A stretch of 64,000 nt of DNA from Candidatus Omnitrophota bacterium (GTDB lineage Bacteria; Omnitrophota; Gorgyraeia; 2-01-FULL-45-10), in assembly GCA_041650935.1 (NCBI GenBank), contig JBAZKH010000001.1, forward strand, positions 219,337 to 283,336. The letters are read 5' to 3'. The notes below the pieces were generated by a model. That model did not search any database, was not told the DNA's origin, and worked only from the letters and a program-made list of their open reading frames with translations. Numbering within the stretch: position 1 is the first letter of the stretch; every line of letters begins with the position of its first letter. The position numbers and the translations under genes were made by a program. Below, piece by piece: positions 1-64,000 of this stretch.

Positions 1-440
1 CGAAAAGAAGACAGCCTGCCAGGGTGATAGTCGATACCCATCTTAAAACCCCGCCGAAAGCCAGGATCTTTTCCATGACGGATATTTCACCCGTTTACAT
101 AGCGACGACGAAACGCTCCGCCGGAAGAAAGGACGTCCTGACGGTCAGGGCCGATGCCGGCAAGGTCGATCTTAAGGACCTGTTGAGTAGGCTGGGGGAG
201 ATGGGTATCATGCATGTCCTGGTAGAGGGCGGCGGCGAGCTTGTTTCGAGCCTTGTCGAAAAGAGGCTCGTCGATGAGTTTCTTTTTTTCATCGCCCCGA
301 AGATAATAGGCGGCAGGCACGCGGTAACGCCGGTAGAGGGGGCGGGGATAAAAAAGATGAGCGAGGCGCTTATCTTGAAACGGTTTACACGGATACGGAA
401 ATTCAAGAGAGATATCTTGATAGAAGCAGAGGCGGGATAA
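1..440 (+). CDS. ribD: riboflavin biosynthesis protein RibD, C-terminal reductase domain (5' partial, runs off window start)
   Basis: Translation ...HVLVEGGGELVSSLVEKRLVDEFLFFIAPKIIGG matches the RibD reductase (RibD_C) domain, sits immediately upstream of riboflavin synthase, and has no start within the window. Confidence 0.7.
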   Translation, partial: KRRQPARVIVDTHLKTPPKARIFSMTDISPVYIATTKRSAGRKDVLTVRADAGKVDLKDLLSRLGEMGIMHVLVEGGGELVSSLVEKRLVDEFLFFIAPKIIGGRHAVTPVEGAGIKKMSEALILKRFTRIRKFKRDILIEAEAG

Positions 441-467
441 TGGCCTGCTTCAGAAGGGCGTAGCAGA

Positions 468-1106
468 ATGTTCACGGGACTTGTAAAAGAGTTGGGAGTT
501 GTGCGTAGTTTTACAAGGTCGGGCGGCGTGCGCAGGCTGGAAGTTTCTTCGGAAATAATTTCGCGGGACGCCGTGACGGGAGATAGTATATCGGTTAACG
601 GGTCCTGCCTGACACTCGTCGAAAAAGAGCGGGAACTTTTAAGATTCGATGTAATGGAAGAGACCGTCCGCAGGACAGCCCTCGCGGCAATAGCTAAGGG
701 TGAGAGCGTGAACCTGGAAGATTCGGTAAAGGCGGGCGGTCCGCTTGGCGGACATTTCGTCCTGGGTCACGTAGATTGCGCGGGCGTAATAAAACGGATA
801 GAAAGAGCAGGGGGAGAATTTATCATAGAAGTGGGATTTCCGCCGGAATTCAGCCATCTGGTGGTCGAAAAGGGATCCGTTGCGCTCGATGGCATAAGCC
901 TGACGGTTGGAGAGGCCGGGGATGGCGGTTTCAAGGTCTATATAATACCACATACCATGAAGATGACGAACCTGTCGAAAAGGCGCGCCCGGGATAAGGT
1001 AAACATAGAATTCGACATCGTCGGTAAATACTTGAGCCGGTTCCGGGAACTGGATAAGCGCCGCGGCGGCGTCACCGAACAATTCCTCAAACAAATGGGG
1101 TTTTAG
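468..1106 (+). CDS. ribE: riboflavin synthase (alpha subunit)
   Basis: N-terminus MFTGLVKELG..., two lumazine-binding repeats, ~212 aa, ATG start. Confidence 0.85.
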   Translation: MFTGLVKELGVVRSFTRSGGVRRLEVSSEIISRDAVTGDSISVNGSCLTLVEKERELLRFDVMEETVRRTALAAIAKGESVNLEDSVKAGGPLGGHFVLGHVDCAGVIKRIERAGGEFIIEVGFPPEFSHLVVEKGSVALDGISLTVGEAGDGGFKVYIIPHTMKMTNLSKRRARDKVNIEFDIVGKYLSRFRELDKRRGGVTEQFLKQMGF

Positions 1107-1180
1107 TAAATTTTTCGTACGAAAGGGCGATTGCCGGTAGCTGTCCTGCAGGACTACGTAAAAATTTCACGGGTGAAAGA

Positions 1181-1212
1181 TTTGACGGGGGTGTGCTTTC
1201 GTGATATATTTT
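1181..1212 (+). promoter_or_regulatory. candidate sigma-70 promoter (TTGACG-17-TATATT) for the downstream small secreted protein
   Basis: tttgacgggggtgtgctttcgtgatatatt followed by AGGAGG RBS; by eye. Confidence 0.3.
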
Positions 1213-1231
1213 ATCCAACAGGAGGATGAGG

Positions 1232-1570
1232 ATGACAAAGAGAGTCGCTCTGATCGGATTGGTAATATTTTTATTTGCGGTTGCGTTTACGACTCAGGGG
1301 TATTGCGATGACCCGATAAAGAAGCTGGGCCGCGGGTTGTGTAATATGGGCACCTGTATTTGCGAAGTGCCCTTGCATGTTTCCAGGGTAAACGAGACAG
1401 ATGGTCCTATGGCAAGTCTCACGTGGGGCATTCTGAAAGGTACAGGGATGACCGTTGTCAGGCTGGCTGCGGGCGCGTACGAGGTATTGACGTTTCCTTT
1501 TCCTATACCTAAGGATTATGTGCCCATAATGCGGGATCCTGAATTTTTCTTCGAAGAGCAAAATTGGTAG
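1232..1570 (+). CDS. small secreted hypothetical protein (signal peptide, Cys-rich)
   Basis: MTKRVALIGLVIFLFAVAFT signal-like N-terminus. The second ATG, spaced from the AGGAGG RBS, is preferred over the track start at 1226. No confident family assignment. Confidence 0.5.
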   Translation: MTKRVALIGLVIFLFAVAFTTQGYCDDPIKKLGRGLCNMGTCICEVPLHVSRVNETDGPMASLTWGILKGTGMTVVRLAAGAYEVLTFPFPIPKDYVPIMRDPEFFFEEQNW

Positions 1571-1596
1571 AAGCCGGATATTGGCGGATTATTGAG

Positions 1597-1632
1597 GCCC
1601 CGGGAACAAAAATCCCGGGGCTTTTTATTTTC
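1597..1632 (+). terminator. rho-independent terminator
   Basis: gccccggga-acaaaaa-tcccggggc stem-loop followed by tttttattttc. Confidence 0.8.
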
Positions 1633-1838
1633 GATAAAAATCAGGATAGAATCCTGCGTTTGCCGAAGGATTTTGTGTTTGCTCATAATTTCGTAATATG
1701 ATAATATAGTGAGGCTAAATATATAATGATACATTCGGGACCAAAAGGTCGTGGGTTCCCCAGCCTTGAGCTATCCTCCGGGCGGGAAAATCCCGATGTA
1801 GTAGAAATTTTTTAGGTTGCAACAATGTTCAAATTCTT

Positions 1839-1915
1839 CGGGGCGTAGCGCAGCTGGCTAGCGCGCTTGGTTCGGGACCAAGAGGTCAGCGGTTCAAATC
1901 CGCTCGCCCCGACCA
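1839..1915 (+). tRNA. tRNA-Pro (anticodon CGG)
   Basis: 77-nt cloverleaf: acceptor CGGGGCG/CGCCCCG, D-arm GCGC..GCGC, anticodon stem CTTGG/CCAAG with loop TTCGGGA (anticodon CGG at 1873-1875), T-arm AGCGG-TTCAAAT-CCGCT, discriminator A and encoded CCA. Confidence 0.9.
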
Positions 1916-1972
1916 TTCTGCTTCGCCGTTCTCGGGTTAAACCGAGGTACGGCTTCGCAGGAATGTGTTCTT

Positions 1973-2263
1973 ATGCCCAAGAAAACTCTTACCAATAAAC
2001 ATCTCCATCTATACTATTCCGGATCGGTCCAGGGTGTGGGTTTCAGATATATGGCCGAGAGGACAGCGGACTCTTTGAAATTGACCGGGTGGGTGCGAAA
2101 TATATCCGACGGCCGGGTAGAGATAGTTTGCGAAGGCCCTGACGCGGACCTGCAAACATTTATCCGCAAGATGGACGAGATGTTTAAGGGCTATATCCGC
2201 GACGTCGATATGGAATGGAATGGGTTTACCGGCGAATTCAGCGGTTTTGATGTAAGGTTCTGA
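1973..2263 (+). CDS. acyP: acylphosphatase
   Basis: 96 aa with the VQGVGFR acylphosphatase signature. Confidence 0.85.
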   Translation: MPKKTLTNKHLHLYYSGSVQGVGFRYMAERTADSLKLTGWVRNISDGRVEIVCEGPDADLQTFIRKMDEMFKGYIRDVDMEWNGFTGEFSGFDVRF

Positions 2264-2265
2264 CT

Positions 2266-2994
2266 ATGCGATACGGCCTGATATCGGATATACACGCTAA
2301 TCTCGAGGCGCTTGATGCTGTTTTGGCCTCAGCTGCCAAAGAGCGTCTCGATGCGTACATGTGTATCGGCGATATAGTCGGCTACGGCGCAAATCCCAAA
2401 GAGTGCGTAGAGATAATAAAAGCGCTTAAACCTAAAGCGGTGATAGCCGGAAATCACGATTGGGGTACGCTGGGGCTATTGGACCTGGAGTATTTCAATG
2501 AGGAGGCGCGCTGCGCTATAGCCTGGACCAGAGGCGTGATCGGCCAGCCGGAAACCGATTATTTGAAGAGTTTTGAGCTGACTTGGTCCGATGATAATAT
2601 TACCCTGGTGCACGGCTCTCTGGACGGGCCCCAGGAATTTCATTACATCTTCGAGGCAAAAGATGCCGGCAATACTTTTCATATTTCCAGGACAGCGTTG
2701 TGTGTTGTCGGGCATTCGCACATCGCCGGTATCTTCTATCACGATGGGCAGGTTTCCGGCCGGGTCGAAGGTGCGTCGGTGCGTATAGAAGACGGAAAAA
2801 AGTACGTTGTTAATATCGGCAGTGTCGGCCAGCCGCGCGACGGTGACCCGCGCTCATCCTATGCGGTATATAATGCGGATGAAGGTGTTGTGGAGATCAA
2901 ACGGGTCGCCTATAATATCGAAAAGGCTCAGCAGAAAATTTTGTCCGCAGGCTTGCCGGAATGGCTCGCCGCGAGACTTGCCAAGGGACGCTAA
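2266..2994 (+). CDS. metallophosphoesterase (calcineurin-like, YfcE-like)
   Basis: LISDIHAN...GDIVGYG...GNHD motifs of the metallophosphatase fold. Confidence 0.8.
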   Translation: MRYGLISDIHANLEALDAVLASAAKERLDAYMCIGDIVGYGANPKECVEIIKALKPKAVIAGNHDWGTLGLLDLEYFNEEARCAIAWTRGVIGQPETDYLKSFELTWSDDNITLVHGSLDGPQEFHYIFEAKDAGNTFHISRTALCVVGHSHIAGIFYHDGQVSGRVEGASVRIEDGKKYVVNIGSVGQPRDGDPRSSYAVYNADEGVVEIKRVAYNIEKAQQKILSAGLPEWLAARLAKGR

Positions 2995-5013
<2,019 letters not shown>

Positions 5014-5099
5014 TTTGTTAAAGCGGGATCCAAATTCGAATTTTGAATTTGCTTGGAATTTCGACGTTCAGATCTCGGATTTGATAAGAGGGGAATCCT

Positions 5100-5642
5100 A
5101 TGGAAAGACGGTTTCATGTGTTGCTTGCGGTTGTTCTAGTCTTAAGCCTTACCGGATGCGATGCGGTCCAGCGAAAATTCACGCGCAAAAAAAAGGTGGT
5201 CAAGGCGCCGCGCATCTACCAGATCAAAAAATATCCGGTCAGACCTCCTGCGGAACTTTATAAGAAACATTACTCATACTGGCAGTCATGGCAGGCGGAG
5301 CTTATACAGGTCTTCGGGCAAAACAGCAAGAAAGATAAGAGATGCGTTGAGGAGGCTATCGGACAGCTTAAAGATATGCGGAATATCCTCATACCGTCGA
5401 AAGCGGAGGAGCTGGAGCGCCATATAGGGAGGATGGAGGAGGCGCGTAATGTCATATTGAGGAGCCAGCTTACCTTTGCTAACAGAGATAGTCTGAGAAT
5501 GACATTCGAGCGGGAGGAGCGTGTTATCAGGAGGGAGTTCGCGTACGATAAAGTTAAGGATTCTCTCAGGAAGACAATGGAAGAAGAGGAGCCTCCAAAA
5601 TTGACTATGGCGGAAGGGGCCGGCATTGAATCCCAGAAATGA
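5100..5642 (+). CDS. hypothetical lipoprotein
   Basis: Signal peptide with lipobox LSLTGC; charged helical remainder; no family recognised. Confidence 0.55.
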   Translation: MERRFHVLLAVVLVLSLTGCDAVQRKFTRKKKVVKAPRIYQIKKYPVRPPAELYKKHYSYWQSWQAELIQVFGQNSKKDKRCVEEAIGQLKDMRNILIPSKAEELERHIGRMEEARNVILRSQLTFANRDSLRMTFEREERVIRREFAYDKVKDSLRKTMEEEEPPKLTMAEGAGIESQK

Positions 5643-6258
5643 TCCCGATATTTTATTAAAGACCTTTATCGTGGGGCCGCTTGCCGTAAATAGCTACCTG
5701 TTGGCCGATAAATCCACAAAAGACGCCTGCCTGATAGACCCGGGCGCGGACCACGGGCGGATAAAAGCATATATAGCCAAGAGCGGTTTCAGCCTGAAGT
5801 TCATAATCAATACACACGGACATGGCGATCACATCGGTTCTAACGGGAATTTCAACGTCCCTATCTATATCCACAGGCTTGACAAAGATTTTTTGACGGA
5901 TCCCGGCAAGAACATGTCGCGCGTTTTCTTCTTCTGCATAAGATCTCCCGAGGCTTCAAGGCTGCTTGAGGACGGCGACCGGATCGATCTCGGGAAGATC
6001 CGGTTGATCGTTATGCATACTCCGGGCCACACGCCGGGGTCGATCTCTTTAAGCGCCGGCGGGATCGTCTTTACCGGCGATACGTTATTCAATATGAGCG
6101 TGGGCAGGACTGATTTCGATTATGGCGACGAGCGGGCGCTATTCGATTCGATAAAAAATAGGCTCTTTACGCTTCCCGACGATACCGTTATCTATCCCGG
6201 CCACGGCGATCCGTCGACGATAGGCGAGGAGAAGAGGTCGAACCCATTTCTGAACTGA
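5626..6258 (+). CDS. MBL-fold metallo-hydrolase
   Basis: HGHGDH zinc-binding motif (INTHGHGDHIG), ~210 aa, glyoxalase-II-like. Confidence 0.85.
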   Translation: MNPRNDPDILLKTFIVGPLAVNSYLLADKSTKDACLIDPGADHGRIKAYIAKSGFSLKFIINTHGHGDHIGSNGNFNVPIYIHRLDKDFLTDPGKNMSRVFFFCIRSPEASRLLEDGDRIDLGKIRLIVMHTPGHTPGSISLSAGGIVFTGDTLFNMSVGRTDFDYGDERALFDSIKNRLFTLPDDTVIYPGHGDPSTIGEEKRSNPFLN

Positions 6259-6289
6259 TAAAAAGAATCTTACCCGGCAGGATAGGTAT

Positions 6290-7177
6290 ATGGAGCATTT
6301 GATCGAAGAGTTTCTGAATTATCTTACGGTCGAAAAGGGCCTTAGCAAGAATACGATAGCGGCCTATGGGGCAGACCTTCGCCGTTTTGCCGGCCGTATG
6401 AGTGCCGTAGGGATAAAAGATATCGGCAGGATAAGGCGGCAGGACGTGATGAGCTACCTTCTTTATCTTAAAGATAAAGGGATAGGCAGTAATTCGATAT
6501 CGCGCGCTCTGGTAGCCATAAAGATGTTCTACAGGTTCCTTGTGCAGGAGCACCTTGCGAAAGAGGATGTCTCGGGCGTGATAGAGTCCCCGAGACTTAT
6601 AAGGGGCCTGCCGGATGTCCTTAATATCGATGAAGTCGATAAACTGCTCGGCATGCCGGACTTAAAAGACAATGTGGGGATACGGGACAGGGCTGTGCTC
6701 GAACTTATGTATGCCTCGGGAATGAGGGTTTCGGAGATAGTCGATATCCCTAAAGAAGGCGTTAATCTCGATGTGGGTTTTGTAAAGTGCAGGGGCAAGG
6801 GCGACAAAGAGCGGATCGTACCCATAGGCAGGAAGGCTAAAGAGGCTATAGCGCGATATCTGGAGAAGGTCAGGCCTGCGATGCTTAAAGGTAAAGAGGA
6901 CCCGCACCTCTTCATTTCGCGGCTCGGCAGGAAGATATCGCGCCAGTCTTTCTGGAAGATGATAAAACGGTACACGAAACTCGCGCGGATAAAGAAAGAG
7001 ATTACGCCGCATACCCTCAGGCACAGTTTTGCGACGCACCTTCTGGAGAAGGGCGCGGATTTGAGGGTCGTGCAGGAGATGCTGGGCCATTCCGATATCG
7101 CGACGACGCAGATCTATACGCACGTCGATAAGACGCGGTTAAAATTAATACACAAACAATTCCATCCGCGGGCGTAA
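6290..7177 (+). CDS. xerD: tyrosine recombinase XerD (XerC/XerD family)
   Basis: Catalytic region HTLRHSFATHLLEKGADLRVVQEMLGHSDIATTQIYTHV and a C-terminal ...HPRA, as in E. coli XerD. Confidence 0.85.
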   Translation: MEHLIEEFLNYLTVEKGLSKNTIAAYGADLRRFAGRMSAVGIKDIGRIRRQDVMSYLLYLKDKGIGSNSISRALVAIKMFYRFLVQEHLAKEDVSGVIESPRLIRGLPDVLNIDEVDKLLGMPDLKDNVGIRDRAVLELMYASGMRVSEIVDIPKEGVNLDVGFVKCRGKGDKERIVPIGRKAKEAIARYLEKVRPAMLKGKEDPHLFISRLGRKISRQSFWKMIKRYTKLARIKKEITPHTLRHSFATHLLEKGADLRVVQEMLGHSDIATTQIYTHVDKTRLKLIHKQFHPRA

Positions 7178-7220
7178 GACGATTCTGCCGTCAGTTTGCA
7201 ATATCCCGAGGCCTATGGCC

Positions 7221-7475
7221 GAGGGGAAAATTTTTCGATGCAACATAGGAATGTGTTGTGTCAATGTGGCTCGCTTAGGACGCGAAATTTTCAGCCATGT
7301 GAAAATTTCGCTCGGTAAAATTTCTCGTACGCTGCCTCGAAATTTTAACGCCTTAGCTCACCACATCGCCACATCACATTCTCGCATATCGGAAAATTTA
7401 ACTGAAGAAACAGTAAACGCCGCTTTAACGCGGCCACAAAAAGTTCCCGCCATCTGAGGAACGAAAAATTTCACC
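7221..7475. repeat. MITE-like palindromic element, copy L (~255 bp; terminal inverted repeats gaggggaaaatttttcga / cgaaaaatttcacc)
   Basis: Internally self-complementary, e.g. ggaatgtgttgtgtcaatgtgg vs ccacatcgccacatcacattc and gcgaaattttcagccatgtgaaaatttcgc. Copy R is its reverse complement over ~170 nt. Carries periodic A4T3-5 tracts. Confidence 0.7.
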
Positions 7476-7507
7476 GATTGTTTACATCAAGGCGGAGTAA
7501 AAATACA

Positions 7508-8254
7508 ATGATGACTGATAACCAAAAACGAGAATTAACGGAAGAATACATTCTAGCCGCCTCTGATGTAAGAAAGTTAATTTCAGAAACAGCAACGTTC
7601 TGTCAGTCATTAAAACACGCTAAAGCTATCGATCATTGCAGGCATGGACTAACGAGAAGAATGTTTTTATTAACAAGATGCTTAGAGCAGTTCCTTAATA
7701 TTTCTCCTCCGCAAAGAACTGAGCATTTGAAAATGGAGGAGAAGTATGATTTAGATATATTTTTACATGCTTTTCTTATGAATATAAGTGGTGGAATTAA
7801 TAATTTGGCTTGGATTTTGTTTTATGAGAAGGGCGTGTGTGAAAAAGAAGATGAAAAGAGGTTTAAAAGAAATATAAATTTGTTTAATAAAGAATTTCAA
7901 CGATATTCGAACGAAACAATTATAAAAAAATGCGATGACTATAAAGATTGGCACAAGAATTTGACAAATTTTCGAGATCCGATAGCTCATCGTATTCCGC
8001 CTTATATTATCCCTTCCATAATGAATGATGCTGAAACAGAAAAACATCGAAAGTTATGGAATGACTTTTTCAAGACCAAAGATTTAGACAAGAGAAACAT
8101 TATTTTGAACGATATGGATAAAATAGGTGTTTATGAACCAACATATACACATTCTTATGTGGAAAAAAGTGATATAATATTTTTCCATCCGCGGAATATT
8201 TCAGATATCAAAATATTTAAAGATATCGTTGAAACAGTAATAAATAATTTTTAA
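7508..8254 (+). CDS. AT-rich hypothetical protein; possible HEPN/abortive-infection-like (Rx4H motif)
   Basis: ~248 aa. Much lower GC than its neighbours. Contains FRDPIAHR (R-x4-H, a HEPN-type motif). RBS GGAG precedes the ATG at 7508; the track start at 7478 is TTG. Tightly bracketed by the two MITE-like copies. Confidence 0.6.
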   Translation: MMTDNQKRELTEEYILAASDVRKLISETATFCQSLKHAKAIDHCRHGLTRRMFLLTRCLEQFLNISPPQRTEHLKMEEKYDLDIFLHAFLMNISGGINNLAWILFYEKGVCEKEDEKRFKRNINLFNKEFQRYSNETIIKKCDDYKDWHKNLTNFRDPIAHRIPPYIIPSIMNDAETEKHRKLWNDFFKTKDLDKRNIILNDMDKIGVYEPTYTHSYVEKSDIIFFHPRNISDIKIFKDIVETVINNF

Positions 8255-8292
8255 ATACCACCTTGGATTTTAGCGGGCATTAGTACTAGTTT

Positions 8293-8525
8293 GAGGGGGA
8301 AAATTTTTCGAGTCTAGTAGTAAGAATGTGATGTGGCGATCGTAGTTGGAAACCGAGGCGTTTGTGCCGAGCAGGGCCTTAAAAGTTCGAGGCAGCGTAC
8401 GAGAACTTTTACGGAGCGAATTTTTTGCATGGTCAAAAAATTCGCGTCCCGCGAGGTACAACGCCGATGGTTTCCGCGAACTACTCGACACAGCACATTC
8501 TTATGGTTTAGCGAAAAATTTTCTG
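8293..8525. repeat. MITE-like palindromic element, copy R (inverted relative to copy L)
   Basis: Starts gagggggaaaatttttcga and ends cgaaaaattttc. Shares agaatgtgatgtggcgat, cgaggcagcgtacgagaa and gcgaattttttgcatggtcaaaaaattcgc with the reverse complement of copy L. Confidence 0.7.
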
Positions 8526-8535
8526 AAGAGAGCCT

Positions 8536-11148
8536 ATGGACTTAATCACAACACACATTAACGCCGATTTTGACGCCCTGGGATCGCTCGTGGCGGCGAA
8601 GAAGCTCTACCCAGACTCGCGTCTGCTCTTGCCCGGCTCACAGGAGGAGGCCGTGCGCGAGTTCCTCGCGCTCGCCAAGGAGCTCGTTGCCGTCGAAAGC
8701 GAACGGGAGTGCCGGCTCGACGATGTCGACAGGCTCATCCTCGTCGATACGCGCCATGCCTCGCGCATCGGCATCGCCGCGGAGCTCGTCGATAAAGATG
8801 CGGAGGTTCACATATACGACCATCACCCTAGGATGAAGGGCGATATAGTGGCCGACAAAGATGTCTATGAGGAAGTCGGCGCCACAGTCACGATCCTTGC
8901 CGATATAATCAGAAAGAAGAAGATAAAATTATCGTATCTCGAGGCCACCATAATGCTCCTCGGGATTTACGAGGAGACGGGCTCGCTTACCTACCGGGCG
9001 ACGACGCGGCTCGATGTGGACATGGTGAGCTTTCTCCTGTCGCAGGGCGCGAACCTGCCGGCGGTATCGAGCTACCTTAACAGGGAGGTGAGCCAGGAGG
9101 CTCTCCCGCTCCTTACCAGGCTCATTAATTCGACCGAAAGAGTCTCCATAAAAGGCGTTTCCGTATCTATTATCGAAATAGACAGCGAAAGTTACGTGAG
9201 CGATTTCGGGGAGCTCCTCCACAAGCTTATGGATATCGAAAACATCAATGTTCTCTTCGTGTTGATAAGATCGCCGAAGGGCAGGATAGATGTCATAGGA
9301 AGGAGCAGGATACCCGGCGTAGATGTCAATAAGGTATTGGGCCATTTCGGCGGCGGCGGCCATCCGGGCGCCGCCAGCGCGAAGATCCGCGGCAAGGATA
9401 GCGCGTCGATAAGGCGCAAGCTTGTTGATCTCCTGAAGTCCGGCATCAAAGTTGCGGTGTATGCGGAAGACATGATGTCGAAAGACGTCCGGGGCTTGAG
9501 CGTAAACAAAACGATAGACGCAGCAAGGCGGCTCTTCGACAGGCGCCGGATCGACGGCATGCCGGTCGTCAAAGGCGGCAGGATAGTGGGGATAATAACT
9601 TCCGACGGTATAAACAAGGCTATAAAACGCGGTTTTGGGCACTCGAGGCTAAAAGGATATATGTCGCGGCGGATTACTGTCGTCAAGCCGAAGACGCCCC
9701 TGCACCTGATACAGAAGATGATCCTCGAAGAAAATATAGGCGTCCTTCCGGTTGTAAAAGAGAAAAAGGTGTTGGGCATCATACGCCGGACCGATATCTT
9801 AAAGAGTATTCACCGGGGGCTCTTCCTGCGGCCGCATCATGCCGTAAAGAGAGTGACCTTGAATCTTTCGAAGAAGATGGAACTCCTGCTGCCGAAGAAT
9901 ATTATGCGCCTTTTGCGGCATATCGGCAATGCCGCCAAGGCAAAAGGCCATACCTCTTTTATTGTCGGAGGACTGGTCCGCGATCTCATCCTGGGCGCGA
10001 AGAATCTCGACCTGGATATAGTCGTGGAAGGGAAGGCCATCGAACTTGGCAGGGAATTGGCGAAAGAGCTGGGCGCAACGCTTGTCGAACATAGAAGGTT
10101 CGGGACCTGTTCGATAATTACCGGAGAGCGGTTGAAGATAGATCTGGCTGCCGCAAGGAGGGAAGTTTATGAAAGACCGGCGGCGCTGCCTACGGTTGAA
10201 TTCAGTTCATTGAAAGACGATCTTATAAGGAGGGACTTTACCATAAACGCCATGGCGGTCAGCCTGAATAAGGAGAGTTTTGGACAGCTGATAGATTTCT
10301 TCGGAGGAGAGCGCGACCTTGCCAGGGGGGTTATAAAGGTGATGCACGACGAAAGCTTCATCGATGATCCGACGCGCATATTCAGGGCGGTGCGGTTCGA
10401 GCAGAGATTCGGTTTTGCGATAGACGGCCACACGGAGGACCTCATAAAATTTGCTATCAAAAAAGAGATGTTCAAGAAAGTCGAGCCGCAGAGGATACGC
10501 GACGAGGTGGTCCTGATCCTGAAAGAGGAGGACCCGTATAAGGCCATCAGGCGCATGGCCGAGCTAGACGAGCTCAGGTTCCTCCACTCGAAGATAAAAT
10601 TCGATAAGTCCGCCGCGCGGCTGTACGGTGCGGTGAGCATGATTTGTGATTGGTTCGAAGGCTCGACATTCAAAAAACGCGCCGCCGAAAGGTGGCTCAT
10701 CTATCTTATGGCGTTATTCGACCGTTTGAGTTATAATGATGTCTCCTCGATCTGCGGTAAATTCGTATTCAGGCGGTCAGAAAAGATAAGGTTGTTGTCG
10801 GCCAAAGAGAGCGCCGATAAGGTCGTGAGGGTTCTCGGCGCTAAACGGGCTCTGCCGCCCAGCCGTATATTCAAACTTCTGGAACCTCTTTCATTCGAGG
10901 CGATACTATTTATAATGGCAAAAACCGAATCCGGGAAGGTGAGGGGCCGGATCGAAGACTTCTTCCGCAAGTTTAACGGCGCAAGAGTGGCGATAAAGGG
11001 CGAGGACATCAAGAAGATGGGTTTAAAGCCGTGCCCGCAGTATAAAACCATTCTCGATAAAGTTTTGCTGGCCAAACTGGACGGCAAAGTCGGTACACGC
11101 GCACGAGAGCTTGCCTATGCCGCGCGGCTGGTAAAGAAGGTAATGTAA
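8536..11148 (+). CDS. multidomain DHH/DHHA1 phosphoesterase - CBS pair - tRNA nucleotidyltransferase/poly(A) polymerase (CCA-adding enzyme family)
   Basis: N-terminal DHH (DFDALGS, DHH-like motifs, GGGGH of DHHA1), two CBS-like segments, then the NTase head GGLVRDLILGAKNLDLDIVVEG and an RNA-binding tail; 870 aa. Confidence 0.8.
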   Translation: MDLITTHINADFDALGSLVAAKKLYPDSRLLLPGSQEEAVREFLALAKELVAVESERECRLDDVDRLILVDTRHASRIGIAAELVDKDAEVHIYDHHPRMKGDIVADKDVYEEVGATVTILADIIRKKKIKLSYLEATIMLLGIYEETGSLTYRATTRLDVDMVSFLLSQGANLPAVSSYLNREVSQEALPLLTRLINSTERVSIKGVSVSIIEIDSESYVSDFGELLHKLMDIENINVLFVLIRSPKGRIDVIGRSRIPGVDVNKVLGHFGGGGHPGAASAKIRGKDSASIRRKLVDLLKSGIKVAVYAEDMMSKDVRGLSVNKTIDAARRLFDRRRIDGMPVVKGGRIVGIITSDGINKAIKRGFGHSRLKGYMSRRITVVKPKTPLHLIQKMILEENIGVLPVVKEKKVLGIIRRTDILKSIHRGLFLRPHHAVKRVTLNLSKKMELLLPKNIMRLLRHIGNAAKAKGHTSFIVGGLVRDLILGAKNLDLDIVVEGKAIELGRELAKELGATLVEHRRFGTCSIITGERLKIDLAAARREVYERPAALPTVEFSSLKDDLIRRDFTINAMAVSLNKESFGQLIDFFGGERDLARGVIKVMHDESFIDDPTRIFRAVRFEQRFGFAIDGHTEDLIKFAIKKEMFKKVEPQRIRDEVVLILKEEDPYKAIRRMAELDELRFLHSKIKFDKSAARLYGAVSMICDWFEGSTFKKRAAERWLIYLMALFDRLSYNDVSSICGKFVFRRSEKIRLLSAKESADKVVRVLGAKRALPPSRIFKLLEPLSFEAILFIMAKTESGKVRGRIEDFFRKFNGARVAIKGEDIKKMGLKPCPQYKTILDKVLLAKLDGKVGTRARELAYAARLVKKVM

Positions 11149-11214
11149 GCGCATAGTGAATAGCGGAGTGGCGATACTATACGCTATTTGTTACACGTTG
11201 CTAGAGAGGATAAT

Positions 11215-11592
11215 ATGTCATCACAGAGGTCCGAGAGGGTTCAGGAAGCGTTACGGCAGGAGATATCCAGGATCGTCCAGGGCGAGATGAAGGATCCGCG
11301 GCTCGGTTTCATAACTATTACTAAAGTCGAGTTGACGAAAGACCTGAGGTATTCCAGGGTATACTTCAGCGTTCTGGGTGAGGAGAAAGATAAGAAATTG
11401 GCGCTTAAAGGGTTGAATAACGCCAAAGGCTATATAAAGGGCCTGCTCTCGGACAGGATAAAGTTAAGGTTTATGCCCGAAGTGGCATTTGTCATAGACG
11501 AGTCGCTGGAGCACACCAAGCATATATATGACATCCTCGATAAGATAAAAAAGGAGCGAAAAGATGAAACAGGTAATAGAGGCGATAAATAG
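11215..11592 (+). CDS. rbfA: ribosome-binding factor A
   Basis: RVQEALRQEISRIVQ...DPRLGFITITKVELTKDLRYSRVYFSV is an RbfA signature. The ATG at 11215 with a GAGAGGA RBS is preferred over the track start at 11188. Confidence 0.85.
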   Translation: MSSQRSERVQEALRQEISRIVQGEMKDPRLGFITITKVELTKDLRYSRVYFSVLGEEKDKKLALKGLNNAKGYIKGLLSDRIKLRFMPEVAFVIDESLEHTKHIYDILDKIKKERKDETGNRGDK

Positions 11593-12523
11593 GTACGACA
11601 AATTCCTGATTACCGCCCACGTTAATCTCGAAGGCGATTCTTTAGGAAGCCAGCTTGGCATGAAGGCGCTTCTCGATAGCCTTGGCAAGAAATCGATCAT
11701 AGTCGACAACGATCCCGTGCCGGATCATTATAAATTTTTACCGAAGGCCGACGAGGTATCGAGCGACCTGGCCCTTACGCGGGATTTTGACGCGGCGGTT
11801 ATCCTTGACTGCCCGACCATGAAGAGGATAGGCAAGGTGCGTGACCTTATTACGAAGGATAAATTTATCATAAATGTCGACCACCACATCTCCAATGAAA
11901 AATTCGGCGGTGTCAACTGGGTCGACCCCAACGCCAGTTCGGCCGGGGAGATGGTCTATAAGATATATAAAGAGATGGGGATAAAATTGACCAAAGAGAC
12001 CGCGCTCGTCCTGTATATCGCCATACTTACCGATACGGGCTCGTTCAATTATGACAACACCTCGAGCGTTACTCACGAGATAGCGGGAGAACTGCTCGGC
12101 TACGGCATCGATCCTGCGCGCGTCTCCGAAAGCGTCTATGAAAGGCGCTCCGTTGCGGACATAAAATTATTGAGCCGTGTCCTATCCACGATCAGGGTGA
12201 ATAAGACGGGCGACGTGGCATATCTGGAGATAACTAAGAAAATGCTCAAGGAGACCGGCGCCGATCTCGTCAAATCGGAAGGTTTCGTCAACTACGCGCG
12301 ATCGATCGATAAAGCGAGAGTTGCGGTGATATTCAAAGAGGATGCAGGCGACAAAGTGAACGTGAGTTTCCGGTCCAAAGGCGATGTGGACGTTAATAAA
12401 ATAGCGTCGTTCTTCAACGGCGGCGGCCACGTAAAGGCCTCCGGATGCATCGTCGAGGGGAGCCTGCCCGACGTTGAGAAAAAAGTCCTTGATAGGATCG
12501 AAGAGGCCTTGCGCGGGAAGTAA
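11564..12523 (+). CDS. nrnA: DHH-family bifunctional oligoribonuclease / pAp phosphatase NrnA
   Basis: DHH motifs (ITAHVNLEGDSLGS, DHH) and DHHA1 GGGH; its position in the rbfA-truB block is typical. Confidence 0.8.
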   Translation: MKQVIEAINRYDKFLITAHVNLEGDSLGSQLGMKALLDSLGKKSIIVDNDPVPDHYKFLPKADEVSSDLALTRDFDAAVILDCPTMKRIGKVRDLITKDKFIINVDHHISNEKFGGVNWVDPNASSAGEMVYKIYKEMGIKLTKETALVLYIAILTDTGSFNYDNTSSVTHEIAGELLGYGIDPARVSESVYERRSVADIKLLSRVLSTIRVNKTGDVAYLEITKKMLKETGADLVKSEGFVNYARSIDKARVAVIFKEDAGDKVNVSFRSKGDVDVNKIASFFNGGGHVKASGCIVEGSLPDVEKKVLDRIEEALRGK

Positions 12524-12555
12524 ATTTCGCTTATTTCCGCCGGATAGCCGCGCTG

Positions 12556-12590
12556 TTTCCACCCCGGGGTGGAAATGTGATGTGGCGAAC
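12556..12590. repeat. 20-nt perfect palindrome tttccaccccggggtggaaa plus adjacent box tgtgatgtggcgaac (degenerate relative of the MITE-like element)
   Basis: The palindrome core ttccaccccggggtggaa recurs in-frame at 49395 and 50727. gtgatgtggcga recurs in both MITE copies. Downstream cgaaaaaatccgaac (12619) resembles the MITE terminal repeat. Confidence 0.55.
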
Positions 12591-12636
12591 CACAGAGACA
12601 CATCGCATTAGACCGAATAACGAAAAAATCCGAACT

Positions 12637-13308
12637 ATGGATGGAGTATTAATAGTAAATAAGCCGCAGGGGATGACGAGCCACGACGTCGTCGATCTTA
12701 TCCGGCGGCGTTTCCGCATTAAGAAAGTCGGCCATGCCGGCACGCTCGACCCGATGGCAACAGGGGTCCTGGTCATCCTTCTGGGCAGCTATACGAAATT
12801 ATCTAACCAGTTCATGTCCGAGGAGAAAGATTATGAGGGCTCGCTCGTCCTTGGCGCGTCATCCGATACATGTGACGCGTGGGGCAAAGTAACACCCTCC
12901 GGCAAGGTTGTGGATTTTACCGCGGACGAAATAAGGACCGCATTCGAAAAATATCTGGGCCCTACGGAACAGACCCCTCCGCATTACTCGGCCGTCAAAG
13001 TAGAGGGACGCAAACTTTATGAACTCGCCAGGAAAGGCTTAAAGGTGGAGGTTCCACCCCGGAAAATAATAATAAAGAGCATGGAAGTGCTCAGAGTGGA
13101 TCTCCCGGAAGTTTCTTTCAGGCTTACGTGCTCGAAGGGGACTTATGTGCGCCAACTTTGCGACGACATCGGCAAAGACCTTGACTGCGGGGCTTATATG
13201 AGCCGTCTTGTCAGGACGAGATCGGGGCAATTCACGATAGATAAGTCGTTACCGCTGGAAGAACTGAGAAAGATGAATGCGGCCGGCCTGGAGAAGATAG
13301 TCAATTGA
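12637..13308 (+). CDS. truB: tRNA pseudouridine(55) synthase
   Basis: [19 protein letters not shown]...[14 protein letters not shown] is the TruB catalytic motif. The track ORF starts at 12577 but the extension covers a repeat element, so the ATG at 12637 is preferred. Confidence 0.9.
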
Positions 13309-14255
13309 AGATTATACATGGTTTGCGATATTTGAAGCGGCAGCCAAAAGGCTCTGTCATAACGATAGGGGTCTTCGACGGAGTTCATACGGGGCATAAA
13401 AAGATAATAAAAGAAGCCGCGGCCGCCGCGGATAAGGCGCGCCTGGCGAACGTTGTCATAACTTTTGATCCCCATCCGGCCCGGGTTTTAAGGCTGTCCG
13501 ATAATGCTCCCAGTCTCATATCTTTACGGCACCGCGCGCGGCTCATCGCGGCGCTCGGCGCGGCGGTCCTGGTCGTAATAAAATTTACTAGAGCATTTGC
13601 GAGGACGTCCCCGGAAAGTTTTGTGAAGAATGTGCTGGTGGATAAATTGAGGGTTAGAGAGATCCGCATGGGCGGAGATTTTCATTTCGGCCGTGACGCT
13701 GATGCCGGCGCTGGAATTTTGCGGAAGTTTTCAAAGCCATACAACTATAAGGTTACTGTCATAAAACCGGTAAAGCGCGGCGGCCGCGTTGTAAGCTCAA
13801 GCCTGATCCGTAGATTCATAACGGATGGCAAACTCTCCGGAGCGGCAAAACTTCTCGGAAGGCCCGTTTCGGTACTTGGCACGATAGTTAAGGGTTCCGG
13901 CCTCGCAAAAGGGCTGGGTTACCCGACTGCCAATATCAATCCGCATCATGAGGTGATCCCGCCCCGCGGAGTCTATGCTGTAATAGCGCGTATTGGCGGG
14001 AAAAAAATACGGGGCGCCCTCAATATAGGCTTCAGGCCGACATTCTACAGCTCGCGTGACAAGGAACCCACCATCGAGGTTCACTTATTCGATTTTAAAG
14101 GCAATCTATATGGTAAGGATATAGAAGTATATTTTATCAAAAAGATAAGGGATGAGGTGAGATTCAAATCCGCGGCAGCATTGACGGCCCAGATAAGGAA
14201 AGATATGCGCGCGGTACAAAATGCTTTACAAAGTATGGGAAGTGTGTTAATATGA
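13305..14255 (+). CDS. ribF: bifunctional riboflavin kinase / FAD synthetase
   Basis: VITIGVFDGVHTGH (FAD synthetase) plus C-terminal riboflavin kinase; 4-nt overlap with truB; likely a TTG start. Confidence 0.9.
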   Translation: MKIIHGLRYLKRQPKGSVITIGVFDGVHTGHKKIIKEAAAAADKARLANVVITFDPHPARVLRLSDNAPSLISLRHRARLIAALGAAVLVVIKFTRAFARTSPESFVKNVLVDKLRVREIRMGGDFHFGRDADAGAGILRKFSKPYNYKVTVIKPVKRGGRVVSSSLIRRFITDGKLSGAAKLLGRPVSVLGTIVKGSGLAKGLGYPTANINPHHEVIPPRGVYAVIARIGGKKIRGALNIGFRPTFYSSRDKEPTIEVHLFDFKGNLYGKDIEVYFIKKIRDEVRFKSAAALTAQIRKDMRAVQNALQSMGSVLI

Positions 14256-14277
14256 TCAAAAAGCGAGGTAATATAAG

Positions 14278-14547
14278 ATGACATTAGTAAAAGAGAAGAA
14301 GAAAGAGTTGATAGAGAAATTTAAAGAGCACGAGAAAGACACCGGCTCGCCGAGTGTGCAGATAGCGCTTCTTACGGAGCGGATAAATTCGCTTTCGGAG
14401 CATTTCAAGTCCCACAAGCGCGATCACCACTCAAGACGCGGCCTGCTCAGGATGGTAAGTGTCCGGAGAAGGCTTCTGGAGTACCTTAAGAAAAGCGACG
14501 AAAAAGAATATCACACTCTTATAAAGCGGCTTGACCTCAGGAAATAG
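14278..14547 (+). CDS. rpsO: 30S ribosomal protein S15
   Basis: 89 aa; [35 protein letters not shown] is the S15 signature. Confidence 0.95.
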
Positions 14548-14594
14548 AGTCCCCCCGGCAGTTCCCGCGGGGCGGATAACAGACAAAGGATAAA

Positions 14595-16745
14595 ATGACT
14601 AAAAAATTCGAAACAAAATTAGGCGAAAATGTTTTAATTATAGAAACCGGCAGGATGGCAAAACAGGCGGATGGCGCGGTGACGGTACAACTGGGCGGGA
14701 CGATCGTACTTGTAACGGCAGTCTGTTCGGGCGAACCGAGGGAAGGTATCGACTTTTTTCCGCTGACGTGCGAGTACCAGGAGAAGACGTACGCGGCCGG
14801 AAAAATTCCCGGCGGGTTCTTTAAGAGAGAAGGCAGGCCCTCCGAAAAAGAGATATTATCGGCCCGTTTGATGGACAGGCCTATAAGGCCGCTATTCCCG
14901 AAAGGATTTATATACGAGACCCAGATAGTCGCCATGGTAATTTCGAGCGATGGTGAGAACGATTCCGATGTGCTCGCAATGATAGGCGCGTCGACGGCGC
15001 TCTCCATCTCCGACATCCCGTTCGCCGGCCCGATAGGCACGATACGGGTAGGCAGGATCGACGGCAAGTTCGTCATAAATCCGACATTTCAACAGCTCGA
15101 ATCGAGCGACCTCGATCTCGTCGTTGTCGGGACGCGTTCGTCCGTAGTCATGGTCGAGTCCGGTTCGAACGAGCTTAGCGAAGATGTCATAGCGGAAGCT
15201 ATTAAAGCGGGTCATAAAGAGCTCCAGAAGGTAATCGACATCCAGGAAGAGATGATAAAGGCTGTCGGTAAGTCAAAGAGGCAGGTGGAATTTTACACTA
15301 TAGACGAAGAGCTGATCAAAAAAGTGAGGGACCTGTCGGTTGCGCGGCTCGATGAGATAAACAGGATGAGCACTAAGGAACAGCGCGAAGAGGCGATGAG
15401 CATACTCTCGAAAGGTCTGGTCGAAAAACTCGTGACGGAAGAGTCCGAATATTCCTTATCCGACGTCAAGAGCGCCTTGAACGAAGTCGAAGAGGAAGAG
15501 ATCAGGAAATTTATCGTAAAGAACAGGAAGAGAGTCGACGGCAGGGCATTTGACGAGATACGGAAGATTTCCTGCGAGACCGGGATCCTGCCGAGGACGC
15601 ACGGCTCCGGGCTGTTTACCCGGGGGCAGACACAATCGCTTTCGGTTACGACACTGGGCACCAGCCAGGACGAGCAGACAATAGATGCGCTCGAGGGCGA
15701 GACGCAAAAGAGCTTTATGCTCCACTATAATTTCCCGCCGTTCTCGGTGGGCGAGGCAAGGCCGATGAGAGGGCCCGGAAGACGCGAAATAGGGCACGGT
15801 GCGCTTGCGGAACGGGCGCTTAAGGCGGTCATGCCGTCGAAGGACAAATTCCCATACACCGTCAGGGTGGTTTCCGATATATTGGAGTCGAACGGTTCGT
15901 CCAGCATGGCGACGGTATGCGCCAGTTCGCTTTCGCTGATGGATGCGGGCGTCCCCATAAAAGAGCCGGTCAGCGGTATAGCGATCGGACTTGTAAAAGA
16001 GGGGAAAGAGGAGATACTGCTGATAGATATAGGCGGCGTCGAGGATCATTACGGGGACATGGATTTCAAGGTCGCCGGCACAAAGAACGGTATCACCGCT
16101 CTTCAGATGGATCTGAAGATACAGGGTGTCAGCCACGAGCTTATCAAAAAGGCGCTCGATGCCGGCAAGGCGGCCCGCGCGTTCATAATGGATAAGATGG
16201 TGAACACCATCTCCAGGCCGAAAGAGGCTATATCGGAATTTGCGCCGCATATCACGAGCTTCAAGATACCACAGTCGAAGATCGGCGAAGTTATAGGCCC
16301 CGGCGGAAAGAATATAAAGAAGATAATCCAGGAGTTCAGCGTTACCGTCGATATCGATGATGACGGTATTGTCCAGGTTGCTTCTACGGACGGCATGGCC
16401 ATAGAGAAAGCGGTCGCGGTGATAAGAGGGATGGTCGAAGAGCCGGAAATCGGCAGGATATATAAGGGTAAGGTCAAAAGGATAATGAATTTCGGCGCGT
16501 TCTGCGAGATACTTCCGGGCAAGGAAGGCCTGGTCCATGTCTCGGAGCTCGCAAATAAATTCGTAAAGACCGTAGAAGAAGTAGTCAAGATCGGCGACGA
16601 GATAACGGTTAAGGTCATAGAGATAGACGATCAGGGCAGGGTCAATCTCTCGAAGAGACAGGCGGACCCGGATTGGACCCCGGAAATGGCGGAGAAGGCG
16701 GAACGTGAAAAGCGGGACCGCCCGCCGCGCCGTAAGAGAGAATAG
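14595..16745 (+). CDS. pnp: polyribonucleotide nucleotidyltransferase (PNPase)
   Basis: 716 aa; two RNase PH domains, KH and S1 (GKVKRIMNFGAFCEILPGKEGLVHVSEL). Confidence 0.95.
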   Translation: MTKKFETKLGENVLIIETGRMAKQADGAVTVQLGGTIVLVTAVCSGEPREGIDFFPLTCEYQEKTYAAGKIPGGFFKREGRPSEKEILSARLMDRPIRPLFPKGFIYETQIVAMVISSDGENDSDVLAMIGASTALSISDIPFAGPIGTIRVGRIDGKFVINPTFQQLESSDLDLVVVGTRSSVVMVESGSNELSEDVIAEAIKAGHKELQKVIDIQEEMIKAVGKSKRQVEFYTIDEELIKKVRDLSVARLDEINRMSTKEQREEAMSILSKGLVEKLVTEESEYSLSDVKSALNEVEEEEIRKFIVKNRKRVDGRAFDEIRKISCETGILPRTHGSGLFTRGQTQSLSVTTLGTSQDEQTIDALEGETQKSFMLHYNFPPFSVGEARPMRGPGRREIGHGALAERALKAVMPSKDKFPYTVRVVSDILESNGSSSMATVCASSLSLMDAGVPIKEPVSGIAIGLVKEGKEEILLIDIGGVEDHYGDMDFKVAGTKNGITALQMDLKIQGVSHELIKKALDAGKAARAFIMDKMVNTISRPKEAISEFAPHITSFKIPQSKIGEVIGPGGKNIKKIIQEFSVTVDIDDDGIVQVASTDGMAIEKAVAVIRGMVEEPEIGRIYKGKVKRIMNFGAFCEILPGKEGLVHVSELANKFVKTVEEVVKIGDEITVKVIEIDDQGRVNLSKRQADPDWTPEMAEKAEREKRDRPPRRKRE

Positions 16746-16813
16746 CTGTTATAATTAAAATTTGGAAATTGATTTGTCATTTGAATTTAGACATTGAGCA
16801 TTTCGGCTAAACG

Positions 16814-17263
16814 TTGAAAACAGTCAAGGTAGGCCTTAAAAGAAAAGATGGTTGCGAGGATCTCCCTCTTCCGCGGTATGCTACACCCGGTGCGAGCGGC
16901 ATGGATCTATGCGCCGATGTAGAAGGAGAAATCGTAATACTGCCAGGCGAGATCAAGCTCATATCGTCTGGCATTTATTTAAGCATACCGCATGGATATG
17001 AAGCCGAGATAAGGCCGAGGAGCGGGTTGGCGCTGAAACACGGCGTGAGCCTGGTCAATACGCCCGGTACCATAGATTCCGATTATAGGGGGCTTCTCAG
17101 CCTCATAATGATCAATCACGGCAAGGCCCCTTTTACGATACGGCGCGGCGACAGGGTCGCGCAGATGGTGATAAAAGAGGTTACAAAGGCCGAGATCGAA
17201 ATAAGAGATTCCCTGGATGAAACTGTAAGGTCCGCCGGAGGTTTCGGCCATACAGGCCGGTGA
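16814..17263 (+). CDS. dut: dUTP diphosphatase
   Basis: LPLPRYATPGASGMDL and GTIDSDYRG dUTPase motifs; TTG start inferred from alignment to the canonical N-terminus. Confidence 0.85.
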   Translation: MKTVKVGLKRKDGCEDLPLPRYATPGASGMDLCADVEGEIVILPGEIKLISSGIYLSIPHGYEAEIRPRSGLALKHGVSLVNTPGTIDSDYRGLLSLIMINHGKAPFTIRRGDRVAQMVIKEVTKAEIEIRDSLDETVRSAGGFGHTGR

Positions 17264-17320
17264 AACTATAAATACGAGATTCGTATTTCGAATTTACCGC
17301 ATTGCGAGCGACTATTAATT

Positions 17321-19558
17321 ATGGATAAGACCAGGTGGAACGAGATCCAGGCAATATTACTCTTCGCTGTAGCCATCCTTATCTTTACCAGCCTGATCAC
17401 ATTCAGCTTTCAGGATTTGTCCGCGTTTACATCTAATCCAAACGTCCCGGTCAGGAATTTCGCCGGACTCTTCGGTGTATACATAGGCGCGGCCCTCTTC
17501 TTTCTTATGGGGCTGAGCTCGTACGTCATACCGCTTCTTGTTGTCAGCTGGGCTGTCGCCAGGCTCTATGGGATAACTCCGCAGAAGATTCTTTTCAAGC
17601 TCTTCGGGACACTCTTTCTTATACTTGCTTCCAGCTCGATATTTTCACTGATCGGGCGGGGCGATAATTCATTCAGGTTTTCGCTGGGCGGGATCGCCGG
17701 CCTGATATTTTCCGATTTTCTTGTAAAGTACCTGGGCAGGGGCGGCGCCATCCTTGTAATAGTCGTCCTATTCCTCCTCTCCGTATTACTGGCGACCGAA
17801 TTCCTGCTGCTGCCTTTCCTTGTCAATCTATTCTCAAGGATAAGAGGCAAAGGGCGGAACCTTGCCGGGATAGATCTTTTACCCGGCACAGCGTCTGCCG
17901 CAAGGTCAAGGGGCAAGGCCGCTGTTAACCTAACGGTCAAAAAGCCGGTTATGAAACTTCCTGTGGTGGAGGATAAGACAGCTGTGCGTGCCCCCGAAAA
18001 ACCCAGAGAGCGTGAACCGATAAAGATAGTATCGGCTGAGGAAAATAGGAAGGAGACCCCCAGCCGTTCGGCGAGCATCCGCGCCTCAGGTTCGGGGCAA
18101 ACGCCGGTCCAGGAGGTATTGAAGACGGATCCGAGCCGCTCGGGCGTATTTAATCTCCCTGGGATTGACCTGCTCGATACGCCGCCGCCAATAGAGACAA
18201 GGCGCATCAAGGACGATCTCGAAGGGAACGCGCGCATCCTCGAAGAGACGCTTATGGATTTCGATATCGAAGCGAAGGTCGTCGAGATAAATAAGGGCCC
18301 GGTTATAACGCGATATGAAATGGAGCCGGCGCCGGGGGTAAAGATACACAGGATAACGTCTTTAAGCGACAACATAGCGCTGGCGATGAAGGCCCAGTCC
18401 GTGAGAATCGTCGCTCCGGTGCCGGGTAAGGGCACGATCGGTTTCGAAGTCCCGAATTCCTCGAGCTCATTGGTATATTTGAAAGACGTCCTCGATTCGA
18501 AGGAGCACAGGGAGTCGAAATCGAAATTAAAACTCGCTCTCGGCAAAGATATCGCCGGTGCGTCCGTGATCGCGGATCTCGCGACGATGCCGCATCTTTT
18601 GATAGCGGGCGCCACGGGCTCAGGCAAGACGGTCTGCGTAAATACTATAATCACGACTCTCCTCTATAATTTGACTCCGGAAGAGGTCAAATTTATTATG
18701 ATAGATCCAAAAAGGGTCGAGCTTGCGGTATTTAACGATCTGCCGCATCTATTGTCACCGGTCGTGACGGATGCGAAGAAGGTGGCGAGCACGCTCGATT
18801 GGGTCGTCAGCGAGATGGATTCGCGGTATGAACTCTTCGCGAAGTCCGGAGTGAGGAATATCGATCTTTACAATGAAAAATTCGGGAAAGAGCCCAATAG
18901 CAAGCTTCCTTATATAGTTATAATCATAGATGAGCTGGCCGATCTTATGATGGTGGCGCAGGCGGATGTTGAGGGCGCCATAACGAGGCTAGCCCAGCTT
19001 TCGCGCGCCGTCGGTATTCATATTATAATAGCCACCCAGCGCCCGTCCGTTGACGTAATTACCGGCGTCATCAAGGCCAATTTCCCGGCGAGGATATCTT
19101 TCAAGGTCGCTTCCAAGGTCGATTCCCGAACGGTGCTCGATATAAACGGCGCGGACAAACTTCTCGGACGAGGGGACATGCTCTTCGTGGAGCCGGGCGC
19201 ATCGAAGCCGGTGAGAGCGCAGTGCAGCCTTATAAGCGATAAAGAGATCGAGAGGATAACGGGTTTCATAAAGGCGCAGCGCGGGCCGGAATATGTCAGC
19301 GGTATCCTGGATGTCCAGAAGAAGACCAGTTTCAAGAAGTTCGAAAAGGACGAGGTCTACGAAGAGGCGGTGAAGCTTATACTCGAATCCCGCCAGGCTT
19401 CCGTTTCCGTCCTTCAGCGGCGCCTCGGGCTCGGTTACACCAGGGCCGCGCGTCTCATAGATATGATGGAAGATGAGGGGCTCGTAGGGCCTTATCAGGG
19501 CTCCAAGCCAAGGGATATACTTGTATCCGTAGAGGAATACCAGACGAAGAATGGCTAA
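17321..19558 (+). CDS. ftsK: DNA translocase FtsK
   Basis: N-terminal TM helices, linker, then the FtsK/SpoIIIE motor with Walker A GATGSGKT and a C-terminal gamma wHTH. Confidence 0.95.
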   Translation: MDKTRWNEIQAILLFAVAILIFTSLITFSFQDLSAFTSNPNVPVRNFAGLFGVYIGAALFFLMGLSSYVIPLLVVSWAVARLYGITPQKILFKLFGTLFLILASSSIFSLIGRGDNSFRFSLGGIAGLIFSDFLVKYLGRGGAILVIVVLFLLSVLLATEFLLLPFLVNLFSRIRGKGRNLAGIDLLPGTASAARSRGKAAVNLTVKKPVMKLPVVEDKTAVRAPEKPREREPIKIVSAEENRKETPSRSASIRASGSGQTPVQEVLKTDPSRSGVFNLPGIDLLDTPPPIETRRIKDDLEGNARILEETLMDFDIEAKVVEINKGPVITRYEMEPAPGVKIHRITSLSDNIALAMKAQSVRIVAPVPGKGTIGFEVPNSSSSLVYLKDVLDSKEHRESKSKLKLALGKDIAGASVIADLATMPHLLIAGATGSGKTVCVNTIITTLLYNLTPEEVKFIMIDPKRVELAVFNDLPHLLSPVVTDAKKVASTLDWVVSEMDSRYELFAKSGVRNIDLYNEKFGKEPNSKLPYIVIIIDELADLMMVAQADVEGAITRLAQLSRAVGIHIIIATQRPSVDVITGVIKANFPARISFKVASKVDSRTVLDINGADKLLGRGDMLFVEPGASKPVRAQCSLISDKEIERITGFIKAQRGPEYVSGILDVQKKTSFKKFEKDEVYEEAVKLILESRQASVSVLQRRLGLGYTRAARLIDMMEDEGLVGPYQGSKPRDILVSVEEYQTKNG

Positions 19559-20342
19559 CGTCCAGGGAAACGATAAGAAGATCACGATCGCCGATATAGG
19601 GGAGCGGCTGCGCCAGGCCAGGGAGAAGCGGGGCCTGACCCTCGAGCAGGTGCAGAAGCAGACGCATATACATTCGACCGTCCTGACGGCGCTGGAAGAC
19701 GGCCGGTGCGATGATATCCTGACACCCAATTACGTAAAGAGCTTCCTAAAAGAATATGCCGGTTATCTCGGGTTCGACCACGAAGCGCTCGTCGGAGAGT
19801 ACCTGACCATCCACCCCGAGCTGAAGGGTAAGAATATAAATTTTAATATGGGCAAGATACCCGGCGGGCCGTATCCGAATCTTGGCAGGATCGTACGGAT
19901 AGGACGGTCGGTAATAATATTTTTCCTTGCGATATCCCTGGTAATATTCGTGAGCGTCAAGACCGCCGCGTTTTTAAAAAATTCGAAAGCCGTGAAAAAA
20001 GCGCCCATCTCCAAGTACGCCAAGGCTGCTCCCCGGGAGAACCCTGCCGCTCCCAGGGCCGCTTCTCAAAAAAAACCGTTTACGAAGAACGTCCCGTTCA
20101 CCATGACATTGAAGGTCAGGAACCCCGTTATGGTCCAGCTTAAGAAAGACGGTGTCATTATATTCAAACGCGTCCTGCCTAAAGGCATGGAAGAGGCCTT
20201 CGCGGCCAATAACACCATAAATATGTTTGTCGGCCGGGCGGAGGCAATCGAAATAGCGGTAAACGGCAAATCTCTCGGCTCCCCGGGCAGGGGTGTCATG
20301 AGAAATATAGAAGTTACATCAAACGGCGTAAAGGTCAGGTAA
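19551..20342 (+). CDS. rodZ: RodZ-like cytoskeleton protein (N-terminal HTH, TM, C-terminal DUF4115-like)
   Basis: IGERLRQAREKRGLTLEQVQKQTHIHSTVLTALE XRE-type HTH, a single TM segment and a conserved C-terminal beta-domain. Confidence 0.6.
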   Translation: MANVQGNDKKITIADIGERLRQAREKRGLTLEQVQKQTHIHSTVLTALEDGRCDDILTPNYVKSFLKEYAGYLGFDHEALVGEYLTIHPELKGKNINFNMGKIPGGPYPNLGRIVRIGRSVIIFFLAISLVIFVSVKTAAFLKNSKAVKKAPISKYAKAAPRENPAAPRAASQKKPFTKNVPFTMTLKVRNPVMVQLKKDGVIIFKRVLPKGMEEAFAANNTINMFVGRAEAIEIAVNGKSLGSPGRGVMRNIEVTSNGVKVR

Positions 20343-20380
20343 GATGCGCTATCCTGTAACGGCCTTGCCGGTCCAATCTT

Positions 20381-21718
20381 ATGTCTAAAGTCAGCATAAT
20401 CTCTCTCGGTTGCCCGCGAAATCAGCTCGATTCGGAAATCATGGCAGGAGCCATCAAGAAGGGCGGTTTCCGGATATGCGGCGATTTGCGCGATGCGGAT
20501 ATATGCGTCATAAATACGTGCGCGTTCATACAGTCGGCCAGGGAAGAGTCTATCGAAAGGATCCTGGAGGCTGCCCGGCTTAAAAAAGAGGGCAGATTAA
20601 AGCAGCTCGTAATATGCGGATGCCTTCCGCAGCTATATAAGGCAAAACTGGCGGACGAGCTTCGCGAAGCGGATCTTATTATCGGAACGAGCGATTTCCC
20701 TGGATTACCCGGCCTCCTGAAAAGAGGCATGCGCCGCAGGCGGATCGTAGTCTCTGCCGTCCCGGATTACCTTTATGACGAAAGATCTCCGAGGCTTACC
20801 TTTACACCCCCGCATTACGCTTATGTAAAGATCGCCGAAGGCTGCAGTAATTTCTGCAGCTATTGCATAATATCGCGCCTCCGGGGGGCGTTCAGGAGCC
20901 GTTCAATAAAGTCGGTGGTCGAAGAGGTCAGGCGGCTGTCGGGTGACGGCAAGCTTAAAGAGATCATCCTGATAGGCCAGGATACGACGCTATTCGGCAT
21001 CGATAGATACGGCAAGGCCGTTTTCGGCGAACTTTTGCGCCGGATATGCGCGCTTAAGAATAGCGTCGAATGGATCAGGATATTGTATACTCACCCGGCC
21101 CATTACAATGATGAGCTTATCTCGGTTATCCGGGACGAACCGCGGATATGCAAGTATCTCGACCTGCCGATACAACATATCTCCGATAATATCCTTAAGC
21201 GGATGAACCGCCGTGTTACGCATAGAGAGATTACGGCCCTGATAGGAAAGCTTAGGAAAAATATCCCGGGACTTGCCCTGAGGACATCGGTGATCGCAGG
21301 GTTCCCGGGAGAGACGGATAAAGATTTTCGCGAGCTCGTCGCTTTTATGCGTGATGTAAAATTCGAGCGTCTAGGCGCTTTTATATACTCAAAGGAAGAT
21401 AGGACGAAGGCCTCCAGATTGGATGGCCAGGTGCCGGAAGAGGTGAAACAGGAGCGGTTCGATATCATAATGAAGACACAGCAGGCCGTATCGCGCGGTA
21501 TAAACAAGAAGTGGTTAGGCAAAACCATCGATGTATTGATCGACGAAAAAATTCCCGCAGCGAACAACGAATTTATCGGCCGCTCGGAATTTGACGCGCC
21601 GGAGATAGACGGTACGGTCTATCTGTCAGGTGATGATATAAAAATAGGCGGGATTTATAAAGCCGGGATTAAGGATACGCTGGAGTATGATCTCGTCGGA
21701 GAGAAGGTGCGCGGATGA
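20381..21718 (+). CDS. rimO: ribosomal protein S12 methylthiotransferase RimO (radical SAM MTTase)
   Basis: N-terminal MTTase domain (ISLGCPRN), radical SAM CxxxCxxC (CSNFCSYC) and C-terminal TRAM; closest to RimO in length and architecture. Confidence 0.75.
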   Translation: MSKVSIISLGCPRNQLDSEIMAGAIKKGGFRICGDLRDADICVINTCAFIQSAREESIERILEAARLKKEGRLKQLVICGCLPQLYKAKLADELREADLIIGTSDFPGLPGLLKRGMRRRRIVVSAVPDYLYDERSPRLTFTPPHYAYVKIAEGCSNFCSYCIISRLRGAFRSRSIKSVVEEVRRLSGDGKLKEIILIGQDTTLFGIDRYGKAVFGELLRRICALKNSVEWIRILYTHPAHYNDELISVIRDEPRICKYLDLPIQHISDNILKRMNRRVTHREITALIGKLRKNIPGLALRTSVIAGFPGETDKDFRELVAFMRDVKFERLGAFIYSKEDRTKASRLDGQVPEEVKQERFDIIMKTQQAVSRGINKKWLGKTIDVLIDEKIPAANNEFIGRSEFDAPEIDGTVYLSGDDIKIGGIYKAGIKDTLEYDLVGEKVRG

Positions 21719-22305
21719 ACCTTCCGAATAAACTTACGCTTTCGAGAATAGCGCTGACCTTTGTCTTTATGGCGTTTTTGTATACAAACGGCGTGACGGC
21801 GAAGGTCTTCGCGCTGTGCGCGTTCGTGCTTGCGGCGCTGACCGATGCTCTTGACGGATATATTGCCAAAAAAATAAACCAGGTAACGGATTTTGGACGG
21901 CTCATGGATCCGATAGCGGACAAGATACTGGTCCTGGCCGCACTCCTGGCCTTTGTCGAGCGCGGAATCGTACCGGCATGGATGGTTGTCCTGATAATCT
22001 TCAGAGAAGTGGCGGTTACGGGCCTGCGCATACTGGCCCTCACAAAGGGCAGGGTCCTGCAGGCGGACGGGGGAGGCAAACATAAGACCGTTTGGCAGCT
22101 CTCGACAATAATAATAATACTATTCTTTTTCATATTCAAGGAGGGCGGGCACGCTCTCTTTAATTTCTGGAACACAAAGGTCGAAACCATTTACAAAGAC
22201 GGCATATTCGTTATAATGTTGATAGCGGTTGTTTTGACCTTGTCCAGCGGGATAGCTTATCTTGTAAAAAATAGGGAGGTCTATTCCAATGAAGAGACGG
22301 ATTAA
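21715..22305 (+). CDS. pgsA: CDP-diacylglycerol--glycerol-3-phosphate 3-phosphatidyltransferase
   Basis: CDP-alcohol phosphatidyltransferase motif DALDGYIAKK...GRLMDPIADK. Confidence 0.85.
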   Translation: MNLPNKLTLSRIALTFVFMAFLYTNGVTAKVFALCAFVLAALTDALDGYIAKKINQVTDFGRLMDPIADKILVLAALLAFVERGIVPAWMVVLIIFREVAVTGLRILALTKGRVLQADGGGKHKTVWQLSTIIIILFFFIFKEGGHALFNFWNTKVETIYKDGIFVIMLIAVVLTLSSGIAYLVKNREVYSNEETD

Positions 22306-22741
22306 ATTTATCACAAGCTTCTTTTACCTGGGACATTCCCGCTTCATGCCGGGGACGATGGGCTCTCTGGGCGGATTGGTTATCTATTTCCTCGTGAGGA
22401 ATAACGAACTGCTCTATGGTTTTTCCATACTCTTCCTATTCGTGCTGGGCATAATGTTTTCCGGCGAAGCGGAGAAGATCTACAAAAGAAAAGATGCAAA
22501 GATGATAGTGATAGACGAAGCATGCGGAATGCTTCTTAGCCTTTTCTTCGTGCCCATGAGCCCATATTCCGTGATCCTCGGGTTCTTTATCTTCCGTCTC
22601 CTCGATATCCTGAAGCCGCCGCCTGCCAGAAGGATGGAGCGGTTGACGGGATCTCTCGGTGTGATGTTCGACGATATCGTAGCGGCGATATATACAAATC
22701 TTTTCTTACAGGTACTATTCAGGCTCCTGGTCAAGGTTTAA
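22289..22741 (+). CDS. pgpA: phosphatidylglycerophosphatase A
   Basis: PgpA family: GHSRFMPGTMGSLGG...VIDEACGML. Confidence 0.8.
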   Translation: MKRRIKFITSFFYLGHSRFMPGTMGSLGGLVIYFLVRNNELLYGFSILFLFVLGIMFSGEAEKIYKRKDAKMIVIDEACGMLLSLFFVPMSPYSVILGFFIFRLLDILKPPPARRMERLTGSLGVMFDDIVAAIYTNLFLQVLFRLLVKV

Positions 22742-22758
22742 CAAAATTATCTTTCCTC

Positions 22759-22787
22759 TTGCAAATTTGATAAATTGCGTGTATAAT
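22759..22787 (+). promoter_or_regulatory. near-consensus sigma-70 promoter (TTGCAA-17-TATAAT)
   Basis: -35 at 22759-22764, -10 at 22782-22787, followed by an AGGAGG RBS (22803-22808) 12 nt before the ATG. Confidence 0.6.
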
Positions 22788-22820
22788 ATTTGATATACAA
22801 GTAGGAGGTTCGAGCGATAT

Positions 22821-23006
22821 ATGAAGAAACTAAAACGGTGTGATGGATTCTTGGGATGCAGGACGAGTAAGGCGATAGAAGAGAAGATAAAGGCCCTCTG
22901 CACGGAGAATAATAGAGAGGTGAGCGAAGTCATCAATTATATGTGCAGGATATTTATCGAGGATTTCAGCGGGATACGAACTAAGTTCTTTAAGCGCGAA
23001 GAATAA
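22821..23006 (+). CDS. small hypothetical protein (61 aa; possible ribbon-helix-helix-like regulator)
   Basis: Consensus promoter and strong RBS. Predicted beta-strand followed by two helices (KAIEEKIKALCTENN / REVSEVINYMCRIF). Immediately upstream of the giant ORF. Confidence 0.45.
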   Translation: MKKLKRCDGFLGCRTSKAIEEKIKALCTENNREVSEVINYMCRIFIEDFSGIRTKFFKREE

Positions 23007-23036
23007 TTAAAATATAAAAAAGTTAGTTATGTTTCC

Positions 23037-23065
23037 TTGACTCACCCTAGCTAATATGATACTAT
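23037..23065 (+). promoter_or_regulatory. candidate promoter (TTGACT-17-TACTAT) for the giant-ORF leader
   Basis: By eye, upstream of the leader hairpins. Confidence 0.3.
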
Positions 23066-23143
23066 TACAGTACATATTTTCTAGGATCCCCGTTTGAGTT
23101 TAACTCGGGGGAGTCGAGGGTCTTAAGAAGAGAAACCATGCTT

Positions 23144-23167
23144 TTGCCGGGTGAATTCACCCGGCAA
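23144..23167 (+). promoter_or_regulatory. 24-nt perfect palindrome ttgccgggtgaattcacccggcaa in the giant-ORF leader (copy 1)
   Basis: Nearly identical to the palindrome that immediately follows the giant ORF stop codon (52192-52220). Confidence 0.6.
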
Positions 23168-23184
23168 GATGTAAGGTTTTTATA

Positions 23185-23233
23185 GACCAGATAGCCTAGA
23201 ATTGACGCTTGGCAATCTGGTCTTTTTCTTTTT
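23185..23233 (+). terminator. intrinsic-terminator-like hairpin (agaccagat...atctggtct + T-run) between the small ORF and the giant ORF
   Basis: 9-bp stem with a 21-nt loop followed by tttttcttttt; it lies in the 5' leader, so it could be a terminator or an attenuator. Confidence 0.55.
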
Positions 23234-23261
23234 GTGTGTTAAGAGAACAAAATAGATAGGA

Positions 23262-26200
23262 ATGATGAAAGCCGAAGAAGTCTTGCCAAAATTGAGCCAT
23301 CACAGGTTACCTTTTGCGGTCAGGATAATTGCGTCGATCCTGGTCGTCACTTTCCTTGCCCAGGATATCGTCTGGGCCCATCCGGATCCATTCGTAGATC
23401 AATCCGCGCAGAATAACACGCTTGCTCCCAGCACATTCTTTAAGCTGAAAGATTCAAAAGATAGAGGCGGCGCGCTCTTCGTCGAGTATCTTATAGAAAG
23501 GCATCCTAAATTTCATTCAAATATATCTCTAATAGCGATACAACATATACTTGAAGATAAGGATATACTCGCCTGGTTTGATGAAAATAAGATCACATGC
23601 AAGCCGGATTATGCTAACGGCGGCCAGTTGGGTGCGATAAGCATAAATATTCCGACAGGATACACGTTTCGTTATTATGATCCTGATTTTGACCGGGAAA
23701 ATTCATTTACTTGCGATCCGCAGAGCGTAATAGATTCAAAAGAGCTCAATCCTCGCCTGCATAAGCAGATCATAAGAGCGGGAGACAAGACAGCGACGCC
23801 GACAGCACAGGCGCAGCCAGAAGGACCCCCAGCCACATTGGCTACTCCCCTGACCCGCGAAAAGGCGATAACTCATTATACGGATAAGATGGGAGGATAC
23901 ACATGGGACAATCTCGGCGCAAAGGCGCAGGAGTCCCTGATTGCTAAATACTCTGCTTTAAGAGAGATATTTCATGTATTCGATCCGGTATGGTTCTTAA
24001 GGCAGCATATCAACAGGAGTTGGAAGGAAGAACTTGCGCATAGCTTAGGCATAATAGCCATATGGGCGGGCATGGCGCTCTCTTTTGTCATAATGACTAT
24101 CTTAACTTCCTCGTTCCTCGATATAGCCTATATTAATGCCGTACCTTACGCTTACCCCATAGCGGTTCCGATAGCGCTTCTTGCCGACTGGCTGATCCAT
24201 AGGGCCTGCGATATGCTGGTCATCAACTATAGCGTCGCGCTTTCACGAGGCCCAGACCAGTACGATTTCACCAACATAGTCGATGCGGAGACGCTCTCCA
24301 ATTTTGTCGATAAACTTCAGGAGAGCCAGACGTATGACTACGGAGAGTATGACAGCAGATTCCTACGGCCGCTATTCGAGCTTTTATTCACGAAACTCAG
24401 ACAGGATTTTTCAGGTTCGGAATATTTTATAGCGGAATGCAGAAAAGTGCTTGCCGAAAAAGACTCGTATGAGTTAAGGCGCATGATGAGCGGAGCATTT
24501 TTAAAATCTTTCGAAAAAATTACACAGAAACCCGGCACTGAAAAAGCCTCGGTCGGGTTCTACGGGATGCTCTTTTATTATCTTACGCGCCGCCCGCGCC
24601 CGTACTTTGGGCATCTATACCGCACCTTCATTATTACAAGGCCGGAAGCGCAGCTGGCATTCGGAAAACGCGGCAGGTCGTATTATAGCCGCGGGGAGAG
24701 CGCGGCCAGTTATTACCGTAAGGGGTTTCTGTACGGGCAGTATGAGAATCCGTATTTTACCTCTTCCATACATATGTATGAAACTACATCCCGCGCCGAC
24801 AGGCGGAATACCAAAAATGCGCTGAAGATCCAAAAAGCTTTAGCGATATGGCAGGCGGAGGCAAACCGGCGTGACGATTGGCGCATGCGCCGGCGTATAA
24901 ATAATTTCATAAATAGAACAACCGTCCTCGAGATCGATGTCAAGACAAGCTTGTTTTTCTCGGATCCGGAAAATAACGTAGTGCGTCTTATCCATGCGGA
25001 AGGACGGCGATGCGCGCTGAACCTGCCCGCGCCTTACCTCGCCAGGCTCAGACTTGACAGCGAAAATGACGATGATATGAGAGAACTTGCTACCTACCTG
25101 AATTTCGGGCAGGAGCTTATCGACATATCCGGCAGGGTGATAAAGATGGAAGCCGGCAGTGAAATGGATCGGGAAGCCCGGACCATTGCTACCGTCTCTT
25201 TCCTGAATAATACGAAAGATCATTTTGTAAGTACCGATCGTTTACGCAGGAACCTGGCTGCCTTCATGGAAGAAGATACCATGTCTATCTACACGGACCT
25301 GGCCCGCGAACGGTTTGACAGGGAAAAGGAAGCAGAGTCCTCTTTAAAGGCGGGCATAAAGGGCGGGGAGAGGGAGCAGTTTGCTCGCGCAAGAGACATC
25401 TATAGCCGGTTGATGTACCGCTATGATGGCGCGGGTATGTACTCGAAAGCGCAGGAGTCCTGTGACCATATGTTTTCCGCCACAGAAGGGGCGATACTTC
25501 ATGACAGGGGTGTTCTTACCTGCCCGTATTCCATAGAGAATTTATTTACAGCGCTTCGTTTTGGGCGCCGTGATGAGTTCTTGTCGGGCTTGAGGACCGT
25601 AACTACGGGAAGAGGACTGCCGCGTTATATCGAAAGAAGGGAGGTGGAGATCTTTAAGACCATGCTTTCGCCTTCGAACGAAAAGCGCAATTCATTCCAG
25701 GATGATGTGCTGGAGACCCTATCCGCGCAGGCTGAGGCTATGGATATCGAGAAAACCGGCTCGTTTATGGAGTCTGCCAAGTCTATCCTACATAATTATT
25801 TTGGAAAGAAGATAGATGATAGATTCGGCGATCTGGAGCCGTATGAAATAGAGTACCCTGATTTGTACTATAGCGCGGAAAAACCCGTCATATCTATCAT
25901 TAGCGGCGGACATTACATATCGGGCGAAGAAGTAACAAGAAACGCCGGCATTATAATAGACGCGGTGAGGAGGAGAGTGCCGGCTTCAAGCGGCAGGGAT
26001 TATCTTTCCGGCGGAGGGATAAGGGAAATTATAAATTCTGTCTCCGGGAGATTGGATGCCCACAGGTCCGGATTTTTGCCGAAAGAAAGGGAACTTTTGC
26101 AAACCGCGCTCAAGAGCCTCCGGGTCCTCAATATAACAGAACTGAATTCAATAACGCTTCATAGCGAAAAATCTCCGGCATGCCCCGACTTATGGATGTT

Positions 26201-29200
26201 TGGACTTAATACAAGCCTGCCTTATCATACAAAAGCCGATTTGGATGAATTGCCGGCCGCGCTCAATAGGGATATCCGGGAAGAATTTCCGAATACGCTC
26301 CTTCTATCCTCCGACATACTAGATAGTATCGAGAATGATAAAGCGCTTTTACATGAATATATCTTATGCGTACTTCTTTTATCGCATGTCGACCAGGCGA
26401 CATCCAGATATTTACGCGCGGCCCTATTTCCAGAGAACCAGCGGGACGTAAAAGCACAGGTTTTGAGGCGGGGTGAAAAGTTTCAGACATTGAACAATGT
26501 GCGCATGCTGGAGCAAATTTTCGGAAATCGCATCGCTTCCGAAGAACCGTCTTCCGATGGGCCCATTCTTACTACTCCAAAGACCCGCGAAAAGGCCATA
26601 GCTTATTACACGCGTAAGATGGGCGAAAGGGAATGGAACAGGCTAACCAGTGTGGACCAGGAGCTCTCGATCGGCAAGTATGCCGCACGAAGGGAGATAT
26701 TCCATCTATTCAATCCTATATGGTTTTTTAGACAGCATCCGAATACGTCATGGAAAGAAGAATTGATCCGCGGGTTGGGCATTATAGCTATATGGGCAGG
26801 CATGACGCTATCTTTTGTCATCGTGACTGCCATAACTTCCTTACTCCTCGATATATCGTATAGCAGTGCCGTACCTTACGCGTATCCCATAGCAGTTCCA
26901 ATAGCGCTTCTTGTTAACTGGCTGATCCACAGGACTTACAATATTCTTGCCGTAAAACATAAATTCGCGATGCTCGCTGCGGGAGACGGGTCCGAATCCG
27001 ACAAGCTACCAAGCGCTACCGACGCGGAGAGAAAGAAGGCTCTTGATGCCAGGCTGGCCGCCGCGTTGCGCAAACTCTTCTTCAAAGATAGCCGGGCTAT
27101 GACGGCTCTGGAAGCAGGACTTCCTCATTTCAGCAAAAAAGAGCGGGGGAGAGATACGGCTATATCTCTCTTAGGTATTATCGCCGCCGGCTGGTCTGCC
27201 GAAGCGAAGGATCTCATATTAAAGTGGACGGGGATGGAGGAAGGCGGGCTCGTCCCTAACGTTATCCGCCATGATAATAATCCGCAGGACGATGCGCTAT
27301 ATGCCGCGCCTCCGCCTACATCGGACGCCGCATTGTGGCTCGTTGAGGCCGTCCATAAATATATCGAAAAGTCCGGCGACAGGGCGATGCTCGATTGCGT
27401 AGTCGACAATAAAGGTAAGAAGGTTATCGACGTCCTGCGTAATATTTATAATCGATATTCGACGCCGGGTGGCAGTGATAGTGTGGTCTGTAGTGATCCG
27501 GCTACAGGTTTTGTGTGGGTCCGCAAGAAGACCACCTGGATGGATACGGATAGTACCGAACGGCAGGGATATCCTGTCGAGATCCAGGCGTTATGGTATA
27601 ACGCCCTGAACAAGATGTGCTCCCTCGACAAATCCGTCGCGGCGGAATATAAGAGTCTGGCGGATAAGGTGAAATCGAATTTCCATGAATATTTCTGGAA
27701 TAGCGCGGAAAGTACTGTGTTCGATATTCTGGGCGCGGACGGTTTTGAAACGGCAGCAGAGTCTAAGGACAGAAACAGGCGCGATCCGGCAGTGAGATGT
27801 AACCAGATATTTACGGTATACTTCGGGCTGGCCGAAGGTGCGGACGCAAAGCGGATACTTGAATCGACGAAGAGGCGGCTGCTTGTGCCGGGCGGGCTCA
27901 AGACGCTGGCGGCTCCGGAAAGGATCTATGTGCAGGATACCAGGGACGATGGCGCAAGGGCGAAAGATGAGGCCGAGGGCAGGGTTATAGGCTGGCCGCA
28001 TGCCGTATATTACAAATATTACGATAGCAATAAGTCGGCGGATGACAGGAATAAGGCCTACCATAACGGGACGGCGTGGCCGTGGCTCTACCCGTTCTAC
28101 TGGGCGGCGGCCGTAAAGTGCGGGTCCGAGGCGAAGGATACCTCGGTAGATACTATGGTCAAGGAGTATCTAGAATTGATGAGCGACCCGTGGACCGGAG
28201 GAAACGCTTCGTCTGGAGGAAGCTTGCCGGAACTCCTGGACGCGGAAGCTTCACCCGCGCCGGATGGCAGGACGAAACACTATCCAAAAGGCTGCGGAGA
28301 GCAAGCGTGGAGCATAGCGTGCGCCATCTGGGGGCTTGACGAGCTTTCACCCGCGCCGGTTCAGCCGGGCCGGTTTACTAACGGGGACAATCCTAAGACA
28401 AAGAGGAGCGGGATACGTTATTGCCGTTTCAAATCCGATAAGATAGGCATATCACCAATAGATGCGCTAATGGGTATATCTCAGACAGCCGTATTGACGC
28501 CTGAGACCCGGAAAGATTTTTCGGATATTGTCAGAAAAGTTAAAGCCGGTATTAATGACAGAGAGGCAAACGGCCCTATCGATGAGGATGCATCGGATTT
28601 CCTAGATGAATTAATAGAGGAAGGCAGGGTTCGTGCTGCGCAAATGGACTTCGAAGCTATCTATCTGGACGATATCCTCTATATAGATGAAGGTCTTCTC
28701 GCGGATGATAAAGAGGATGAGCTGGTCAAGTGTCTGCGTGAAGCGGTCAGGACCTCTGCCAGGTCCGGCAAACTTATTATCGAGGTCGATGCCCATGGCC
28801 TGGCTAATGCTTTCGGGACGACGATCGATAATATCCCCGATATTATTATGGACGGAGGCCTGGGAGATATCCCGGCGAAGATTATCCGGAGTAGCGATAA
28901 AGCCCCCGGTGTCCTTCACCTTAACCCCGGATATTTGCATTGTGACCACAGGTTGATAAAGGATATATGGGACTGGTTTGCGTTTGAATTAGGCGCGGAT
29001 ACCGTCTGGTTGAAGGGTGTTTGGGAGGAGAGTATGCTATCCCGGGCCATGGCGAAAGAGTGGCATAGGCTTGATGTGGCGGCGGGCAGGGATAGTCCCC
29101 ATGCCAAGAGAGAGAATGGAAGCAGGTATGATGTCTATAACTACATGGTCGATAAAAGGCTTATCGGATCCGGTAATGGAGCCGCCAATACCAATGAGGC

Positions 29201-32200
29201 GATGAGGAATTTTGTAAAGAGCTGTATTAAACCTAAAGGGCTTAATATAATGCTCGATTTTGTAACAAACCAGATAGCAGCCGACGCTCCGTGTATATTC
29301 AATGATAACACTAAGAACCTTGTCTGGTCGTGGGATAGCGACGCAGAGTTTTATGCGCATATGCGCAGGTTGGGCCGCGCGGATTGGAGCGACAAGCGGC
29401 TTGAAGAAACATTTCTGATTGGCGCCGAGGTGCGGGGATATCGCGAATATTCCCGTGTGGCCAAAGGCATGCTCTCCGGGACAGGCGGAATAAGAGCGAT
29501 GGATGAAGACGAACTGCAGATATGGATAAATAAGGGAACGCTTCCTCCCAGGTTTACTTCTTACAGGATTGTACGGCATCTCGAGAATGGTTCGCTTACC
29601 ACAGCTTTGATCAATTATTCGGAAGAGGTCAATCGCCGTTACATGGGCGGCATCGTAAATATGATGGCTGATATGACGCTTGAAGGCGGGATACGCGGTG
29701 ATATAGTCCATCGCGCATACTGGAATAAATATTTCGACGATCATCTCGCGCCGCTTGGTATGTCAAGAGAGGAAGCCGGCAAAAAGATGCCGGGTGAGAT
29801 CATGGATGAGCTTATGGCGGACTTACGCAGAGAACATCCCGGCACTCGATTCCTGGGTGAGGTGCACGATTCGCCCGGCAAGGACGGCAATATTAAGTTC
29901 TTTGCCCGGATGGGCGAACGGCAGGGGATCAATGCCACTGCCTATTACAAAGATTATTCCGATGAGGTGCTTTCAAGAGGCGCTGCACAAAATGTGAGGG
30001 CATATCTATTCGGAGTGAATGATGAAGAGCAGAGAGGCCGGACGACGATGTTTACGAACCACGACGAGGCGACCGGACTCGAGGCGCTCGGCTCCATAGA
30101 GCGCGTGCGGGCGGCGGCAGGAATGTGCGCCATGCATGGAGGCCCTGTGCTTATACCTCTTACCGAGATCCTGCCGGAGCGACGACCAGACGAGCTATGG
30201 CCTTCCGATCGCGGCCACCCGGCGCACAAGAACTGGCGAGACTCGGCAGTCCATATACCACAGTATGATTTTACCCGTCTCGATGTACCTTTAGCCGGCC
30301 AGTGTCATTTCTTCGGCCGCCCCGGGTTTACCAAGGCCCGGAGGCATTGGGTTAATGCGGAATGTGTGCGGAAATTCCAGGAAGATATTGCCGTTGCGCT
30401 GGAAAACGATGAAGGTATTCACGCAATCGTGAAGCCGGCATATATAGATTCCCTGGAGAATAGCGGCCTTGTGGCGATGATCCGCCGCTCCAGGAAAGAA
30501 GATCTTCTTACGATATGCAACGATTCGGACGTTTCTACCGAGATAATGATCTGTCTCGACCGCGTATTCGGCGCAAACAGTACAGAACCTCCAATCGAAG
30601 GGGAACTCGGTAAAGTGCTCTATTCGGAAGGCACGAAAGTCTATTCGGGACCCAGGACACTTATAGTGGAGTTACCGGCATACGGGTACAGCAACTTCTC
30701 TTTCCGCAAAACGGAAGCTTCCAGGAAAAAGGAAGAGGCCGTAAAAGCGCTTGTGGAAGAGGTGCATAAAAGGGCGCGGGCGGAAGAGAAAACATGGGCC
30801 GGTAATTTCTATCAGCATTACCGTGACCGTCTGGGTGAACGTGAATTCGGGGTCGTCTTTGAAGATGCTCTTGAGAGGCTTCTTTTTTCCGGCGAGGATA
30901 TTGAGCGCCGGGGAGCGGCATGGATAATATCGCATGACGAATTTTTGGGTCCGGTTGCGTTAAAGCAGGACTGGGACCGGATGAAGCTCGAAGAGCTCTT
31001 CAGGCCGCTGGAAGACCGCGCCGTCTTACCGTTTGTTCTTGCGCATGAAACGAAAGGACTCTGGGCCATCACCAAATTCCTGGAAGAGGTTCCGTCCAGA
31101 AAAGAGCACTGGATCGTGGCCCAGCTTCTTGCCGCGGCGATGTCGGTTACGGATATGCAGTTGCGTACCGAGATAATGAAAGAGGTATTCTCCTCGATGC
31201 CCGTCACTTTGCCGTCGATATCCGGCGAAGGGCGCCTGCTTATGCCGTCGGGCACGGAAGAGACATTGATGCAGCAGCATTATAAGCAGACGTCTTTAGT
31301 AAGCGTCAAGAAACTTACGGATATGATCGGCCCGGAACTTGCAGCGAAGATATACCTCAAGAGATACGGCAACCATAATAACGATGAGCCTGCTTATGAG
31401 ATCGCCGGCGAAGAGACGAACCTGACCTTAAAAGACGCTGCTTCGAAAAATGGTTGGATAGCGGCGAATACGTCCTGGAGCCAGGCTAATGGCAATACAT
31501 TGGCACGGCAGCAATTGGTCAAGCTTAAAGCGGAATCCCGGGAGGCGATGGATGCGTTTGCGCTTACCGTAGGCGGTGAAGCATATCTGCTCTTTTTCGG
31601 CGATGGGCATAAAGGCAAGATCCTGCCGGAGAGCTTCGAATTCTTACCCGAGCCCGATCCTGCGCACAATTCCCCCGGGCTATACATCCTATTCGACGCC
31701 TGGAAGAAGGACTCGTACGGCGTTGTTACGAAATCCGGGCTTATATCGGACGGCCTGCCCGTAGATATACCCGCCGGCGGACAGATGATCCTGATGCTTG
31801 CTCCCCCGGAAAAGGAGCGGCCCGAGATACTGCAGGTGTCGGTCGAATTTTTAGGCGGTATGGACAAGCTTGGAGACAATCTGAAGCAGTTACTCGACGA
31901 TATTTACGCGGCGCCCGGCGGCATTATATGGTTTGTCGGCGCGCATCCGAAAGGCGAAATAGGCAAGCTTCTGAATGACGGACCGAATCTGTCGGGTATA
32001 TATGCCCGCGATATCGAGCATGGCGGCAGGAACTATCGTGTGGCTACGCATGGTCCGGTAAAGAGCGTGACGAGCGGCGATACGGCATCGGCATTCTGTG
32101 TTACGGACCTGAAAGATCCCGTGGTTATCGGAAAGATGAAGACGGTTCTCGATGCGCTCGGTAGACGCAGGCCCATAACCGTATTCGATTTAACAGGGCA

Positions 32201-35200
32201 TCTTAGTATCGACAGTCCCGTCATCCTTGAACATCCCGACTGGTGTAGACCTTTTACCGGGGTTCTTCAGGAGTGGCGGCAAGGCGGTATTCCGGAAAAC
32301 TTAAAGGAAGAAGACATACTGTCTATGCCGGGGATCTGGGGATGGGGTTTCCTGCTTTCGGTGCCTTTGGCAGATCCGAAAAAACCTTTGGTGGAAGACC
32401 CTATTGTCCGGAAATTGACAGAGCGGGGTTTTGTCTTTGGGCGGGATCCTCTGGATAAAGACAGGATAAGAGTGCTTGTTTGTCATCATACCAGCGATTT
32501 TGGGCCGATGCCGGATATTGCCAGCCTGGACCTCAATCATCCGGAAGTGCGCCAGTATTATCTGGATACGTTCCGGGCATGGCTGGAGGCCGGCGGCAAT
32601 GGATTCCGAATCGACCTTGCCTATCATTTCCCGTCTGAACTTTTGGGCCTCTTCAAAAAGAGATTCCCGAAGCTTACATGTATTACCGAATATTACAATG
32701 TATTCGGCCAAATGATCGATGTCCATCATCGCACAGGTATAGACGGTTTCTACGACCATGAAGAGTTATGGAAGAAGGTCCGCGATTCATTTTCAATGGC
32801 AGATTCATCAGAGCCTCTCCAGGCGTGGCTATTCGATTTCCAGAAATATCTGGCCTCTGGCGTTTTCGTACATTATCTATCCAATCATGATGAGGATACA
32901 GCCCTGAACATATTTGGCGGAGACAGGAGAAAATATCTTGCCGCTCTTGCGTTCATCGCATTCCTACCGGGGTATCTGATGATAAACTTTCCGGATGCCC
33001 TGGGATTGATGTGGCGCGGATATACTGATGCCGCCGGAAAGACGAAGTATGACATATTAAGAGAATTGCCGTTTGCGAAATTTATGAGATTAGCGCGCCG
33101 GGCCAATCAGGGCCTTGACGGTGAGACTTATGAAGGGCTGCCGTATGATGTTTCGCTATTGGGAAATGTAAATAATATAGTAGCAAGTAGATCTGCCGAT
33201 ATATTCCGCAAAGGGATCGGTTTTGTGGTCCCGAGAAGAGAAGATGGCATTGCATGGTACAAGCGTACCTATCACGGCAAGACGGCCATCGTAATGATAA
33301 ATTACTCCCCCCTTCCTAAGCAAGTCGATCTAAAAAGATATATAACAGAACCCGGCATAAATGTCGGCACCGCCCATTTCCTGCCGTTCGAGAGCCGTAT
33401 CTATTTTATAGAGGACGGCCGTCTCTCCACCCCGCGGGGAATAGTCAATTTTAACGAATTTTATAGAAAGGCGCTGGAGGAATTTTACGGCGACGTGAGT
33501 GACGGTGCGTGGGCGGAGCGGTTCTGTGTTATGTGCCGTAATGAGTTCCAGGGCCGGTCCGATAGGGATTTCAGGGCTGTCTTCAGGGATATTAAATCCG
33601 CTTTAAGGTTTATGTTCCGCTATGGCCCGGATAATGTTAAGTCCGCTGCCGACTGGATGGTGAAGGATCACGAGAAGGGACTGTGGGAACAGTTTAAGTA
33701 TGCCATAGAAGCCGATTTTTACGCAATGGCGGATCAAAGTGATCCGGATTCTCCCCAGGCCAGGCGTATTTTACGGGGGCTGCTCGAAGATACAGCTACG
33801 TTCCCAGGGTTGAGGGATACAGCATTCGGATATGTTAATAATGCACTTGGTGAAGCGTTCAATAGCGGGGACGTTATGCGGATGCGCAATATCTTTTACG
33901 TAGAGGCGGGCCTTCTCCGGCAGGAAGACGAGCTGTCGTGGGCCGGCAAATTTATCGAGAAACATAAAAACTCGTGGGCCGGCAAATTCGACGGTACGCA
34001 CAAGATCGATTGGCGTTCGGACGGGTTACTGCTTGCTTTCCGCGACGTGGTACTTGCGTGGAACCGGTCCGAGGGCCCCATGCATGACGCGGCGCAATGG
34101 ATACTATATAATTTACAGTCTGATTTTTCCGCGCCTTTCCTAGGCTATTACCGCCTGACGATAGCCGATATAAACAGCCGTCTTGAGCGCGGAGAAAGAT
34201 CGACGCTCGGTGACATGAAAGATCTTCTCTCTGAGGTTGCGGAGATACCCGGTTTAGCGGCACAGATCGGTAATGATGCTATAGGGGGCATGCATAAAGG
34301 GGTTCCCAATCTAACCAATGAAGACTCATTGGCCGGCCTGCTTGGCATGGAAGCTTCTTTGTTGCAACAAATGCATGGATCGGGCTGGGCGAAGATATTT
34401 ACGGAAAACTACAAAGATAAATGGCAAGGTCCTTCAGGGCGGGAGCAGAACAGGGTGTTTCTTGCGGCTTTCCGCAACGTAGCGCTTGATTGGAACTCCA
34501 GCAATGACGAGTCCACCAGTTTTGCCGCCAAATGGATGCTCTATAATCCCGATTCTCCGTATTCGGCCGAATTTTCAAGACCTTATGTGGAAGAGCTCGA
34601 TGAGATAGGGCGGGCATTTAAAAAGCCGGGCTCGCCGGCTTTTGATGCGCTGGCGGCATTCCTTGCCCGTGCCGATAAGATATCGGGCTTAAGAGAGCAT
34701 CTTACCGGCAAGGCTATCGAGACGGTGCGCGGTGCGGCAGAGTCATGCTCGGGAGATCGGCTTAAGAGCCTTCTCCGTCTCGAGGCGAACTTCCTGAAGG
34801 AGTTGCGCCGCGAAGGATGGGCGCGCGAATTCATCGAAAGCCATCGCAAACAGTGGAAAGACCATGACTTTACGGATGTAATTCTCGAATGGAACCGCAG
34901 CGAAGACGTTCCAACCTTTGCGGCGGCCCAATGGATGCTATTTGGTCCGGATTCTAATTTTTCATCGGTATTTTTCGATAAGTATAAAAGCGATATCAAT
35001 GACATGCTGGAGAGCGTAAAGAAGACGCCATCGGAGCATGGTCCAGAGGTTTCCCGTACCCTGGAGTTGCTGCTTCATGATGCGCGATATATACGGGGGC
35101 TTAACAAGCGCCTCCTCGAAGAGATGACTCAAAGGATAAATATTGGACATGCGCCCGAGGATATTGTCTTCTATTGTGAGATAGCCGCCGAACTGGCCCG

Positions 35201-38200
35201 TGCTCAAGCCGACCCGCAACTCGCTGCCAGGATATTTAAATTGGTGCAGGATGCCCGTTCACACCCTCCGCAGCCCGAGCTATCCGCTTTCCTTATGACG
35301 TATAACCTGTTTATATTAACCGTATCGTTCGTCACCTGGTTGACGGGGGAGATGCTGGGCACAAATAATCTGATAGGTTTGTATGGAATGTCAGGATATC
35401 TATTTGCCGTCTTCCTGCCGTTTGCCGCATCTATTCTTGTCCATGAATTCGCGGACTATTTCGCCACATGGATCAAGACAGGAGAACGCCCCTACTTACC
35501 AAGATTCAAAGGATTATCATTACAGGTCACGCCGTCTTTCGAAGGCCAGGAGATCGTAAACATCGGCCCGTACGCCAGCGCCGCATTAACATTCATCGCC
35601 TTACCTATATTATACCTTGCAGGAGTAAGTCCGCTCTTCCTGGCCATTACAGCCGCCTACTCATTCGTCCACACTATATTCAGCGATAACTTCCTGTTCC
35701 TGAAGGCGGCCGCCAAAAAGCTTGGAATGCTACAAGCAACATATTGGTGGAACGAAAAAAAACACGGCGGGATCCTATGCTCGCTATTCTCCGGTAAAAG
35801 GAAGGATGACCAGGGCATAGGCGATCTTAAGTGGCTGGATATGTTTATAGATTTTGCCGACAAACAGGGTGCAGATATGATTTTCCTGCTTCCTACAACC
35901 CAGATAAATCCGGGTGGGATCCCCGGCCTTTCAACGCCTTATGGCAGTATAAGTACATTTGCGCAAAGCGCCATCATGTACCTTCCTCTTGACGAATATC
36001 TGGACAAAGCAAAGCTTGGCGAATATATCGATTCGTTTGTCGCGGGCGACGAAGCGAAGAGGCAAAAATTATTGGAAGCCCTGCGGTCGCGGAAGATCGA
36101 CTACCCGTTCATCTATGCGTTTAAGAAACATTGCTGGTGGCAGGTATTCAAAGACCGCTATCCGGGAATGAGCGTCGACGAGAACACCGAGTTCGATTCG
36201 TACGTGCGGCAAAACAGGGATTGGATTGAAGATTACTCGCTATTCCATGCTCTTTTTGCCAAATTTGATAAGGCGTGGTGGGATTGGGACGATAAATACA
36301 AAAATCGGGACGAGAAAGCGCTGGATGAGGCCAGAGAAACATGCAAAGAAGAGATATCGTTCTACAAGTATATGCAGTGGCTTTACGATAAGCGATGGAA
36401 AGAAGTAAGAGTGCATGCCCGCGAAAAGGGTAAACGTATAATAGGTGATATGCCGCTTTATCCCGAACCAAATAGCGCCGATGTTTGGGCGTATCAGGAC
36501 TTGTTTATCGGATCGAAACGCGCCGGCGCGCCCCCAGAACCAGGCATTTCAGATTTAGGACAGAAATGGCAATTCTGGCCGTATAACTGGAAGTATAAAA
36601 GTAAGGAGGTGCTGGGATTCCTTGAAAAACGTATACGGCATATGGCGCAACTCTATGATGGTATCCGTATAGATCACGTTTTAGGGCTTCTTCAGGAGTG
36701 GAATGTGGACAAAAGTGACGAAGTAAAACCCACCGAAGGTGAGTGGGTTCCGGAAGATAATAAGGTAGCTATAAAATTCGGCAGAAAAAATCTCCGCCGG
36801 TTAGCAAAGGTAGCCGCCCGGACAAATACGCTGCTTATAGGAGAAGATATAGGCGGCAGAGATAAGTCTATCATAAAAATGATGGACGATGTTTGTGAAA
36901 GGCTGCCCAACTTCTATCTTTTCCATATGATAGGCTGGTTGGAAGATAAGAGGCAGGATAAAAAGCATCTATGGACGTTTGACGCCGGCCACGATCAGCC
37001 GTGCCGCTTTGCTTTCCGTTGGGAAGAAATGAAAAGCGTTAATAATGAGATAGATATGAGAGGGGTGAGGCATTTCTTAGCCTCTCATGGCGAGACCATC
37101 GCCGATTCCGATACTCCGGAAGATGTGGAGAAGAAGGTGTCGAGGGCCTTGAGGCGGATGCCGTTCTACTCGTTTACATTGCAGGCATTGCTGAAAGCGC
37201 CGAAAGAAGCCAGGATAAATTCGCCGGGCACGCAGAATTTTGAGAACTGGTCATGGAGATCGCAGGATATCGAAGATCTTCTGGAGATGGAAGACCTTGG
37301 CTATTACTACAGGGAGGAACCGCTGGCTGTCGCGGAGGAAAAGAATAACCGCGGGGTCGGTACGCCGTTTGCCGGGGACGCCGCGTTTTCGAATGACAAT
37401 GTATCGGTCAGTTCGCTCATTGCCGGTCTTGGGCTGAAGCCGGGAGCGAGCCAGGACGATATCGACGGAGTGATTATAGAAGCCGTCAATGACCCGGCCG
37501 GTAACGACACATTATTGCAGATATTAGGTTTTAATAAAACACAAAGAGAGGCCCTGGCTCAGGCCTTAATGCCCTCGCCTAAAGTGAGAAGCCTTTTCGA
37601 AAAAGAGAGAAATTTTGCGGGGATTGAGTATATAGTCAGAGTCCCGGGCATTAAAGAGGCAAGGATAGAGAGTGCCCGCGAGAAGGTAATGCTGGGTATC
37701 CAATGCTGGCATGATTACGGGCACAAATTTGCAAAGTTTGTGGCACTCGCTTACAATATCAAAAAGGGCGACAAGGAAGATGAAGTGCGCGGAAAGATAG
37801 AAAAGATCATGGGGGAATACGCACCAATTTTAAGGGACAGGGAATTCCTGGAAAAGATGTCTGACTATTTTGAGCATTATCCGCCGGTTATGCTATCGCT
37901 TGTTTACGTTTTGTGGGCCCAGATACGCGCCGGCCCGGAAGAGGAGATCAAGCCCTTAACAGAAGCCCTTCTTAAAGTTTCACGGATTAATATTGGCACG
38001 CCGTTAGAATATATCCCATATTATAAATTAATTGCTGTAAAGTATCTAGCCCTCTTAGGCGTAGATAATACCCACTCCATAATAGTTCCGCTTGCCCAGC
38101 ATCCTCAGGAGGATGATTTCTTTAGGACCGCTTTTCAGACACTTGTATTTATAGCTGCATCTAACAGGCTGAGAAGCCTCTTTGACTTTGTAGGTCCCAA

Positions 38201-41200
38201 GGCAGATCCTAAAGCGGCCAGGCTTGCCGTAAGGATTGTGGTTGCGGCACACCCGGCCGATAGCGTCTACGCAAAGTTCCTTGATCTTGCGGCGCAATAC
38301 CCTGATGCTGAAGTCCGGCGCATGGCCGAAGAGGCTAAAGAGAAGGCGTTTCCTTCTTCCGCTGCTCCGTGGGAAATCGATGATCAGGCTAACCGGGCAG
38401 CCGATCCTAATGACGGCTTGACTCCGACTGATATGTGGGGCGAAGAAGATCTTTCGGGAAAAGCTCCCCAAAAAGAGGATGGCGAGATATACCAGCAAGT
38501 TCAATTGATGCTGCAGGTTGCGCCTCCGGTTCTCGTTGAAGTAACCAATATAAAAGTTTGGAAGCGATTGTTGCAGGAATTAGGACACAAAGGTGAAGCG
38601 TACTTTCTGGGCGAGACAGATGATATGCCGCTCAAGACAACCGCCGCATGGGCAAATAAAATCTATCCTGAGCATACCTCGGAGGATGTTCAGCATATAT
38701 ATGAAGATGCCACGCGCATACCGCTTGCAAACATGTTTAAGATGTTTGTGTTCGGCGATTTTCCCGCCGTAAAGTTTCATGAGAGGCTGCACGCTGCCAT
38801 GTCCTTAAGAGCGCTAAAGGAAGGCACTTTATATAGAAAAGAAGACGATTCAGTCTTTAATGGTACGGAAAGAAATGATGCCAAAGCGCTGAAGGCTCTA
38901 TCGGGTAAGTATGACGATGCGAGGGAAGCCTTCAGGGGGCTGGAAAGCGCTTTAAGTAATTATCCTGGCGGGGAATTATCCCAGGAATTATTCGCGTGGC
39001 TGGGTACAATTGATCGTTATCCGGATTTTATAGGGAAACCTTCTTTCCCTGAAGGCTCGGAGGAGGCCGAATATTTAAAGCATTACTTTGATCCAAAAAA
39101 GAGAAGCACGGCCGTAATGCTTGAGCCCACACGGCAATTTATTGCGGTCGCCCGGAGACATCCTGAGATCGTGGAATTTCTGCGCCAATATTATGGAAGG
39201 CTCCAAAAATTCACCCAGGAGACTGCGCCATTTCTCGGTTTTACAAGCGGCCAGATAGCGGCGGCGTTTGGAGGGTATGCGCCTCGAAACGGCGGCGGAG
39301 GAGCGGGGATGGTCTTGGGTTGGGCGCCGTTAAAAAAACGGCACGGATGGTTGCCGACAAGCTGGATGTTGTTTCTGCCGATCTTTGGCCTTTATGTTGT
39401 GGATTGGAATCGCGGTATCAATAGGCCGGAACCGCCGGAAATACCTGTTTTTGAAAATGGCCACGCTGGTGGTGAACTCTTTTGTTTAAGCAAAAAGAGG
39501 GCTATGATACCGGTAGCGGGTGCTGTCAAGGTAAAACGGGACGGAGAATATATCGTATTTTATCATGAGAATGAGGCGGATGTCCTTTATACAAAAGATG
39601 GGGAAGAGGCGCGTATTAAAGTAATAAGTGAAGATCAAAATTCCGGAATCGCGATTATCGAGGAGAATAACAATATCTGCGGGTTCAACGGTGAAAATGT
39701 GGCTTATGCAACGCGTGCCGTTTTGAATAGAGAGGTAGAGTTCTTTAGAGAAAGGAGGCTCCGGCATTACGCTGCCGCGCCCTTGACGGCAAAAAAGAAA
39801 GAACCTATCGATGATCCTGTATCCCTGAACCGGAGGGTGACGGAAGATGTTAGCCACAATCTAAAGCGCCTGACCCGCGACGGCCTGGTCTTTATGGATA
39901 TTTGCGCCGGGCTTTTTAAATTGATAAAAAAACGCCCACCGTCAAATTATGCGGAACTTTCCAGATGGGTGGATTCAAAGGACCATTCAAATACGCCTTT
40001 CCCCGCAAGGGAAGATTTGGATTACGATCTTGACGCTTTAATGGAAGGCCATTCTTCGTTCAGCCTGATCCGGCAAAGATTGAATTTTCCGGCGGTCGAT
40101 ATTAGTGAATACAACTGGCTCAGGCAGGGATGGGCTGTGCTCTGTCCGGAATTGATAACTTTGCTGAAAGAATACGGAAATGACCGGCAAAAGGGCTACG
40201 CGGCAATGTGGGATCACCTGAATGAACTTTCATCCGCCGCTAAAATTGTAATGGTTGGCAATGCGCTGGAAGAAGAGGTGAGAATACGCCGTGAATTGTC
40301 TGAAGGTGAACGTTTGGAACTTGTCAAAATCAAGTTATTGTCGAAGCTTGCCGTCGAGCATCCGGGTGTCCTTATAGGAATAGTCAGGCAGTTATACGGA
40401 TTGCGGTATTACCATGAGCTAGGCATTATAGAGGATATGTACGCGAGGATTGAATGCGATATTCCGCTTGAGATAAAAGATATAGTTATCGATGCTTCGC
40501 AAAAGATAGACATAGCGAAAAAACTACATCGCATATATGGGCTGCCTTTAGAAGAGGGCCTTTATTGCGTGACGGACGAAGAGATAAATGGCCGCCTGAA
40601 AGAGAAATTTCTAACTGCCGAAAATAGCAACCGCCTGTCGTTTGAGAAACTCAAGAATCTTATAATGGTACTGGATAATTTTGTCAATGCACCGCCCTAC
40701 TCTAAAAGCGCTAAAGTAAGTGCGAAAAAAGATCTCAGGTTCAATGATTATGAACGAGCCTCAAATATCGTGCATCGGTTAAGAGCGATAGACGAGCATA
40801 GGTTTGCCGTTACCTTGCAGAGGTTAGAAAGGGTGGTGAGCAGGTGGGAAGAACGCGTTGATCGCCAAGGCGCTTATTCGCAAGCCGGTTTGGTAAAATT
40901 GCTATGGACTTTCTGGCATTCGACAAATATCGGTGAGGAGATGGCCAGATATACAACCGATATGATAGGCAAGCCGCCTGTCTTTACCGACCTTAAGTAC
41001 AACATTATCTTCGGAATAGAGGACGATGTCAGCGCGGGCCCAAAGAAGTCGAAGGCGAAACCGGGGAGGCCAAGAGGCTCATATAAGAAAAAAGCCGGCA
41101 AAGACAGCATAGAGCCCGGCATGCTTGACGCGGTTCTCGCCGTAGGCAGGTGGTGGTATAACAAGGTAAAGAAGCTGGGTCTGGACGAAGAAGATCTGCG

Positions 41201-44200
41201 CGACAGGACCGCCCTTAACATAGCGCCGTGGCTCGAAGAGACGGTTAAAGGTATAATCTTCGCGGGCATATACGCATTGCTTTGCTGTTACAACCCCGCA
41301 CATCCGTTATTGAATATCGCTATGTTTACGGTAATGGACATAGGAGTCGGCATAGTATTTACGCTCCTTCATCTGGACAGTGCCAGGGCTCCGCCTCAGA
41401 CCCCGAGAGATATTCTTATCGCTCCCGCGTTGATAAGCCTTTTCGACGCCATTATGTTCCCATTGGCCGTCATTGTTACTACGCTGACCGTATCAAATTC
41501 TATCCTTATAGTCATAGCCATAATGATGATCGCGATTCCCCAGGTCACCATATTCCATTATGAGATAAACAGAAGAGTCTACGAATTGCGCAAAGAAGGC
41601 GCGAATTTAGGGTACGCCATGCTGGGCGGCGATAAGCCGTCCGCCGCGGCGGGTGAGGCGGTAAGCGATCCGTCAGGATCGGCAAATATTACCCGGCGCA
41701 TAGCAGATATCCTTTCCGACGGCCGTCCTAGGGCGCGTGAAAAGTTGGTACGCATGTTTAAAGGTAGTATACCGTCGGATCAGGTAATGGATGCAATAGA
41801 TAAGATGATAGAGTTGCGCGATATTACAGAAGACGGAAGCGTCCTGAGAAGCGAGTCGTCCTTAGTGTCTCCAGAAGAATTGCTTATTAGAGACGCGGTA
41901 AGATTCATGGCAGATGCAGGGTATCCCATCAGTCCGAAAAGAAATGAGTATTTAAGCGCGGAAGATGAACGGAGGCTTGTTGAGGATGGGAGTGAAAAGT
42001 CCAAGCATATCCTTCTCTTGTCTCAACTATTATGGATCAAGAGCCACGCCGAATATCTTCACCGGAGAAATCGCGGCATTCCGGTTATTGATTTTATGCA
42101 TGCGGGGATAAAAGCGGTTAACGATGTTTTGAATGAAGAAGATGCCGCGACGCGGTTCGACCCGTCTAAGAGCCGGCTAAGCACCTACGTAAAACGCCCT
42201 ATTACGTGGAAGATGGCCAAGCTGGTTGAAAAAAAATCTCCCTTGAGATTACAAAGCATTAGCCATGACAAGGAACTTGCGTATAGAGACGCGGGACCTA
42301 TGCCTCAGGCGTCCCGGGCCCAAAAAGATGAAATCAGGAAACTCCTTCTCTATGTAGACGAACGGGAAAGCGAGATAATCCAGCTATTTTTTGGGCTGAA
42401 CGGAGTTTCGTTATCCCCGGAGGAGATCAGTGTCTTGTACAAAGGCCGCCTATTGCCGGATTCGATTCAAAATAGCGTATCGAATATCTTGAAAAAGCTG
42501 GGCTTGCCGAAAGACGGAGGACAGGGCTGTGTCGCGCCGCTTAGCCCGTCTCAGAGAGAGCACCTTTTCTCGCTTAAAACGATCCGCATGGTGGAAGATT
42601 TTATGAATAATCCGCAGAGGGCCGATAGGCTAGCGCCGCGCGACCGTGAAGTCATCCGGCTGATGTACGGGTTGGAAGGCCGGCAAACGCTCTCTTCAAG
42701 AAGCACGGCCGGTCTTTTAGGCATAGCCCATAGCCGGGTCGACCAATTGCGCGATAGGGCAATGTCGAAAATCAGGAAAGAGTATGAATCGACATGGGAA
42801 GAGGCTAGCCGCATGGCCGGCGGCATTACGGAAGAGGAGATGTGCCTGGCCCATGAAGAGGCGATCAGGAAACTGCAGTTCGACGATGATTTTACTCCAA
42901 ACGGCAACCTTCCCACCGTATACGAATTTGCTTTAGAACTTCCGCATAGAGCAGAGAACCTTAGCGTAAAAATGGTTAAGCGTTTGATCGATATTTATAA
43001 TTTAAGGCATCCGGCAGCTCCTCTGGAGTTTCGCGGATATTCGACGCCGGGCACCCTCGGGGAACCGGAGCCGCTGCCGGTGACGGACGGTCTGCGTGAA
43101 AGCGCCGGCTATTCAATGGAAGCTTTGGTGAATGGGGAGGTTTTGACGCCCCGGGCCAATTTCGTTTCGTTGATAGCCAGGCAGAAGGCTCTTGCATATA
43201 GCATAGAACAAGGCGACCTGCCGCGCGTGAAGAGCCAGGTTACTCAGGCTATTACCAGGCTGAGTATGCGCGCGCGAAACTTACAGGCCGGGAAAGTAGC
43301 GAGAAAACTTGTAGGATCACCCGCCGTAAAACTTGCGAATAACAAAAATTTATTAGGCAATGCGGTAGGTTATCTGCAGAAGTTGGTAGAAGCAGGCATG
43401 GTCTTTTCCAGCGAGCCTGCCGGTACAGATATTCCCGCCTGTGCCTTAGGCAGTGCGGCGCTTGTCCTGGAGGAGCGTTTGCTTCAAGGGGATGCGCTGA
43501 TCTTCGATTTAATGCTTGCCAAAGAAGGATATACGCTATATGCGAACTCTGTAGGCAGTAAGCGCGATGCTTTTGACAAAGAAGCGCGTGGCATGATGGC
43601 AGCGTTTGCGGTCTATTGCACTTTCAGTGGTGATGAGAGAAAACATTTAGAAAGCATATATGTTCTTAAAGATGGAACCGGTAAAAAGAAACTCGGCTTC
43701 CTGCCGCTTTTAAAAAATATATATGACAAGGCCGTGATCAATGAAGCATTCGACATCGAGGGGCCGATCAAGGAGTACGTTAAAGGTGCCTACCCCGGTA
43801 TCGAAAACGAAGAGAGTTTTAAATTGACCAGGGAGGATTTATCTGTAGGCAGCCAAAATGACCTATTACCCGCCTATGATCCCGAATTTTTAAAATCTAC
43901 CAGGAGGCATCCGTGCAATATTACCGAACTTCCGGACGGTTTTAATTATAGCCGCATTGTAAGTGTTGGAACAAAGAGTGTGGTTGTGAAGGTCTATAAG
44001 CCAAAGGCTGGGTCGACCGATTACGATCTTCTAAGTATAAAATATTACAATGATTTTCAAGGAGAGGGAACTATAACACTAACGGCAAAAACCGGTGGTG
44101 AATATACTTTAGGTGGAGAAGGCGGACTGCCGTGTTATGATGCGGCAGGCATGATCGCACACCTTAACGGAACCCGAGTTGCCTTAAGGGCTATTTTAGA

Positions 44201-47200
44201 TCCCGCGCAGAATAAAGAGATTGTGGCGTTATTGGATGGATTGAGCTTTTTAGCGAAACCGGTAGAAATAACCAGTAAAATTTCAAATAGAGAGAATAGA
44301 ACTATATATGTACAATTTGTAACTAAGGAACAAGTTGAAATAGCTAGAAGGCAATCGGCTCGCAAAACAACTCAAGCGAGAGAATTTGTTCCAGTGGAAC
44401 AAATGTTAGATACCGGCATTCTCATCGTCCCCGGGGAAAACTTAGAGGATAAGGATCGTATAGGCGAAAAAGCGGAAGGACTTAAGAAAGCTTTCAATGG
44501 TATGGGATTTGAGAATGTAAGCATCGGGTCTCTCGATGCCGCGGCAAACTATGCCCATGTTGTGATATTTGTAGAGCCGGATGAGGAGACTTATGGCGCG
44601 TGGAATAGTACTTTTGAAACCGCGTCAAGGATGTATCCCGGGACTGAGATCTTTAAGTGGTCGACTAAAAGCGGAGGATTGTACCGGTGCTTTAAAGGTT
44701 GGGACGGGGAGCGCATTAAGGGGCACTGGACGGTTCCTGTGGCAGCGCAATATATCGCTCATAGCATAGAGTACGATTTTAAGTTCTACGTCGGCGACCG
44801 GTTTCGCTTTGCGTTCCCTCCGGAAGTGATCGACCTTCCAGCGGCAAAAAAATCTGGATACGATAATCCGGAGAGGACGGATCGGGCAGGATTAAAAGAA
44901 AAGATGGACAAACTCCTGAGAGCGGCCGAAACATATGTCGAGAAATCGAGCGCTTACGAAAAAGAGATCGTGGACCGCAGTGAACTCGCGTTCAATTCAC
45001 GGCCCGCGTATGAATTTGCAGACCGGGTGCCGCGCCTGATATTTGAAAACTTAAAGAGTGCGGGAGCTGAAGAAGCTCGCGGATTGAGTCTGCGGGAAGA
45101 CGATGAGATAAAGATACAATTTGGAGATGATGGCGAAATTTGGAATGCCGTTGTAGCAGAAGTGGACGAAGGCAGGGTCGTGTGCACTGTGCCGCAGGGC
45201 CTGGACCTGAAACAAGACCTTGGAAAGACCGGAAGAATAAAGAAGAGATATAACGATGTCCCGGCAAAGGTGCAATTAGAATTTTTGCAGTATGCCATGG
45301 AACCTGATAGCGGGCATGAGAGCCGTAAACCTCTCGTGGACATAGCGCTGGGCCTTCAGCCTAATCGAACTACAGATGGCAAAGATATTACCCGTAATGC
45401 AATTCTTTTCAACGATAAAGTCGGCAATAATGAAAATCAGCTCCAGATGGTATCGCAGGCGCTGAACGGCCGCTCCATAGAACTCGGCTGGGGGCCGCCG
45501 GGCACCGGCAAGACTCAGGCAGCGGCCGCCGAGGTAATATACCAGAATTGGTGCATGGGGAAGACCCAGCTCATAGCGGCGCAGACAAATAAGGCCGTGG
45601 ATAACCTTCTCCTTAAAGCGAAAGAGATGGGGATAAAAGTTTACAGGGTAGGTAATCATCCCGGAGTCATCGATCCGAAACTGCGCGAGAACTGGATATA
45701 CGCGGACAGGCCAAGAGAACCCCGCGAAGAAGATTTCAAGACGAACCAGGAGTATATTTCAGCCAGGCGCAAATATAAGGATGATTATGATGCATGGCGC
45801 ATGGCATTAGTGAATGAGATCGTATCCGGCAGGGCCATAGTTGGCGGCACGTGCATGGGTATTGCTATGGACAGGTTCATAAATAAGGAGCTGTTGGGCC
45901 ATTATCTGGAGGATTTCCGGTACTTTAAGTTCGACAGGTGCATTATCGAAGAGGCGAGCGTGGCATCCTTCGCGGAGCTATTGCTGGTTTTAGGCAAGGC
46001 CAAAGAGAAGGCTTTTATAATAGGCGATCACCATCAATTGGGATTATCTCCAATGCAACCGGAGCTTGTAGAGAGATTGAAAGCGGCCTCGCTGGGAAAA
46101 GATGAGATCGATGCGATGCAAACGAGCCTGTTTGAGTTTTTGCTCAACCAGGACCATTTTACCCTGACGATGCTTGAGGACTGTTACCGCCTGACCCCAC
46201 TGCAGGTTAAGTTGACCAATTTCTTCTATGATGGAAAACTGAAGGCGATGAGAGAGGTCTCTCCGGAACGAAATCGCGCATCCTTGGTTGTAATAGATAC
46301 TAAGAATGTGCCTCACAGCGATGAACAGATAGGCACGTCCTGGATCAATGGATACGAGGCCGACCTTGCGCTTGGAGTGATAGAGCGCCTGGGTAAGGCG
46401 GCGGATATGGATGTAGCGCACTTAGGACTGATAACGCCTTATAACGCTCAAATTACATATCTCAGAAATGAATTGAGGAAAGATATGCTGCGGAATTGGC
46501 CGGGCCGTGAAGCGTATGAGCGGATCTCGAGGGTCATGGGCAATGTAGGTACGGTATGGCCGTTCCAGGGGCGCGAGAAGCCGGTGATAGTAATTTCTCC
46601 GGTTTGCAGCAACTCGAGCGGCAGGACCGGATTTATGTCGTGGAAGATGTGGAACGTGATGACTTCCAGGGCGCAGGAATCTCTGATAGTAATTCTGGAT
46701 TCCGACACATTCCTGGCATCCCGCCAGGAAAAAGTACCGGAGTTTACAAGGCATATGCTCAAGCTTGCGAAAGAAGAGGGGACTTATATAGAGCTTACGC
46801 CCGGTAAGCCTAAACCCAACCTGTCAGGAATAGTTACTGTTTTAAAACAAACTTTAGCCGGTGAGTATAAAGGAAGACTCCCGCTATTTCCAGGAAGGTC
46901 TTCCGGAGGCACGCAAGGCCGGCCTGCTCCCGCCGCGCCGGCGGAGGGATCGGGCGAGGATAAAGAGAAAGGCCAGATCGCGCGCGGGGATCCTAAGGCG
47001 CTGGTCGATGCGTTATTGGCGCAGCCGATCAAGCCGATGAGGGGCTCAATAGATAAGCAATGGATATCGGAATCGCTGAAAAGAAGAGTGGGCCGTTCCC
47101 GGTTATCTTTACGTGAGAAGGCAATTATGCGCGCCAGGATAGATGATGTGCTGAAGAATAACCGCTTAGCCGAATTCGACGCGATAGTATTGAAAGACCA

Positions 47201-50200
47201 GGCCGATAGCAAACTTATCAAAGGATGGCTGCTGGGATTTAATACCCTGCCCAGGGCTCCCGATGCCGCAGGTGATGAACATTTAACCGCCCTCCAGAAA
47301 CGCCTCTCAATGCAGGGGAAACTATCCAATACTATAGGTCTCGCAACCCAGGCCCTCGATTATATCGGATGCGATGAGTCTCTCCTCCAGGAGTATCTAT
47401 TCCATGAATTTTTCTGCCCATATTTGGGTCATGAGCGGACAAGGATCACGCAAGAAGAGATATTCAAAGAAAATTATCCGCAAGGCTCTTCCACTGCCAT
47501 TGGGCTCGATACCCGCCCGGGCCACAAAGACGGCGAACTGTCGGCGGTATTGCAATTGGTTATAAGCGCTATGCATGATGGAGTGCCGGGGTCCCGGCCC
47601 GGATGGTATAGGAAAAAGAGCGGCCATACATATCTCATGAGGCCGCTATATCCCGAAAAAGCTGTTTCAAGGGCGAAGTTATTGGACCCCGCGGATGTAA
47701 GGATAGACCTGGGGAGCATAAGAAAATATATGGATGAACTTATGCGGAGCGGTAAAAGATTTATTGTCGTGACTTCGCCTCATGTTGTCGAACAGATGAG
47801 GGTTTGGGGATTCCCTTACTATAAGGAATTGCGCAAGAAAAGCATTCTTGTGAAATCCGTGCACTATAAATACATGGACGGGCGGTTGGGGCGTTACGTG
47901 AAAGACGCTCTTAAGATCGAAGACCGCCCGGATGTGATATTGGGGATAGGCATGGGATCCGTATCGGACTGGTCGAAGATCATGGGGCATAAATTTTCCT
48001 GTGATGTTACGTTGATCCCCAGCGCTCTTTCGACGAACGCGCCGTTTTCCGCGAATGTGGCCGTGCGCGATGAGAATAAGGACGGCGGGGAGTTCGGTGT
48101 ATATGGATGGCCTGCGGGCGCCGCGCGCACCGTTTGCGTCGACAGCAGTTTCATCTCCATGAACTGCCGCGGAAACCTGTCCGGAGCGGGGGATCTTATC
48201 AGCTGCTGGACGGCGCTTCTTGACTGGAGGTTTGCCTATGAACACGGCGCTGAGCCGAAGGATCCGGAAAGGGATAAGGTGTTTAAAGAGGCATTGGAGC
48301 ATCTTAACGAGCTAGCCGATACAGCCCCCCGCATCAACGCGAATACTCCCGATGGTATTGAGACGGCCGCGAGGCTTAATGCCAAAGTTTCCAGGCTGAT
48401 GACTAAGTTCGGTTCGGGCAGGCCCAAAGCCGGCAGTGAGCATATACTGTCGGATACTCTTGAAAGGGTGACCAGGCCCAGGAAGATACTTCATGGCGAG
48501 CAGGTGGGCGTATCGACTCTTATAATGATGTATCTCTATAGCAAAATTTACCGGCGAAAAGGCGGGAGATACCCGAAAAATGTTGATGTTAAAGATCTCT
48601 TTAAATTAGTTAAGGCCATGGGGATATCTTTGGACCTGGAAAGGATAGGGCTTACGAAAGATGATCTGGAAGAGGCGCTCATTTCCGCAGAACCCAGGCC
48701 GGGAAGATTTTCCTATTTCGATGTGAATAAAGTTACCCGCGAAGAAGCCCTCGAAGCCGTAAACGCGATCTTCCCGGATAAACCGGCTAGGCCTGCCGCG
48801 GCGGTAAACCCGGCCGCCAAAATTACCCGTCGTTCACTGACCCGGCCAGTGGATGGAGCGGATAACAAGGTTTCCGGGGCCTCTACGGTTGAGGTGACTG
48901 CGGAGGACCTTATGGGTTGGGAGAACGATGTCAGGGACAGGCTGGCGTATCTTAACGACAAGATCGGAGGCTTGGAAGATACGATAGGGATGCGCAAATC
49001 TGATGAGGTGAATCTCTCCCCGTTTAAGCGGGATGAGTATGATTATTACCCGCTTCATACGATAGAAAAACTTATCGATATTAAAGCGAAGTTTGAAGAG
49101 GAGCTCCGATGGGCGCGGAGATTTGAGCAGGTTATTCAGGCCGCCGCGCCGCGATCTTATGACTGGACCGCAGGTCCTGAAGTGACACGCGCGTATCCCG
49201 TATGGGCGCTCGGTAAATTCAATCCAAGATTAAGGAGGGCCTTTATACATTGGGGTATTATAACGGTCGGAGATTTAGTGAACCGGACACCCAAAGATAT
49301 TGTCTCTGCCTGGGATTGCGACAAAGGAATGCTTAAAGAGTTGCAAGCCAGGCTTAGCGAACGCGGCCTTGCGTTAAGAGAGGATCCGGTTAGTTTCCAC
49401 CCCGGGGTGGAAGATTCGAGCAGGGTGCCTCAAAATGGGACGTCTACGGGAATACTTTGGAATAATATCTGTCTTTTGGGTTATAATCCGCCGGAATATC
49501 CGGACGACAAGCCTCTAATTGTTACGGAAAAAGATTCATTGAACGCGGTTCGTGATTTCTTTACACGCGAAAATGGAAAAAATGCCACTTTTATTCTGTA
49601 TGATATTTTTAAAGAAGATATAAATCTCAACTCCATCCGTTCAATAACTGCATCGGGATGTCAGGCCGGATGGTTCTACCAGGTATATCGAGCCGCTATT
49701 GAATTGAATGACGGCAGGAGAGGAGTTGTTATTTTACAACTTCCAGCAAGGTATGGCGACAGAAACGAGCTTATCGCCACAGATTATAATAATTTACAGC
49801 ATCTGTATCGACTCCATCCGGGTATCGTAGTGCGTCCAATTTGTATTTCCGAAAGCCGTACAGGCAGAGACGATGGGACTTCTGCGCTTAATATTATTGC
49901 TGCCGAATGTTTAAGCGAATATATGGAACTCAATCCACGCCAATATTCGCCTTATGCTGTAGTGTCCCCTTATTATGGTTTCGAGCTTAATGCTTTCAGG
50001 CGAAGAGAGCCTGCCGCGCAATATCAGCTTGACGCCGATCGTCAGAATTCAGAAAACGTATTGAAAGGACTTGTAAAGAATATGGTTATTCTGGCGGACA
50101 TAAATCTCGAGACAGAAGCGGTAAGCTTTGTAAGTCAGATAGACATTGGCGCCGGTGATTTTATGGTAAGGCCGCGTGTTGACGGACAATTTGACGCTAA

Positions 50201-52184
50201 ACTCATTACCGCAAGACATATTGAGCGCAATGCCAGGCCGGAGGATTTTATGGAGTATCTTCTCCGCGGGCGTCTTTTCTTTAAGGCCAAACCATCTGGA
50301 TTTCAGGCAAAGCCAATTTTGGATGGCTTCGCACAAGGTTTAGCGGAGAGGTTCGGAGAAAAAGAAGGCGAAAGATATTACAGAAAATGGGTGAGATTGC
50401 TTATGAGAGAAACGGAAAGCAGGCTTGAGACATTGCAATCTTTATATTCTGCGCTTCAAGATGAACAAGGGCCGATATCAATACCGCCGATATTCGAAGC
50501 GTGGCTTAGAAAATATTCCGAAGAAGAGCTTTGTGAAACACGATTATATCCAAGGCAAAAAAGAGTTGTATTGGGATATTTGGATCACGGAAAGGATCGT
50601 GATAAGTTTCGTGAATTCATCAAAGAGGAAATAGGCGAGATACAAAACGTTACAGACGCTCTTTGGGAAACGATAGATCATGACTTTAGCCAGACCATCA
50701 GCCAACAAAATAAAATTACCTATAGTTTCCACCCCGGGGTGGAAGATTTAGGCGAGGGACAGGAGAAAACAGAACCGTCCCCAAGGCTGGCAGCATTTAT
50801 AATAGACGCAGTGACAGGCCGGCAAGTTGAAGCTGTGATAAGAGAGACTGAACCTGGCCACATTGTTGTAGAGGTGGATGGAGAAAAAGAAGGGCATCTT
50901 ACTTATACTATAGGTACATTCAAAGGGCAGAGCATGTTGTATATCAGAGATATTAATGTGGAACCGCGTAATCGGTTTAGCGCTAAACCGGAAAGAAGAT
51001 ATAAAGGCGTCGGGTTGAGGCTTATGCAAGCGGTTGCCGCGATCAGTTTAGAGTCTAATATAGCTAAAGGCGCGCTTCGTCTATCTTCAAGGAGAAATAA
51101 TAAAGATGCTCAAGCATTCTATGAGACTCTTGAGTATTTACGTTTCGCCAACAGGCGCGGGCTTTGGCGCTCTAAGTCCGAGCCTGGGGATGTTATGATC
51201 CAGTGGAACCTCAGGTCTCATGACGCCCGAACGTTCATCAATAACATCGAATCACTGATTAAGCGCGGTCATTTTAAGAATGGGGGCGGTCCGGAAAGAA
51301 CCGTCCTGAACCACTCCCCAGCACCCGAGGTACAAAGTGCAAGTGGTGCTGGATCGGGTTCAGGACAGTCCCCAGCCGCCAGCTTTACTGTGTCGGATGA
51401 GTCAGGGAAGATAGCGTCCGGCGTTCAAGCGCCGGTGCCGCAACCGGTGACTATGACAAATACTATCGCCGCGGAGCATTATATGACTTCGAGAGATGCC
51501 GGCTGGCAGCCTGCGGCTGCAGCGGTAACCGCAATAACGCCCGCGCCCGCAGCGCCTATGGCAATAGAAGGCAACGCGGCCGGCATTGTCGAATTGATAA
51601 ACGAGAGATTCAAAGACGTCAATGTCAAGAGCGGCGCCGGTGTGGTGCTTTCAGAGAACCTGTTCCTGGATAGCGAAGAGGACAGGGAGGAACTGGAGAG
51701 GATAAAGCTCGTCTTCGCCGAGGCAATAAAGAGCGGCGCTATGGCTATACTGAATCTTGAGGAGATACGGACAAGGGCCAAGAGAAGCTCGTCCAAGGAA
51801 AAATTGGCCGTAATACTGGCCAGGGAAGACTATGAGAGCGATAAAGCGCTGTGGGAAGGTAATGGCAAAATGGTCCCGGCGAAAGCGAGCGTCCTGATAT
51901 TGGGTGATAAACTGACAGGCGCGAACTATCTCTATCTGCAGGGCGTGGTCGGCCTGGCGAGGGCGATCATGTCGGGCAACGCTCAGGCGATCGGCTATTA
52001 TTATAAGGTGCTCGCCGGCGTGGATATAGACGACAGCGTTTTGAAACTTCTCGACTCTGCCGAGTGGAACAATATTGCTTTTGCGGTCAAGGCGATATTG
52101 AGTTTCAGAAGTTTGGGCAGGATAGACGACAAAAAATTTACCGCGCATCGGGAGAGGATGGAGACACTGCTTATAGCGGCGTAA
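23262..52184 (+). CDS. giant mosaic membrane-anchored protein (9,640 aa). Contains GDE-like, 2x GH13 and GH77 alpha-glucan enzyme domains; sigma-70 region 2 + 2x region 4; AT-hook; Upf1-like SF1 helicase; Fe-ADH/DHQS-like; RNAP alpha-CTD-like; GNAT
   Basis: A single uninterrupted 28,923-nt reading frame. N-terminal hydrophobic anchor (LPFAVRIIASILVVTFLAQDIVWA). The domain signatures are listed in the separate domain features. Confidence 0.85.
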   Translation: MMKAEEVLPKLSHHRLPFAVRIIASILVVTFLAQDIVWAHPDPFVDQSAQNNTLAPSTFFKLKDSKDRGGALFVEYLIERHPKFHSNISLIAIQHILEDKDILAWFDENKITCKPDYANGGQLGAISINIPTGYTFRYYDPDFDRENSFTCDPQSVIDSKELNPRLHKQIIRAGDKTATPTAQAQPEGPPATLATPLTREKAITHYTDKMGGYTWDNLGAKAQESLIAKYSALREIFHVFDPVWFLRQHINRSWKEELAHSLGIIAIWAGMALSFVIMTILTSSFLDIAYINAVPYAYPIAVPIALLADWLIHRACDMLVINYSVALSRGPDQYDFTNIVDAETLSNFVDKLQESQTYDYGEYDSRFLRPLFELLFTKLRQDFSGSEYFIAECRKVLAEKDSYELRRMMSGAFLKSFEKITQKPGTEKASVGFYGMLFYYLTRRPRPYFGHLYRTFIITRPEAQLAFGKRGRSYYSRGESAASYYRKGFLYGQYENPYFTSSIHMYETTSRADRRNTKNALKIQKALAIWQAEANRRDDWRMRRRINNFINRTTVLEIDVKTSLFFSDPENNVVRLIHAEGRRCALNLPAPYLARLRLDSENDDDMRELATYLNFGQELIDISGRVIKMEAGSEMDREARTIATVSFLNNTKDHFVSTDRLRRNLAAFMEEDTMSIYTDLARERFDREKEAESSLKAGIKGGEREQFARARDIYSRLMYRYDGAGMYSKAQESCDHMFSATEGAILHDRGVLTCPYSIENLFTALRFGRRDEFLSGLRTVTTGRGLPRYIERREVEIFKTMLSPSNEKRNSFQDDVLETLSAQAEAMDIEKTGSFMESAKSILHNYFGKKIDDRFGDLEPYEIEYPDLYYSAEKPVISIISGGHYISGEEVTRNAGIIIDAVRRRVPASSGRDYLSGGGIREIINSVSGRLDAHRSGFLPKERELLQTALKSLRVLNITELNSITLHSEKSPACPDLWMFGLNTSLPYHTKADLDELPAALNRDIREEFPNTLLLSSDILDSIENDKALLHEYILCVLLLSHVDQATSRYLRAALFPENQRDVKAQVLRRGEKFQTLNNVRMLEQIFGNRIASEEPSSDGPILTTPKTREKAIAYYTRKMGEREWNRLTSVDQELSIGKYAARREIFHLFNPIWFFRQHPNTSWKEELIRGLGIIAIWAGMTLSFVIVTAITSLLLDISYSSAVPYAYPIAVPIALLVNWLIHRTYNILAVKHKFAMLAAGDGSESDKLPSATDAERKKALDARLAAALRKLFFKDSRAMTALEAGLPHFSKKERGRDTAISLLGIIAAGWSAEAKDLILKWTGMEEGGLVPNVIRHDNNPQDDALYAAPPPTSDAALWLVEAVHKYIEKSGDRAMLDCVVDNKGKKVIDVLRNIYNRYSTPGGSDSVVCSDPATGFVWVRKKTTWMDTDSTERQGYPVEIQALWYNALNKMCSLDKSVAAEYKSLADKVKSNFHEYFWNSAESTVFDILGADGFETAAESKDRNRRDPAVRCNQIFTVYFGLAEGADAKRILESTKRRLLVPGGLKTLAAPERIYVQDTRDDGARAKDEAEGRVIGWPHAVYYKYYDSNKSADDRNKAYHNGTAWPWLYPFYWAAAVKCGSEAKDTSVDTMVKEYLELMSDPWTGGNASSGGSLPELLDAEASPAPDGRTKHYPKGCGEQAWSIACAIWGLDELSPAPVQPGRFTNGDNPKTKRSGIRYCRFKSDKIGISPIDALMGISQTAVLTPETRKDFSDIVRKVKAGINDREANGPIDEDASDFLDELIEEGRVRAAQMDFEAIYLDDILYIDEGLLADDKEDELVKCLREAVRTSARSGKLIIEVDAHGLANAFGTTIDNIPDIIMDGGLGDIPAKIIRSSDKAPGVLHLNPGYLHCDHRLIKDIWDWFAFELGADTVWLKGVWEESMLSRAMAKEWHRLDVAAGRDSPHAKRENGSRYDVYNYMVDKRLIGSGNGAANTNEAMRNFVKSCIKPKGLNIMLDFVTNQIAADAPCIFNDNTKNLVWSWDSDAEFYAHMRRLGRADWSDKRLEETFLIGAEVRGYREYSRVAKGMLSGTGGIRAMDEDELQIWINKGTLPPRFTSYRIVRHLENGSLTTALINYSEEVNRRYMGGIVNMMADMTLEGGIRGDIVHRAYWNKYFDDHLAPLGMSREEAGKKMPGEIMDELMADLRREHPGTRFLGEVHDSPGKDGNIKFFARMGERQGINATAYYKDYSDEVLSRGAAQNVRAYLFGVNDEEQRGRTTMFTNHDEATGLEALGSIERVRAAAGMCAMHGGPVLIPLTEILPERRPDELWPSDRGHPAHKNWRDSAVHIPQYDFTRLDVPLAGQCHFFGRPGFTKARRHWVNAECVRKFQEDIAVALENDEGIHAIVKPAYIDSLENSGLVAMIRRSRKEDLLTICNDSDVSTEIMICLDRVFGANSTEPPIEGELGKVLYSEGTKVYSGPRTLIVELPAYGYSNFSFRKTEASRKKEEAVKALVEEVHKRARAEEKTWAGNFYQHYRDRLGEREFGVVFEDALERLLFSGEDIERRGAAWIISHDEFLGPVALKQDWDRMKLEELFRPLEDRAVLPFVLAHETKGLWAITKFLEEVPSRKEHWIVAQLLAAAMSVTDMQLRTEIMKEVFSSMPVTLPSISGEGRLLMPSGTEETLMQQHYKQTSLVSVKKLTDMIGPELAAKIYLKRYGNHNNDEPAYEIAGEETNLTLKDAASKNGWIAANTSWSQANGNTLARQQLVKLKAESREAMDAFALTVGGEAYLLFFGDGHKGKILPESFEFLPEPDPAHNSPGLYILFDAWKKDSYGVVTKSGLISDGLPVDIPAGGQMILMLAPPEKERPEILQVSVEFLGGMDKLGDNLKQLLDDIYAAPGGIIWFVGAHPKGEIGKLLNDGPNLSGIYARDIEHGGRNYRVATHGPVKSVTSGDTASAFCVTDLKDPVVIGKMKTVLDALGRRRPITVFDLTGHLSIDSPVILEHPDWCRPFTGVLQEWRQGGIPENLKEEDILSMPGIWGWGFLLSVPLADPKKPLVEDPIVRKLTERGFVFGRDPLDKDRIRVLVCHHTSDFGPMPDIASLDLNHPEVRQYYLDTFRAWLEAGGNGFRIDLAYHFPSELLGLFKKRFPKLTCITEYYNVFGQMIDVHHRTGIDGFYDHEELWKKVRDSFSMADSSEPLQAWLFDFQKYLASGVFVHYLSNHDEDTALNIFGGDRRKYLAALAFIAFLPGYLMINFPDALGLMWRGYTDAAGKTKYDILRELPFAKFMRLARRANQGLDGETYEGLPYDVSLLGNVNNIVASRSADIFRKGIGFVVPRREDGIAWYKRTYHGKTAIVMINYSPLPKQVDLKRYITEPGINVGTAHFLPFESRIYFIEDGRLSTPRGIVNFNEFYRKALEEFYGDVSDGAWAERFCVMCRNEFQGRSDRDFRAVFRDIKSALRFMFRYGPDNVKSAADWMVKDHEKGLWEQFKYAIEADFYAMADQSDPDSPQARRILRGLLEDTATFPGLRDTAFGYVNNALGEAFNSGDVMRMRNIFYVEAGLLRQEDELSWAGKFIEKHKNSWAGKFDGTHKIDWRSDGLLLAFRDVVLAWNRSEGPMHDAAQWILYNLQSDFSAPFLGYYRLTIADINSRLERGERSTLGDMKDLLSEVAEIPGLAAQIGNDAIGGMHKGVPNLTNEDSLAGLLGMEASLLQQMHGSGWAKIFTENYKDKWQGPSGREQNRVFLAAFRNVALDWNSSNDESTSFAAKWMLYNPDSPYSAEFSRPYVEELDEIGRAFKKPGSPAFDALAAFLARADKISGLREHLTGKAIETVRGAAESCSGDRLKSLLRLEANFLKELRREGWAREFIESHRKQWKDHDFTDVILEWNRSEDVPTFAAAQWMLFGPDSNFSSVFFDKYKSDINDMLESVKKTPSEHGPEVSRTLELLLHDARYIRGLNKRLLEEMTQRINIGHAPEDIVFYCEIAAELARAQADPQLAARIFKLVQDARSHPPQPELSAFLMTYNLFILTVSFVTWLTGEMLGTNNLIGLYGMSGYLFAVFLPFAASILVHEFADYFATWIKTGERPYLPRFKGLSLQVTPSFEGQEIVNIGPYASAALTFIALPILYLAGVSPLFLAITAAYSFVHTIFSDNFLFLKAAAKKLGMLQATYWWNEKKHGGILCSLFSGKRKDDQGIGDLKWLDMFIDFADKQGADMIFLLPTTQINPGGIPGLSTPYGSISTFAQSAIMYLPLDEYLDKAKLGEYIDSFVAGDEAKRQKLLEALRSRKIDYPFIYAFKKHCWWQVFKDRYPGMSVDENTEFDSYVRQNRDWIEDYSLFHALFAKFDKAWWDWDDKYKNRDEKALDEARETCKEEISFYKYMQWLYDKRWKEVRVHAREKGKRIIGDMPLYPEPNSADVWAYQDLFIGSKRAGAPPEPGISDLGQKWQFWPYNWKYKSKEVLGFLEKRIRHMAQLYDGIRIDHVLGLLQEWNVDKSDEVKPTEGEWVPEDNKVAIKFGRKNLRRLAKVAARTNTLLIGEDIGGRDKSIIKMMDDVCERLPNFYLFHMIGWLEDKRQDKKHLWTFDAGHDQPCRFAFRWEEMKSVNNEIDMRGVRHFLASHGETIADSDTPEDVEKKVSRALRRMPFYSFTLQALLKAPKEARINSPGTQNFENWSWRSQDIEDLLEMEDLGYYYREEPLAVAEEKNNRGVGTPFAGDAAFSNDNVSVSSLIAGLGLKPGASQDDIDGVIIEAVNDPAGNDTLLQILGFNKTQREALAQALMPSPKVRSLFEKERNFAGIEYIVRVPGIKEARIESAREKVMLGIQCWHDYGHKFAKFVALAYNIKKGDKEDEVRGKIEKIMGEYAPILRDREFLEKMSDYFEHYPPVMLSLVYVLWAQIRAGPEEEIKPLTEALLKVSRINIGTPLEYIPYYKLIAVKYLALLGVDNTHSIIVPLAQHPQEDDFFRTAFQTLVFIAASNRLRSLFDFVGPKADPKAARLAVRIVVAAHPADSVYAKFLDLAAQYPDAEVRRMAEEAKEKAFPSSAAPWEIDDQANRAADPNDGLTPTDMWGEEDLSGKAPQKEDGEIYQQVQLMLQVAPPVLVEVTNIKVWKRLLQELGHKGEAYFLGETDDMPLKTTAAWANKIYPEHTSEDVQHIYEDATRIPLANMFKMFVFGDFPAVKFHERLHAAMSLRALKEGTLYRKEDDSVFNGTERNDAKALKALSGKYDDAREAFRGLESALSNYPGGELSQELFAWLGTIDRYPDFIGKPSFPEGSEEAEYLKHYFDPKKRSTAVMLEPTRQFIAVARRHPEIVEFLRQYYGRLQKFTQETAPFLGFTSGQIAAAFGGYAPRNGGGGAGMVLGWAPLKKRHGWLPTSWMLFLPIFGLYVVDWNRGINRPEPPEIPVFENGHAGGELFCLSKKRAMIPVAGAVKVKRDGEYIVFYHENEADVLYTKDGEEARIKVISEDQNSGIAIIEENNNICGFNGENVAYATRAVLNREVEFFRERRLRHYAAAPLTAKKKEPIDDPVSLNRRVTEDVSHNLKRLTRDGLVFMDICAGLFKLIKKRPPSNYAELSRWVDSKDHSNTPFPAREDLDYDLDALMEGHSSFSLIRQRLNFPAVDISEYNWLRQGWAVLCPELITLLKEYGNDRQKGYAAMWDHLNELSSAAKIVMVGNALEEEVRIRRELSEGERLELVKIKLLSKLAVEHPGVLIGIVRQLYGLRYYHELGIIEDMYARIECDIPLEIKDIVIDASQKIDIAKKLHRIYGLPLEEGLYCVTDEEINGRLKEKFLTAENSNRLSFEKLKNLIMVLDNFVNAPPYSKSAKVSAKKDLRFNDYERASNIVHRLRAIDEHRFAVTLQRLERVVSRWEERVDRQGAYSQAGLVKLLWTFWHSTNIGEEMARYTTDMIGKPPVFTDLKYNIIFGIEDDVSAGPKKSKAKPGRPRGSYKKKAGKDSIEPGMLDAVLAVGRWWYNKVKKLGLDEEDLRDRTALNIAPWLEETVKGIIFAGIYALLCCYNPAHPLLNIAMFTVMDIGVGIVFTLLHLDSARAPPQTPRDILIAPALISLFDAIMFPLAVIVTTLTVSNSILIVIAIMMIAIPQVTIFHYEINRRVYELRKEGANLGYAMLGGDKPSAAAGEAVSDPSGSANITRRIADILSDGRPRAREKLVRMFKGSIPSDQVMDAIDKMIELRDITEDGSVLRSESSLVSPEELLIRDAVRFMADAGYPISPKRNEYLSAEDERRLVEDGSEKSKHILLLSQLLWIKSHAEYLHRRNRGIPVIDFMHAGIKAVNDVLNEEDAATRFDPSKSRLSTYVKRPITWKMAKLVEKKSPLRLQSISHDKELAYRDAGPMPQASRAQKDEIRKLLLYVDERESEIIQLFFGLNGVSLSPEEISVLYKGRLLPDSIQNSVSNILKKLGLPKDGGQGCVAPLSPSQREHLFSLKTIRMVEDFMNNPQRADRLAPRDREVIRLMYGLEGRQTLSSRSTAGLLGIAHSRVDQLRDRAMSKIRKEYESTWEEASRMAGGITEEEMCLAHEEAIRKLQFDDDFTPNGNLPTVYEFALELPHRAENLSVKMVKRLIDIYNLRHPAAPLEFRGYSTPGTLGEPEPLPVTDGLRESAGYSMEALVNGEVLTPRANFVSLIARQKALAYSIEQGDLPRVKSQVTQAITRLSMRARNLQAGKVARKLVGSPAVKLANNKNLLGNAVGYLQKLVEAGMVFSSEPAGTDIPACALGSAALVLEERLLQGDALIFDLMLAKEGYTLYANSVGSKRDAFDKEARGMMAAFAVYCTFSGDERKHLESIYVLKDGTGKKKLGFLPLLKNIYDKAVINEAFDIEGPIKEYVKGAYPGIENEESFKLTREDLSVGSQNDLLPAYDPEFLKSTRRHPCNITELPDGFNYSRIVSVGTKSVVVKVYKPKAGSTDYDLLSIKYYNDFQGEGTITLTAKTGGEYTLGGEGGLPCYDAAGMIAHLNGTRVALRAILDPAQNKEIVALLDGLSFLAKPVEITSKISNRENRTIYVQFVTKEQVEIARRQSARKTTQAREFVPVEQMLDTGILIVPGENLEDKDRIGEKAEGLKKAFNGMGFENVSIGSLDAAANYAHVVIFVEPDEETYGAWNSTFETASRMYPGTEIFKWSTKSGGLYRCFKGWDGERIKGHWTVPVAAQYIAHSIEYDFKFYVGDRFRFAFPPEVIDLPAAKKSGYDNPERTDRAGLKEKMDKLLRAAETYVEKSSAYEKEIVDRSELAFNSRPAYEFADRVPRLIFENLKSAGAEEARGLSLREDDEIKIQFGDDGEIWNAVVAEVDEGRVVCTVPQGLDLKQDLGKTGRIKKRYNDVPAKVQLEFLQYAMEPDSGHESRKPLVDIALGLQPNRTTDGKDITRNAILFNDKVGNNENQLQMVSQALNGRSIELGWGPPGTGKTQAAAAEVIYQNWCMGKTQLIAAQTNKAVDNLLLKAKEMGIKVYRVGNHPGVIDPKLRENWIYADRPREPREEDFKTNQEYISARRKYKDDYDAWRMALVNEIVSGRAIVGGTCMGIAMDRFINKELLGHYLEDFRYFKFDRCIIEEASVASFAELLLVLGKAKEKAFIIGDHHQLGLSPMQPELVERLKAASLGKDEIDAMQTSLFEFLLNQDHFTLTMLEDCYRLTPLQVKLTNFFYDGKLKAMREVSPERNRASLVVIDTKNVPHSDEQIGTSWINGYEADLALGVIERLGKAADMDVAHLGLITPYNAQITYLRNELRKDMLRNWPGREAYERISRVMGNVGTVWPFQGREKPVIVISPVCSNSSGRTGFMSWKMWNVMTSRAQESLIVILDSDTFLASRQEKVPEFTRHMLKLAKEEGTYIELTPGKPKPNLSGIVTVLKQTLAGEYKGRLPLFPGRSSGGTQGRPAPAAPAEGSGEDKEKGQIARGDPKALVDALLAQPIKPMRGSIDKQWISESLKRRVGRSRLSLREKAIMRARIDDVLKNNRLAEFDAIVLKDQADSKLIKGWLLGFNTLPRAPDAAGDEHLTALQKRLSMQGKLSNTIGLATQALDYIGCDESLLQEYLFHEFFCPYLGHERTRITQEEIFKENYPQGSSTAIGLDTRPGHKDGELSAVLQLVISAMHDGVPGSRPGWYRKKSGHTYLMRPLYPEKAVSRAKLLDPADVRIDLGSIRKYMDELMRSGKRFIVVTSPHVVEQMRVWGFPYYKELRKKSILVKSVHYKYMDGRLGRYVKDALKIEDRPDVILGIGMGSVSDWSKIMGHKFSCDVTLIPSALSTNAPFSANVAVRDENKDGGEFGVYGWPAGAARTVCVDSSFISMNCRGNLSGAGDLISCWTALLDWRFAYEHGAEPKDPERDKVFKEALEHLNELADTAPRINANTPDGIETAARLNAKVSRLMTKFGSGRPKAGSEHILSDTLERVTRPRKILHGEQVGVSTLIMMYLYSKIYRRKGGRYPKNVDVKDLFKLVKAMGISLDLERIGLTKDDLEEALISAEPRPGRFSYFDVNKVTREEALEAVNAIFPDKPARPAAAVNPAAKITRRSLTRPVDGADNKVSGASTVEVTAEDLMGWENDVRDRLAYLNDKIGGLEDTIGMRKSDEVNLSPFKRDEYDYYPLHTIEKLIDIKAKFEEELRWARRFEQVIQAAAPRSYDWTAGPEVTRAYPVWALGKFNPRLRRAFIHWGIITVGDLVNRTPKDIVSAWDCDKGMLKELQARLSERGLALREDPVSFHPGVEDSSRVPQNGTSTGILWNNICLLGYNPPEYPDDKPLIVTEKDSLNAVRDFFTRENGKNATFILYDIFKEDINLNSIRSITASGCQAGWFYQVYRAAIELNDGRRGVVILQLPARYGDRNELIATDYNNLQHLYRLHPGIVVRPICISESRTGRDDGTSALNIIAAECLSEYMELNPRQYSPYAVVSPYYGFELNAFRRREPAAQYQLDADRQNSENVLKGLVKNMVILADINLETEAVSFVSQIDIGAGDFMVRPRVDGQFDAKLITARHIERNARPEDFMEYLLRGRLFFKAKPSGFQAKPILDGFAQGLAERFGEKEGERYYRKWVRLLMRETESRLETLQSLYSALQDEQGPISIPPIFEAWLRKYSEEELCETRLYPRQKRVVLGYLDHGKDRDKFREFIKEEIGEIQNVTDALWETIDHDFSQTISQQNKITYSFHPGVEDLGEGQEKTEPSPRLAAFIIDAVTGRQVEAVIRETEPGHIVVEVDGEKEGHLTYTIGTFKGQSMLYIRDINVEPRNRFSAKPERRYKGVGLRLMQAVAAISLESNIAKGALRLSSRRNNKDAQAFYETLEYLRFANRRGLWRSKSEPGDVMIQWNLRSHDARTFINNIESLIKRGHFKNGGGPERTVLNHSPAPEVQSASGAGSGSGQSPAASFTVSDESGKIASGVQAPVPQPVTMTNTIAAEHYMTSRDAGWQPAAAAVTAITPAPAAPMAIEGNAAGIVELINERFKDVNVKSGAGVVLSENLFLDSEEDREELERIKLVFAEAIKSGAMAILNLEEIRTRAKRSSSKEKLAVILAREDYESDKALWEGNGKMVPAKASVLILGDKLTGANYLYLQGVVGLARAIMSGNAQAIGYYYKVLAGVDIDDSVLKLLDSAEWNNIAFAVKAILSFRSLGRIDDKKFTAHRERMETLLIAA
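23828..24260 (+). other. giant ORF: duplicated module A, copy 1 (TREKAI..Y..KMG...WKEEL...GIIAIWAGM, with TM helices)
   Basis: ~140-aa module repeated at 26571-26980 with high amino-acid identity and extended nucleotide identity. Confidence 0.7.
26571..26980 (+). other. giant ORF: duplicated module A, copy 2
   Basis: TTPKTREKAIAYYTRKMG...SWKEELIRGLGIIAIWAGMTLSFVIVTAITSLLLDISYSSAVPYAYPIAVPIALLVNWLIHR parallels copy 1. Confidence 0.7.
27230..28340 (+). other. giant ORF: (alpha/alpha)6-barrel glycoside hydrolase domain, glycogen-debranching-enzyme (GDE_C / amylo-alpha-1,6-glucosidase)-like
   Basis: YHNGTAWPW hallmark, upstream GLVPNVIRHD...YPVEIQALWYNAL, downstream GCGEQAWS. Confidence 0.6.
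28900..30720 (+). other. giant ORF: GH13 alpha-amylase-family module 1 (divergent) with C-terminal beta-sandwich domain
   Basis: Region I-like MLDFVTNQ, region II-like GGIRGDIVH, region III FLGEVHD, region IV FTNHDE. A domain-C-like segment follows: LVAMIRRSRKEDLLTICNDSD...TLIVELPAYGYSNFSF. Confidence 0.45.
32250..33420 (+). other. giant ORF: GH13 alpha-amylase-family module 2 with domain C
   Basis: DLNHPEVRQYYLDTFRAWLEAGGNGFRIDLAYH (region II, nucleophile Asp), ITEYYN (region III Glu), YLSNHDE (region IV), LPGYLMINFPDALGL. Domain C: IAWYKRTYHGKTAIVMINYSPLPKQVDL. Confidence 0.7.
33640..35150 (+). repeat. giant ORF: four tandem ~145-aa repeats (W.(E/K)F.E.H...W......D..L.WNRSE....AA.WML..PDS.FS)
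   Basis: Repeat starts at ~33650, 33940, 34378 and 34813, i.e. a period of ~435 nt. Confidence 0.65.
35275..35740 (+). other. giant ORF: internal transmembrane block 1 (about 4-5 predicted helices)
   Basis: LSAFLMTYNLFILTVSFVTWL ... AALTFIALPILYLAGVSPLFLAITAAYSFV. Confidence 0.55.
35763..37100 (+). other. giant ORF: GH77 4-alpha-glucanotransferase (amylomaltase/MalQ-like) domain
   Basis: GIGDL, STPYGS, DMPLYPEPNSADVWAYQDLF, GAPPEPGISDLGQKWQFWPYNW, RIDHVLG, LLIGEDIGG. These match the conserved GH77 blocks in order. Confidence 0.75.
41040..41100 (+). other. giant ORF: AT-hook-like motif (KKSKAKPGRPRGSYKKK)
   Basis: GRP core flanked by basic residues. Confidence 0.45.
41255..41570 (+). other. 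giant ORF: internal transmembrane block 2
   Basis: IIFAGIYALLCCY..., IAMFTVMDIGVGIVFTLL, ILIAPALISLFDAIMFPLAVIVTTLTV, ILIVIAIMMIAIPQV. Confidence 0.55.
42040..42790 (+). other. giant ORF: sigma-70-family-like module (region 2 followed by two region-4-like HTH segments)
   Basis: GIPVIDFMHAGIKAVNDVL...RFDPSKSRLSTYVKRPITWKMAK compares to sigma region 2 (DLIQEGNIGLMKAVEKFDP..FSTYATWWIRQ). SEIIQLFFGLNGVSLSPEEISVLYKG...SIQNSVSNILKKL and REVIRLMYGLEGRQTLSSRSTAGLLGIAHSRVDQLRDRAMSKIRK compare to region 4. Confidence 0.6.
45440..46720 (+). other. giant ORF: SF1 helicase domain, Upf1/DNA2-like (AAA_11/AAA_12)
   Basis: Walker A GPPGTGKT, IEEAS (motif II), IGDHHQLG (III), ITPYNAQ, TVWPFQGREK (V), VMTSRAQESLIVI (VI). 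Confidence 0.75.
47750..48730 (+). other. giant ORF: Fe-dependent alcohol dehydrogenase / glycerol dehydrogenase / dehydroquinate-synthase-like domain
   Basis: RFIVVTSPHV..., ILGIGMGSVSDWSKIM (GGGS-like loop), LIPSALSTNAPFS, HGEQVGVST. Confidence 0.5.
49195..49385 (+). other. giant ORF: RNA polymerase alpha-subunit C-terminal-domain-like helix-hairpin-helix
   Basis: LGKFNPRLRRAFIHWGIITVGDLVNRTPKDIVSAWDCDKGMLKELQARLSERGLAL aligns with alpha-CTD [53 protein letters not shown]. Confidence 0.55.
50790..51175 (+). other. giant ORF: C-terminal GNAT N-acetyltransferase-like domain
   Basis: Motif A RYKGVGLRLMQAV and motif B AQAFYETLEY. Confidence 0.6.
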
Positions 52185-52186
52185 CC

Positions 52187-52225
52187 ATTTTCTTGCCGGG
52201 TGAAAATTTCACCCGGCAAGAAAAT
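52187..52225 (+). terminator. 39-nt perfect palindrome immediately after the giant ORF stop (attttcttgccgggtgaaaatttcacccggcaagaaaat); likely bidirectional terminator
   Basis: Core cttgccgggtga...tcacccggcaag is identical to the leader palindrome at 23144-23167; convergent with thpR on the - strand. Confidence 0.6.
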
Positions 52226-52316
52226 ATTCAAATTTGGTGCCCGGGCAACCGGGATAAGGGAAGCCTTTCCCCCGAGTTAGGCGACCTTTATCCCGACCCG
52301 GGCGCTGTTTTTGTGT

Positions 52317-52895
52317 TTAGCAGGTGAATTTTGTTTCGTAGAGTTTTGTGTAGACCGGACCGGCGGGTGTCAGTTTACTGCGGAATAATATGACAGACTT
52401 TATTATTTCTTGCCCCTTGACCTTGCCGGGAAAGATCTCCTGGCCGGCAACGTCTCTTTCCCGGCAAGATTTCGCTTTCTCTTTCAACGCTTGTTTATTC
52501 TTCGGCGAACGGACGCGGCCGATAGTCAGGTGGGCGGTAAATGCCCTGGTCTCTTCCTGAAATCCCAGTTTTGACAGGCTTAGGTCTATCTTCTTCGCAA
52601 GCTCGGTCGATTCTTTTGCGCCTTTGTCTAAACCCACCCAGATCACCCTCGGGAACATGCCGATATCCTTTAATGAAATTTCGAACGGTTGTGTATCTTT
52701 TGCGATTGTATCGAGCGCCACCTTTACATCCGCGCACAGCTTTTCGTCGATCTCGCCCAGGAATTTTAAAGTGAGATGGATATTGTTCTTCTCGACCCAT
52801 TTGACGTCGGCGCCGGCGTATTTTAAGTGAGATTGGACCTGCGCGAGGGAATCTTTAATCTCTTCGGAGAGTTCGATGGCTATAAAAGTACGCAT
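52317..52895 (-). CDS. thpR: RNA 2',3'-cyclic phosphodiesterase (2H phosphoesterase, LigT/ThpR)
   Basis: Two H-x-T-x motifs (IHLTLKFLGE and AHLTIGRV), ~190 aa. Confidence 0.85.
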   Translation of the reverse strand: MRTFIAIELSEEIKDSLAQVQSHLKYAGADVKWVEKNNIHLTLKFLGEIDEKLCADVKVALDTIAKDTQPFEISLKDIGMFPRVIWVGLDKGAKESTELAKKIDLSLSKLGFQEETRAFTAHLTIGRVRSPKNKQALKEKAKSCRERDVAGQEIFPGKVKGQEIIKSVILFRSKLTPAGPVYTKLYETKFTC

Positions 52896-52912
52896 CTACT
52901 AAACCCTGCACC

Positions 52913-54145
52913 CTATATGTTTCGTCTGACTAAATTTAACACTTCTTGGGTTGTCTGGAATTTGATCTCTTCCCGCGTGCCTTTAAAACGGAATTCTTTA
53001 ATGACCTTCTTCCTGCCGATAGCGATCGCGGCATAGACCAGCCCGACCGGTTTTGCTATCGTCCCGCCGCCGGGGCCGGCAATACCGGTTATGGATACTC
53101 CGATGTCGCTTCCGGCCAAGAGCCTTATCCTGTCGGCCATCTCGAGCGCCACTTCCTGCGAAACCGCCCCGTAATTTTGCAAAGAATCGCCCGGGACACC
53201 GAGAATATTCTCTTTTATTGCATTAGAATAAGCGACGAGCCCCATGACGAAGTATTTCGAGCTTCCGGGGATGTTTGTAATGCGGTTTGCGAGTAGCCCG
53301 CCCGTACAGGATTCGGCAACGGCCAACGTTAGTTTCTTTCTGGTTAAGATCTTACCCAGGACGCTTTCGAGCGTATCGTCGTTATAGCCGAATATAAAGT
53401 CTTTCAGCCTTTCGCGGATCTTCGTCTTTATCCTTAAAATCGCGGCCGCGGCATCTTTTTCATTCCTGGCTTTCGCCATTATCCTTAGTTCCACCTGCCC
53501 GAGCTTCGCGTAAATCCCTACCGTGGTGGGAGGCTTCATCTTGAGGAGGCGCTTAACCGATTTATTCACCTGAGATTCGGCGTCGCCGGCCAGTTTGACC
53601 GTATACGACCTTATGACCCAGGTGCCCTTTGCCCGTTTCTTCAGATATGGGGCGATGCTGTTCTCGAACATGGGCTGGAGTTCTCTCGGAGGACCGGGAA
53701 GACATATAATTATCCTCCCGTTATACTTCGTGATCAGCCCCGGCGCTATACCGACTTTATTACGTACGTGCCGGACGCCTTTCGGGATATATGCCTGGCG
53801 CACGCTGGAGGTCAGAACCTTCAGCTTCCTTGTCCTGAAGTAATTTTCGAGGTCTTTCAGTATCCTGTGGTTAAGGACCATCCGCTTGCGGAGGAGCATC
53901 GATATCGTCTGGCTCGTAATATCGTCGACGGTAGGGCCGAGCCCGCCGGTCATTATCACTATATCGGAGCGTCCCGCGGCGAGCCTGATGGCTTCGAGAA
54001 GCCTTTTGCGGTTATCTCCTATGATAGAAGAGTGGTAGACGTCGATACCCAGCTCGGCGAGCTTCTGGGACAGGAAGGTGGCATTGGTATTAACTACGTG
54101 GCCCAGGAGCAACTCAGTGCCTATGGCTATTATTTCCGCGGTCAT
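52913..54145 (-). CDS. cinA: competence/damage-inducible protein CinA (MoCF-binding N-domain + PncC-type NMN deamidase C-domain)
   Basis: MTAEIIAIGTELLLG...TGGLGPTVDDIT N-domain and a C-terminal CinA domain. Confidence 0.9.
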   Translation of the reverse strand: MTAEIIAIGTELLLGHVVNTNATFLSQKLAELGIDVYHSSIIGDNRKRLLEAIRLAAGRSDIVIMTGGLGPTVDDITSQTISMLLRKRMVLNHRILKDLENYFRTRKLKVLTSSVRQAYIPKGVRHVRNKVGIAPGLITKYNGRIIICLPGPPRELQPMFENSIAPYLKKRAKGTWVIRSYTVKLAGDAESQVNKSVKRLLKMKPPTTVGIYAKLGQVELRIMAKARNEKDAAAAILRIKTKIRERLKDFIFGYNDDTLESVLGKILTRKKLTLAVAESCTGGLLANRITNIPGSSKYFVMGLVAYSNAIKENILGVPGDSLQNYGAVSQEVALEMADRIRLLAGSDIGVSITGIAGPGGGTIAKPVGLVYAAIAIGRKKVIKEFRFKGTREEIKFQTTQEVLNLVRRNI

Positions 54146-54256
54146 AGTACCAAATTATACACTGCGAATCGGCTGCGGAAAAGGAAAAAAATAAAATAAT
54201 TTGCAACAAATAGGCTCGCTTTTGCGTCTTTATAGGTGAGGGATGGGAAAATTGCT

Positions 54257-54285
54257 TTACATAAAGGAGGTGATAAATGTATAAT
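54257..54285 (+). promoter_or_regulatory. candidate recA promoter (TTACAT-15-TGnTATAAT extended -10)
   Basis: By eye; an AAGGGAG RBS lies 7 nt before the recA ATG. Confidence 0.4.
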
Positions 54286-54348
54286 ATAAGCTCAAAAAAC
54301 ACCTAATAGTTATAATATTGATAGTAAACCTAAAAAAGGGAGAAAGCG

Positions 54349-55410
54349 ATGGTAAAGACGAAGGCAAAAGAGCGGGAAGATGTTAAGGTTGAAAGGGATA
54401 CAACCGCAGAGGCGAAGGCAAAGATTCTCGAGCAGAAGACCAAGGCGCTTGACCTGGCGCTTGAACAGATAGAGAAACAGTTTGGTAAGGGCTCGATCAT
54501 GAAGCTCGGCCAGGACTTTAAGTTAGATGTGCCGGCTATTCCCACGGGTTCCGCCGCGGTCGATATAGCGCTTGGCGTAGGCGGTGTACCGCGCGGAAGG
54601 GTCATCGAGATATTCGGCCCGGAATCGAGCGGAAAGACGACACTTACCTTAAGTATAATATCGAATGCCCAGAGGGCGGGCGGACAGGCGGCATTCATCG
54701 ACGCCGAACACGCGTTCGATCCCGGCTATGCCAAGATAATCGGCGTAAATCTCGATAACCTCCTGATGTCTCAGCCGGATACGGGCGAACAGGCCCTCGA
54801 GATCGCGGAGACGCTGGTAAAATCGAACGCTGTCGATATTATCGTAATCGACTCTGTCGCCGCGCTCACTCCGAAAGCGGAGATAGAGGGCGAGATGGGG
54901 CAGTCGCACATGGGATTGCAGGCGAGGCTGATGAGCCACGCCCTGCGCAAACTTTCCGGCGCGATATCCAAGTCGAAGACGTGCGTCATATTCATCAACC
55001 AGATACGCGATAAGATCGGCGTCATGTTCGGTAACCCCGAGACGACGCCGGGCGGCAGAGCGCTTAAATTTTATGCCTCGGTGAGGATAGATTTGCGGCG
55101 CATCGCATCGCTCAAGAAGGATGATGTGGCCGTCGGTAACCGTGTAAGGGCATCGATAGTCAAAAATAAGGTCGCTCCGCCGTTCCGGAAAGCGGAATTC
55201 GACATAATGTTCGACGAGGGTATCTCCAGGGCGGGGAGCGTGCTCGACATGGCCGAGACGTACGGCGTGACGCAGAAGAGCGGCGCGTGGGTGACTTACG
55301 GTGAAGAGAAGATCGGCCAGGGCAAAGAGAATGCGCGGGTATTCTTAAAGGATAACCCGAAGGTTATGGCCAAGATCGAGAAGGAAGTGCTGGAAAAGGC
55401 GCTTAAGTAA
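54349..55410 (+). CDS. recA: recombinase RecA
   Basis: Walker [24 protein letters not shown], 353 aa. Confidence 0.97.
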
Positions 55411-55448
55411 TAAGCTAAAATTCGAAATCCGAATGTCGAAATTAAACT

Positions 55449-55925
55449 TTGGAAAATAGTAAAATCAAAAAGAGGGCTCTAAATAATGCCTATGCGCTCC
55501 TGCGGCAGAGGCCGAGGAGCGAATTCGAGATACGCAGCCGCCTCAAGCTAAAAGGGTATAACGGTGAGGTAGTCGATCTTGTCGTAGAGGATCTGAGACG
55601 TCTCGGTGAGATCGACGACGCGAGATTTGCCAAGCTCTGGGTCGACAACCGTATGCACCTGAACCCGGTCGGCGATGTCATTCTCCGTCATGAGCTGAAG
55701 GCTAAGGGCGTAAACGAGGCGATAATCGAGGCCGCATTGGCAAAGAAGGCCGGTGAGTATGATGAGTACGGCCTGGCGCTTAATATGGCCCGCGAGCAAT
55801 TCGGCCGGTTCAAGAAACTGGATCGTAAGAAGGCATTGAAGCGGGTGTATGATTTTCTGCTCAGGCGCGGATTCAAATTCGAGACGGTGCAAAAGATTGT
55901 GGAAGATGTCGTAGGGGACGTTTAA
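55449..55925 (+). CDS. recX: regulatory protein RecX
   Basis: RecX repeat family immediately after recA; TTG start; stop codon embedded in hairpin ggggacgtttaaacgtcccc. Confidence 0.8.
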   Translation: MENSKIKKRALNNAYALLRQRPRSEFEIRSRLKLKGYNGEVVDLVVEDLRRLGEIDDARFAKLWVDNRMHLNPVGDVILRHELKAKGVNEAIIEAALAKKAGEYDEYGLALNMAREQFGRFKKLDRKKALKRVYDFLLRRGFKFETVQKIVEDVVGDV

Positions 55926-55950
55926 ACGTCCCCTACGATGTGGATAACTT
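55915..55950. repeat. 36-nt intergenic unit: perfect-palindrome hairpin ggggacgtttaaacgtcccc + tacgatgtggataactt (contains the TGTGGATAA 9-mer, the reverse complement of the DnaA box TTATCCACA)
   Basis: A near-identical copy lies at 58513-58550 after alaS; a variant lies at 62726-62765. Confidence 0.7.
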
Positions 55951-55951
55951 T

Positions 55952-58513
55952 ATGCGAACGGATGAAATACGACAATCATTCCTGGAGTTTTTCAAATCGA
56001 AGGGCCACGCTATAGTGCCGAGCGATTCGCTCGTGCCTAGGGACGACCCGACGCTTCTCTTTACCGGCGCCGGTATGAACCAGTTCAAGGAGAAGTTTCT
56101 CGGCCGCAACGTTACTTATCGCAGGGCGGCGTCGAGCCAGAAATGCCTGCGGACGGGCGATCTCGATAATGTCGGCAGGACGAGCGGCCATCATACTTTC
56201 TTCGAGATGCTCGGTAACTTCTCTTTCGGCGATTACTTCAAGAAAGAGGCGATCGGCTGGGCGTGGGAATATTTTACGCGGGTCCTGCGGATCGATCCGG
56301 ATAGATTATGGGCCTCTGTCTACAAAGATGATAAAGAGGCGTATGGCATCTGGAGGGATACGATAAAGATCGCCGAAAACAGGATTATGAAGTTCGGGGA
56401 GAAGGATAATTTCTGGCCGTCCGAAGCTCCGACAAAGGGCCCCAACGGGCCGTGCGGGCCATGTTCAGAGATATTTTACGATTACGGCAAGGATGTCGGC
56501 TGTGGTAAGGCGGGGTGTACCCCAGCCTGCGATTGCGGCAGGTTCGTTGAAGTGTGGAACATGGTATTTACGCAGTTCGATAGGCAGTCCGACGGTACAT
56601 TGAAGCCGCTCCCGGCTAAGAATATCGATACCGGCATGGGGCTCGAGCGCCTCGCTTCGGTGATGCAGGGTGTTAAGACTAATTTCGAGATAGATATATT
56701 CGCGGCGCTGGCGAGTGAGATAGAAAAGATAGCGGGTCACCAGTTACCAGTTGCCAGTCACCAGTCTAAGGTAAATGCCATTGCCGACCATATCCGCGCG
56801 GTGACGTTCTGTATAGCCGACGGTGTAATGCCGTCGAATGAGGAACGCGGATATGTCGTAAGGAAGCTGATCCGCCGGGCGATGCTGCATGGCCGCGACA
56901 TCGGGATCGAAAAACCCGCGTTCTATAAACTCGTCGGTGTCGTAGCCGATGTCATGAAAGGGCAGTACCCGGAGATGAAGCCGCGGCACGAGGAGATAGC
57001 GCAGATAGTAAAGCGGGAGGAAGAGCTCTTTTTGAACGTGGTGGCCACGCAGCTTCCCAGGGTCGAGGAGGCGTTTGCCCAGGTTTCGGGCAGGGGCAAG
57101 ATCGATAAGGCGGATGTGGCAGCGCTTGCGTTCAATTTTTACGATACGTACGGGATGCCATACGACCTGCTGGAAGATATTGCCGAAAAACTTAAATTGA
57201 TAATAGATAAAGATGCCTTCGAAGGATTGCTGGAGAAACAGCGCGAGCAGTCCCGCTCCAGGACGAAGATAAAAGGCGAGATATTCTCCGAGACGTTTGC
57301 TAAAAGAGTCGAGGCGCTGGGACTTAAAACGGAATTTTTAGGATATGAGAAGGCGCACGCCGAGGCCAAGGTCGTCGCGGTGCTCGAAGGCGGCGAAGTG
57401 ATACTCGACAGGACGCCGTTCTACGGCGAGTCGGGCGGGCAGGCCGGCGACTGGGGTCGTATCGAGACGCCGTCGGGTGCCATGGAGGTCGAGGATGCGA
57501 AGAAGATTGCCTATACGATAGTCCATATCGGCAAGGTTCTTCGCGGCAAGATCGTGAAGGGCGAAACGGCAAAAGTTTCGATAGATGAAGGTGTCCGTAA
57601 AAAAGTAGCGGCCAATCATACAGCGACGCATCTTTTACAGGCTGCGTTAAGAAAAGTTTTAGGCGAGCACGTCCATCAGACGGGTTCATTAGTAGACAGC
57701 GGGCACTTAAGGTTCGATTTTACCCACATGAAGAAGATGGAAGAGCGTGAGGTCGCGCGCGTCGAGGAGCTTGTCAATGAGTGGATAAAAGCCGGCCACG
57801 CCGTTTCGAAGAAGATAGAGAATCTCGAATCTGCCAGGGGCGAAGGTGCGATGGCATTATTCGGCGAGAAATATGAGGAAAAGGTGCGCGTCGTAACCGT
57901 AAAAGATATCTCGAAGGAGCTTTGCGGCGGCACGCACGTCGACAATACGCGGGATATAGGGATATTTAAGATTACAAGCGAAAGCTCGATCGCCTCCGGG
58001 GTGCGCAGGATAGAAGCGTTTACCGGCGCCGGCGCGGATAAGTGGATGGAAAGACAGCGTGAAATCCAAAATTCAAAAATAAAAGCCGAAAAAGAGAAAG
58101 CGGAAGAACGGAAGATGATGACGGCGCGTCTTGAAGAAGCCTCTGCCGGTATCGATGGGATACTGGCCGGGGCAAAAGCCGCCGGCGGCGCGAAGATTAT
58201 AGTAAAGAGACTCGAGGGTATGAATATCGAGAGCCTCCGGGTTTTGGCGGACAGGATAAAAACTAAAGAAGGTTCGGCGGTTATTATTCTTGCTACAACA
58301 GGTGACGATAAGGTATCTTTCATAGTCTCGGTTAGCGAGGGCTTGTCCAAAAAAGGTTTAAGCGCCGGTGCGCTTGCTAAAGAGCTTGCTGTGTTGATAG
58401 GCGGCTCGGGCGGCGGTAAGCCGCTCTTTGCGCAGGGCGGCGGTAAGGATGCTGCCGGCCTTGAGAAAGCGCTGGAGCAGATAAGAGACAGTATCGCGAA
58501 TAAGCAAACGTAG
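55952..58513 (+). CDS. alaS: alanine--tRNA ligase
   Basis: Class II aaRS motifs (FEMLGNFSFGDYFK), editing domain HxxxH/CxxxH (HTATHLL...CGGTHV) and C-terminal DHHA1-like; ATG at 55952 preferred over the GTG at 55940. Confidence 0.95.
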   Translation: MRTDEIRQSFLEFFKSKGHAIVPSDSLVPRDDPTLLFTGAGMNQFKEKFLGRNVTYRRAASSQKCLRTGDLDNVGRTSGHHTFFEMLGNFSFGDYFKKEAIGWAWEYFTRVLRIDPDRLWASVYKDDKEAYGIWRDTIKIAENRIMKFGEKDNFWPSEAPTKGPNGPCGPCSEIFYDYGKDVGCGKAGCTPACDCGRFVEVWNMVFTQFDRQSDGTLKPLPAKNIDTGMGLERLASVMQGVKTNFEIDIFAALASEIEKIAGHQLPVASHQSKVNAIADHIRAVTFCIADGVMPSNEERGYVVRKLIRRAMLHGRDIGIEKPAFYKLVGVVADVMKGQYPEMKPRHEEIAQIVKREEELFLNVVATQLPRVEEAFAQVSGRGKIDKADVAALAFNFYDTYGMPYDLLEDIAEKLKLIIDKDAFEGLLEKQREQSRSRTKIKGEIFSETFAKRVEALGLKTEFLGYEKAHAEAKVVAVLEGGEVILDRTPFYGESGGQAGDWGRIETPSGAMEVEDAKKIAYTIVHIGKVLRGKIVKGETAKVSIDEGVRKKVAANHTATHLLQAALRKVLGEHVHQTGSLVDSGHLRFDFTHMKKMEEREVARVEELVNEWIKAGHAVSKKIENLESARGEGAMALFGEKYEEKVRVVTVKDISKELCGGTHVDNTRDIGIFKITSESSIASGVRRIEAFTGAGADKWMERQREIQNSKIKAEKEKAEERKMMTARLEEASAGIDGILAGAKAAGGAKIIVKRLEGMNIESLRVLADRIKTKEGSAVIILATTGDDKVSFIVSVSEGLSKKGLSAGALAKELAVLIGGSGGGKPLFAQGGGKDAAGLEKALEQIRDSIANKQT

Positions 58514-58550
58514 GGGACGTTTAAACATCCCCTGCGTTGTGGATAACTTC
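58513..58550. repeat. second copy of the hairpin + TGTGGATAACTT unit (ggggacgtttaaacatcccc-tgcgttgtggataactt)
   Basis: Direct repeat of 55915-55950 with 3 mismatches; overlaps the alaS stop codon and precedes the hisD RBS. Confidence 0.7.
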
Positions 58551-58563
58551 AGGGAGATATGAC

Positions 58564-59784
58564 ATGAAATTAGTCAAGGTTGGAAGCAAGAGTTTTAACA
58601 AACTTTGCGAACGTAATTCCGGCCGCAATAAACGCGTTACGGAGAGCGTGCGCAAGATCCTCGAGAACGTAAAAGTCAGCGGTGACGAGGCGCTCATAAA
58701 TTATACGAAGAAGTTCGACAATGTAAAACTCTCCGCCAAAGACCTTAGAGTGTCGGCATGCGAAACCTCCGGCGCTTATCAGGACATAAAGCCGGAATTT
58801 GTCTCGACGCTTAAGGTTGTCCTGGAGAACGTCCAGAAATTTTACAAAAAACAACTTAAGAAATCCTGGAAGATAAAAGATGCTGACGGCGTGCTTTTGG
58901 GTGAGCAGATAACACCGCTCGAGCGTGTCGGTGTCTATGTGCCGAGCGGGACGGTGCCATTAGTCTCCAGCGTCTACATGACCGTGATACCGGCGAAGAT
59001 GGCGGGGGTGAAGAAGATAGTGCTTATGACGCCGCCGAACGAGTACAAGTCCGTAGATCCGCATATCCTTGTAGTCGCCGATCTTCTCAAAGTTGACGAG
59101 ATCTATAAGGTGGGCGGCGCCCAGGCGATAGGGGCGCTTGCCTTCGGTACCCGAAGCGTGCCTAAGGTCGATAAGATAGTCGGGCCGGGCAATGCCTACG
59201 TTACCGAGGCGAAGAGGCAGGTCTTCGGTTACTGCGATATCGATATGCTTGCGGGTCCGACGGAGGTTGTGATAATCGCGAACCAGCAGTCGAATATAAA
59301 TTTCATTAAGGCGGATCTCGAGGCCCAGGCCGAGCATTTTATGGGGCTCTCGATACTTATAACAAATTCAAAGCGGCTGGCGCGTATACTCAAGAAGGAG
59401 AATATCCGCGGTTATGTGATCTTGGTCAAAAATATGGACGAGGCGGCCGATGTTGCTAACAGCCTGGCGGCGGAGCACCTGCAGATATTGATCAATAATC
59501 CCAAGAAGGTCGCCAAGAGGATATCCAATGCCGGCGCGATATTCTTAGGGCCGTACACGCCGGTCGCTGTCGGCGATTATGTCGCGGGCCCCAGCCACGT
59601 ATTACCGACGGGTGGAAGCGCGCGCTTCTTCTCGGGCCTCGGCGTATCCGATTTCTACAAGAGTTCGCATATAATTTCGTATACAAGGAAAGCGCTCGAG
59701 AAGGTGCGCGAACCTTTGGAGAAGGTGGCGGGGATAGAGAGGCTTACCAAGCACTTAGACTCAGTGAAGGTAAGGTTTGAATAA
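58564..59784 (+). CDS. hisD: histidinol dehydrogenase
   Basis: GPGNAYVTEAKRQVFG, CDIDMLAGPTEV, HD Zn-binding motifs; ATG with an AGGGAG RBS preferred over the TTG at 58537. Confidence 0.9.
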   Translation: MKLVKVGSKSFNKLCERNSGRNKRVTESVRKILENVKVSGDEALINYTKKFDNVKLSAKDLRVSACETSGAYQDIKPEFVSTLKVVLENVQKFYKKQLKKSWKIKDADGVLLGEQITPLERVGVYVPSGTVPLVSSVYMTVIPAKMAGVKKIVLMTPPNEYKSVDPHILVVADLLKVDEIYKVGGAQAIGALAFGTRSVPKVDKIVGPGNAYVTEAKRQVFGYCDIDMLAGPTEVVIIANQQSNINFIKADLEAQAEHFMGLSILITNSKRLARILKKENIRGYVILVKNMDEAADVANSLAAEHLQILINNPKKVAKRISNAGAIFLGPYTPVAVGDYVAGPSHVLPTGGSARFFSGLGVSDFYKSSHIISYTRKALEKVREPLEKVAGIERLTKHLDSVKVRFE

Positions 59785-59888
59785 ATTCGAAATACGAATA
59801 TCTAAATTCTAAACAAATACGAATTTTGATTAGAATTTGTTTAGGATTTCGGATTTAGAATTTCGAAATTACATCGGGAGAATACGAT
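59785..59888. promoter_or_regulatory. 104-nt AT-rich imperfect palindromic spacer between hisD and hisB, bounded by AAATTCGAAAT / AATTTCGAAATT
   Basis: The left half (aaattcgaaatacgaatatctaaattctaaacaaat) is roughly reverse-complementary to the right half (atttgtttaggatttcggatttagaatttcgaaatt). Confidence 0.45.
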
Positions 59889-60494
59889 ATGGCTAAGAAG
59901 ATGCGCGGCGCTAATATCAAGCGTAAGACAACAGAAACCGATATCTCCGGCAAGCTCGTTATCGACGGCGCCGGCAAGACTGCTATAGATACCGGGATAG
60001 GCTTTCTCAACCACATGCTGACGTTATTTGCTTTTCACGGGTTATTTGACCTGACGCTGAAGGCGAAAGGCGATCTGAAGGTCGATATGCACCACACGAA
60101 TGAGGATGTGGCGATATGCCTTGGCAAGGCTTTTAAGGCGGCTCTCGGTGACTGCAAGGGGATTAAGCGCTACGGGTCCAGGGAGGTGCCGATGGACCTT
60201 GCCGCGGCAAAAGTCATGATCGATATCGGCGGGAGATACGCCTTTGTCTGGAAGGTGCCGCCATATTCGGGCACATCTGCCGCCGAAGGTTACGCGATAG
60301 ATGACGGCAAGGATTTTCTCGATACGTTCGCCAAGAACGCCAATATAAATCTCCATGCGGAGGTCTATTCGGGCCGGGATACCCACCATGTGCTCGAGGC
60401 TATATTCAAGGCGCTCGGGATCGCGCTCGACGAAGCGACGCAGATAGATGCGCGCCGCAAAGGAGTACCGTCGACGAAGGGGACTATTGACTGA
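59889..60494 (+). CDS. hisB: imidazoleglycerol-phosphate dehydratase
   Basis: IGPD motifs D.HHxxE (DMHHTNEDVAI) and HH..E. Confidence 0.92.
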   Translation: MAKKMRGANIKRKTTETDISGKLVIDGAGKTAIDTGIGFLNHMLTLFAFHGLFDLTLKAKGDLKVDMHHTNEDVAICLGKAFKAALGDCKGIKRYGSREVPMDLAAAKVMIDIGGRYAFVWKVPPYSGTSAAEGYAIDDGKDFLDTFAKNANINLHAEVYSGRDTHHVLEAIFKALGIALDEATQIDARRKGVPSTKGTID

Positions 60495-60597
60495 GATAGA
60501 GTTTAGGTCGTAGCTCGTAGCTCATAGGTCATAGGAAATAATTTTCTATAACCTGCCGCCTAAGAGCTATGAGCTAAGCGGTGAGTTTGAGGGCGAT

Positions 60598-61251
60598 ATG
60601 ATTGCAGTCATCGACTACGGTATGGGAAACTTGCGCAGTGTCCAGAAGGCGCTGGAGATCTCCGGGGCGCGGACGGTTATTACCTCGTCGCCGCGGGAGA
60701 TCAAAAGATGCGCTAAGATCGTATTCCCCGGCGTCGGCGCATTCGGCGAATCGATGAAGGAGCTTAAGCGGCGCGGGCTCGTCGGGCCGATAAAGGACGC
60801 GATAGGCGCGAGCAAGCCGTTTCTCGGGTTATGTTTGGGGCTGCAGCTCTTATTCGAGAAGAGCCAGGAGTCGCCGGGCGTCAAGGGGCTCTGCGTATTC
60901 GAAGGTGAATCCAAACGATTTTGCTTCATGCGCAACACTCTCAAAGTGCCCCATATGGGCTGGAATAATATCAAAGTTACCCCTGCCCATGAGACAAACG
61001 GCGGGGCAGAGATGTCGCCGGGCTGCCGGTCCGGCGGGATATTGAAAGGTATTCCTAAAGATGCATACATGTATTTTGTCCATTCGTATTACGTTGTGCC
61101 GGAGGACAAGAGCATGATACTTACGACGACAGGTTACGGCATCAATTTCGTATCCGGAATTTGTAAAGATAATGTCTACGGATTCCAGTTCCATCCCGAA
61201 AAGAGCCAGGACCTGGGATTAAGGATACTTAAAAATTTCGTGAGGTTATAA
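60598..61251 (+). CDS. hisH: imidazole glycerol phosphate synthase, glutamine amidotransferase subunit
   Basis: Class I GATase: GLCLGLQ catalytic Cys and FHPEKS. Confidence 0.92.
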   Translation: MIAVIDYGMGNLRSVQKALEISGARTVITSSPREIKRCAKIVFPGVGAFGESMKELKRRGLVGPIKDAIGASKPFLGLCLGLQLLFEKSQESPGVKGLCVFEGESKRFCFMRNTLKVPHMGWNNIKVTPAHETNGGAEMSPGCRSGGILKGIPKDAYMYFVHSYYVVPEDKSMILTTTGYGINFVSGICKDNVYGFQFHPEKSQDLGLRILKNFVRL

Positions 61252-61982
61252 TGCTGGTCATTCCCGCTATAGATATCAGGGGCGGCAAGGTCGTCAGGCT
61301 TACCCAGGGCATGGCTGATAAAGAGACGGTATATTCCGAAGCTCCGGTCGAGATCGCCGAGATATGGTCGTCGCTCGGCGCCGGCATGATACATATAGTC
61401 GACCTCGACGGCGCGTTGCAGGGCGAGCTGAAGAACCTGAAAGTGGTAAGCCGGATCGTACAGGCTGTGGAGAGCGAAGTCGAGCTCGGCGGCGGTATAC
61501 GTGATATCGAAACGATAGAGCGGGTGCTCGATGCGGGCGTGCAGCGGGTGTGCATAGGCACAAAAGCGCTCGATACCAAATTCCTGGCGGCTATCTCAAA
61601 GAGTGACTTCAGGCGGACCGTTGTTGTGGCAATCGATGCAAAAGAAGGCTTTGTCCACACCAAGGGCTGGGTCAACAAGACCGACGTCAAAGCCGTGGAC
61701 CTTGTTAAGGAAGTCGCCGACTTCGGTATTGCCACGGTAAATTATACGGATATTTCGAAGGATGGCATGCTCGAAGGGCCGAATCTGCGCAGCTTAAAAG
61801 AGCTGCTGGCTACAGCGCATGTAGATGTAGTGGCGGCAGGCGGTATTACAACTATCGACGATGTAAAGCGGCTGAAGGCGCTGGAGCGGGACGGTTTGAA
61901 AGGTATGATTATAGGTAAAGCTTTATACGAGGGTAAGATCGATCTGGAAGAGGCTATGAAGATATGCTTACAAAAAGAATAA
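61251..61982 (+). CDS. hisA: ProFAR isomerase (1-(5-phosphoribosyl)-5-[(5-phosphoribosylamino)methylideneamino]imidazole-4-carboxamide isomerase)
   Basis: [17 protein letters not shown]; (beta/alpha)8 HisA family. Confidence 0.92.
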
Positions 61983-62719
61983 TCCCGTGCCTCGACATAA
62001 AAGACGGCAGAGTCGTCAAAGGCGTTAATTTCGTAAATCTTCGCGATGCCGGCGGCGCCGTCGAGAACGCCAGGTTCTACGATAAAGCCGGCGCCGACGA
62101 GCTCGTCTTCCTGGATATAACGGCAAGCTGCGAAAAAAGAAAGACGACGCTTGGACTTGCCAGAGAGGTTGCCGAAAGCGTCTTTCTCCCGTTCACCGTC
62201 GGCGGCGGTATCCGGACGATAAATGATATCAGGGACCTTCTTAGCGCGGGCTGTGACAAGGTCTCCATAAATACCGCGGCGGTTAAGGATCCGCAGTTTG
62301 TAAAAAAAGCGGCAACCAGGTTTGGCAGCCAGTGCATAGTCGTTGCGATAGACGCAAGACGCGCAACGCGCAAATGGGAAGTCTACATTAACGGCGGCCG
62401 GACGCCGACAGGGCTCGATGCGGTCGGGTGGGCGAAAACGGTTGAGCGTCTGGGCGCGGGTGAGATACTTTTGACGAGCATGGACTATGACGGGACGAAA
62501 GCGGGTTACGATATCCCGCTGACCAGGCGGATAAGCGCGCAGGTGGGTATCCCGGTGATCGCTTCCGGCGGCGCCGGGTCGCTCGAGCATCTCTGCGAGG
62601 CGCTGACGAAAGGTAAGGCCGACGCGGTCCTCGCCGCGTCGATATTCCATTTCAGGGAACATACGGTGCGTGAAGCTAAAGAGTATTTAAGCAAGCGGAG
62701 AGTGAGTGTCAGGCTGTAG
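61964..62719 (+). CDS. hisF: imidazole glycerol phosphate synthase, cyclase subunit
   Basis: [25 protein letters not shown] motifs. Confidence 0.95.
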
Positions 62720-62725
62720 AAGACA

Positions 62726-62765
62726 GTACTTCACGCTTAAGGGTGAAGTACGTTGTGGATAACTT
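62726..62765. repeat. variant hairpin (gtacttcac-gcttaagg-gtgaagtac) + gttgtggataactt box, third copy of the TGTGGATAACTT unit
   Basis: Same 14-nt box as at 55937-55950 and 58537-58550, positioned just before the hisI RBS. Confidence 0.6.
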
Positions 62766-62778
62766 TGTAAGGAGCGCT

Positions 62779-63171
62779 ATGAACAAACTTTTGGGATCAA
62801 TAAAATTCGACGATAAAGGGTTGATACCGGCCATTATACAGGACGAAAGATCTAAGGCGGTGCTTACGCTTTGCTACATGAACAAGGACGCGTTTCTTAA
62901 GACGCTCGCAGAAGGTAAAATTTACGTCTTCCGCCGTTCCAAAGGGCGGCTCATGCTCAAAGGCGAGACGAGCGGATGCGTTCAGACGGTGAAGTCGCTC
63001 TGTGTCGACTGCGAGGGGAATTCGCTCCTCTTCGGCGTCGACCAGGAGCGCGCAGCCTGCCACGAGGGGTACTTCACCTGTTATTTCAGGCGGCTGAAGA
63101 AGGACGGGAGTTTTGAGGTTATCGGGGAACGCATATTCGACCCTAAAAAGGTCTATCCCGCCCAGACGTAA
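62779..63171 (+). CDS. hisI: phosphoribosyl-AMP cyclohydrolase
   Basis: 131 aa; GETSGCVQ...CDCEG...CH (Zn/Cys motif of HisI); ATG with an AAGGAG RBS preferred over the GTG at 62743. Confidence 0.85.
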   Translation: MNKLLGSIKFDDKGLIPAIIQDERSKAVLTLCYMNKDAFLKTLAEGKIYVFRRSKGRLMLKGETSGCVQTVKSLCVDCEGNSLLFGVDQERAACHEGYFTCYFRRLKKDGSFEVIGERIFDPKKVYPAQT

Positions 63172-63183
63172 AATTGGGGCGGG

Positions 63184-64000
63184 ATGTCGCAAAAGGAATG
63201 GAGCTGTGGCTCCATAAATAAGATGTACTATCCGTCGAAGAAAGAATTCATAGCTCTTGCGCGCAAAGGAAATCTTATACCAGTCTATACTGAGATCATG
63301 GCGGATTTCGAGACGCCGCTCTCCGCTTTTACAAAGATAGACCGCGGTGAGTACTCGTTCCTGCTGGAGTCGGTCGAAGGCGGGGAGAGGATCGCGCGAT
63401 ATTCGTTTTTAGGGAGCAAACCTTCTTTAGTATTCTCGAGCCGCGGCAACAGGGTCACGCTGCGTGCGGGCGGATTAACTAAGAATATGGTAGTGATGGA
63501 TCCCATAGCCGAGCTTAAGAAGCTTTTAAGCGTATATAAGGTCGTGAACGTTGCGGGCCTGCCGCGGTTCTACGGCGGATTCGTGGGATTTTTAGGCTAC
63601 GACATGGTCCGTTTCATGGAGAAGATCCCGGACGAGAACGTCGACGACCTGAAGGTTCCCGATTCGGTATTCATGATGACGGATACGATACTCGTATTCG
63701 ACCACGTCGACCATAAGATAAAAGTCGTATCGAACGCGCATGTAACCAAGGATCCTGCCAGGGCTTACGACGAAGCGATCCGCAAAATCAAAAGAATAGT
63801 AAAGGCGCTGAAGGCGGCTCCCGCCAAGAAGAGACCCGCGCGGCCGCGGGCGGTTGGCGCGTTAAAGATCAAATCCAATTTTTCCAGGCGGGAATTCGAA
63901 AATGCCGTGAGAAAAGCCAAGGAATATATCAGGAAAGGCGATATCGTGCAGGTCGTGCCGTCGCAGAGGTTCGCGGTCTCCGTTACGGCGCATCCGTTCC
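63184..64000 (+). CDS. trpE: anthranilate synthase component I (3' partial, runs off window end)
   Basis: Not in the ORF track because it has no stop in the window. My own translation gives MSQKEWSCGSINKMYYPSKKEFIALARKGNLIPVYTEIMADFETPLSAF...YSFLLESVEGGERIARYSFLGS...GDIVQVVPSQRF, which are typical TrpE N-terminal motifs. Confidence 0.8.
   Translation, partial: MSQKEWSCGSINKMYYPSKKEFIALARKGNLIPVYTEIMADFETPLSAFTKIDRGEYSFLLESVEGGERIARYSFLGSKPSLVFSSRGNRVTLRAGGLTKNMVVMDPIAELKKLLSVYKVVNVAGLPRFYGGFVGFLGYDMVRFMEKIPDENVDDLKVPDSVFMMTDTILVFDHVDHKIKVVSNAHVTKDPARAYDEAIRKIKRIVKALKAAPAKKRPARPRAVGALKIKSNFSRREFENAVRKAKEYIRKGDIVQVVPSQRFAVSVTAHPF

What the first reader, a model, noticed from the sequence alone, without database searches (positions are those of the whole stretch)
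7221..8525. AT-rich HEPN-motif gene bracketed by two inverted ~250-bp palindromic MITE-like elements, immediately downstream of xerD
The cargo gene (7508-8254) has a much lower GC than the flanks, and it contains FRDPIAHR (Rx4H), the catalytic signature of HEPN RNases used by abortive-infection and toxin systems. It is tightly bounded by element L (7221-7475) and element R (8293-8525). Each element has terminal inverted repeats (ggggaaaatttttcga ... cgaaaaattt(t)c) and is internally self-complementary. R is the reverse complement of L over ~170 nt (shared strings agaatgtgatgtggcgat, cgaggcagcgtacgagaa, gcgaa(a)tttt...aaaa(t)ttcgc). The whole resembles a small composite mobile cassette or a defence islet captured between repeats.
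Basis: partly seen in the sequence, partly recalled or inferred. Interest (0 to 1): 0.75.

Follow-up and report, generated by a model that had tools for sequence, protein, structure and literature searches.

The report
Dispersed palindromic repeats bracket imported gene
An AT-rich, horizontally acquired gene of unknown function (probably a HEPN-like RNase) lies between two copies of a structured palindromic repeat family, apparently undescribed, that is scattered through the intergenic regions of one group of uncultured Omnitrophota bacteria. The repeats are real and multi-copy, but there is no evidence that the three parts move together as a transposon.

Summary
ORF 7508-8254 has about 30% GC against about 50% in the flanks. 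It lies between two self-complementary elements, L (7223-7400) and R (8296-8523), which are inverted copies of each other.

- **The repeats.** They belong to a dispersed repeat family confined to Candidatus Omnitrophota. One fragmented MAG has at least 15 copies, and I counted 97 copies or fragments across the fetched loci. The family has several mosaic subtypes, shared termini (T)AAAATTTTTCG...CGAAAAATTTT(A) and a conserved three-way-junction fold with strong covariation. Copies sit mostly next to housekeeping genes, often fused to a stop codon.
- **The cargo.** It belongs to a large uncharacterised family (1606 clusters) with an invariant R-x4-H motif positioned as in HEPN RNases. Similarity to HEPN profiles is only sub-threshold, and fold searches found nothing.
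- **The insertion.** Related genomes have xerD followed by 65-81 nt and then the DHH gene, so L-cargo-R is an insertion. A sister species carries cargo+R at 96-97% identity (flanks 75-88%) but a different left element. There is no target-site duplication.

Verdict: a new MITE/REPIN-like repeat family flanking a laterally exchanged orphan HEPN-like gene. A composite transposon is not shown, and the position next to xerD is incidental.

The parts
6290..7177 (+). xerD, the housekeeping tyrosine recombinase (left neighbour, not part of the element)
   Evidence: TIGR02225 recomb_XerD scores 376.9 bits against a cutoff of 329.6. The ligA-hyp-MBL-xerD synteny is conserved in nine related contigs.
7223..7400 (-). 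Element L: a complete type A copy of the Omnitrophota palindromic repeat. Its reference ('R-sense') strand is the minus strand.
   Evidence: It aligns over its full length with 28 other type A copies from other loci. The fold is -95.8 kcal/mol on the - strand and -84.3 on the + strand. Termini are GAAAATTTTTCGAT / ATCGGAAAATTT (I23).
7414..7472 (-). Remnant (right terminal arm) of a type C repeat.
   Evidence: 88% BLAST match to the type C consensus. It is collinear with the complete 230-nt type C copy at the same position in the sister MAG, L001 4732-4961.
7435..8530 (.). Tract shared at about 96% identity with MAG STD1_81 (GCA_029004355.1): C remnant + cargo + R. This is the laterally exchanged unit.
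   Evidence: Identity is 0.93-1.00 per 60-nt window here. It is 0.72-0.93 in xerD and the DHH gene, and the sequences are not alignable left of 7414.
7508..8254 (+). Cargo gene: 248 aa, about 31% GC, stand-alone member of a large uncharacterised all-alpha family
   Evidence: ORF and RBS. 13 word-indexed homologues. 1606 representative clusters at E<=1e-3. AF2 model with pLDDT 92.2, all helical. No curated family.
7973..7990 (+). Codons R156-D-P-I-A-H161, the invariant R-x4-H motif
   Evidence: R156 and H161 are invariant in 14 and in 65 homologues. R156 is the last residue of helix 146-156 and H161 lies in the following loop. That matches the HEPN description in PMC3710099.
8296..8523 (+). Element R: a mosaic copy (type A outer stem, type B-like inner stem, common core). 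Its reference strand is the plus strand, and it ends 12 nt before the DHH start codon.
   Evidence: Fold of -104.8 kcal/mol, z = -8.7. 97% identical to L001 5791-6016. Other copies of this subtype are L061 (93%), L078 and L090 (86%).
8536..11148 (+). DHH-DHHA1-CBS-PolyA_pol fusion gene (right neighbour, not part of the element)
   Evidence: Pfam domains. It directly follows xerD after 65 nt in L045 and after 81 nt in L108.
12522..12630 (+). Third, core-less miniature type A copy in the window, between the nrnA-like gene and truB. The TAA stop codon is fused to its terminus.
   Evidence: 3-mismatch match to the type A arm at 12572-12589. Sequence read. The same intergenic site holds full copies in L045, L044 and L026.

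Best explanation
**The repeats (shown).** L and R are two copies of a non-coding, structure-conserved palindromic repeat family of the MITE/REPIN kind. The family populates intergenic regions of one clade of Candidatus Omnitrophota.

**The cargo.** It is shown that the gene between them is foreign DNA: about 31% GC and absent from the same site in relatives. It is inferred that the gene encodes a stand-alone HEPN-like RNase. By analogy with single-gene Abi/toxin HEPN proteins, it would act as a defence or addiction effector through the invariant R156/H161 pair.

**The arrangement (inferred).** The cargo occupies the middle of a head-to-head repeat doublet in the xerD-DHH spacer. In this clade, adjacent copies of the family are always head-to-head, whatever lies between them.

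**The transfer.** It is shown that the block C-remnant + cargo + R was exchanged between two species-level lineages recently. It is inferred that the route was homologous recombination, using the repeat arms and/or the flanking conserved genes as homology. Transposition of L-cargo-R as a composite unit is the less likely route. In the window's lineage the left arm was later remodelled: type A replaced most of type C.

**xerD.** It plays no part.
For: **Repeat family**
- Reference-genome scan: 37 hits, 26 of them in Omnitrophota MAGs, 15 in STD1_81.
- Metagenome scan: 57 hits, up to 5 on one contig.
- BLAST census over all fetched loci: 97 copies or fragments.
- 100 ORFs next to copies are mostly housekeeping genes, with no transposase among the recurrent families.

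**Structure under selection**
- 30 type A copies give 55 pairs, 97% of cells paired.
- 22 pairs carry compensatory changes, against 8.9 in shuffles (0/500 reach it) and 1-7 when the partners are slid.
- The loops GAGGCAGCGTACGA and CATGG are near-invariant.

**Orientation rules**
- The type A 3' end faces a stop codon 27 times and a start codon 5 times, with TAA fused to the terminus in about 20 copies.
- 11 of 11 adjacent pairs are head-to-head with unrelated spacers. The prior for that class is 1/4 per pair.

**Insertion**
- xerD to DHH is 65 nt in L045 and 81 nt in L108, with no cargo and no repeat.

**Recent exchange**
- 7435-8530 is about 96% identical to STD1_81, against 75-88% for the flanking genes. 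The left element differs.

**Other bracketed genes**
- Other genes bracketed by two copies are also low in GC: L095 -0.133, L070 -0.08/-0.11, L022 -0.07, L089 -0.06. The 90 genes with a copy on one side only average +0.008 +/- 0.035.

**HEPN-like reading**
- R156 and H161 are invariant, D157 follows R, and the motif lies at a helix end plus loop.
- The only recurrent weak Pfam hits among 65 members are HEPN_Swt1 (3 members) and HEPN_Apea (2).
- The consensus core hits HEPN_Cthe2314 at E = 0.004.
- Single members hit CARF_HEPN and Csx1 in PADLOC.
- Homologues lie in accessory regions of conjugative plasmids, one of them 700 nt from an annotated Abi gene.
Against: - Every HEPN profile hit is below its curated cutoff.
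- No cognate antitoxin or partner gene is present, and nothing shows RNase activity.
- Mobility of the repeats is inferred from copy number and distribution. No clean filled/empty pair with a target-site duplication was found.
- TA flanks both ends in 18 of 30 type A copies, but in neither window copy on both sides.
- No autonomous element with the same termini was found.
- The repeat copy number in the window's own 710-kb contig is unknown. There are only three copies in 64 kb, two of them around the cargo.
- Homologous recombination as the route of exchange is inferred from an identity gradient, which gene-specific constraint could also produce.
- Low-GC genes might simply attract A/T-targeting repeats.
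Confidence: 0.55

Rival explanations
1. Composite transposon. The two inverted repeats act as the ends of one unit, and a transposase supplied in trans moves L-cargo-R together, as in TIME-COMPs or integron mobilisation units.
For: - The outer termini are intact and inverted: GAAAATTTTTCG at 7226 and CGAAAAATTTTC at 8523.
- The whole block is an insertion relative to L045 and L108.
- Four independent low-GC units lie between head-to-head copies: window/L001, L070, L089 and L095.
- There is precedent for MITE-bounded composites (PMC13367494, PMC3575428).
Against: - No direct repeat flanks the block. The flanks read ...CCGAGGG| and |TGAAGAG.
- In the only other carrier the left element is a different subtype, while cargo+R are 96-97% identical. 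The conserved unit is therefore not L-cargo-R.
- The cargo is found at one locus only. The next homologue is 49% identical and has no such repeats.
- No transposase with matching ends was found.
Confidence: 0.15
2. REP/REPIN-type system. The repeats are single-strand hairpin substrates of a Y1 (HUH) RAYT-like transposase encoded once per genome. The head-to-head doublet is the replicating unit, and the cargo is a passenger between the two halves.
For: - The repeats are extragenic, palindromic and structure-conserved, with conserved mismatches (tandem G.A) and conserved loops.
- Adjacent copies are obligately in inverted doublet orientation.
- Y1 transposase genes occur in relatives at the very same xerD-downstream site. 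L107 has PF01797. L109 has a 174-aa protein with YYVT...MPNHLHGII.
- The REPIN concept is described in PMC3116915 and PMC3337134.
Against: - The units are 170-230 nt, not 20-40 nt.
- The Y1 genes seen are flanked by other short motifs (GTAG-type hairpins, GGGGACAG), not by these repeats.
- In L107 the IS interrupts a type A copy rather than being bounded by one.
- The symmetric TA-flanked termini look more like a DDE cut-and-paste element.
- G-U and A-C mismatch counts (22 vs 16) show no strand bias.
Confidence: 0.15
3. The elements are primarily functional structured RNAs, or DNA cruciforms: 3'-UTR stabilisers, terminators, insulators or protein-binding sites. They would be kept at gene boundaries by selection, and their spread would be secondary. 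R would then be a 5' leader of the DHH gene and L a 3' element of xerD.
For: - Covariation is strong and loop sequences are invariant.
- There is an orientation bias relative to neighbouring genes, 27 vs 5.
- R ends 12 nt before a start codon, and several type B/R copies do the same.
- The same intergenic sites are occupied in several genomes.
Against: - The orthologous junctions work without any element in L045, L108 and L046.
- Different subtypes and orientations occupy the same site in different genomes.
- There is no U-tract after the stem, and the consensus scans find no terminator on the + strand and only one chance-level promoter-like site.
- No Rfam family matches.
- Many copies lie at contig ends, which is typical of repeats.
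Confidence: 0.1
4. The cargo protein is itself the enzyme that mobilises the repeats, so L-cargo-R is an autonomous element, in the way a RAYT gene is flanked by its REPs.
For: - A gene flanked by inverted copies of a dispersed repeat is the classic signature of an autonomous element.
- The family has invariant R, H and D residues.
- One member gave a weak OrfB_IS605 hit at E = 0.07.
Against: - The repeats occur in at least 8 named Omnitrophota MAGs plus further metagenome contigs, whereas close cargo homologues exist in only two genomes.
- Other family members (L002-L006 and plasmid copies) have no flanking repeats.
- The left repeat is not conserved with the gene.
- There is no transposase-like fold or motif.
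Confidence: 0.03
5. Xer-dependent integration: an IMEX-like or pdif-module-like cassette recombined by the adjacent XerD.
For: The block lies immediately downstream of xerD. That site is a hot spot for insertions in at least six related genomes.
Against: - XerD is the chromosomal equivalog in conserved synteny.
- The repeats and other insertions occur just as readily at unrelated sites, for example nrnA-truB, and next to about 100 unrelated genes.
- A 28-bp dif-like site was not looked for.
- Xer acts in trans, so gene adjacency carries no mechanistic weight.
Confidence: 0.02

Closest known systems
Correia repeat-enclosed elements (CREE/NEMIS) of Neisseria, and similar bacterial MITEs (ERIC, RUP)
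   Same: - They are non-coding and 100-200 nt long, with terminal inverted repeats and a conserved core.
- Many intergenic copies lie close to or fused with gene ends.
- They are TA-flanked and fold as long hairpins when transcribed (PMC2649163, PMC2229807). Here, TA lies at both ends in 18 of 30 copies.
- Copies sit beside housekeeping genes.
   Different: - The fold is a three-way junction with two invariant loops, rather than a simple hairpin.
- The family has mosaic, nested subtypes (A, B, C, R).
- Neighbouring copies follow a strict head-to-head rule.
- No cognate transposase, IHF site or promoter has been shown.
- The host is a different phylum (Omnitrophota).
REPINs / BIMEs with RAYT transposases
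   Same: - They are extragenic palindromic repeats whose functional unit is an inverted doublet, and they form mosaics of unit types in alternating orientation. They persist at gene boundaries (PMC3116915, PMC3337134).
- Y1 transposase genes are present in the clade.
   Different: - The units are 5-10 times longer.
- The termini are symmetric and A/T-rich.
- The Y1 genes seen are not flanked by these repeats.
- Doublet spacers are unrelated and range from 0 to about 130 nt, or hold whole genes.
MITE-bounded composite units (TIME-COMPs, integron mobilisation units)
   Same: Two copies of a non-autonomous element in inverted orientation enclose a passenger gene (PMC13367494, PMC3575428).
   Different: - There is no target-site duplication.
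- The flanking copies belong to different subtypes.
- The left copy is not conserved with the passenger in the sister genome.
- There is no second insertion site and no known transposase.
HEPN superfamily RNases (stand-alone Abi/toxin types; Pfam HEPN_Swt1, HEPN_Apea, HEPN_Cthe2314)
   Same: - The protein is all-alpha.
- It has an invariant R-x4-H with an acidic or polar residue after R, at the end of a helix and the start of the next loop (PMC3710099).
- It is a solitary gene in accessory DNA.
   Different: - No profile reaches its threshold.
- No HEPN structure is retrieved by fold search.
- The protein is about twice the size of a minimal HEPN domain and has further invariant residues (G47, R51, G95, W148, D233).
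- There is no MNT or antitoxin partner.

Membership tests
MITE (non-autonomous transposable element) | Multiple dispersed copies in a genome | tested here: met
   15 copies on 14 contigs of MAG STD1_81. 5 copies on one 830-kb contig. 97 copies or fragments over the fetched loci.
MITE (non-autonomous transposable element) | Terminal inverted repeats and no coding capacity | tested here: met
   (T)AAAATTTTTCG ... CGAAAAATTTT(A) in all subtypes, extended by about 17-nt subterminal arms in type A. The elements are 170-240 nt with no conserved ORF.
MITE (non-autonomous transposable element) | Target-site duplication shown by comparing filled and empty sites | tested here: inconclusive
   TA flanks both ends in 18/30 type A copies, one end in 6 and neither end in 6. 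TA cannot be told apart from the terminal palindrome. The empty sites available (L045, L108, L046) are too diverged to define junctions.
MITE (non-autonomous transposable element) | Cognate autonomous element with the same ends | tested here: not met
   No transposase family is recurrent among 100 element-adjacent ORFs. The Y1_Tnp genes found have other ends. Only sampled loci were tested, not whole genomes.
REPIN/RAYT system | Inverted doublets as the predominant arrangement of neighbouring units | tested here: met
   11/11 adjacent pairs are head-to-head. The core-pattern strands in L050 and L042 confirm this.
REPIN/RAYT system | A RAYT (Y1 transposase) gene flanked by the repeats | tested here: not met
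   In L107 the Y1_Tnp element interrupts a type A copy. The L109 HUH protein is flanked by GTAG-type small hairpins.
Composite transposon bounded by two MITEs | Duplicated target flanking the whole unit | tested here: not met
   The flanks are CCGAGGG|...|TGAAGAG.
Composite transposon bounded by two MITEs | The same unit (both ends plus cargo) at two or more different sites or genomes | tested here: not met
   There is only one other carrier. It has the cargo at the same site, and its left end is a different subtype.
HEPN superfamily | Conserved R-x4-6-H with a polar residue after R | tested here: met
   R156 and H161 are invariant in 65 sequences. Position 157 is D in the window protein and in the family consensus.
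HEPN superfamily | Motif at the end of core helix 3 and the start of the following loop, in an all-alpha fold | tested here: met
   In the AF2 model (pLDDT 92) helix 146-156 ends at R156 and residues 157-173 are non-helical. The criterion comes from PMC3710099. This is a prediction, not a solved structure.
HEPN superfamily | Significant sequence-profile or fold similarity to a known HEPN family | tested here: inconclusive
HEPN superfamily | Metal-independent RNase activity that depends on R and H | not testable with these tools
   Needs biochemistry.
Integron gene cassette | Integron integrase, and attC sites in one orientation downstream of each cassette | tested here: not met
   The neighbour is the XerD equivalog. 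It scores 156.5 bits on integrase_gron against a cutoff of 265. The flanking elements are inverted relative to each other and 170-230 nt long.
Any Rfam RNA family | Covariance-model match | tested here: not met
   No match at E<=1 other than two chance-level hits inside the ORF. None in related loci.

The most novel reading that the evidence does not exclude
Head-to-head doublets of these structured repeats act as a gene-capture and gene-exchange device. The two arms serve as portable homology, or as recognition sites for an unidentified enzyme. Foreign low-GC genes are inserted between them and swapped between Omnitrophota lineages. This would be a cassette system that works without an integron integrase. 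Separately, the cargo family (more than 1600 clusters) would be a new stand-alone HEPN-type defence nuclease.
Probability: 0.15. Interest if true: 0.7.

Novelty: new member of a known kind. Interest (0 to 1): 0.45.

Why it matters
Omnitrophota are uncultured, often ultra-small bacteria, and little is known about their mobile DNA. This locus exposes three things.

- **A repeat family.** It is abundant and strongly structure-constrained, with mosaic subtypes, stop-codon-fused insertions and a strict head-to-head pairing rule. It is useful for assembly and annotation, because the repeats break contigs and create false ORFs and false miRNA-like hits.
- **A recurrent association with imported genes.** The repeats repeatedly bracket low-GC genes. 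That makes the idea of repeat-mediated gene exchange in a compact genome directly testable.
- **A protein family.** It is large, has no annotation and carries a HEPN-like catalytic signature. It also occurs on rhizobial conjugative plasmids, which makes it a reasonable candidate for a new single-gene defence or toxin module.

None of this is unprecedented in kind.

Tried and rejected
**Searches on the cargo protein**
- Pfam, PADLOC and NCBIfam gave nothing.
- PDB sequence-profile searches gave only chance hits.
- Foldseek against the PDB and BFVD gave nothing with E<0.03.
- afdb50 was unavailable.

**Searches on the repeats**
- Rfam on the region and on related loci found no family. A MIR9563 hit in L107 is probably a chance match, possibly to a palindromic copy.
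- I looked for the same repeats around distant cargo homologues (L002-L006) and found none.
- I looked for a transposase next to the repeats and found none recurrent.
- G-U and A-C counts gave no strand asymmetry, so RNA-level and DNA-level selection cannot be told apart.

**Readings I rejected**
- Integron/attC and Xer/IMEX readings (and the distribution of copies).
- The cargo as the mobilising enzyme (distribution mismatch).
- A promoter-like site at 7481-7509 overlaps the start codon and occurs at chance frequency, so I did not use it.

**What I could not do**
- I tried to define a target-site duplication from filled and empty sites (xerD-DHH and nrnA-truB). The genomes are too diverged.
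- The window's own genome is in neither scanned collection, so its genome-wide copy number stays unknown.
Full report

Yes.
- GC drops to 0.29-0.36 between 7500 and 8300, against about 0.5 on both sides.
- ORF 7508-8254 (248 aa, GGAG 8 nt upstream of the ATG) contains FRDPIAHR at residues 155-162.
- On its right, 8296-8523 has perfect 12-nt inverted termini (GAAAATTTTTCG/CGAAAAATTTTC). It folds into a long stem closed on a three-way junction with two hairpins (-104.8 kcal/mol, z = -8.7).
- On its left, 7223-7400 is the reverse complement of that element. The matching arms are 75, 37 and 18 nt at 85, 84 and 100%, and two blocks of about 22 nt are present only in R.
- A 20-mer shared by both occurs nowhere else in the 64 kb, and 0 occurrences are expected by chance.
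- Between L and R both inner hairpins differ by compensated changes (AAAATTTC/GAAATTTT vs AAAAGTTC/GAACTTTT; GCGAAATTTTCA/TGAAAATTTCGC vs GCGAATTTTTTG/CAAAAAATTCGC).
- One correction.

**2. What are the flanking elements?**

I scanned one genome per species (GTDB) for a degenerate core pattern, GGACGC-N20-32-GCTCSGTAAAANTTC.
- The scan returned 37 stretches. 26 are in Candidatus Omnitrophota MAGs and the rest are at the level I expected by chance.
- One fragmented MAG (STD1_81, GCA_029004355.1) has 15 copies on 14 contigs, many at contig ends.
- The metagenome collection gave 57 more stretches, including 5 copies on one 830-kb contig.

A BLAST census of everything fetched found 97 copies or fragments. 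They fall into mosaic subtypes.
- Type A is about 175 nt with an outer stem AATGTGATGTGGCGA/TCGACACAGCACATT. This is the window's L.
- Type B has a different outer stem.
- Type C is about 235 nt.
- The 'R' type has a type A outer stem around a type B-like stem. One copy has type A nested inside type B (L027).
- All share the termini (T)AAAATTTTTCG...CGAAAAATTTT(A) and a core of two hairpins.

An alignment of 30 type A copies supports a 55-pair structure.
- 97% of cells are paired.
- 22 pairs carry compensatory double changes, against 8.9 +/- 1.6 in column shuffles (0/500 reach it) and 1-7 when the partners are slid.
- The hairpin loops (GAGGCAGCGTACGA, CATGG) and a tandem G.A/A.G in one helix are conserved.
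- G-U and A-C exceptions are equally frequent (22 vs 16). I therefore cannot say whether RNA or single-stranded/cruciform DNA is the selected form.
- No Rfam family matches.

**3. Where do the copies sit?**

- Of 100 ORFs within 450 nt of a copy, most are ordinary housekeeping genes: ribosomal protein S2, fmt, hypF, priA, truB, ABC transporters. No transposase family recurs.
- Type A and C copies have a marked polarity. The end I' (on the more stable strand) abuts the stop codon of a gene on the opposite strand 27 times and faces a start codon 5 times (type A). In about 20 copies the TAA stop is fused to the terminal TAAAATTTTT.
- Type B and R copies often end 0-32 nt before a start codon, as R does 12 nt before the DHH gene.
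- TA lies outside both termini in 18 of 30 type A copies. This fits a TA target duplication but does not prove one. Insertion into the TA of a stop codon would regenerate TAA, which would explain the fusions.
- Neighbouring copies are always head-to-head: 11 of 11 adjacent pairs, with spacers of 0 to about 130 nt that are unrelated between loci.
- A third, core-less miniature copy is in the window at 12522-12630.

**4. What is the cargo?**

- No curated library recognises it.
- A word-indexed search found 13 relatives. One is 96% identical in STD1_81 and the next is 49%.
- An exhaustive profile search found 1606 representative clusters, 532 of them below 1e-30. Nearly all are single-domain proteins of 250-270 aa.
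- In 65 diverse members G47, R51, G95, W148, R156, H161 and D233 are invariant.
- AlphaFold2 gives a confident all-helical model (pLDDT 92.2). Helix 146-156 ends at R156 and H161 lies in the following loop.
[quoted passage not shown] Here that residue is D157.
- Among the 65 members, the only Pfam families hit more than once below threshold, apart from MTR4-like_stalk (2 members), are HEPN_Swt1 (3 members, best E = 0.0021) and HEPN_Apea (2, best 0.0056).
- The consensus of the core region hits HEPN_Cthe2314 (E = 0.0041, 17.6 bits against a cutoff of 27.1).
- Single members touch CARF_HEPN and Csx1 models in PADLOC.
- Family members on alphaproteobacterial conjugative plasmids are solitary 'hypothetical proteins' in accessory regions beside IS elements, integrases and ligD. 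In one case the gene is 700 nt from an annotated abortive-infection gene.
- No partner gene exists in the window.
- I rate 'HEPN-like RNase, stand-alone toxin/defence effector' at about 0.6. The motif and its placement are shown. The fold assignment and the activity are inferred.

**5. Is L-cargo-R an insertion, and did it move as a unit?**

- XerD is the housekeeping equivalog. It lies in a conserved ligA-hyp-MBL-xerD block in nine related contigs.
- In L045 and L108 the DHH-CBS-PolyA_pol gene follows xerD after 65 and 81 nt, with no repeat and no cargo. The 1358-nt spacer in the window is therefore an insertion.
- The same site is a hot spot in relatives:
  - a nested B/A repeat in L027;
  - a type B repeat plus another non-coding module in L110;
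  - half a type A copy interrupted by a low-GC IS carrying a Y1 transposase in L107;
  - a mini-A remnant plus a RAYT-like HUH protein in L109.
- The only other genome with the cargo (STD1_81) has it at the same site. Positions 7435-8530 (C remnant, cargo, R) are about 96% identical, while xerD and the DHH gene are 72-93% per window and ligA and MBL about 75-78%.
- Left of 7414 the two genomes are unrelated. STD1_81 has a complete type C copy fused to xerD's TAA. The window has a type A copy plus only the last arm of type C.
- I conclude that the block was exchanged laterally after the two lineages split. Homologous recombination at a shared locus is the simplest route. The left arm was remodelled later.

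**6. A pattern that keeps the cassette idea alive**

- In the fetched loci, genes bracketed on both sides by repeats are low in GC relative to their locus: window -0.195, L095 (a lyase) -0.133, L070 (ClpP-like plus a membrane protein) -0.08/-0.11, L022 -0.07, L089 (TPR) -0.06.
- The 90 genes with a repeat on one side only average +0.008 +/- 0.035.
- The four strongest cases are all between head-to-head copies, the same orientation as the empty doublets.
- In the window the orientation of L fits xerD's stop and that of R fits the DHH start, not the cargo's own ends. That is what one would expect if the cargo entered a pre-existing doublet.
- Three explanations remain untested: the doublet arms serve as homology for exchange, an enzyme recognises them, or A/T-rich foreign DNA simply attracts A/T-targeting repeats.

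**7. Comparison with known systems and verdict**

- The repeats work like bacterial MITEs of the Correia/ERIC kind and like REPIN/BIME doublets. They meet the copy-number, inverted-repeat, non-coding and doublet criteria. They lack a demonstrated target duplication and a cognate transposase.
- The bracketed arrangement resembles TIME-COMPs and integron mobilisation units but fails their defining tests.
- The cargo resembles stand-alone HEPN toxins but does not reach any family threshold.
- A full-text search found no paper mentioning Omnitrophota together with miniature inverted-repeat elements.
- I therefore classify the finding as new members of known kinds: a new repeat family and a new HEPN-like family. 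The 'composite mobile cassette' and any role for xerD are not supported. The finding is moderately interesting, mainly for the repeat family's unusual regularities and its association with imported genes.

Noticed in passing
window 12522-12630: A core-less miniature type A repeat lies between the nrnA-like DHH/DHHA1 gene and truB, with the gene's TAA stop fused to the repeat terminus. The same intergenic site holds full copies in L045, L044 and L026 and is empty in L046.
   Followed up: partly
L008, L016, L049/L087, L050, L051, L066, L078, L084, L085, L097, L012: Adjacent repeat copies are head-to-head in 11 of 11 cases, whatever the orientation of the neighbouring genes. Their spacers are unrelated. 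No mechanism is known for this rule.
   Followed up: partly
L110 4572-4921; L050 5339-5681 and 3291-3549; L072 279-610; L061 1558-1888; L100 5986-6320; L079 12654-12984; L045 10062-10316: A second conserved non-coding module of about 250-340 nt (80-92% identical between loci). It is always attached to the same end of a palindromic repeat and points away from it. It has predicted long-range closing helices and no Rfam match. It is absent from the window.
   Followed up: partly
L107 4467-5200; L109 4389-5120: At the xerD-downstream site of two relatives there are Y1 (IS200/RAYT-like) transposase genes. In L107 the low-GC IS interrupts a type A repeat inside its hairpin loop. In L109 the gene is accompanied by GTAG-type small hairpins and GGGGACAG motifs.
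   Followed up: partly
L095 5782-7041; L070 703-2147; L089 980-1831; L022 5912-6412: Other genes bracketed by two repeat copies are also low in GC. They are a Lyase_1 enzyme, a ClpP-like protein plus a membrane protein, a TPR protein and an unknown 166-aa protein. The association with imported DNA is therefore not specific to defence genes.
   Followed up: partly
L104 (Bradyrhizobium pBs28S5b), L105 (S. fredii pSF83666d), L106 (pTiS4): Homologues of the cargo lie on conjugative alphaproteobacterial plasmids, annotated as hypothetical. An NHEJ ligase gene (ligD) is adjacent or within 2 kb in two of the three contexts.
   Followed up: no
window 8536-11148 vs L046 5894-6640, L107 5216-5851, L109 5121-5822: The gene downstream of xerD is an ~870-aa DHH-DHHA1-CBS-PolyA_pol fusion in some relatives and a 210-250-aa PolyA_pol-only protein in others.
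   Followed up: no
window 59782-59871 and 52187-52225: An AT-rich imperfect palindrome with 43-nt arms, and a perfect 19-bp hairpin. Neither is related to the repeat family.
   Followed up: no
window 7481-7509: A sigma-70-like site (TTTACA-17-TACAAT) overlaps the cargo's start codon. Such sites occur at chance frequency in this region.
   Followed up: no

Follow-up and report, generated by a model that had tools for sequence, protein, structure and literature searches.

In the put, EAR and LoaP systems, conserved leader elements are combined with terminators that are read through by processive antitermination. The locus described here lies in a stretch of 64,000 nt from a Candidatus Omnitrophota genome (the window in the following), and all element counts are limited to those 64 kb. 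It resembles the HK022 put RNA, the B. subtilis EAR, the LoaP leader hairpin and pLS20 conAn in having a promoter, a structured leader, a terminator-like hairpin and a long transcription unit. In contrast to put, EAR, LoaP and conAn, however, it has no sequence or Rfam similarity to them, no antiterminator is encoded nearby, and the unit consists of one gene rather than an operon. A further likeness to pLS20 is an unusually long-stem terminator at the far end. The TerR terminator of pLS20 has a 15-bp stem instead of the usual 7-9 bp, which makes it resistant to antitermination (PMC10325885); the far-end terminator of our locus, T2, has approximately 24 pairs.

The locus also carries short palindromes, designated family A, for which two kinds of described repeats have to be compared. 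Like the enterobacterial REP/BIME sequences, these are short GC-rich palindromes present in untranslated regions, repeated in one genome and forming stable hairpins in RNA. As reportedly found by Liang, Rudd and Deutscher in 2015, a REP copy near the stop codon can affect the upstream gene. As opposed to REP/BIME, family A has four copies in the 64 kb, only its 9-bp termini are conserved, two of the copies are in frame inside genes, and no transposase of the RAYT type was seen. The palindromic elements of Rickettsia (RPE) are inserted in intergenic DNA as well as in frame in protein genes, to which they add a short peptide (PMC10969869). Family A shares with RPE and small MITEs the combination of intergenic and in-frame insertion and the presence or absence at the same sites among relatives. 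It differs from RPE in size (26-47 bp compared with about 150 bp), in the absence of a target-site duplication and of a conserved encoded peptide, and in its host phylum, Omnitrophota.

Gene order and the leader of the giant gene

The giant genes of Omnitrophota belong to the longest known in bacteria. The one in the window is an ORF of 9,640 codons on the plus strand (23262-52184, with the TAA stop codon at 52182-52184), and the Pfam domains found in its 9,640-aa product are GDE_C, alpha-amylase, GH77, SF1 helicase, Fe-ADH, sigma-70 region 4 and GNAT. On the 5' side, the gene order is rodZ, a miaB/rimO-like gene, pgsA, pgpA (22289-22741), an ORF of 61 aa (22821-23006), a gap of 255 nt and then the giant ORF; on the 3' side, the convergent thpR and cinA are followed by recA, recX, alaS and hisD. 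Since a homologue search with the first 900 aa of the giant protein gave no detectable homologue, PgpA and ThpR were taken as anchors for reaching relatives, and the DNA around their homologues was fetched (lineages L014-L031). L014-16, L017-18, L019 and L025-27 have pgpA, usually an ORF of 61-62 aa, a gap of 200-285 nt and a giant ORF of 2,400-10,700 aa. In L028 (whose contig is shared with L019), L030 and L031, the giant ORF is convergent toward thpR-cinA-recA. The giant ORF of L014 is split, and the gap between its parts contains no hairpin element.

The 61-aa ORF on the plus strand is conserved (87-90% identity among five lineages) and has four invariant cysteines. It is without family assignment: profile searches against PDB and NCBIfam returned nothing, and a fold search was precluded by the low confidence of the AlphaFold model of the protein alone (mean pLDDT 54). 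A promoter at 22759-22787 belongs to this ORF, with its -10 element overlapped by an invariant inverted repeat, TGTATA-N8-TATACA (22780-22799). No terminator of its own was found in the lineages carrying the leader described below. The two elements can occur separately, as L023 has the 61-aa ORF and lacks the leader, while L025 has the leader and lacks the ORF.

Downstream of this ORF, a promoter scan called the sigma-70-type promoter TTGACT-17-TACTAT at 23037-23065 on the plus strand, with an extended TG before the -10 hexamer, in agreement with the promoter noticed at 23037 in the first-pass annotation. Both hexamers, the TG and the spacing are kept in L014, L017, L019 and L025. A leader RNA of about 190 nt with a putative start site is predicted (23072-23261, plus strand). 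An nhmmer profile built from five lineages found exactly one leader per locus, with E-values from 1e-33 to 1e-56, and no further match in 475 kb of related loci; the fold of 23066-23261 had z = -6.1 relative to shuffles.

The leader is built from parts of very different conservation. In the alignment of five lineages, the stretch from the inferred start (ACATATTTTCTAGGATCCC) through AACTCGGGGGAGTCGAGGGTCTTAAGAA is near-invariant, and the same is true of the columns of the 5' domain (23079-23129, plus strand), where the G-rich motif AACTCGGGGGAG (23102-23113), present once per locus, is enclosed by the paired segments TTCTAGGATCC and GGGTCTTAAGAA. This domain is followed by a hypervariable slot (23126-23183, plus strand), with a length of 14-59 nt in the relatives, where hairpins differ or are absent. 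The slot hairpin has a folding energy of -31.2 kcal/mol in the window, -19.3 in L014, -6.3 in L025 and -3.5 in L019, whereby those of L019 and L025 are weak and AT-rich; L017, with a slot of 14 nt, has no hairpin. The L014 slot contains a different hairpin, rich in CCGGG. After the slot, the order in all five lineages is a hairpin AGACCAGAnnGCCTAGA...GCTTGGCnnTCTGGTCT, a U-rich tail, a conserved TGTTAAAAGAATAAAA, the ribosome-binding site and ATG. In the window, the conserved A-rich block between the U-run and the ribosome-binding site is TGTTAAGAGAACAAAA (23237-23252, plus strand). The unit from the promoter through this hairpin with its U-rich tail is located 28-45 nt ahead of the giant-ORF start in every lineage.

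Giant genes located after pgpA in L023 and L020 are without this leader, which means that it is not obligatory. At Rfam 15 gathering scores, the whole window gave only a tRNA. At permissive E-values, the best scores for the leader and the 3' end were 12-19 bits against thresholds of 43-130, as chance hairpin-like matches. A scan of viral contigs with the leader core gave two chance matches.

The palindromes at the two gene ends and family A

The first-pass annotation had drawn attention to the same palindrome at both ends of the giant ORF, and this was confirmed with one correction: the common arm, TTGCCGGGTGAA, is 12 nt long and not 11. The first palindrome, H2 (23144-23167), falls in the hypervariable slot of the leader and is perfect over 24 nt (TTGCCGGGTGAATTCACCCGGCAA, composed of TTGCCGGGTGAA followed directly by TTCACCCGGCAA), with a folding energy of -18.5 kcal/mol. 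The second, H2' (52187-52225), is perfect over 39 nt (ATTTTCTTGCCGGGTGAAA-A-TTTCACCCGGCAAGAAAAT, -28.2 kcal/mol); it starts 3 nt past the TAA stop codon and lies between this codon and the conserved terminator. The 12-nt arms adjoin directly in one copy (centre of 0 nt) and are 3 nt apart in the other. The likeness of H2 and H2' reaches upstream of the arms, as both have the arrangement AACCAT-N4-TTGCCGGGTGAA...TTCACCCGGCAAGA, and the shared 11-mer has exact matches only at these two places in the 64 kb.

H2 and H2' are copies of a short palindromic insertion element, family A, limited to this lineage. At least four copies are present in the window; their length is 26-47 bp, and the 9-bp termini CTTGCCGGG/CCCGGCAAG flank an interior that varies. 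The 9-mer CTTGCCGGG has eight exact matches in the window, far above the approximately 0.5 that chance is estimated to give on 128 kb; when one mismatch is tolerated, the count is 47, compared with an expectation of 16 from shuffles. Three inverted pairs, namely H2, H2' and a copy at 52422-52468, account for six of the eight exact matches, and one more anchors an imperfect fourth copy at 17861-17889. In the H2 pair (tTTGCCGGG...CCCGGCAAG, 23143-23168), one arm begins with T rather than C. The copy at 17861-17889 (CTTGCCGGGATAGATCTTTTACCCGGCAC) is in frame in the linker of ftsK and coincides with an 8-aa insertion missing in four relatives. The copy at 52422-52468 (CTTGCCGGGAAAGA-19-TCTTTCCCGGCAAG) is in frame in the minus-strand gene thpR and coincides with a 9-12-aa insertion, also missing in four relatives.

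The sites of family A in ftsK, thpR and the 3' UTR are empty in related Omnitrophota, and the leader slot is variable instead. Family A thus has the terminal inverted repeats, the empty sites in relatives and the in-frame insertions into coding genes of an insertion element, and at 26-47 bp it falls below the size of RPE and MITEs (about 100-250 bp). Neither a target-site duplication nor a flanking direct repeat was seen, and a scan of the window ORFs gave no RAYT (Y1) or other transposase. It was shown that the copies landed at insertion-tolerant positions: the leader spacer, the gap between stop codon and terminator, and variable loops of FtsK and ThpR. The exact palindrome pattern, which according to the first-pass annotation could turn out to be a dispersed repeat, had 11 matches, five in GTDB genomes and six in JGI metagenomes, all single-copy, in unrelated organisms and with unrelated flanks; the source genome is not part of these sets. 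These unrelated single-copy matches indicate that family A is specific to this lineage. The earlier suggestion of REP-like punctuation is retained in part: the palindrome is a member of a small family of repeats, present at least four times in the window, with two of the copies in frame inside genes.

The window is generally rich in such structures: there are 15 perfect hairpins whose stems have 9 bp or more, compared with 2.5 +/- 1.6 in 30 dinucleotide shuffles. Three other palindrome families were observed, some of them duplicated in adjacent intergenic regions (the alaS flanks; 7282/8416). One family has near-identical copies on both flanks of alaS; L028 has the downstream copy only, with a covarying stem, and a copy of the same family is in frame in cinA of L029. 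Another family flanks an unannotated ORF at 7478-8254, and a further one has a single intergenic copy and two copies in frame in the giant ORF.

The 3' twin of H2 is missing from the three other 3' ends examined (L028, L030 and L031), where a long hairpin comes directly after the stop codon without a palindrome, which marks H2' as an insertion peculiar to the lineage of the window. In L019/L028, the one relative lineage with both ends, the hairpin of its own slot is not duplicated after the stop codon. The CCGGG-rich slot hairpin of L014 may be a diverged relative of H2; since this related hairpin is in the same slot, the element may have been in the leader for long and have been duplicated to the 3' end later. 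The identity of H2 and H2' is explained by common descent, and the apparent bracket by the fact that the giant ORF has no non-coding DNA, so that, among the sites that tolerate insertion, leader and 3' UTR are next to each other despite a distance of 29 kb. It is conceivable that the identity of the two copies is maintained for a reason. On RNA, H2 and H2' would form very stable hairpins with a likely effect that is at most generic, such as protection of the mRNA end. Being 3 nt after the stop codon, H2' may slow the termination of translation, an effect reported for REP elements near stop codons.

Two other explanations of the bracket were weighed. Perfect palindromes with identical 12-bp half-sites could be DNA operators for one dimeric regulator, either the 61-aa protein or the sigma-70 region 4 segment, by which the gene ends would be marked or looped, and a conserved small ORF, possibly DNA-binding, does adjoin the leader. 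This is very unlikely, as the half-site spacing is not fixed and differs by 3 bp between H2 and H2', the other members of family A have interiors of 12 and 29 bp and are inside coding regions, and the small ORF is kept in relatives free of the palindrome and has an invariant inverted repeat of its own at its own promoter. Identical repeats at both ends of the giant ORF might alternatively be att-like or transposon-end repeats bounding a horizontally inserted block of 29 kb, an inserted block having already been considered in the first-pass annotation. It is hardly tenable, even less so than the operators: the gene order is the same in at least five related lineages without the repeats, there is no break in composition, and no recombinase is present inside the block. 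Because the order pgpA-(small ORF)-leader-giant ORF...thpR-cinA-recA is kept in relatives, the giant gene is ancestral at this position, and the inserted block fails as an explanation.

Putative terminators and a proposed read-through control

The second hairpin with a T-run, which had been placed between H2 and the start codon, was recovered as H3 (hairpin 23184-23223 and U-run 23224-23233, plus strand). It has the form AGACCAGAT-A-GCC...GGC-A-ATCTGGTCT followed directly by TTTTCTTTTT at 23224-23233. Its folding energy is -19.4 kcal/mol in the window and from -14 to -19 kcal/mol in five of five lineages, each with a U-rich tail, so that a stable stem followed by a U-tract, as in intrinsic terminators, is present in all five. 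The hairpin is not compact, however, having an apical region of 14 nt instead of a loop of 3-8 nt and an internal A-A mismatch. It was missed by a simple terminator scan because this apical region exceeds the 8-nt loop limit of the scan. Covariation is weak (one of 13 pairs is compensatory and the other pairs are invariant), and the support for H3 thus comes from conservation and thermodynamics.

The distance from the U-run to the ATG is only 28 nt. Inspection by eye of the five lineages found no promoter between H3 and the ATG: a TTGGCA is present in H3, without a conserved -10 at 16-18 nt. With so short a gap and no conserved -10 after H3, transcription of the giant ORF must pass this hairpin. 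Since H3 and the promoter are both conserved, with H3 located between promoter and ORF, and no alternative promoter is seen, attenuation or antitermination is a reasonable reading. This part of the first-pass proposal is supported, with H3 conserved between promoter and ORF in five lineages, while the palindrome turned out not to belong to the conserved device.

At the other end, T2 (52236-52318, plus strand) consists of a hairpin of 71 nt (52236-52306, -46.4 kcal/mol) and a U-run at 52308-52318 (TTTTTGTGTTT). The same long hairpin with a U-run directly follows the stop codon in L028, L030 and L031. In the four sequences, 10 of 24 consensus pairs change on both sides, 90.6% of the cells are paired compared with 27-60% when the partner is slid, and none of 500 shuffles reached the observed covariation score. 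T2 combines 24 consensus pairs, covariation and a U-run, and by analogy with TerR it may be resistant to antitermination.

Overall, the conserved promoter, leader RNA and terminator, together with the long end-terminator, probably control the transcription of the giant gene. As the main reading, we propose that the giant gene has a read-through checkpoint, by attenuation or antitermination, and that the palindromes are passengers, to which we assign a probability of roughly 0.55. Transcripts from the leader promoter, and those reading in from the small ORF, would mostly stop at H3, and the giant ORF would be transcribed only when RNA polymerase reads through this hairpin. The read-through would most likely depend on a factor that acts on the conserved 5' domain, as in processive antitermination, or it might be a fixed low-level leak. 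The long stem of T2 would then stop even a termination-resistant polymerase. A long transcription unit preceded by a conserved RNA element in its leader, in five lineages and in one copy per locus, is in line with processive antitermination. Neither the ORFs of the window nor the genes annotated in relatives include one for a NusG paralogue, a KOW protein or another antiterminator.

Other ways of using H3 are less probable. Alternative pairing with its 5' arm is conserved only as the 5-bp GGUCU/AGACC, the extension of which falls in the variable slot. Pairing of the 5' UUCUAGG with the H3 loop CCUAGAA is possible in four lineages and broken in L017. A leader-peptide attenuation was also considered, in which a ribosome terminating on an upstream ORF of 15 codons (23138-23185, MLLPGEFTRQDVRFL) would block the formation of H3. 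The geometry would suit this, as the ORF spans H2 and ends with a stop codon overlapping the first bases of H3. Its ribosome-binding site is weak, however, an equivalent ORF is absent in L014, L017, L019 and L025, and the slot is without a conserved ATG. With the 15-codon ORF confined to the window lineage, this very improbable mechanism was rejected. As there is no conserved leader peptide and the alternative pairing is limited to 5 bp, a factor on the 5' domain or a fixed leak is likelier than a riboswitch. The segment from the promoter to H3 might, instead, be a free-standing small RNA gene of approximately 155 nt with an efficient terminator, its position before the giant ORF being incidental or the ORF being expressed by leakage. 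Indeed, the conserved promoter, the sequence blocks and H3 with its U-run form a complete transcription unit, and the sequence of the leader is conserved more than its structure covaries, as expected for a base-pairing or protein-binding RNA. A small RNA gene is nevertheless unlikely in our judgment: the unit is found 28-45 nt before the giant-ORF start in every lineage, followed by the A-rich block and the ribosome-binding site, no other promoter is visible for the giant ORF, and the unit is nowhere else in 475 kb of related loci. The fixed position ahead of the start codon would be left unexplained.

Possible pairing of the transcript ends and biological meaning

The apical loop of T2, TCCCCCGAGTTA (52268-52279), is C-rich and complementary to the G-rich motif of the leader. 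The loop is conserved as (C/U)UUCCCCCGAGUU(A/G)G, which is the reverse complement of the leader motif, and is present once per locus; the complementarity is perfect over 12 nt in the window and over 10 nt in L019/L028. Complementary conserved end motifs, with a C-rich loop as a possible seed, are reminiscent of flavivirus cyclisation sequences and of bacterial small RNAs derived from 3' UTRs, although the likeness to flavivirus-type cyclisation is one that we infer from the sequence. We know of no comparable end pairing described for a bacterial mRNA of this size.

It is conceivable, if doubtful, that the ends of the giant mRNA pair through the leader motif AACUCGGGGGAG and the T2 loop UCCCCCGAGUU, either in a cyclisation or by a small RNA derived from the 3' end and acting on the leader. 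Perfect complementarity was present in both lineages in which both ends were read (the window and L019/L028), no part of the leader is more conserved than the motif, and its complement falls exactly within the apical loop of a covarying hairpin, each motif being present only once per locus. By estimate, a 12-nt loop would match a 190-nt leader perfectly over 10 nt or more with a chance of approximately 5e-4. Moreover, H2 and H2' add 24 nt in the same antiparallel order in this lineage, whereby the motif followed by H2 on the 5' side and H2' followed by the loop on the 3' side are collinear for an antiparallel duplex. Against this, both motifs are almost invariant, so that covariation cannot be shown, and the paired lineages are two; L031 keeps the loop, and there the 3' end alone was read. 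The duplex energy of the window was significant through H2 alone (1 of 300 shuffles); it was not significant when H2 was left out (44 of 300), nor in L019/L028 (31 of 300), and these tests are not discriminating because long interior loops were allowed. Furthermore, the leader motif may be partly sequestered in its local helix. A recognition between the ends of the 29-kb mRNA via motif and loop, reinforced here by the duplicated palindrome, is accordingly put forward only tentatively. If it did occur, a leader RNA tethered to a resistant polymerase could be stripped off by the emerging 3' loop, allowing termination, or else a small RNA derived from the 3' end could feed back on the leader terminator of its own gene.

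A text search showed that the terms terminator, promoter, hairpin and UTR are absent from the two giant-gene papers on Omnitrophota that were searched. Taken as a pair, leader and end-terminator are a candidate cis-regulatory RNA that is new but of a generally known kind, without an Rfam family. For the palindromes, there is a caution: in these genomes, finding one hairpin at the start and the end of a gene is not by itself a sign of regulation. In addition, very short palindromes in frame in housekeeping genes extend the RPE phenomenon to a new phylum and to a much smaller size. For a giant gene, a cell has to transcribe at least 30 kb without premature termination and to keep a costly product low. 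The cassette of promoter, leader and terminator, together with the long end-terminator, would offer a sequence-defined handle on antitermination or attenuation in an uncultured phylum.

A second family of hairpins and a further palindrome

After family A, which includes the identical palindromes at both ends of the giant gene, a second repeat family was recognized in the window, namely a hairpin centred on TTAA (GTAGGGGACGTTTAAACGTCCCCTAC), whose stems covary (e.g., GTAGGTCACCCTTAAGGGTGACCTAC) and which is followed after 2-3 nt by TGTGGATAAC(TT). The whole unit is mostly positioned directly 5' of a ribosome-binding site and start codon, and the genes preceded in this way are alaS, hisD and the gene at 62779. 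The copies in the window lie at 55909-55950, 58507-58550 and 62724-62766, and those in comparison loci of relatives at ~3800-3860 of L028 (minus strand), ~4380-4450 of L020 (minus strand) and 9189-9231 of L029. The alaS-hisD copy is common to the window and L028, the one 5' of alaS is confined to the window, and in cinA of L029 a copy is read in frame as a 9-aa insertion. TGTGGATAA reads as a perfect DnaA-box 9-mer in reverse. Additionally, the interval from hisD to the his gene that follows it contains an imperfect, AT-rich inverted repeat (59782-59871), whose two arms of 43 nt are 77% complementary.

Three copies of the perfect palindrome TTCCACCCCGGGGTGGAA were located in the window, at 12556-12575, 49395-49412 and 50727-50744. 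The first, intergenic copy is followed by ATGTGATGTGGCGA; the other two are in frame within the giant ORF (9,640 aa, 23262-52184), where both encode FHPGVE as part of the repeated SFHPGVED motif.

Giant-gene loci and the small upstream ORF

For the N-terminal 900 aa of the giant protein, a word-index protein search detected no homologue. This part includes a module of ~120 aa (TREKAI..YT.KMG...IIAIWAGM..SFVI...) with predicted membrane helices at residues ~200-330, whose second copy follows ~1,000 residues further on at ~1180-1310, both encoded within 23262-27300. Gene calling divides the giant gene of the L014 lineage into separate ORFs of 2,431 aa and at least 3,350 aa, with a coding-like gap of 225 nt (18075-18299 of L014) in which no hairpin was found; this split could be due to a frameshift, to recoding or to faulty assembly. 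The Logan contig SRR8542065_417681 (L006/L007), an independent assembly from the same organism as the window, ends 19 nt past the small 61-aa ORF, directly ahead of the leader promoter and hairpins, which may be a repeat-induced assembly break at the palindromes.

The 61-aa ORF itself (22759-23006 with its promoter region) is 87-90% identical between lineages, exceeding the conservation of PgpA, and four cysteines of its product are invariant; for this product, AlphaFold predicts two helices behind an unstructured N-terminus, at a mean pLDDT of only 54. The ORF is present without the conserved leader of the giant gene in L023, and the leader is present without it in L025. An invariant 20-nt inverted repeat, TGTATAATATTTGATATACA (22780-22799), overlaps the -10 element of the ORF's own promoter and resembles an autoregulatory operator.

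The 7178-8535 stretch

The stretch of 1.36 kb at 7178-8535, flanked by genes for a XerC/D-like integrase and a CCA-adding/poly(A)-polymerase-like protein, contains an ORF with a TTG start (7478-8254) and no match in Pfam or NCBIfam. It is bordered on both sides by ~300 nt of non-coding sequence, and these flanks have in common GGGGAAAATTTTTCGA, many repeats of the GAAAATTT type, AATGTGATGTGGCGA, which also occurs inverted, and similar hairpins with 12-bp stems (7282-7311 and 8416-8445). The whole stretch could be a mobile element in a degenerate state, or it could encode a large non-coding RNA.

Follow-up and report, generated by a model that had tools for sequence, protein, structure and literature searches.

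In the genome of an uncultivated Omnitrophota bacterium, the 28.9-kb open reading frame (ORF) described here is a genuine single gene, one of the giant multi-enzyme genes known from that phylum. It lies in a 64-kb stretch of DNA, the whole of which was analysed and which we call the 'window'. Within our comparison set, it is the longest member of a lineage-specific family of proteins built from a conserved N-terminal 'head', a conserved C-terminal 'tail' and, between them, a 'cargo' of modules. This head-cargo-tail family is seemingly undescribed. Its ends and its chromosomal position are constant; its interior is swapped, and its products range from ~1,200 to 9,640 amino acids (aa).

The ORF occupies positions 23262–52184 of the forward strand and consists of an ATG start, 9,640 codons and a stop, 28,923 nt in all. 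The translation contains no internal stops, and the window contains no Ns. An in-frame stop at 23253 makes 23262 the earliest possible start, a choice that homology backs: the N-terminal MMKAEEVLPKL aligns with MNSENVLPKL, the N-terminus of P0017. Over the same stretch, the remaining two forward frames contain 577 and 608 stops (~6% of codons), so the probability of 9,640 stop-free codons by chance is ~0.94^9640, or ~1e-259. The first-pass annotation, made from the letters of the DNA, rightly held that so long a frame is no accident; the GC content of ~55% that it gave was too high, the ORF measuring 0.48–0.54, about 0.50. Codon scores trained on the host prefer frame 0 in 18 of 20 tiles (500 codons each), frame 1 being equal to it or slightly above in the tiles at aa 8501 and aa 9001. 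The cargo has a lower GC3 than either the flanks or the tail.

Orthologous sequences run through long parts of the frame. An 830-kb metagenome contig (L014) carries an uninterrupted, colinear ORF that matches aa 1–340 and 1256–3996; another, from an NCBI Omnitrophica MAG (P0019), matches aa 2201–5025 and 5947–6139. A homology search with the two halves of the protein gave six matches, all giants. The RecA and PNPase encoded in the window are exact matches to proteins of a Candidatus Omnitrophota MAG (MFA5142749.1 and MFA5142738.1, respectively). We regard it as extremely improbable that the frame is an artefact, be it several genes run together by misassembly or by errors in sequencing, or a pseudogene in decay. 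Four observations would favour an artefact: the protein collection searched has no exact copy of the 9,640-aa sequence; a 10-kb short-read Logan contig with PNPase stops about 240 nt ahead of the start codon; codon bias is below that of the neighbours; and a pattern scan of metagenomes with aa 4700–5700 gave no second assembly of the central part. Set against these are the vanishing chance of the stop-free frame, a single head at the start and a single tail at the end with no internal relics, intact catalytic motifs, flanking synteny that agrees with the orthologous loci, and independent assemblies that are uninterrupted and colinear over aa 1–340, 1256–5025 and 5947–6139. NCBI accession arithmetic, PNPase to RecA, would also fit one coding sequence.

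The constant ends of the protein are encoded as follows.

23262–23378, forward strand: aa 1–39, segment resembling a Sec signal peptide, from the family head alignment
23379–23831, forward strand: aa 40–190, rest of the head, comprising a disordered linker with an invariant L54-A55-P56 and a compact α+β domain (aa 65–172)
51582–52181, forward strand: aa 9441–9640, tail, comprising a 4-stranded α/β core and a helical bundle, and ending ...METLLIAA-stop

The first 39 residues have the layout of a signal peptide: a basic n-region up to R21, a 12-residue h-region, IIASILVVTFLA, and a c-region, QDIVWA, ahead of HPD. A small-x-small motif followed by xP[D/E] is present in 29 of 31 family heads, with h-regions of 10–13 aa; in the family consensus, cleavage is predicted between ...RIIA..L..TFLAQDIAWA and xPD, and the motif by which a head is defined is QD(I/V)xW(A/S) followed by xP(D/E). 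A Tat signal is ruled out, because the heads have a lone R or K at position 21 and no conserved twin arginine; a lipobox is ruled out by the lack of a Cys. With hmmsearch, the head profile matches the giant at aa 11–196 (i-E 7e-59); the tail profile matches it at aa 9441–9640 (i-E 1e-62). Neither end has structural relatives, profile searches against PDB sequences coming back empty, so the roles proposed for them below derive from position and conservation only.

The conserved tail, ~190 aa, runs right up to the stop codon and closes with ...L-φ-(A/S/M)-A. Searched against 1.84 billion representatives, its profile detects 114 clusters; the tail ends ≤3 aa from the C-terminus in 113 of 116 cases, the last residue being Ala in 110 of 113. 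Head and tail occur together in 54 complete proteins of 757–7,013 aa, none of which has a second or internal head, and the head is also present in all four short complete ORFs that have the tail. Every complete member has the Sec-signal-peptide-like start, the LAP motif, the small α+β head domain, and the tail at the stop codon. These ends are common to giants with different middles. Multiple or tandem head-tail paralogues occur. Growth by fusion of such tandem genes is ruled out by the absence of internal heads and tails from the giant and from the family, the one exception among family members being a truncated internal tail in P0078.

Position on the chromosome is likewise conserved. The slot is bounded by two pairs of genes.

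21715–22741, forward strand: pgsA and pgpA, conserved upstream boundary
52317–54145, reverse strand: ligT and cinA, conserved downstream boundary, followed by recA, recX, alaS and his genes

Most family loci lie in this one slot (pgsA-pgpA / gene / ligT-cinA-recA), and usually one member is found there. Of 11 genome loci, 9 have homologues of ligT and/or cinA beside the tail; the head has pgsA-pgpA beside it in three of four genome loci and in 11 metagenome loci. The gene order of the window is that of L001, L002, L004–L007 and L009–L011, and of 11 metagenome loci. Products of the same slot range from 1,193 aa to 9,640 aa, and the sequence that positional orthologues have in common is limited to head and tail. 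L001, for example, whose cinA is 82% identical, has only the last 245 aa in common with the giant; for L013 (ftsK, 86%), apart from weak matches, the common part is limited to the first 193 aa. Between genomes with RecAs that are 80–90% identical, the cargo is wholly replaced. From 23 kb upstream to 12 kb downstream, all of the annotated neighbours are housekeeping genes; no secretion, pilus or glycoside-hydrolase genes occur among the neighbours in the window.

How the gene reached its length is suggested by the only repeat in the protein, a ~175-aa module of a linker and a two-helix transmembrane (TM) hairpin. BLAST self-comparison missed this duplication, which was detected through inspection of hydropathy.

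23766–24290, forward strand: aa 169–343, linker and TM-hairpin module, copy 1
26457–27029, forward strand: aa 1066–1256, linker and TM-hairpin module, copy 2

The second copy is 55% identical to the first in aa sequence and, over a 255-nt core, 80% identical in DNA sequence. The two bracket a block of ~900 aa that is missing from L014; since L014 has a single hairpin copy, aa 341–1255 are marked as an insertion. The duplicated module around this block points to growth by recombination. Judging from the sequences, the gene would have been enlarged by insertion of blocks of modules, through recombination at linker/TM-hairpin modules held in common.

The cargo features of the giant, in order, are these.

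24264–25856, forward strand: aa 335–865, dark module (no PDB or Pfam match), found at varying positions in 11 further family representatives
27087–28325, forward strand: aa 1276–1688, GDE_C, amylo-α-1,6-glucosidase (debranching) domain (PF06202, 9e-60, 203 bits against a cutoff of 21)
32508–33335, forward strand: aa 3083–3358, core of a divergent GH13 domain (neopullulanase/α-amylase-like), with GFRIDLAYH and SNHDE motifs and a weak C-domain match
35277–35681, forward strand: aa 4006–4140, cluster of ~4 hydrophobic helices (Kyte–Doolittle scan only)
35802–37265, forward strand: aa 4181–4668, GH77 4-α-glucanotransferase (PF02446, 3e-80, 270.9 bits against 25)
37284–38282, forward strand: aa 4675–5007, dark module, also in P0020 (51% identity, position 3588) and P0121 (41%, position 447)
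41259–41567, forward strand: aa 6000–6102, cluster of ~3–4 hydrophobic helices (hydropathy scan only)
42153–42785, forward strand: aa 6298–6508, sigma-70-like part (TIGR02937, 9e-10, in two stretches; PF04545, 4e-8)
45429–46784, forward strand: aa 7390–7841, Upf1-like SF1 helicase (Pfam, NCBIfam and PDB-sequence matches)
46950–47615, forward strand: aa 7897–8118, dark module, also in P0099, P0110, P0096, P0137, P0020 and L005
47709–48764, forward strand: aa 8150–8501, glycerol-1-phosphate/glycerol dehydrogenase-like domain of the Fe-ADH superfamily (4rgq, 3e-14; NF002022, 9e-27)
49389–50732, forward strand: aa 8710–9157, dark module, also in the giant P0021 (29% identity)
50838–51131, forward strand: aa 9193–9290, GNAT acetyltransferase with the acetyl-CoA motif RYKGVG

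Seven modules are recognised by databases: GDE_C, GH13, GH77, the sigma-70-like part, the Upf1-like SF1 helicase, the glycerol-1-phosphate dehydrogenase (G1PDH)-like domain and GNAT. Two offset Pfam tilings give a single copy of each family, with no family predominating. By the matches from Pfam, NCBIfam and PDB sequences, the first-pass view of the product as a mosaic of unrelated modules stands. The membrane anchor that it placed at the N-terminus is borne out, by hydropathy and by comparison of heads, as a hydrophobic signal or anchor. It also excluded a repetitive adhesin and a PKS/NRPS, correctly so, the protein having no tandem repeats of note, self-similarity limited to one module, and no PKS/NRPS domain in any Pfam tile. 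Its count of 'at least a dozen' modules exceeds the seven that can be recognised, and is reached (>12) if conserved blocks specific to the family are included.

About two-thirds of the protein is dark, yet conserved between orthologues: the dark regions are 50–60% identical to L014, comparable to the cores of GDE_C and GH13. Further conserved dark blocks, beyond those listed, span about aa 1856–2155, 2356–2655, 2756–3055 and 3356–3655. Ten copies of the aa 335–865 module gave nothing consistent with Pfam, and its profile matched no PDB sequence; relaxed Pfam searches of dark aa 1697–3079 and 4674–6240 gave only noise. Of the better-known modules, GDE_C also matches the NCBIfam archaeal-type GDE (1e-34). 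In GH77, all three catalytic carboxylates are intact and aligned with those of homologues: D4471 (RIDH), E4528 (GEDIG) and D4578 (GHDQ), which we take to be the equivalents of Thermus D293, E340 and D395. The sigma-70-like part contains a region-2-like motif, RFDPSKSRLSTYV, and two region-4-like HTH units, region 2 and the first HTH being assigned by eye. The G1PDH-like domain covers 23–345 of the 350 positions of NF002022 at 94 bits, against an equivalog cutoff of 413; on these sequence scores, it is to be classed as a member of the Fe-ADH/glycerol-DH superfamily only, and not as a G1PDH equivalog.

The helicase has Walker A (GPPGTGKT), motif III (GDHHQL) and motif V (TVWPFQGRE), with IIEEAS at the Walker-B position (EEAS, not DEAS); motif VI was not found in a pattern scan. 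PADLOC models of Mokosh (MkoA/MkoC) match this region at 5e-34, and there are weak NCBIfam matches to the MzaA sigma (0.0012) and PLuB helicase (2e-13) models, as might be expected were this an anti-phage defence protein centred on its helicase and sigma-like part. We consider that highly improbable and reject it: the matches extend over no more than the generic Upf1-like SF1 core, with scores far under curated cutoffs (PLuB, 48.7 bits against 999; MzaA, 17.8 against 800), other defence components were not found, and the helicase is one exchangeable module of many, absent from most family members.

In layout, the giant resembles beads on a string, with conserved blocks joined by gappy, low-identity linkers, and its cargo modules recur at other positions in other family members. 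Such a chain might be made as one polyprotein and then cut into separate enzymes, a reading that fits either cellular location; cleavage by C39 or S8 peptidase domains has been proposed for other giants by West-Roberts et al. (bioRxiv 10.1101/2023.11.21.568195). We think this improbable. Neither the two Pfam tilings nor NCBIfam gave any type of peptidase domain, and no linker motif is repeated as a candidate cleavage site, the two hairpin modules excepted. Nor was a known translocation domain found in the giant. The membrane segments form five hydrophobic clusters of about 12 helices, a count from a Kyte–Doolittle scan that is crude.

For location and function, the reading we favour, with our confidence about evenly balanced, is that this is one real gene with fixed ends and a fixed slot, that its cargo is exchangeable and grew by recombination, and that the product is exported to the envelope or host interface. 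Between head and tail lies a string of independently folding modules, near-completely different between genomes: here the α-glucan set (GDE_C, GH13, GH77), then the sigma-70-like, Upf1-like helicase, G1PDH-like and GNAT modules, set apart by hydrophobic helix clusters and conserved dark domains. With moderate confidence, we infer that the head would steer the chain into the Sec pathway and the envelope, that the hairpins would anchor it to the membrane, that the cargo would work as an exchangeable enzyme array at the contact with a host or prey cell, and that some partner would recognise the tail by its invariant free C-terminus. Export is favoured by the signal-peptide layout of nearly all the heads; a role in host interaction fits the rapid turnover of cargo, its lower GC3 and the multiple or tandem paralogues. 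In published work, peptides of the giant ORF of V. archaeovorus are reported to increase 3-fold when cells are attached (PMC10066038), and a signal peptide and/or TM helices are predicted for 94% of the long proteins of Omnitrophota (bioRxiv 10.64898/2026.06.07.730766).

The nature of the cargo counts against export. The helicase, sigma-like, GNAT and G1PDH-like modules of the giant are of cytoplasmic type, as are HATPase_c, sugar kinase, 6PGL-like, RidA and GT2 modules in relatives, including small, single-segment ones; such modules need ATP, NAD(P)H, acetyl-CoA, nucleotide sugars or nucleic acids. The distribution of K and R near the hairpin modules suggests, by sequence rules and a crude hydropathy scan, that both flanks are cytoplasmic, which would conflict with an exported head; across the family, the parity of TM counts is noisy. 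Also against export are the lack of secretion, pilus and glycoside-hydrolase genes among the neighbours in the window and the lack, in domain searches of the protein, of a protease or a known translocation domain. These points would suit a cytoplasmic multi-enzyme scaffold, tethered to the inner face of the membrane by its N-terminal segment and hairpins, whose cargo serves the producer's own glycogen/maltodextrin metabolism alongside regulatory and nucleic-acid modules. The required cofactors and substrates are cytoplasmic, the hairpin flanks are both K/R-rich around an uncharged loop, the slot is kept phylum-wide in a housekeeping neighbourhood beside the phospholipid genes pgsA and pgpA, and such a scaffold is listed by Nielsen & Lui for their TM-only class (bioRxiv 10.64898/2026.06.07.730766). 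We judge it possible, but rather unlikely: the basic n-region and acidic c-region orient the N-terminus inside and the remainder outside, the 12-residue h-region and conserved small-x-small site are typical of a cleaved signal peptide and not of a stable anchor, and total replacement of cargo at 80–90% RecA identity would be surprising in core metabolism.

Giant multi-domain ORFs are documented in Omnitrophota (PMC10066038; bioRxiv 10.1101/2023.11.21.568195; bioRxiv 10.64898/2026.06.07.730766), and the first-pass comparison with them is sound, the window belonging to an Omnitrophota MAG. As a lone giant ORF in this phylum, the gene is otherwise ordinary. That very few bacterial proteins exceed 9,000 aa, as was claimed, is overstated here; lengths to 147,155 aa are reported for Omnitrophota, among which 9,640 aa is modest. 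Seymour et al. (2023) described ORFs >20 kb (PMC10066038), and the Archaeovorin-type set of West-Roberts et al. (2023) comprises genes >90 kb and proteins >30,000 aa (bioRxiv 10.1101/2023.11.21.568195), against 28.9 kb and 9,640 aa for the window gene. Like it, these giants are single, very long ORFs with several TM segments, an N-terminal region without known domains, carbohydrate-active and other enzymes, and large unannotated stretches. Unlike it, most Archaeovorin-type members have divergent SecA DEAD helicase/preprotein-binding domains, a family absent from the window protein by Pfam and NCBIfam, where the only helicase is the Upf1-like SF1 one. GT, methyltransferase, GH, peptidase and NUDIX domains make up the Archaeovorin-type set; the window protein has glycoside hydrolase/transferase-type modules (GDE_C, GH13, GH77), with no GT, methyltransferase, peptidase or NUDIX in the Pfam tilings. 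Numerous TM regions are common to both, the window protein having five hydrophobic clusters by the crude hydropathy count. The Archaeovorin-type genes lie near T2SS, pilus or carbohydrate-import genes, the window gene near housekeeping ones.

The closest published category is Class 1, the 'multi-enzyme metabolic cluster' of Nielsen & Lui (2026; bioRxiv 10.64898/2026.06.07.730766). The window protein resembles it in having many distinct Pfam families with none dominant, in its GNAT and sugar-metabolism content, in its signal peptide plus TM architecture, and in the tension between cytoplasmic-type enzymes and predicted export. It falls 360 residues short of the catalogue's threshold of 10,000 aa, which is arbitrary. 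The catalogue is described as consisting mostly of sequence-unique singletons; the head-tail family, instead, is linked by its ends (757–9,640 aa) and by synteny, and the available portions of that preprint mention neither link.

Omnitrophota giant ORFs are a recognised puzzle. In the available text of the three surveys, they are described as poorly conserved, mostly sequence-unique and functionally opaque (PMC10066038; bioRxiv 10.1101/2023.11.21.568195; bioRxiv 10.64898/2026.06.07.730766), and the first two report no head, tail or slot in common. Relative to that text, the conserved head and tail, the common slot and the bracketed ~900-aa insertion are new. Whereas the giants are too large for experimental handling, head, tail and chromosomal position tie this one to relatives of 750–1,300 aa, giving a definable family with searchable profiles. 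In these small, tractable members, head/tail export, cleavage, topology and binding partners can be tested, as can the model of growth by insertion of module blocks, with recombination at common linkers, in a vertically inherited slot. The question becomes a sharper one: why are cytoplasmic-type enzymes found behind a signal-peptide-like N-terminus? We offer, as a speculation that we think rather unlikely, that head-cargo-tail genes form a dedicated system, specific to the phylum, by which enzymes are exported or presented. If so, the head would serve as a specialised signal for export or targeting, the invariant free C-terminus of the tail as a docking or quality-control handle, and the pgpA/ligT slot, with the common linker/TM-hairpin modules, as a site of 'cassette exchange' for protein modules. 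Episymbiotic Omnitrophota could then quickly refit one polypeptide with enzymes for different hosts, and the same accretion, taken to its extreme, would have produced giants of 10,000 to >100,000 aa.

Two kinds of known protein invite comparison. MARTX and polymorphic toxins have conserved terminal regions around an exchangeable array of unrelated enzymatic modules, shuffled between strains. The likeness is one of architecture only, with no relationship in sequence or fold; Pfam, NCBIfam and the neighbouring genes reveal none of the MARTX marks (RTX/glycine-rich repeats, cysteine protease domain, T1SS signal or partners), and nothing in the giant's metabolic or regulatory cargo is recognisably toxic. 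The GH77, GDE_C and GH13 set of the giant resembles the glycogen debranching enzymes of eukaryotes and archaea, and the MalQ/GlgX pathway of bacteria; together, the three are the activities needed for α-glucan debranching and disproportionation. In the giant, unlike in these enzymes, the three modules are set apart by thousands of residues and by membrane segments on a 1-MDa chain, and their NCBIfam scores are far under the equivalog cutoffs.

Upstream of the gene, the interval between pgpA and the start codon contains possible expression signals.

23037–23065, forward strand: promoter-like site, TTGACT-17-TACTAT with TG, by consensus matches only
23072–23261, forward strand: structured leader (dG −73.6 kcal/mol, z −6.4), whose role is putative

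Ahead of the promoter-like site, at about 23003–23016, is a box, ATAAAAAAGTTA, that is conserved upstream of orthologous genes. The last hairpin of the leader is terminator-like, with a T-run directly before the start codon.

The giant ORF lies at positions 23262–52184 of the forward strand and is listed among the ORFs of the window as one ATG-initiated frame of 9,640 codons. Its translation has no internal stop, and the window contains no N. With an in-frame stop at 23253, no start before 23262 is possible. The other two forward frames carry 577 and 608 stops over the same stretch, ~6% of codons, so the chance of such an open run is ~0.94^9640, or ~1e-259. The uninterrupted 28.9-kb, 9,640-aa frame of the first-pass annotation, held there to be beyond chance, is thus confirmed; its ~55% GC was slightly high, for GC along the ORF is 0.48–0.54. 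Of 20 tiles of 500 codons scored for codon preference after training on 23 neighbouring genes, 18 favour frame 0; in the other two, from aa 8501 and aa 9001, frame 1 equals or slightly exceeds it. That the ORF is an artefact is much less likely than the export and cytoplasmic readings weighed later. In codon usage, the interior of the gene (the 'cargo') is less host-like than the 23 neighbours (GC3 0.46–0.61, versus 0.63 ± 0.04), and the last 140 codons, within the conserved C-terminal module (the 'tail'), agree fully with the host (GC3 0.65). Contig L012 (Logan SRR8542065), from an independent assembly of short reads of the same strain, corresponds to window ~12728–23025 and breaks ~240 nt upstream of the giant start codon, within the intergenic region that holds promoter and leader.

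Seven modules are recognised consistently by Pfam (in two offset tilings), by NCBIfam and by searches of PDB sequences.

Recognised modules of the giant protein (forward strand; aa positions)
aa 1276–1688: GDE_C amylo-α-1,6-glucosidase (Pfam 9e-60)
aa 3083–3358: divergent GH13 core (neopullulanase 4aef, 2e-6)
aa 4181–4668: GH77 4-α-glucanotransferase (Pfam 3e-80)
aa 6455–6506: sigma-70 region 4 (Pfam 1e-5 in tiling, 4e-8 on a short segment)
aa 7390–7841: Upf1-like SF1 helicase (PDB and Pfam matches)
aa ~8150–8501: glycerol-1-phosphate/glycerol-dehydrogenase-like (NF002022 9e-27, far under the equivalog cutoff)
aa 9193–9290: GNAT (Pfam)

The cargo unites the three activities that debranching and disproportionation of α-glucans require; beyond this set and a hydrophobic cluster at aa 6000–6102 come modules dependent on nucleic acids or cofactors. 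The GH77 motifs RIDH, GEDIG and GHDQ keep the catalytic D, E and D, also in two homologues, and we take these residues to correspond to Thermus D293/E340/D395. GFRIDLAYH and NHDE occur in the GH13 module, GPPGTGKT, GDHHQL and TVWPFQGRE in the helicase (its Walker-B position reads EEAS), and RYKGVG in the GNAT. A region-2-like segment, RFDPSKSRLSTYV, and a second region-4-like HTH were assigned to the sigma-like part by eye. Together, these motifs suggest working enzymes. Roughly two thirds of the protein is 'dark', that is, without a database-recognised domain. Compared with L014, the best orthologue, dark stretches are 50–60% identical, as are the GDE_C and GH13 cores, and are set apart by gappy linkers of low identity, and so look like real domains. 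The mosaic of unrelated modules proposed earlier holds; its dozen or more recognisable modules shrink to seven in the databases, and exceed twelve when the apparent dark domains are included. None of the Pfam, NCBIfam or PDB sequence searches turned up a peptidase, SecA, PKS/NRPS or adhesin repeat domain, and Tandem Repeats Finder reported a single trivial 42-nt array, in keeping with the earlier view that the protein is neither repetitive adhesin nor PKS/NRPS.

Database relatives of the two halves of the protein are only other giants, of 3,500–7,000 aa, mostly from Omnitrophota. Four of them (P0017, P0018, P0020 and P0022) have their first ~185 aa and last ~200–290 aa in common with it, and different interiors. 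The N-terminal module (the 'head') begins with a basic n-region extending to R/K21; a 10–13-residue hydrophobic stretch (median 12) comes next, then a polar c-region, QD(I/V)(A/V/S)W(A/S), directly before xP(D/E). Of 31 aligned heads, 29 show this layout, which is that of signal-peptidase-I signal peptides, with a putative cleavage site, but is unusually well conserved in sequence. Beyond it lie a disordered linker, in which the motif L-A-P is invariant, and a compact α+β domain (aa 65–172; predicted structure, pLDDT ~95). The tail is predicted with high confidence (pLDDT 89.5, pTM 0.89) to form a four-stranded α/β core and a helical bundle. Searched against 1.84 billion representatives, the tail profile found 114 clusters, 102 at E <= 1e-10. 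In 113 of 116 proteins it stops no more than three residues short of the C-terminus; the last residue is Ala in 110 of 113, within a nearly invariant L-φ-(A/S/M)-A-COOH motif (window 52167–52181; family tails P0017–P0138), which may be akin to the non-polar tags recognised at C-termini (ssrA-like, PDZ or Prc ligands).

Head and tail occur together in 54 proteins (757–7,013 aa, median 2,197), and the window's protein is the longest carrier of both found here, in collections that may under-represent proteins above ~7,000 aa. 'Tail-only' entries are mostly contig-end fragments or mis-called starts. A stop codon directly follows the tail in all 11 GTDB genome loci, and the head is present in all four complete short ORFs among them (1,193–2,149 aa). 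The head profile detected no internal or second head in any family protein examined. Only one member, P0078 (4,552 aa), has an internal tail (aa 2850–3017), which is truncated at profile position 158/197; the 1,535 aa beyond it contain no head. Recombination, a frameshift or faulty assembly could each account for this arrangement. A tail-bearing 3.2-kb contig (L003, CAZHIO010000172.1) is labelled 'uncultured Planctomycetia bacterium'; its flank is uninformative, and the label may stem from misbinning or from a rare case of the tail beyond Omnitrophota.

The window's remaining genes are all of housekeeping type. Upstream lie ribE, ligA, a Xer-type recombinase, a CCA-adding enzyme fusion, nrnA-like, truB, ribF, pnp, dut, ftsK, rodZ, a miaB-type enzyme, pgsA and pgpA; downstream are ligT and cinA, on the opposite strand, then recA, recX, alaS, hisD, hisB, hisH, hisA and hisF. 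When flanking ORFs were clustered across loci, ligT and/or cinA homologues were found just downstream of the tail in 9 of 11 genome loci (ligT in 8, cinA in 7), with recA, recX, alaS and his genes next in five to six of those 9, as in the window. Upstream, ftsK-rodZ-miaB-pgsA-pgpA precede the head-tail gene in L004, L007 and L010, and pgsA-pgpA lie immediately upstream in 11 of at least 17 metagenome loci from a head-profile scan. The genome and metagenome scans were pattern-based and incomplete, so these counts are lower bounds.

Lengths of genes in the pgpA/ligT slot
L010: 1,193 aa
L007: 1,262 aa
L004: 2,051 aa
L005: ~3,500 aa
L006 (= P0020): 7,013 aa
window: 9,640 aa

Pairwise (phmmer), these genes have only head and tail in common. 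L001 matches the window's cinA at 82% and ligT at 71% identity, and its giant gene only over the last 245 aa; L013 matches ftsK at 86%, and its giant gene only over the first 193 aa, apart from weak matches. Tail divergence does not follow flank divergence, since L011, the closest locus by RecA (90%) and AlaS (76%), has the most divergent tail (30%). An exception to the slot is a direct tandem of paralogues, P0022 (4,767 aa) then P0018 (6,252 aa), at ~125–158 kb of the 224-kb contig Ga0265297_10000157 (L019, L022), where the tail of P0022 ends about where the head of P0018 starts.

Modules of the window's protein recur elsewhere in the family, at other positions: aa 335–865 in 11 representatives, GDE_C in P0080 (position 4194), GH77 in P0020 (position 1617), aa 4675–5007 in P0020 and P0121, and aa 7897–8118 in five members. 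L014, an uninterrupted ORF on an independent 830-kb contig, is colinear with aa 1–340 and 1256–3996 (47% identity over 2,814 aa) and lacks aa 341–1255. Two copies of a ~175-aa module, a linker with a hydrophobic two-helix hairpin (aa 169–343 and 1066–1256; 55% protein identity, 80% DNA identity over a 255-nt core) bracket the missing block, and L014 has a single module that begins like copy 1 in context and ends like copy 2. Unequal or ectopic recombination of family genes within a linker module that they share would be expected to leave just such a footprint. The partial protein P0019, encoded by another MAG, is 55–97% identical over aa 2201–5025 and 5947–6139 and wholly different between these stretches, which makes a second replaced block.

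The region upstream of the giant ORF contains the following.

Features between pgpA and the giant gene
22759–22787 (+): strong promoter-like site of a 61-codon ORF, TTGCAA-17-TATAAT
22821–23006 (+): the 61-codon ORF, with AGGAGG Shine-Dalgarno
23003–23016: box (T)ATAAAAAAG(T/C)TA
23072–23264 (+): 5' leader of the giant gene

The box also lies just upstream of -35/-10-like elements of the head-tail gene in L004 (~4280–4292), L007 (~6690–6702) and L010 (~6990–7003), which suggests that this gene has its own conserved promoter; the box could be an UP element or operator. The leader is unusually structured (dG -73.6 kcal/mol, z = -6.4 versus shuffles): it contains a perfect palindrome, GCCGGGTGAATTCACCCGGC, and, ~30 nt upstream of the start codon, a hairpin, AGACCAGAT...ATCTGGTCT, that with its T-run resembles a terminator. 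It has no Rfam match and may be a transcription attenuator. The 61-codon ORF is likewise called in L012, as a 61-aa gene; its product has no PADLOC match, and tblastn found none in orthologous loci L001–L011.

For the cargo, export with a role at the host interface is the likelier reading, at a little short of an even chance, mainly because total cargo replacement between genomes with 80–90% identical RecA ill suits core metabolism. The signal-peptide layout of the head would favour it, as would two traits typical of host-interaction genes, paralogy and fast turnover of the cargo, and the signal peptides or TM helices predicted for 94% of long Omnitrophota proteins (bioRxiv 10.64898/2026.06.07.730766). 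A cytoplasmic location, which we consider rather unlikely, accords with the housekeeping neighbourhood, with hairpin modules K/R-rich on both flanks, and with cargo chemistry, including that of small members whose sole hydrophobic segment is N-terminal (HATPase_c, ATP-dependent sugar kinase, 6PGL-like, RidA, GT2 and sigma region 2), but is hard to square with the cargo replacement. Nielsen and Lui report the same conflict between export and cytoplasmic-type cargo (bioRxiv 10.64898/2026.06.07.730766). A polyprotein variant and a defence role are each much less likely than either of these readings.

The giant ORF is a new member, of modest size, of the documented Omnitrophota multi-enzyme giants, and the likeness noticed in the first pass is borne out: the window's RecA and PNPase exactly match MFA5142749.1 and MFA5142738.1 ('MAG: Candidatus Omnitrophota bacterium'; contig of 710,442 bp). 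The published maxima for such giants are 85,804 and 147,155 aa. Of the features described for 'Archaeovorin', the window's protein misses the size, SecA domains, peptidases and T2SS context (bioRxiv 10.1101/2023.11.21.568195); it falls 360 aa under the threshold of the Nielsen and Lui catalogue and matches its class 1 architecture (bioRxiv 10.64898/2026.06.07.730766). A limited literature search found neither the conserved head and tail nor the fixed pgpA/ligT slot in the available text of the giant-ORF surveys, nor did the same text contain the 1.2–9.6 kaa size range among positional orthologues or the hairpin-bracketed insertion (PMC10066038; bioRxiv 10.1101/2023.11.21.568195; bioRxiv 10.64898/2026.06.07.730766). 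None of the genes around the giant ORF in the 64-kb window is a secretion, pilus or glycoside-hydrolase gene, and its housekeeping flanks differ from the neighbourhoods reported for the largest giants (bioRxiv 10.1101/2023.11.21.568195; bioRxiv 10.64898/2026.06.07.730766). The window also encodes, at 8536–11148 (+), an unusual 870-aa fusion of a DHH-DHHA1 phosphoesterase, a CBS pair and a PolyA_pol/CCA-adding head.
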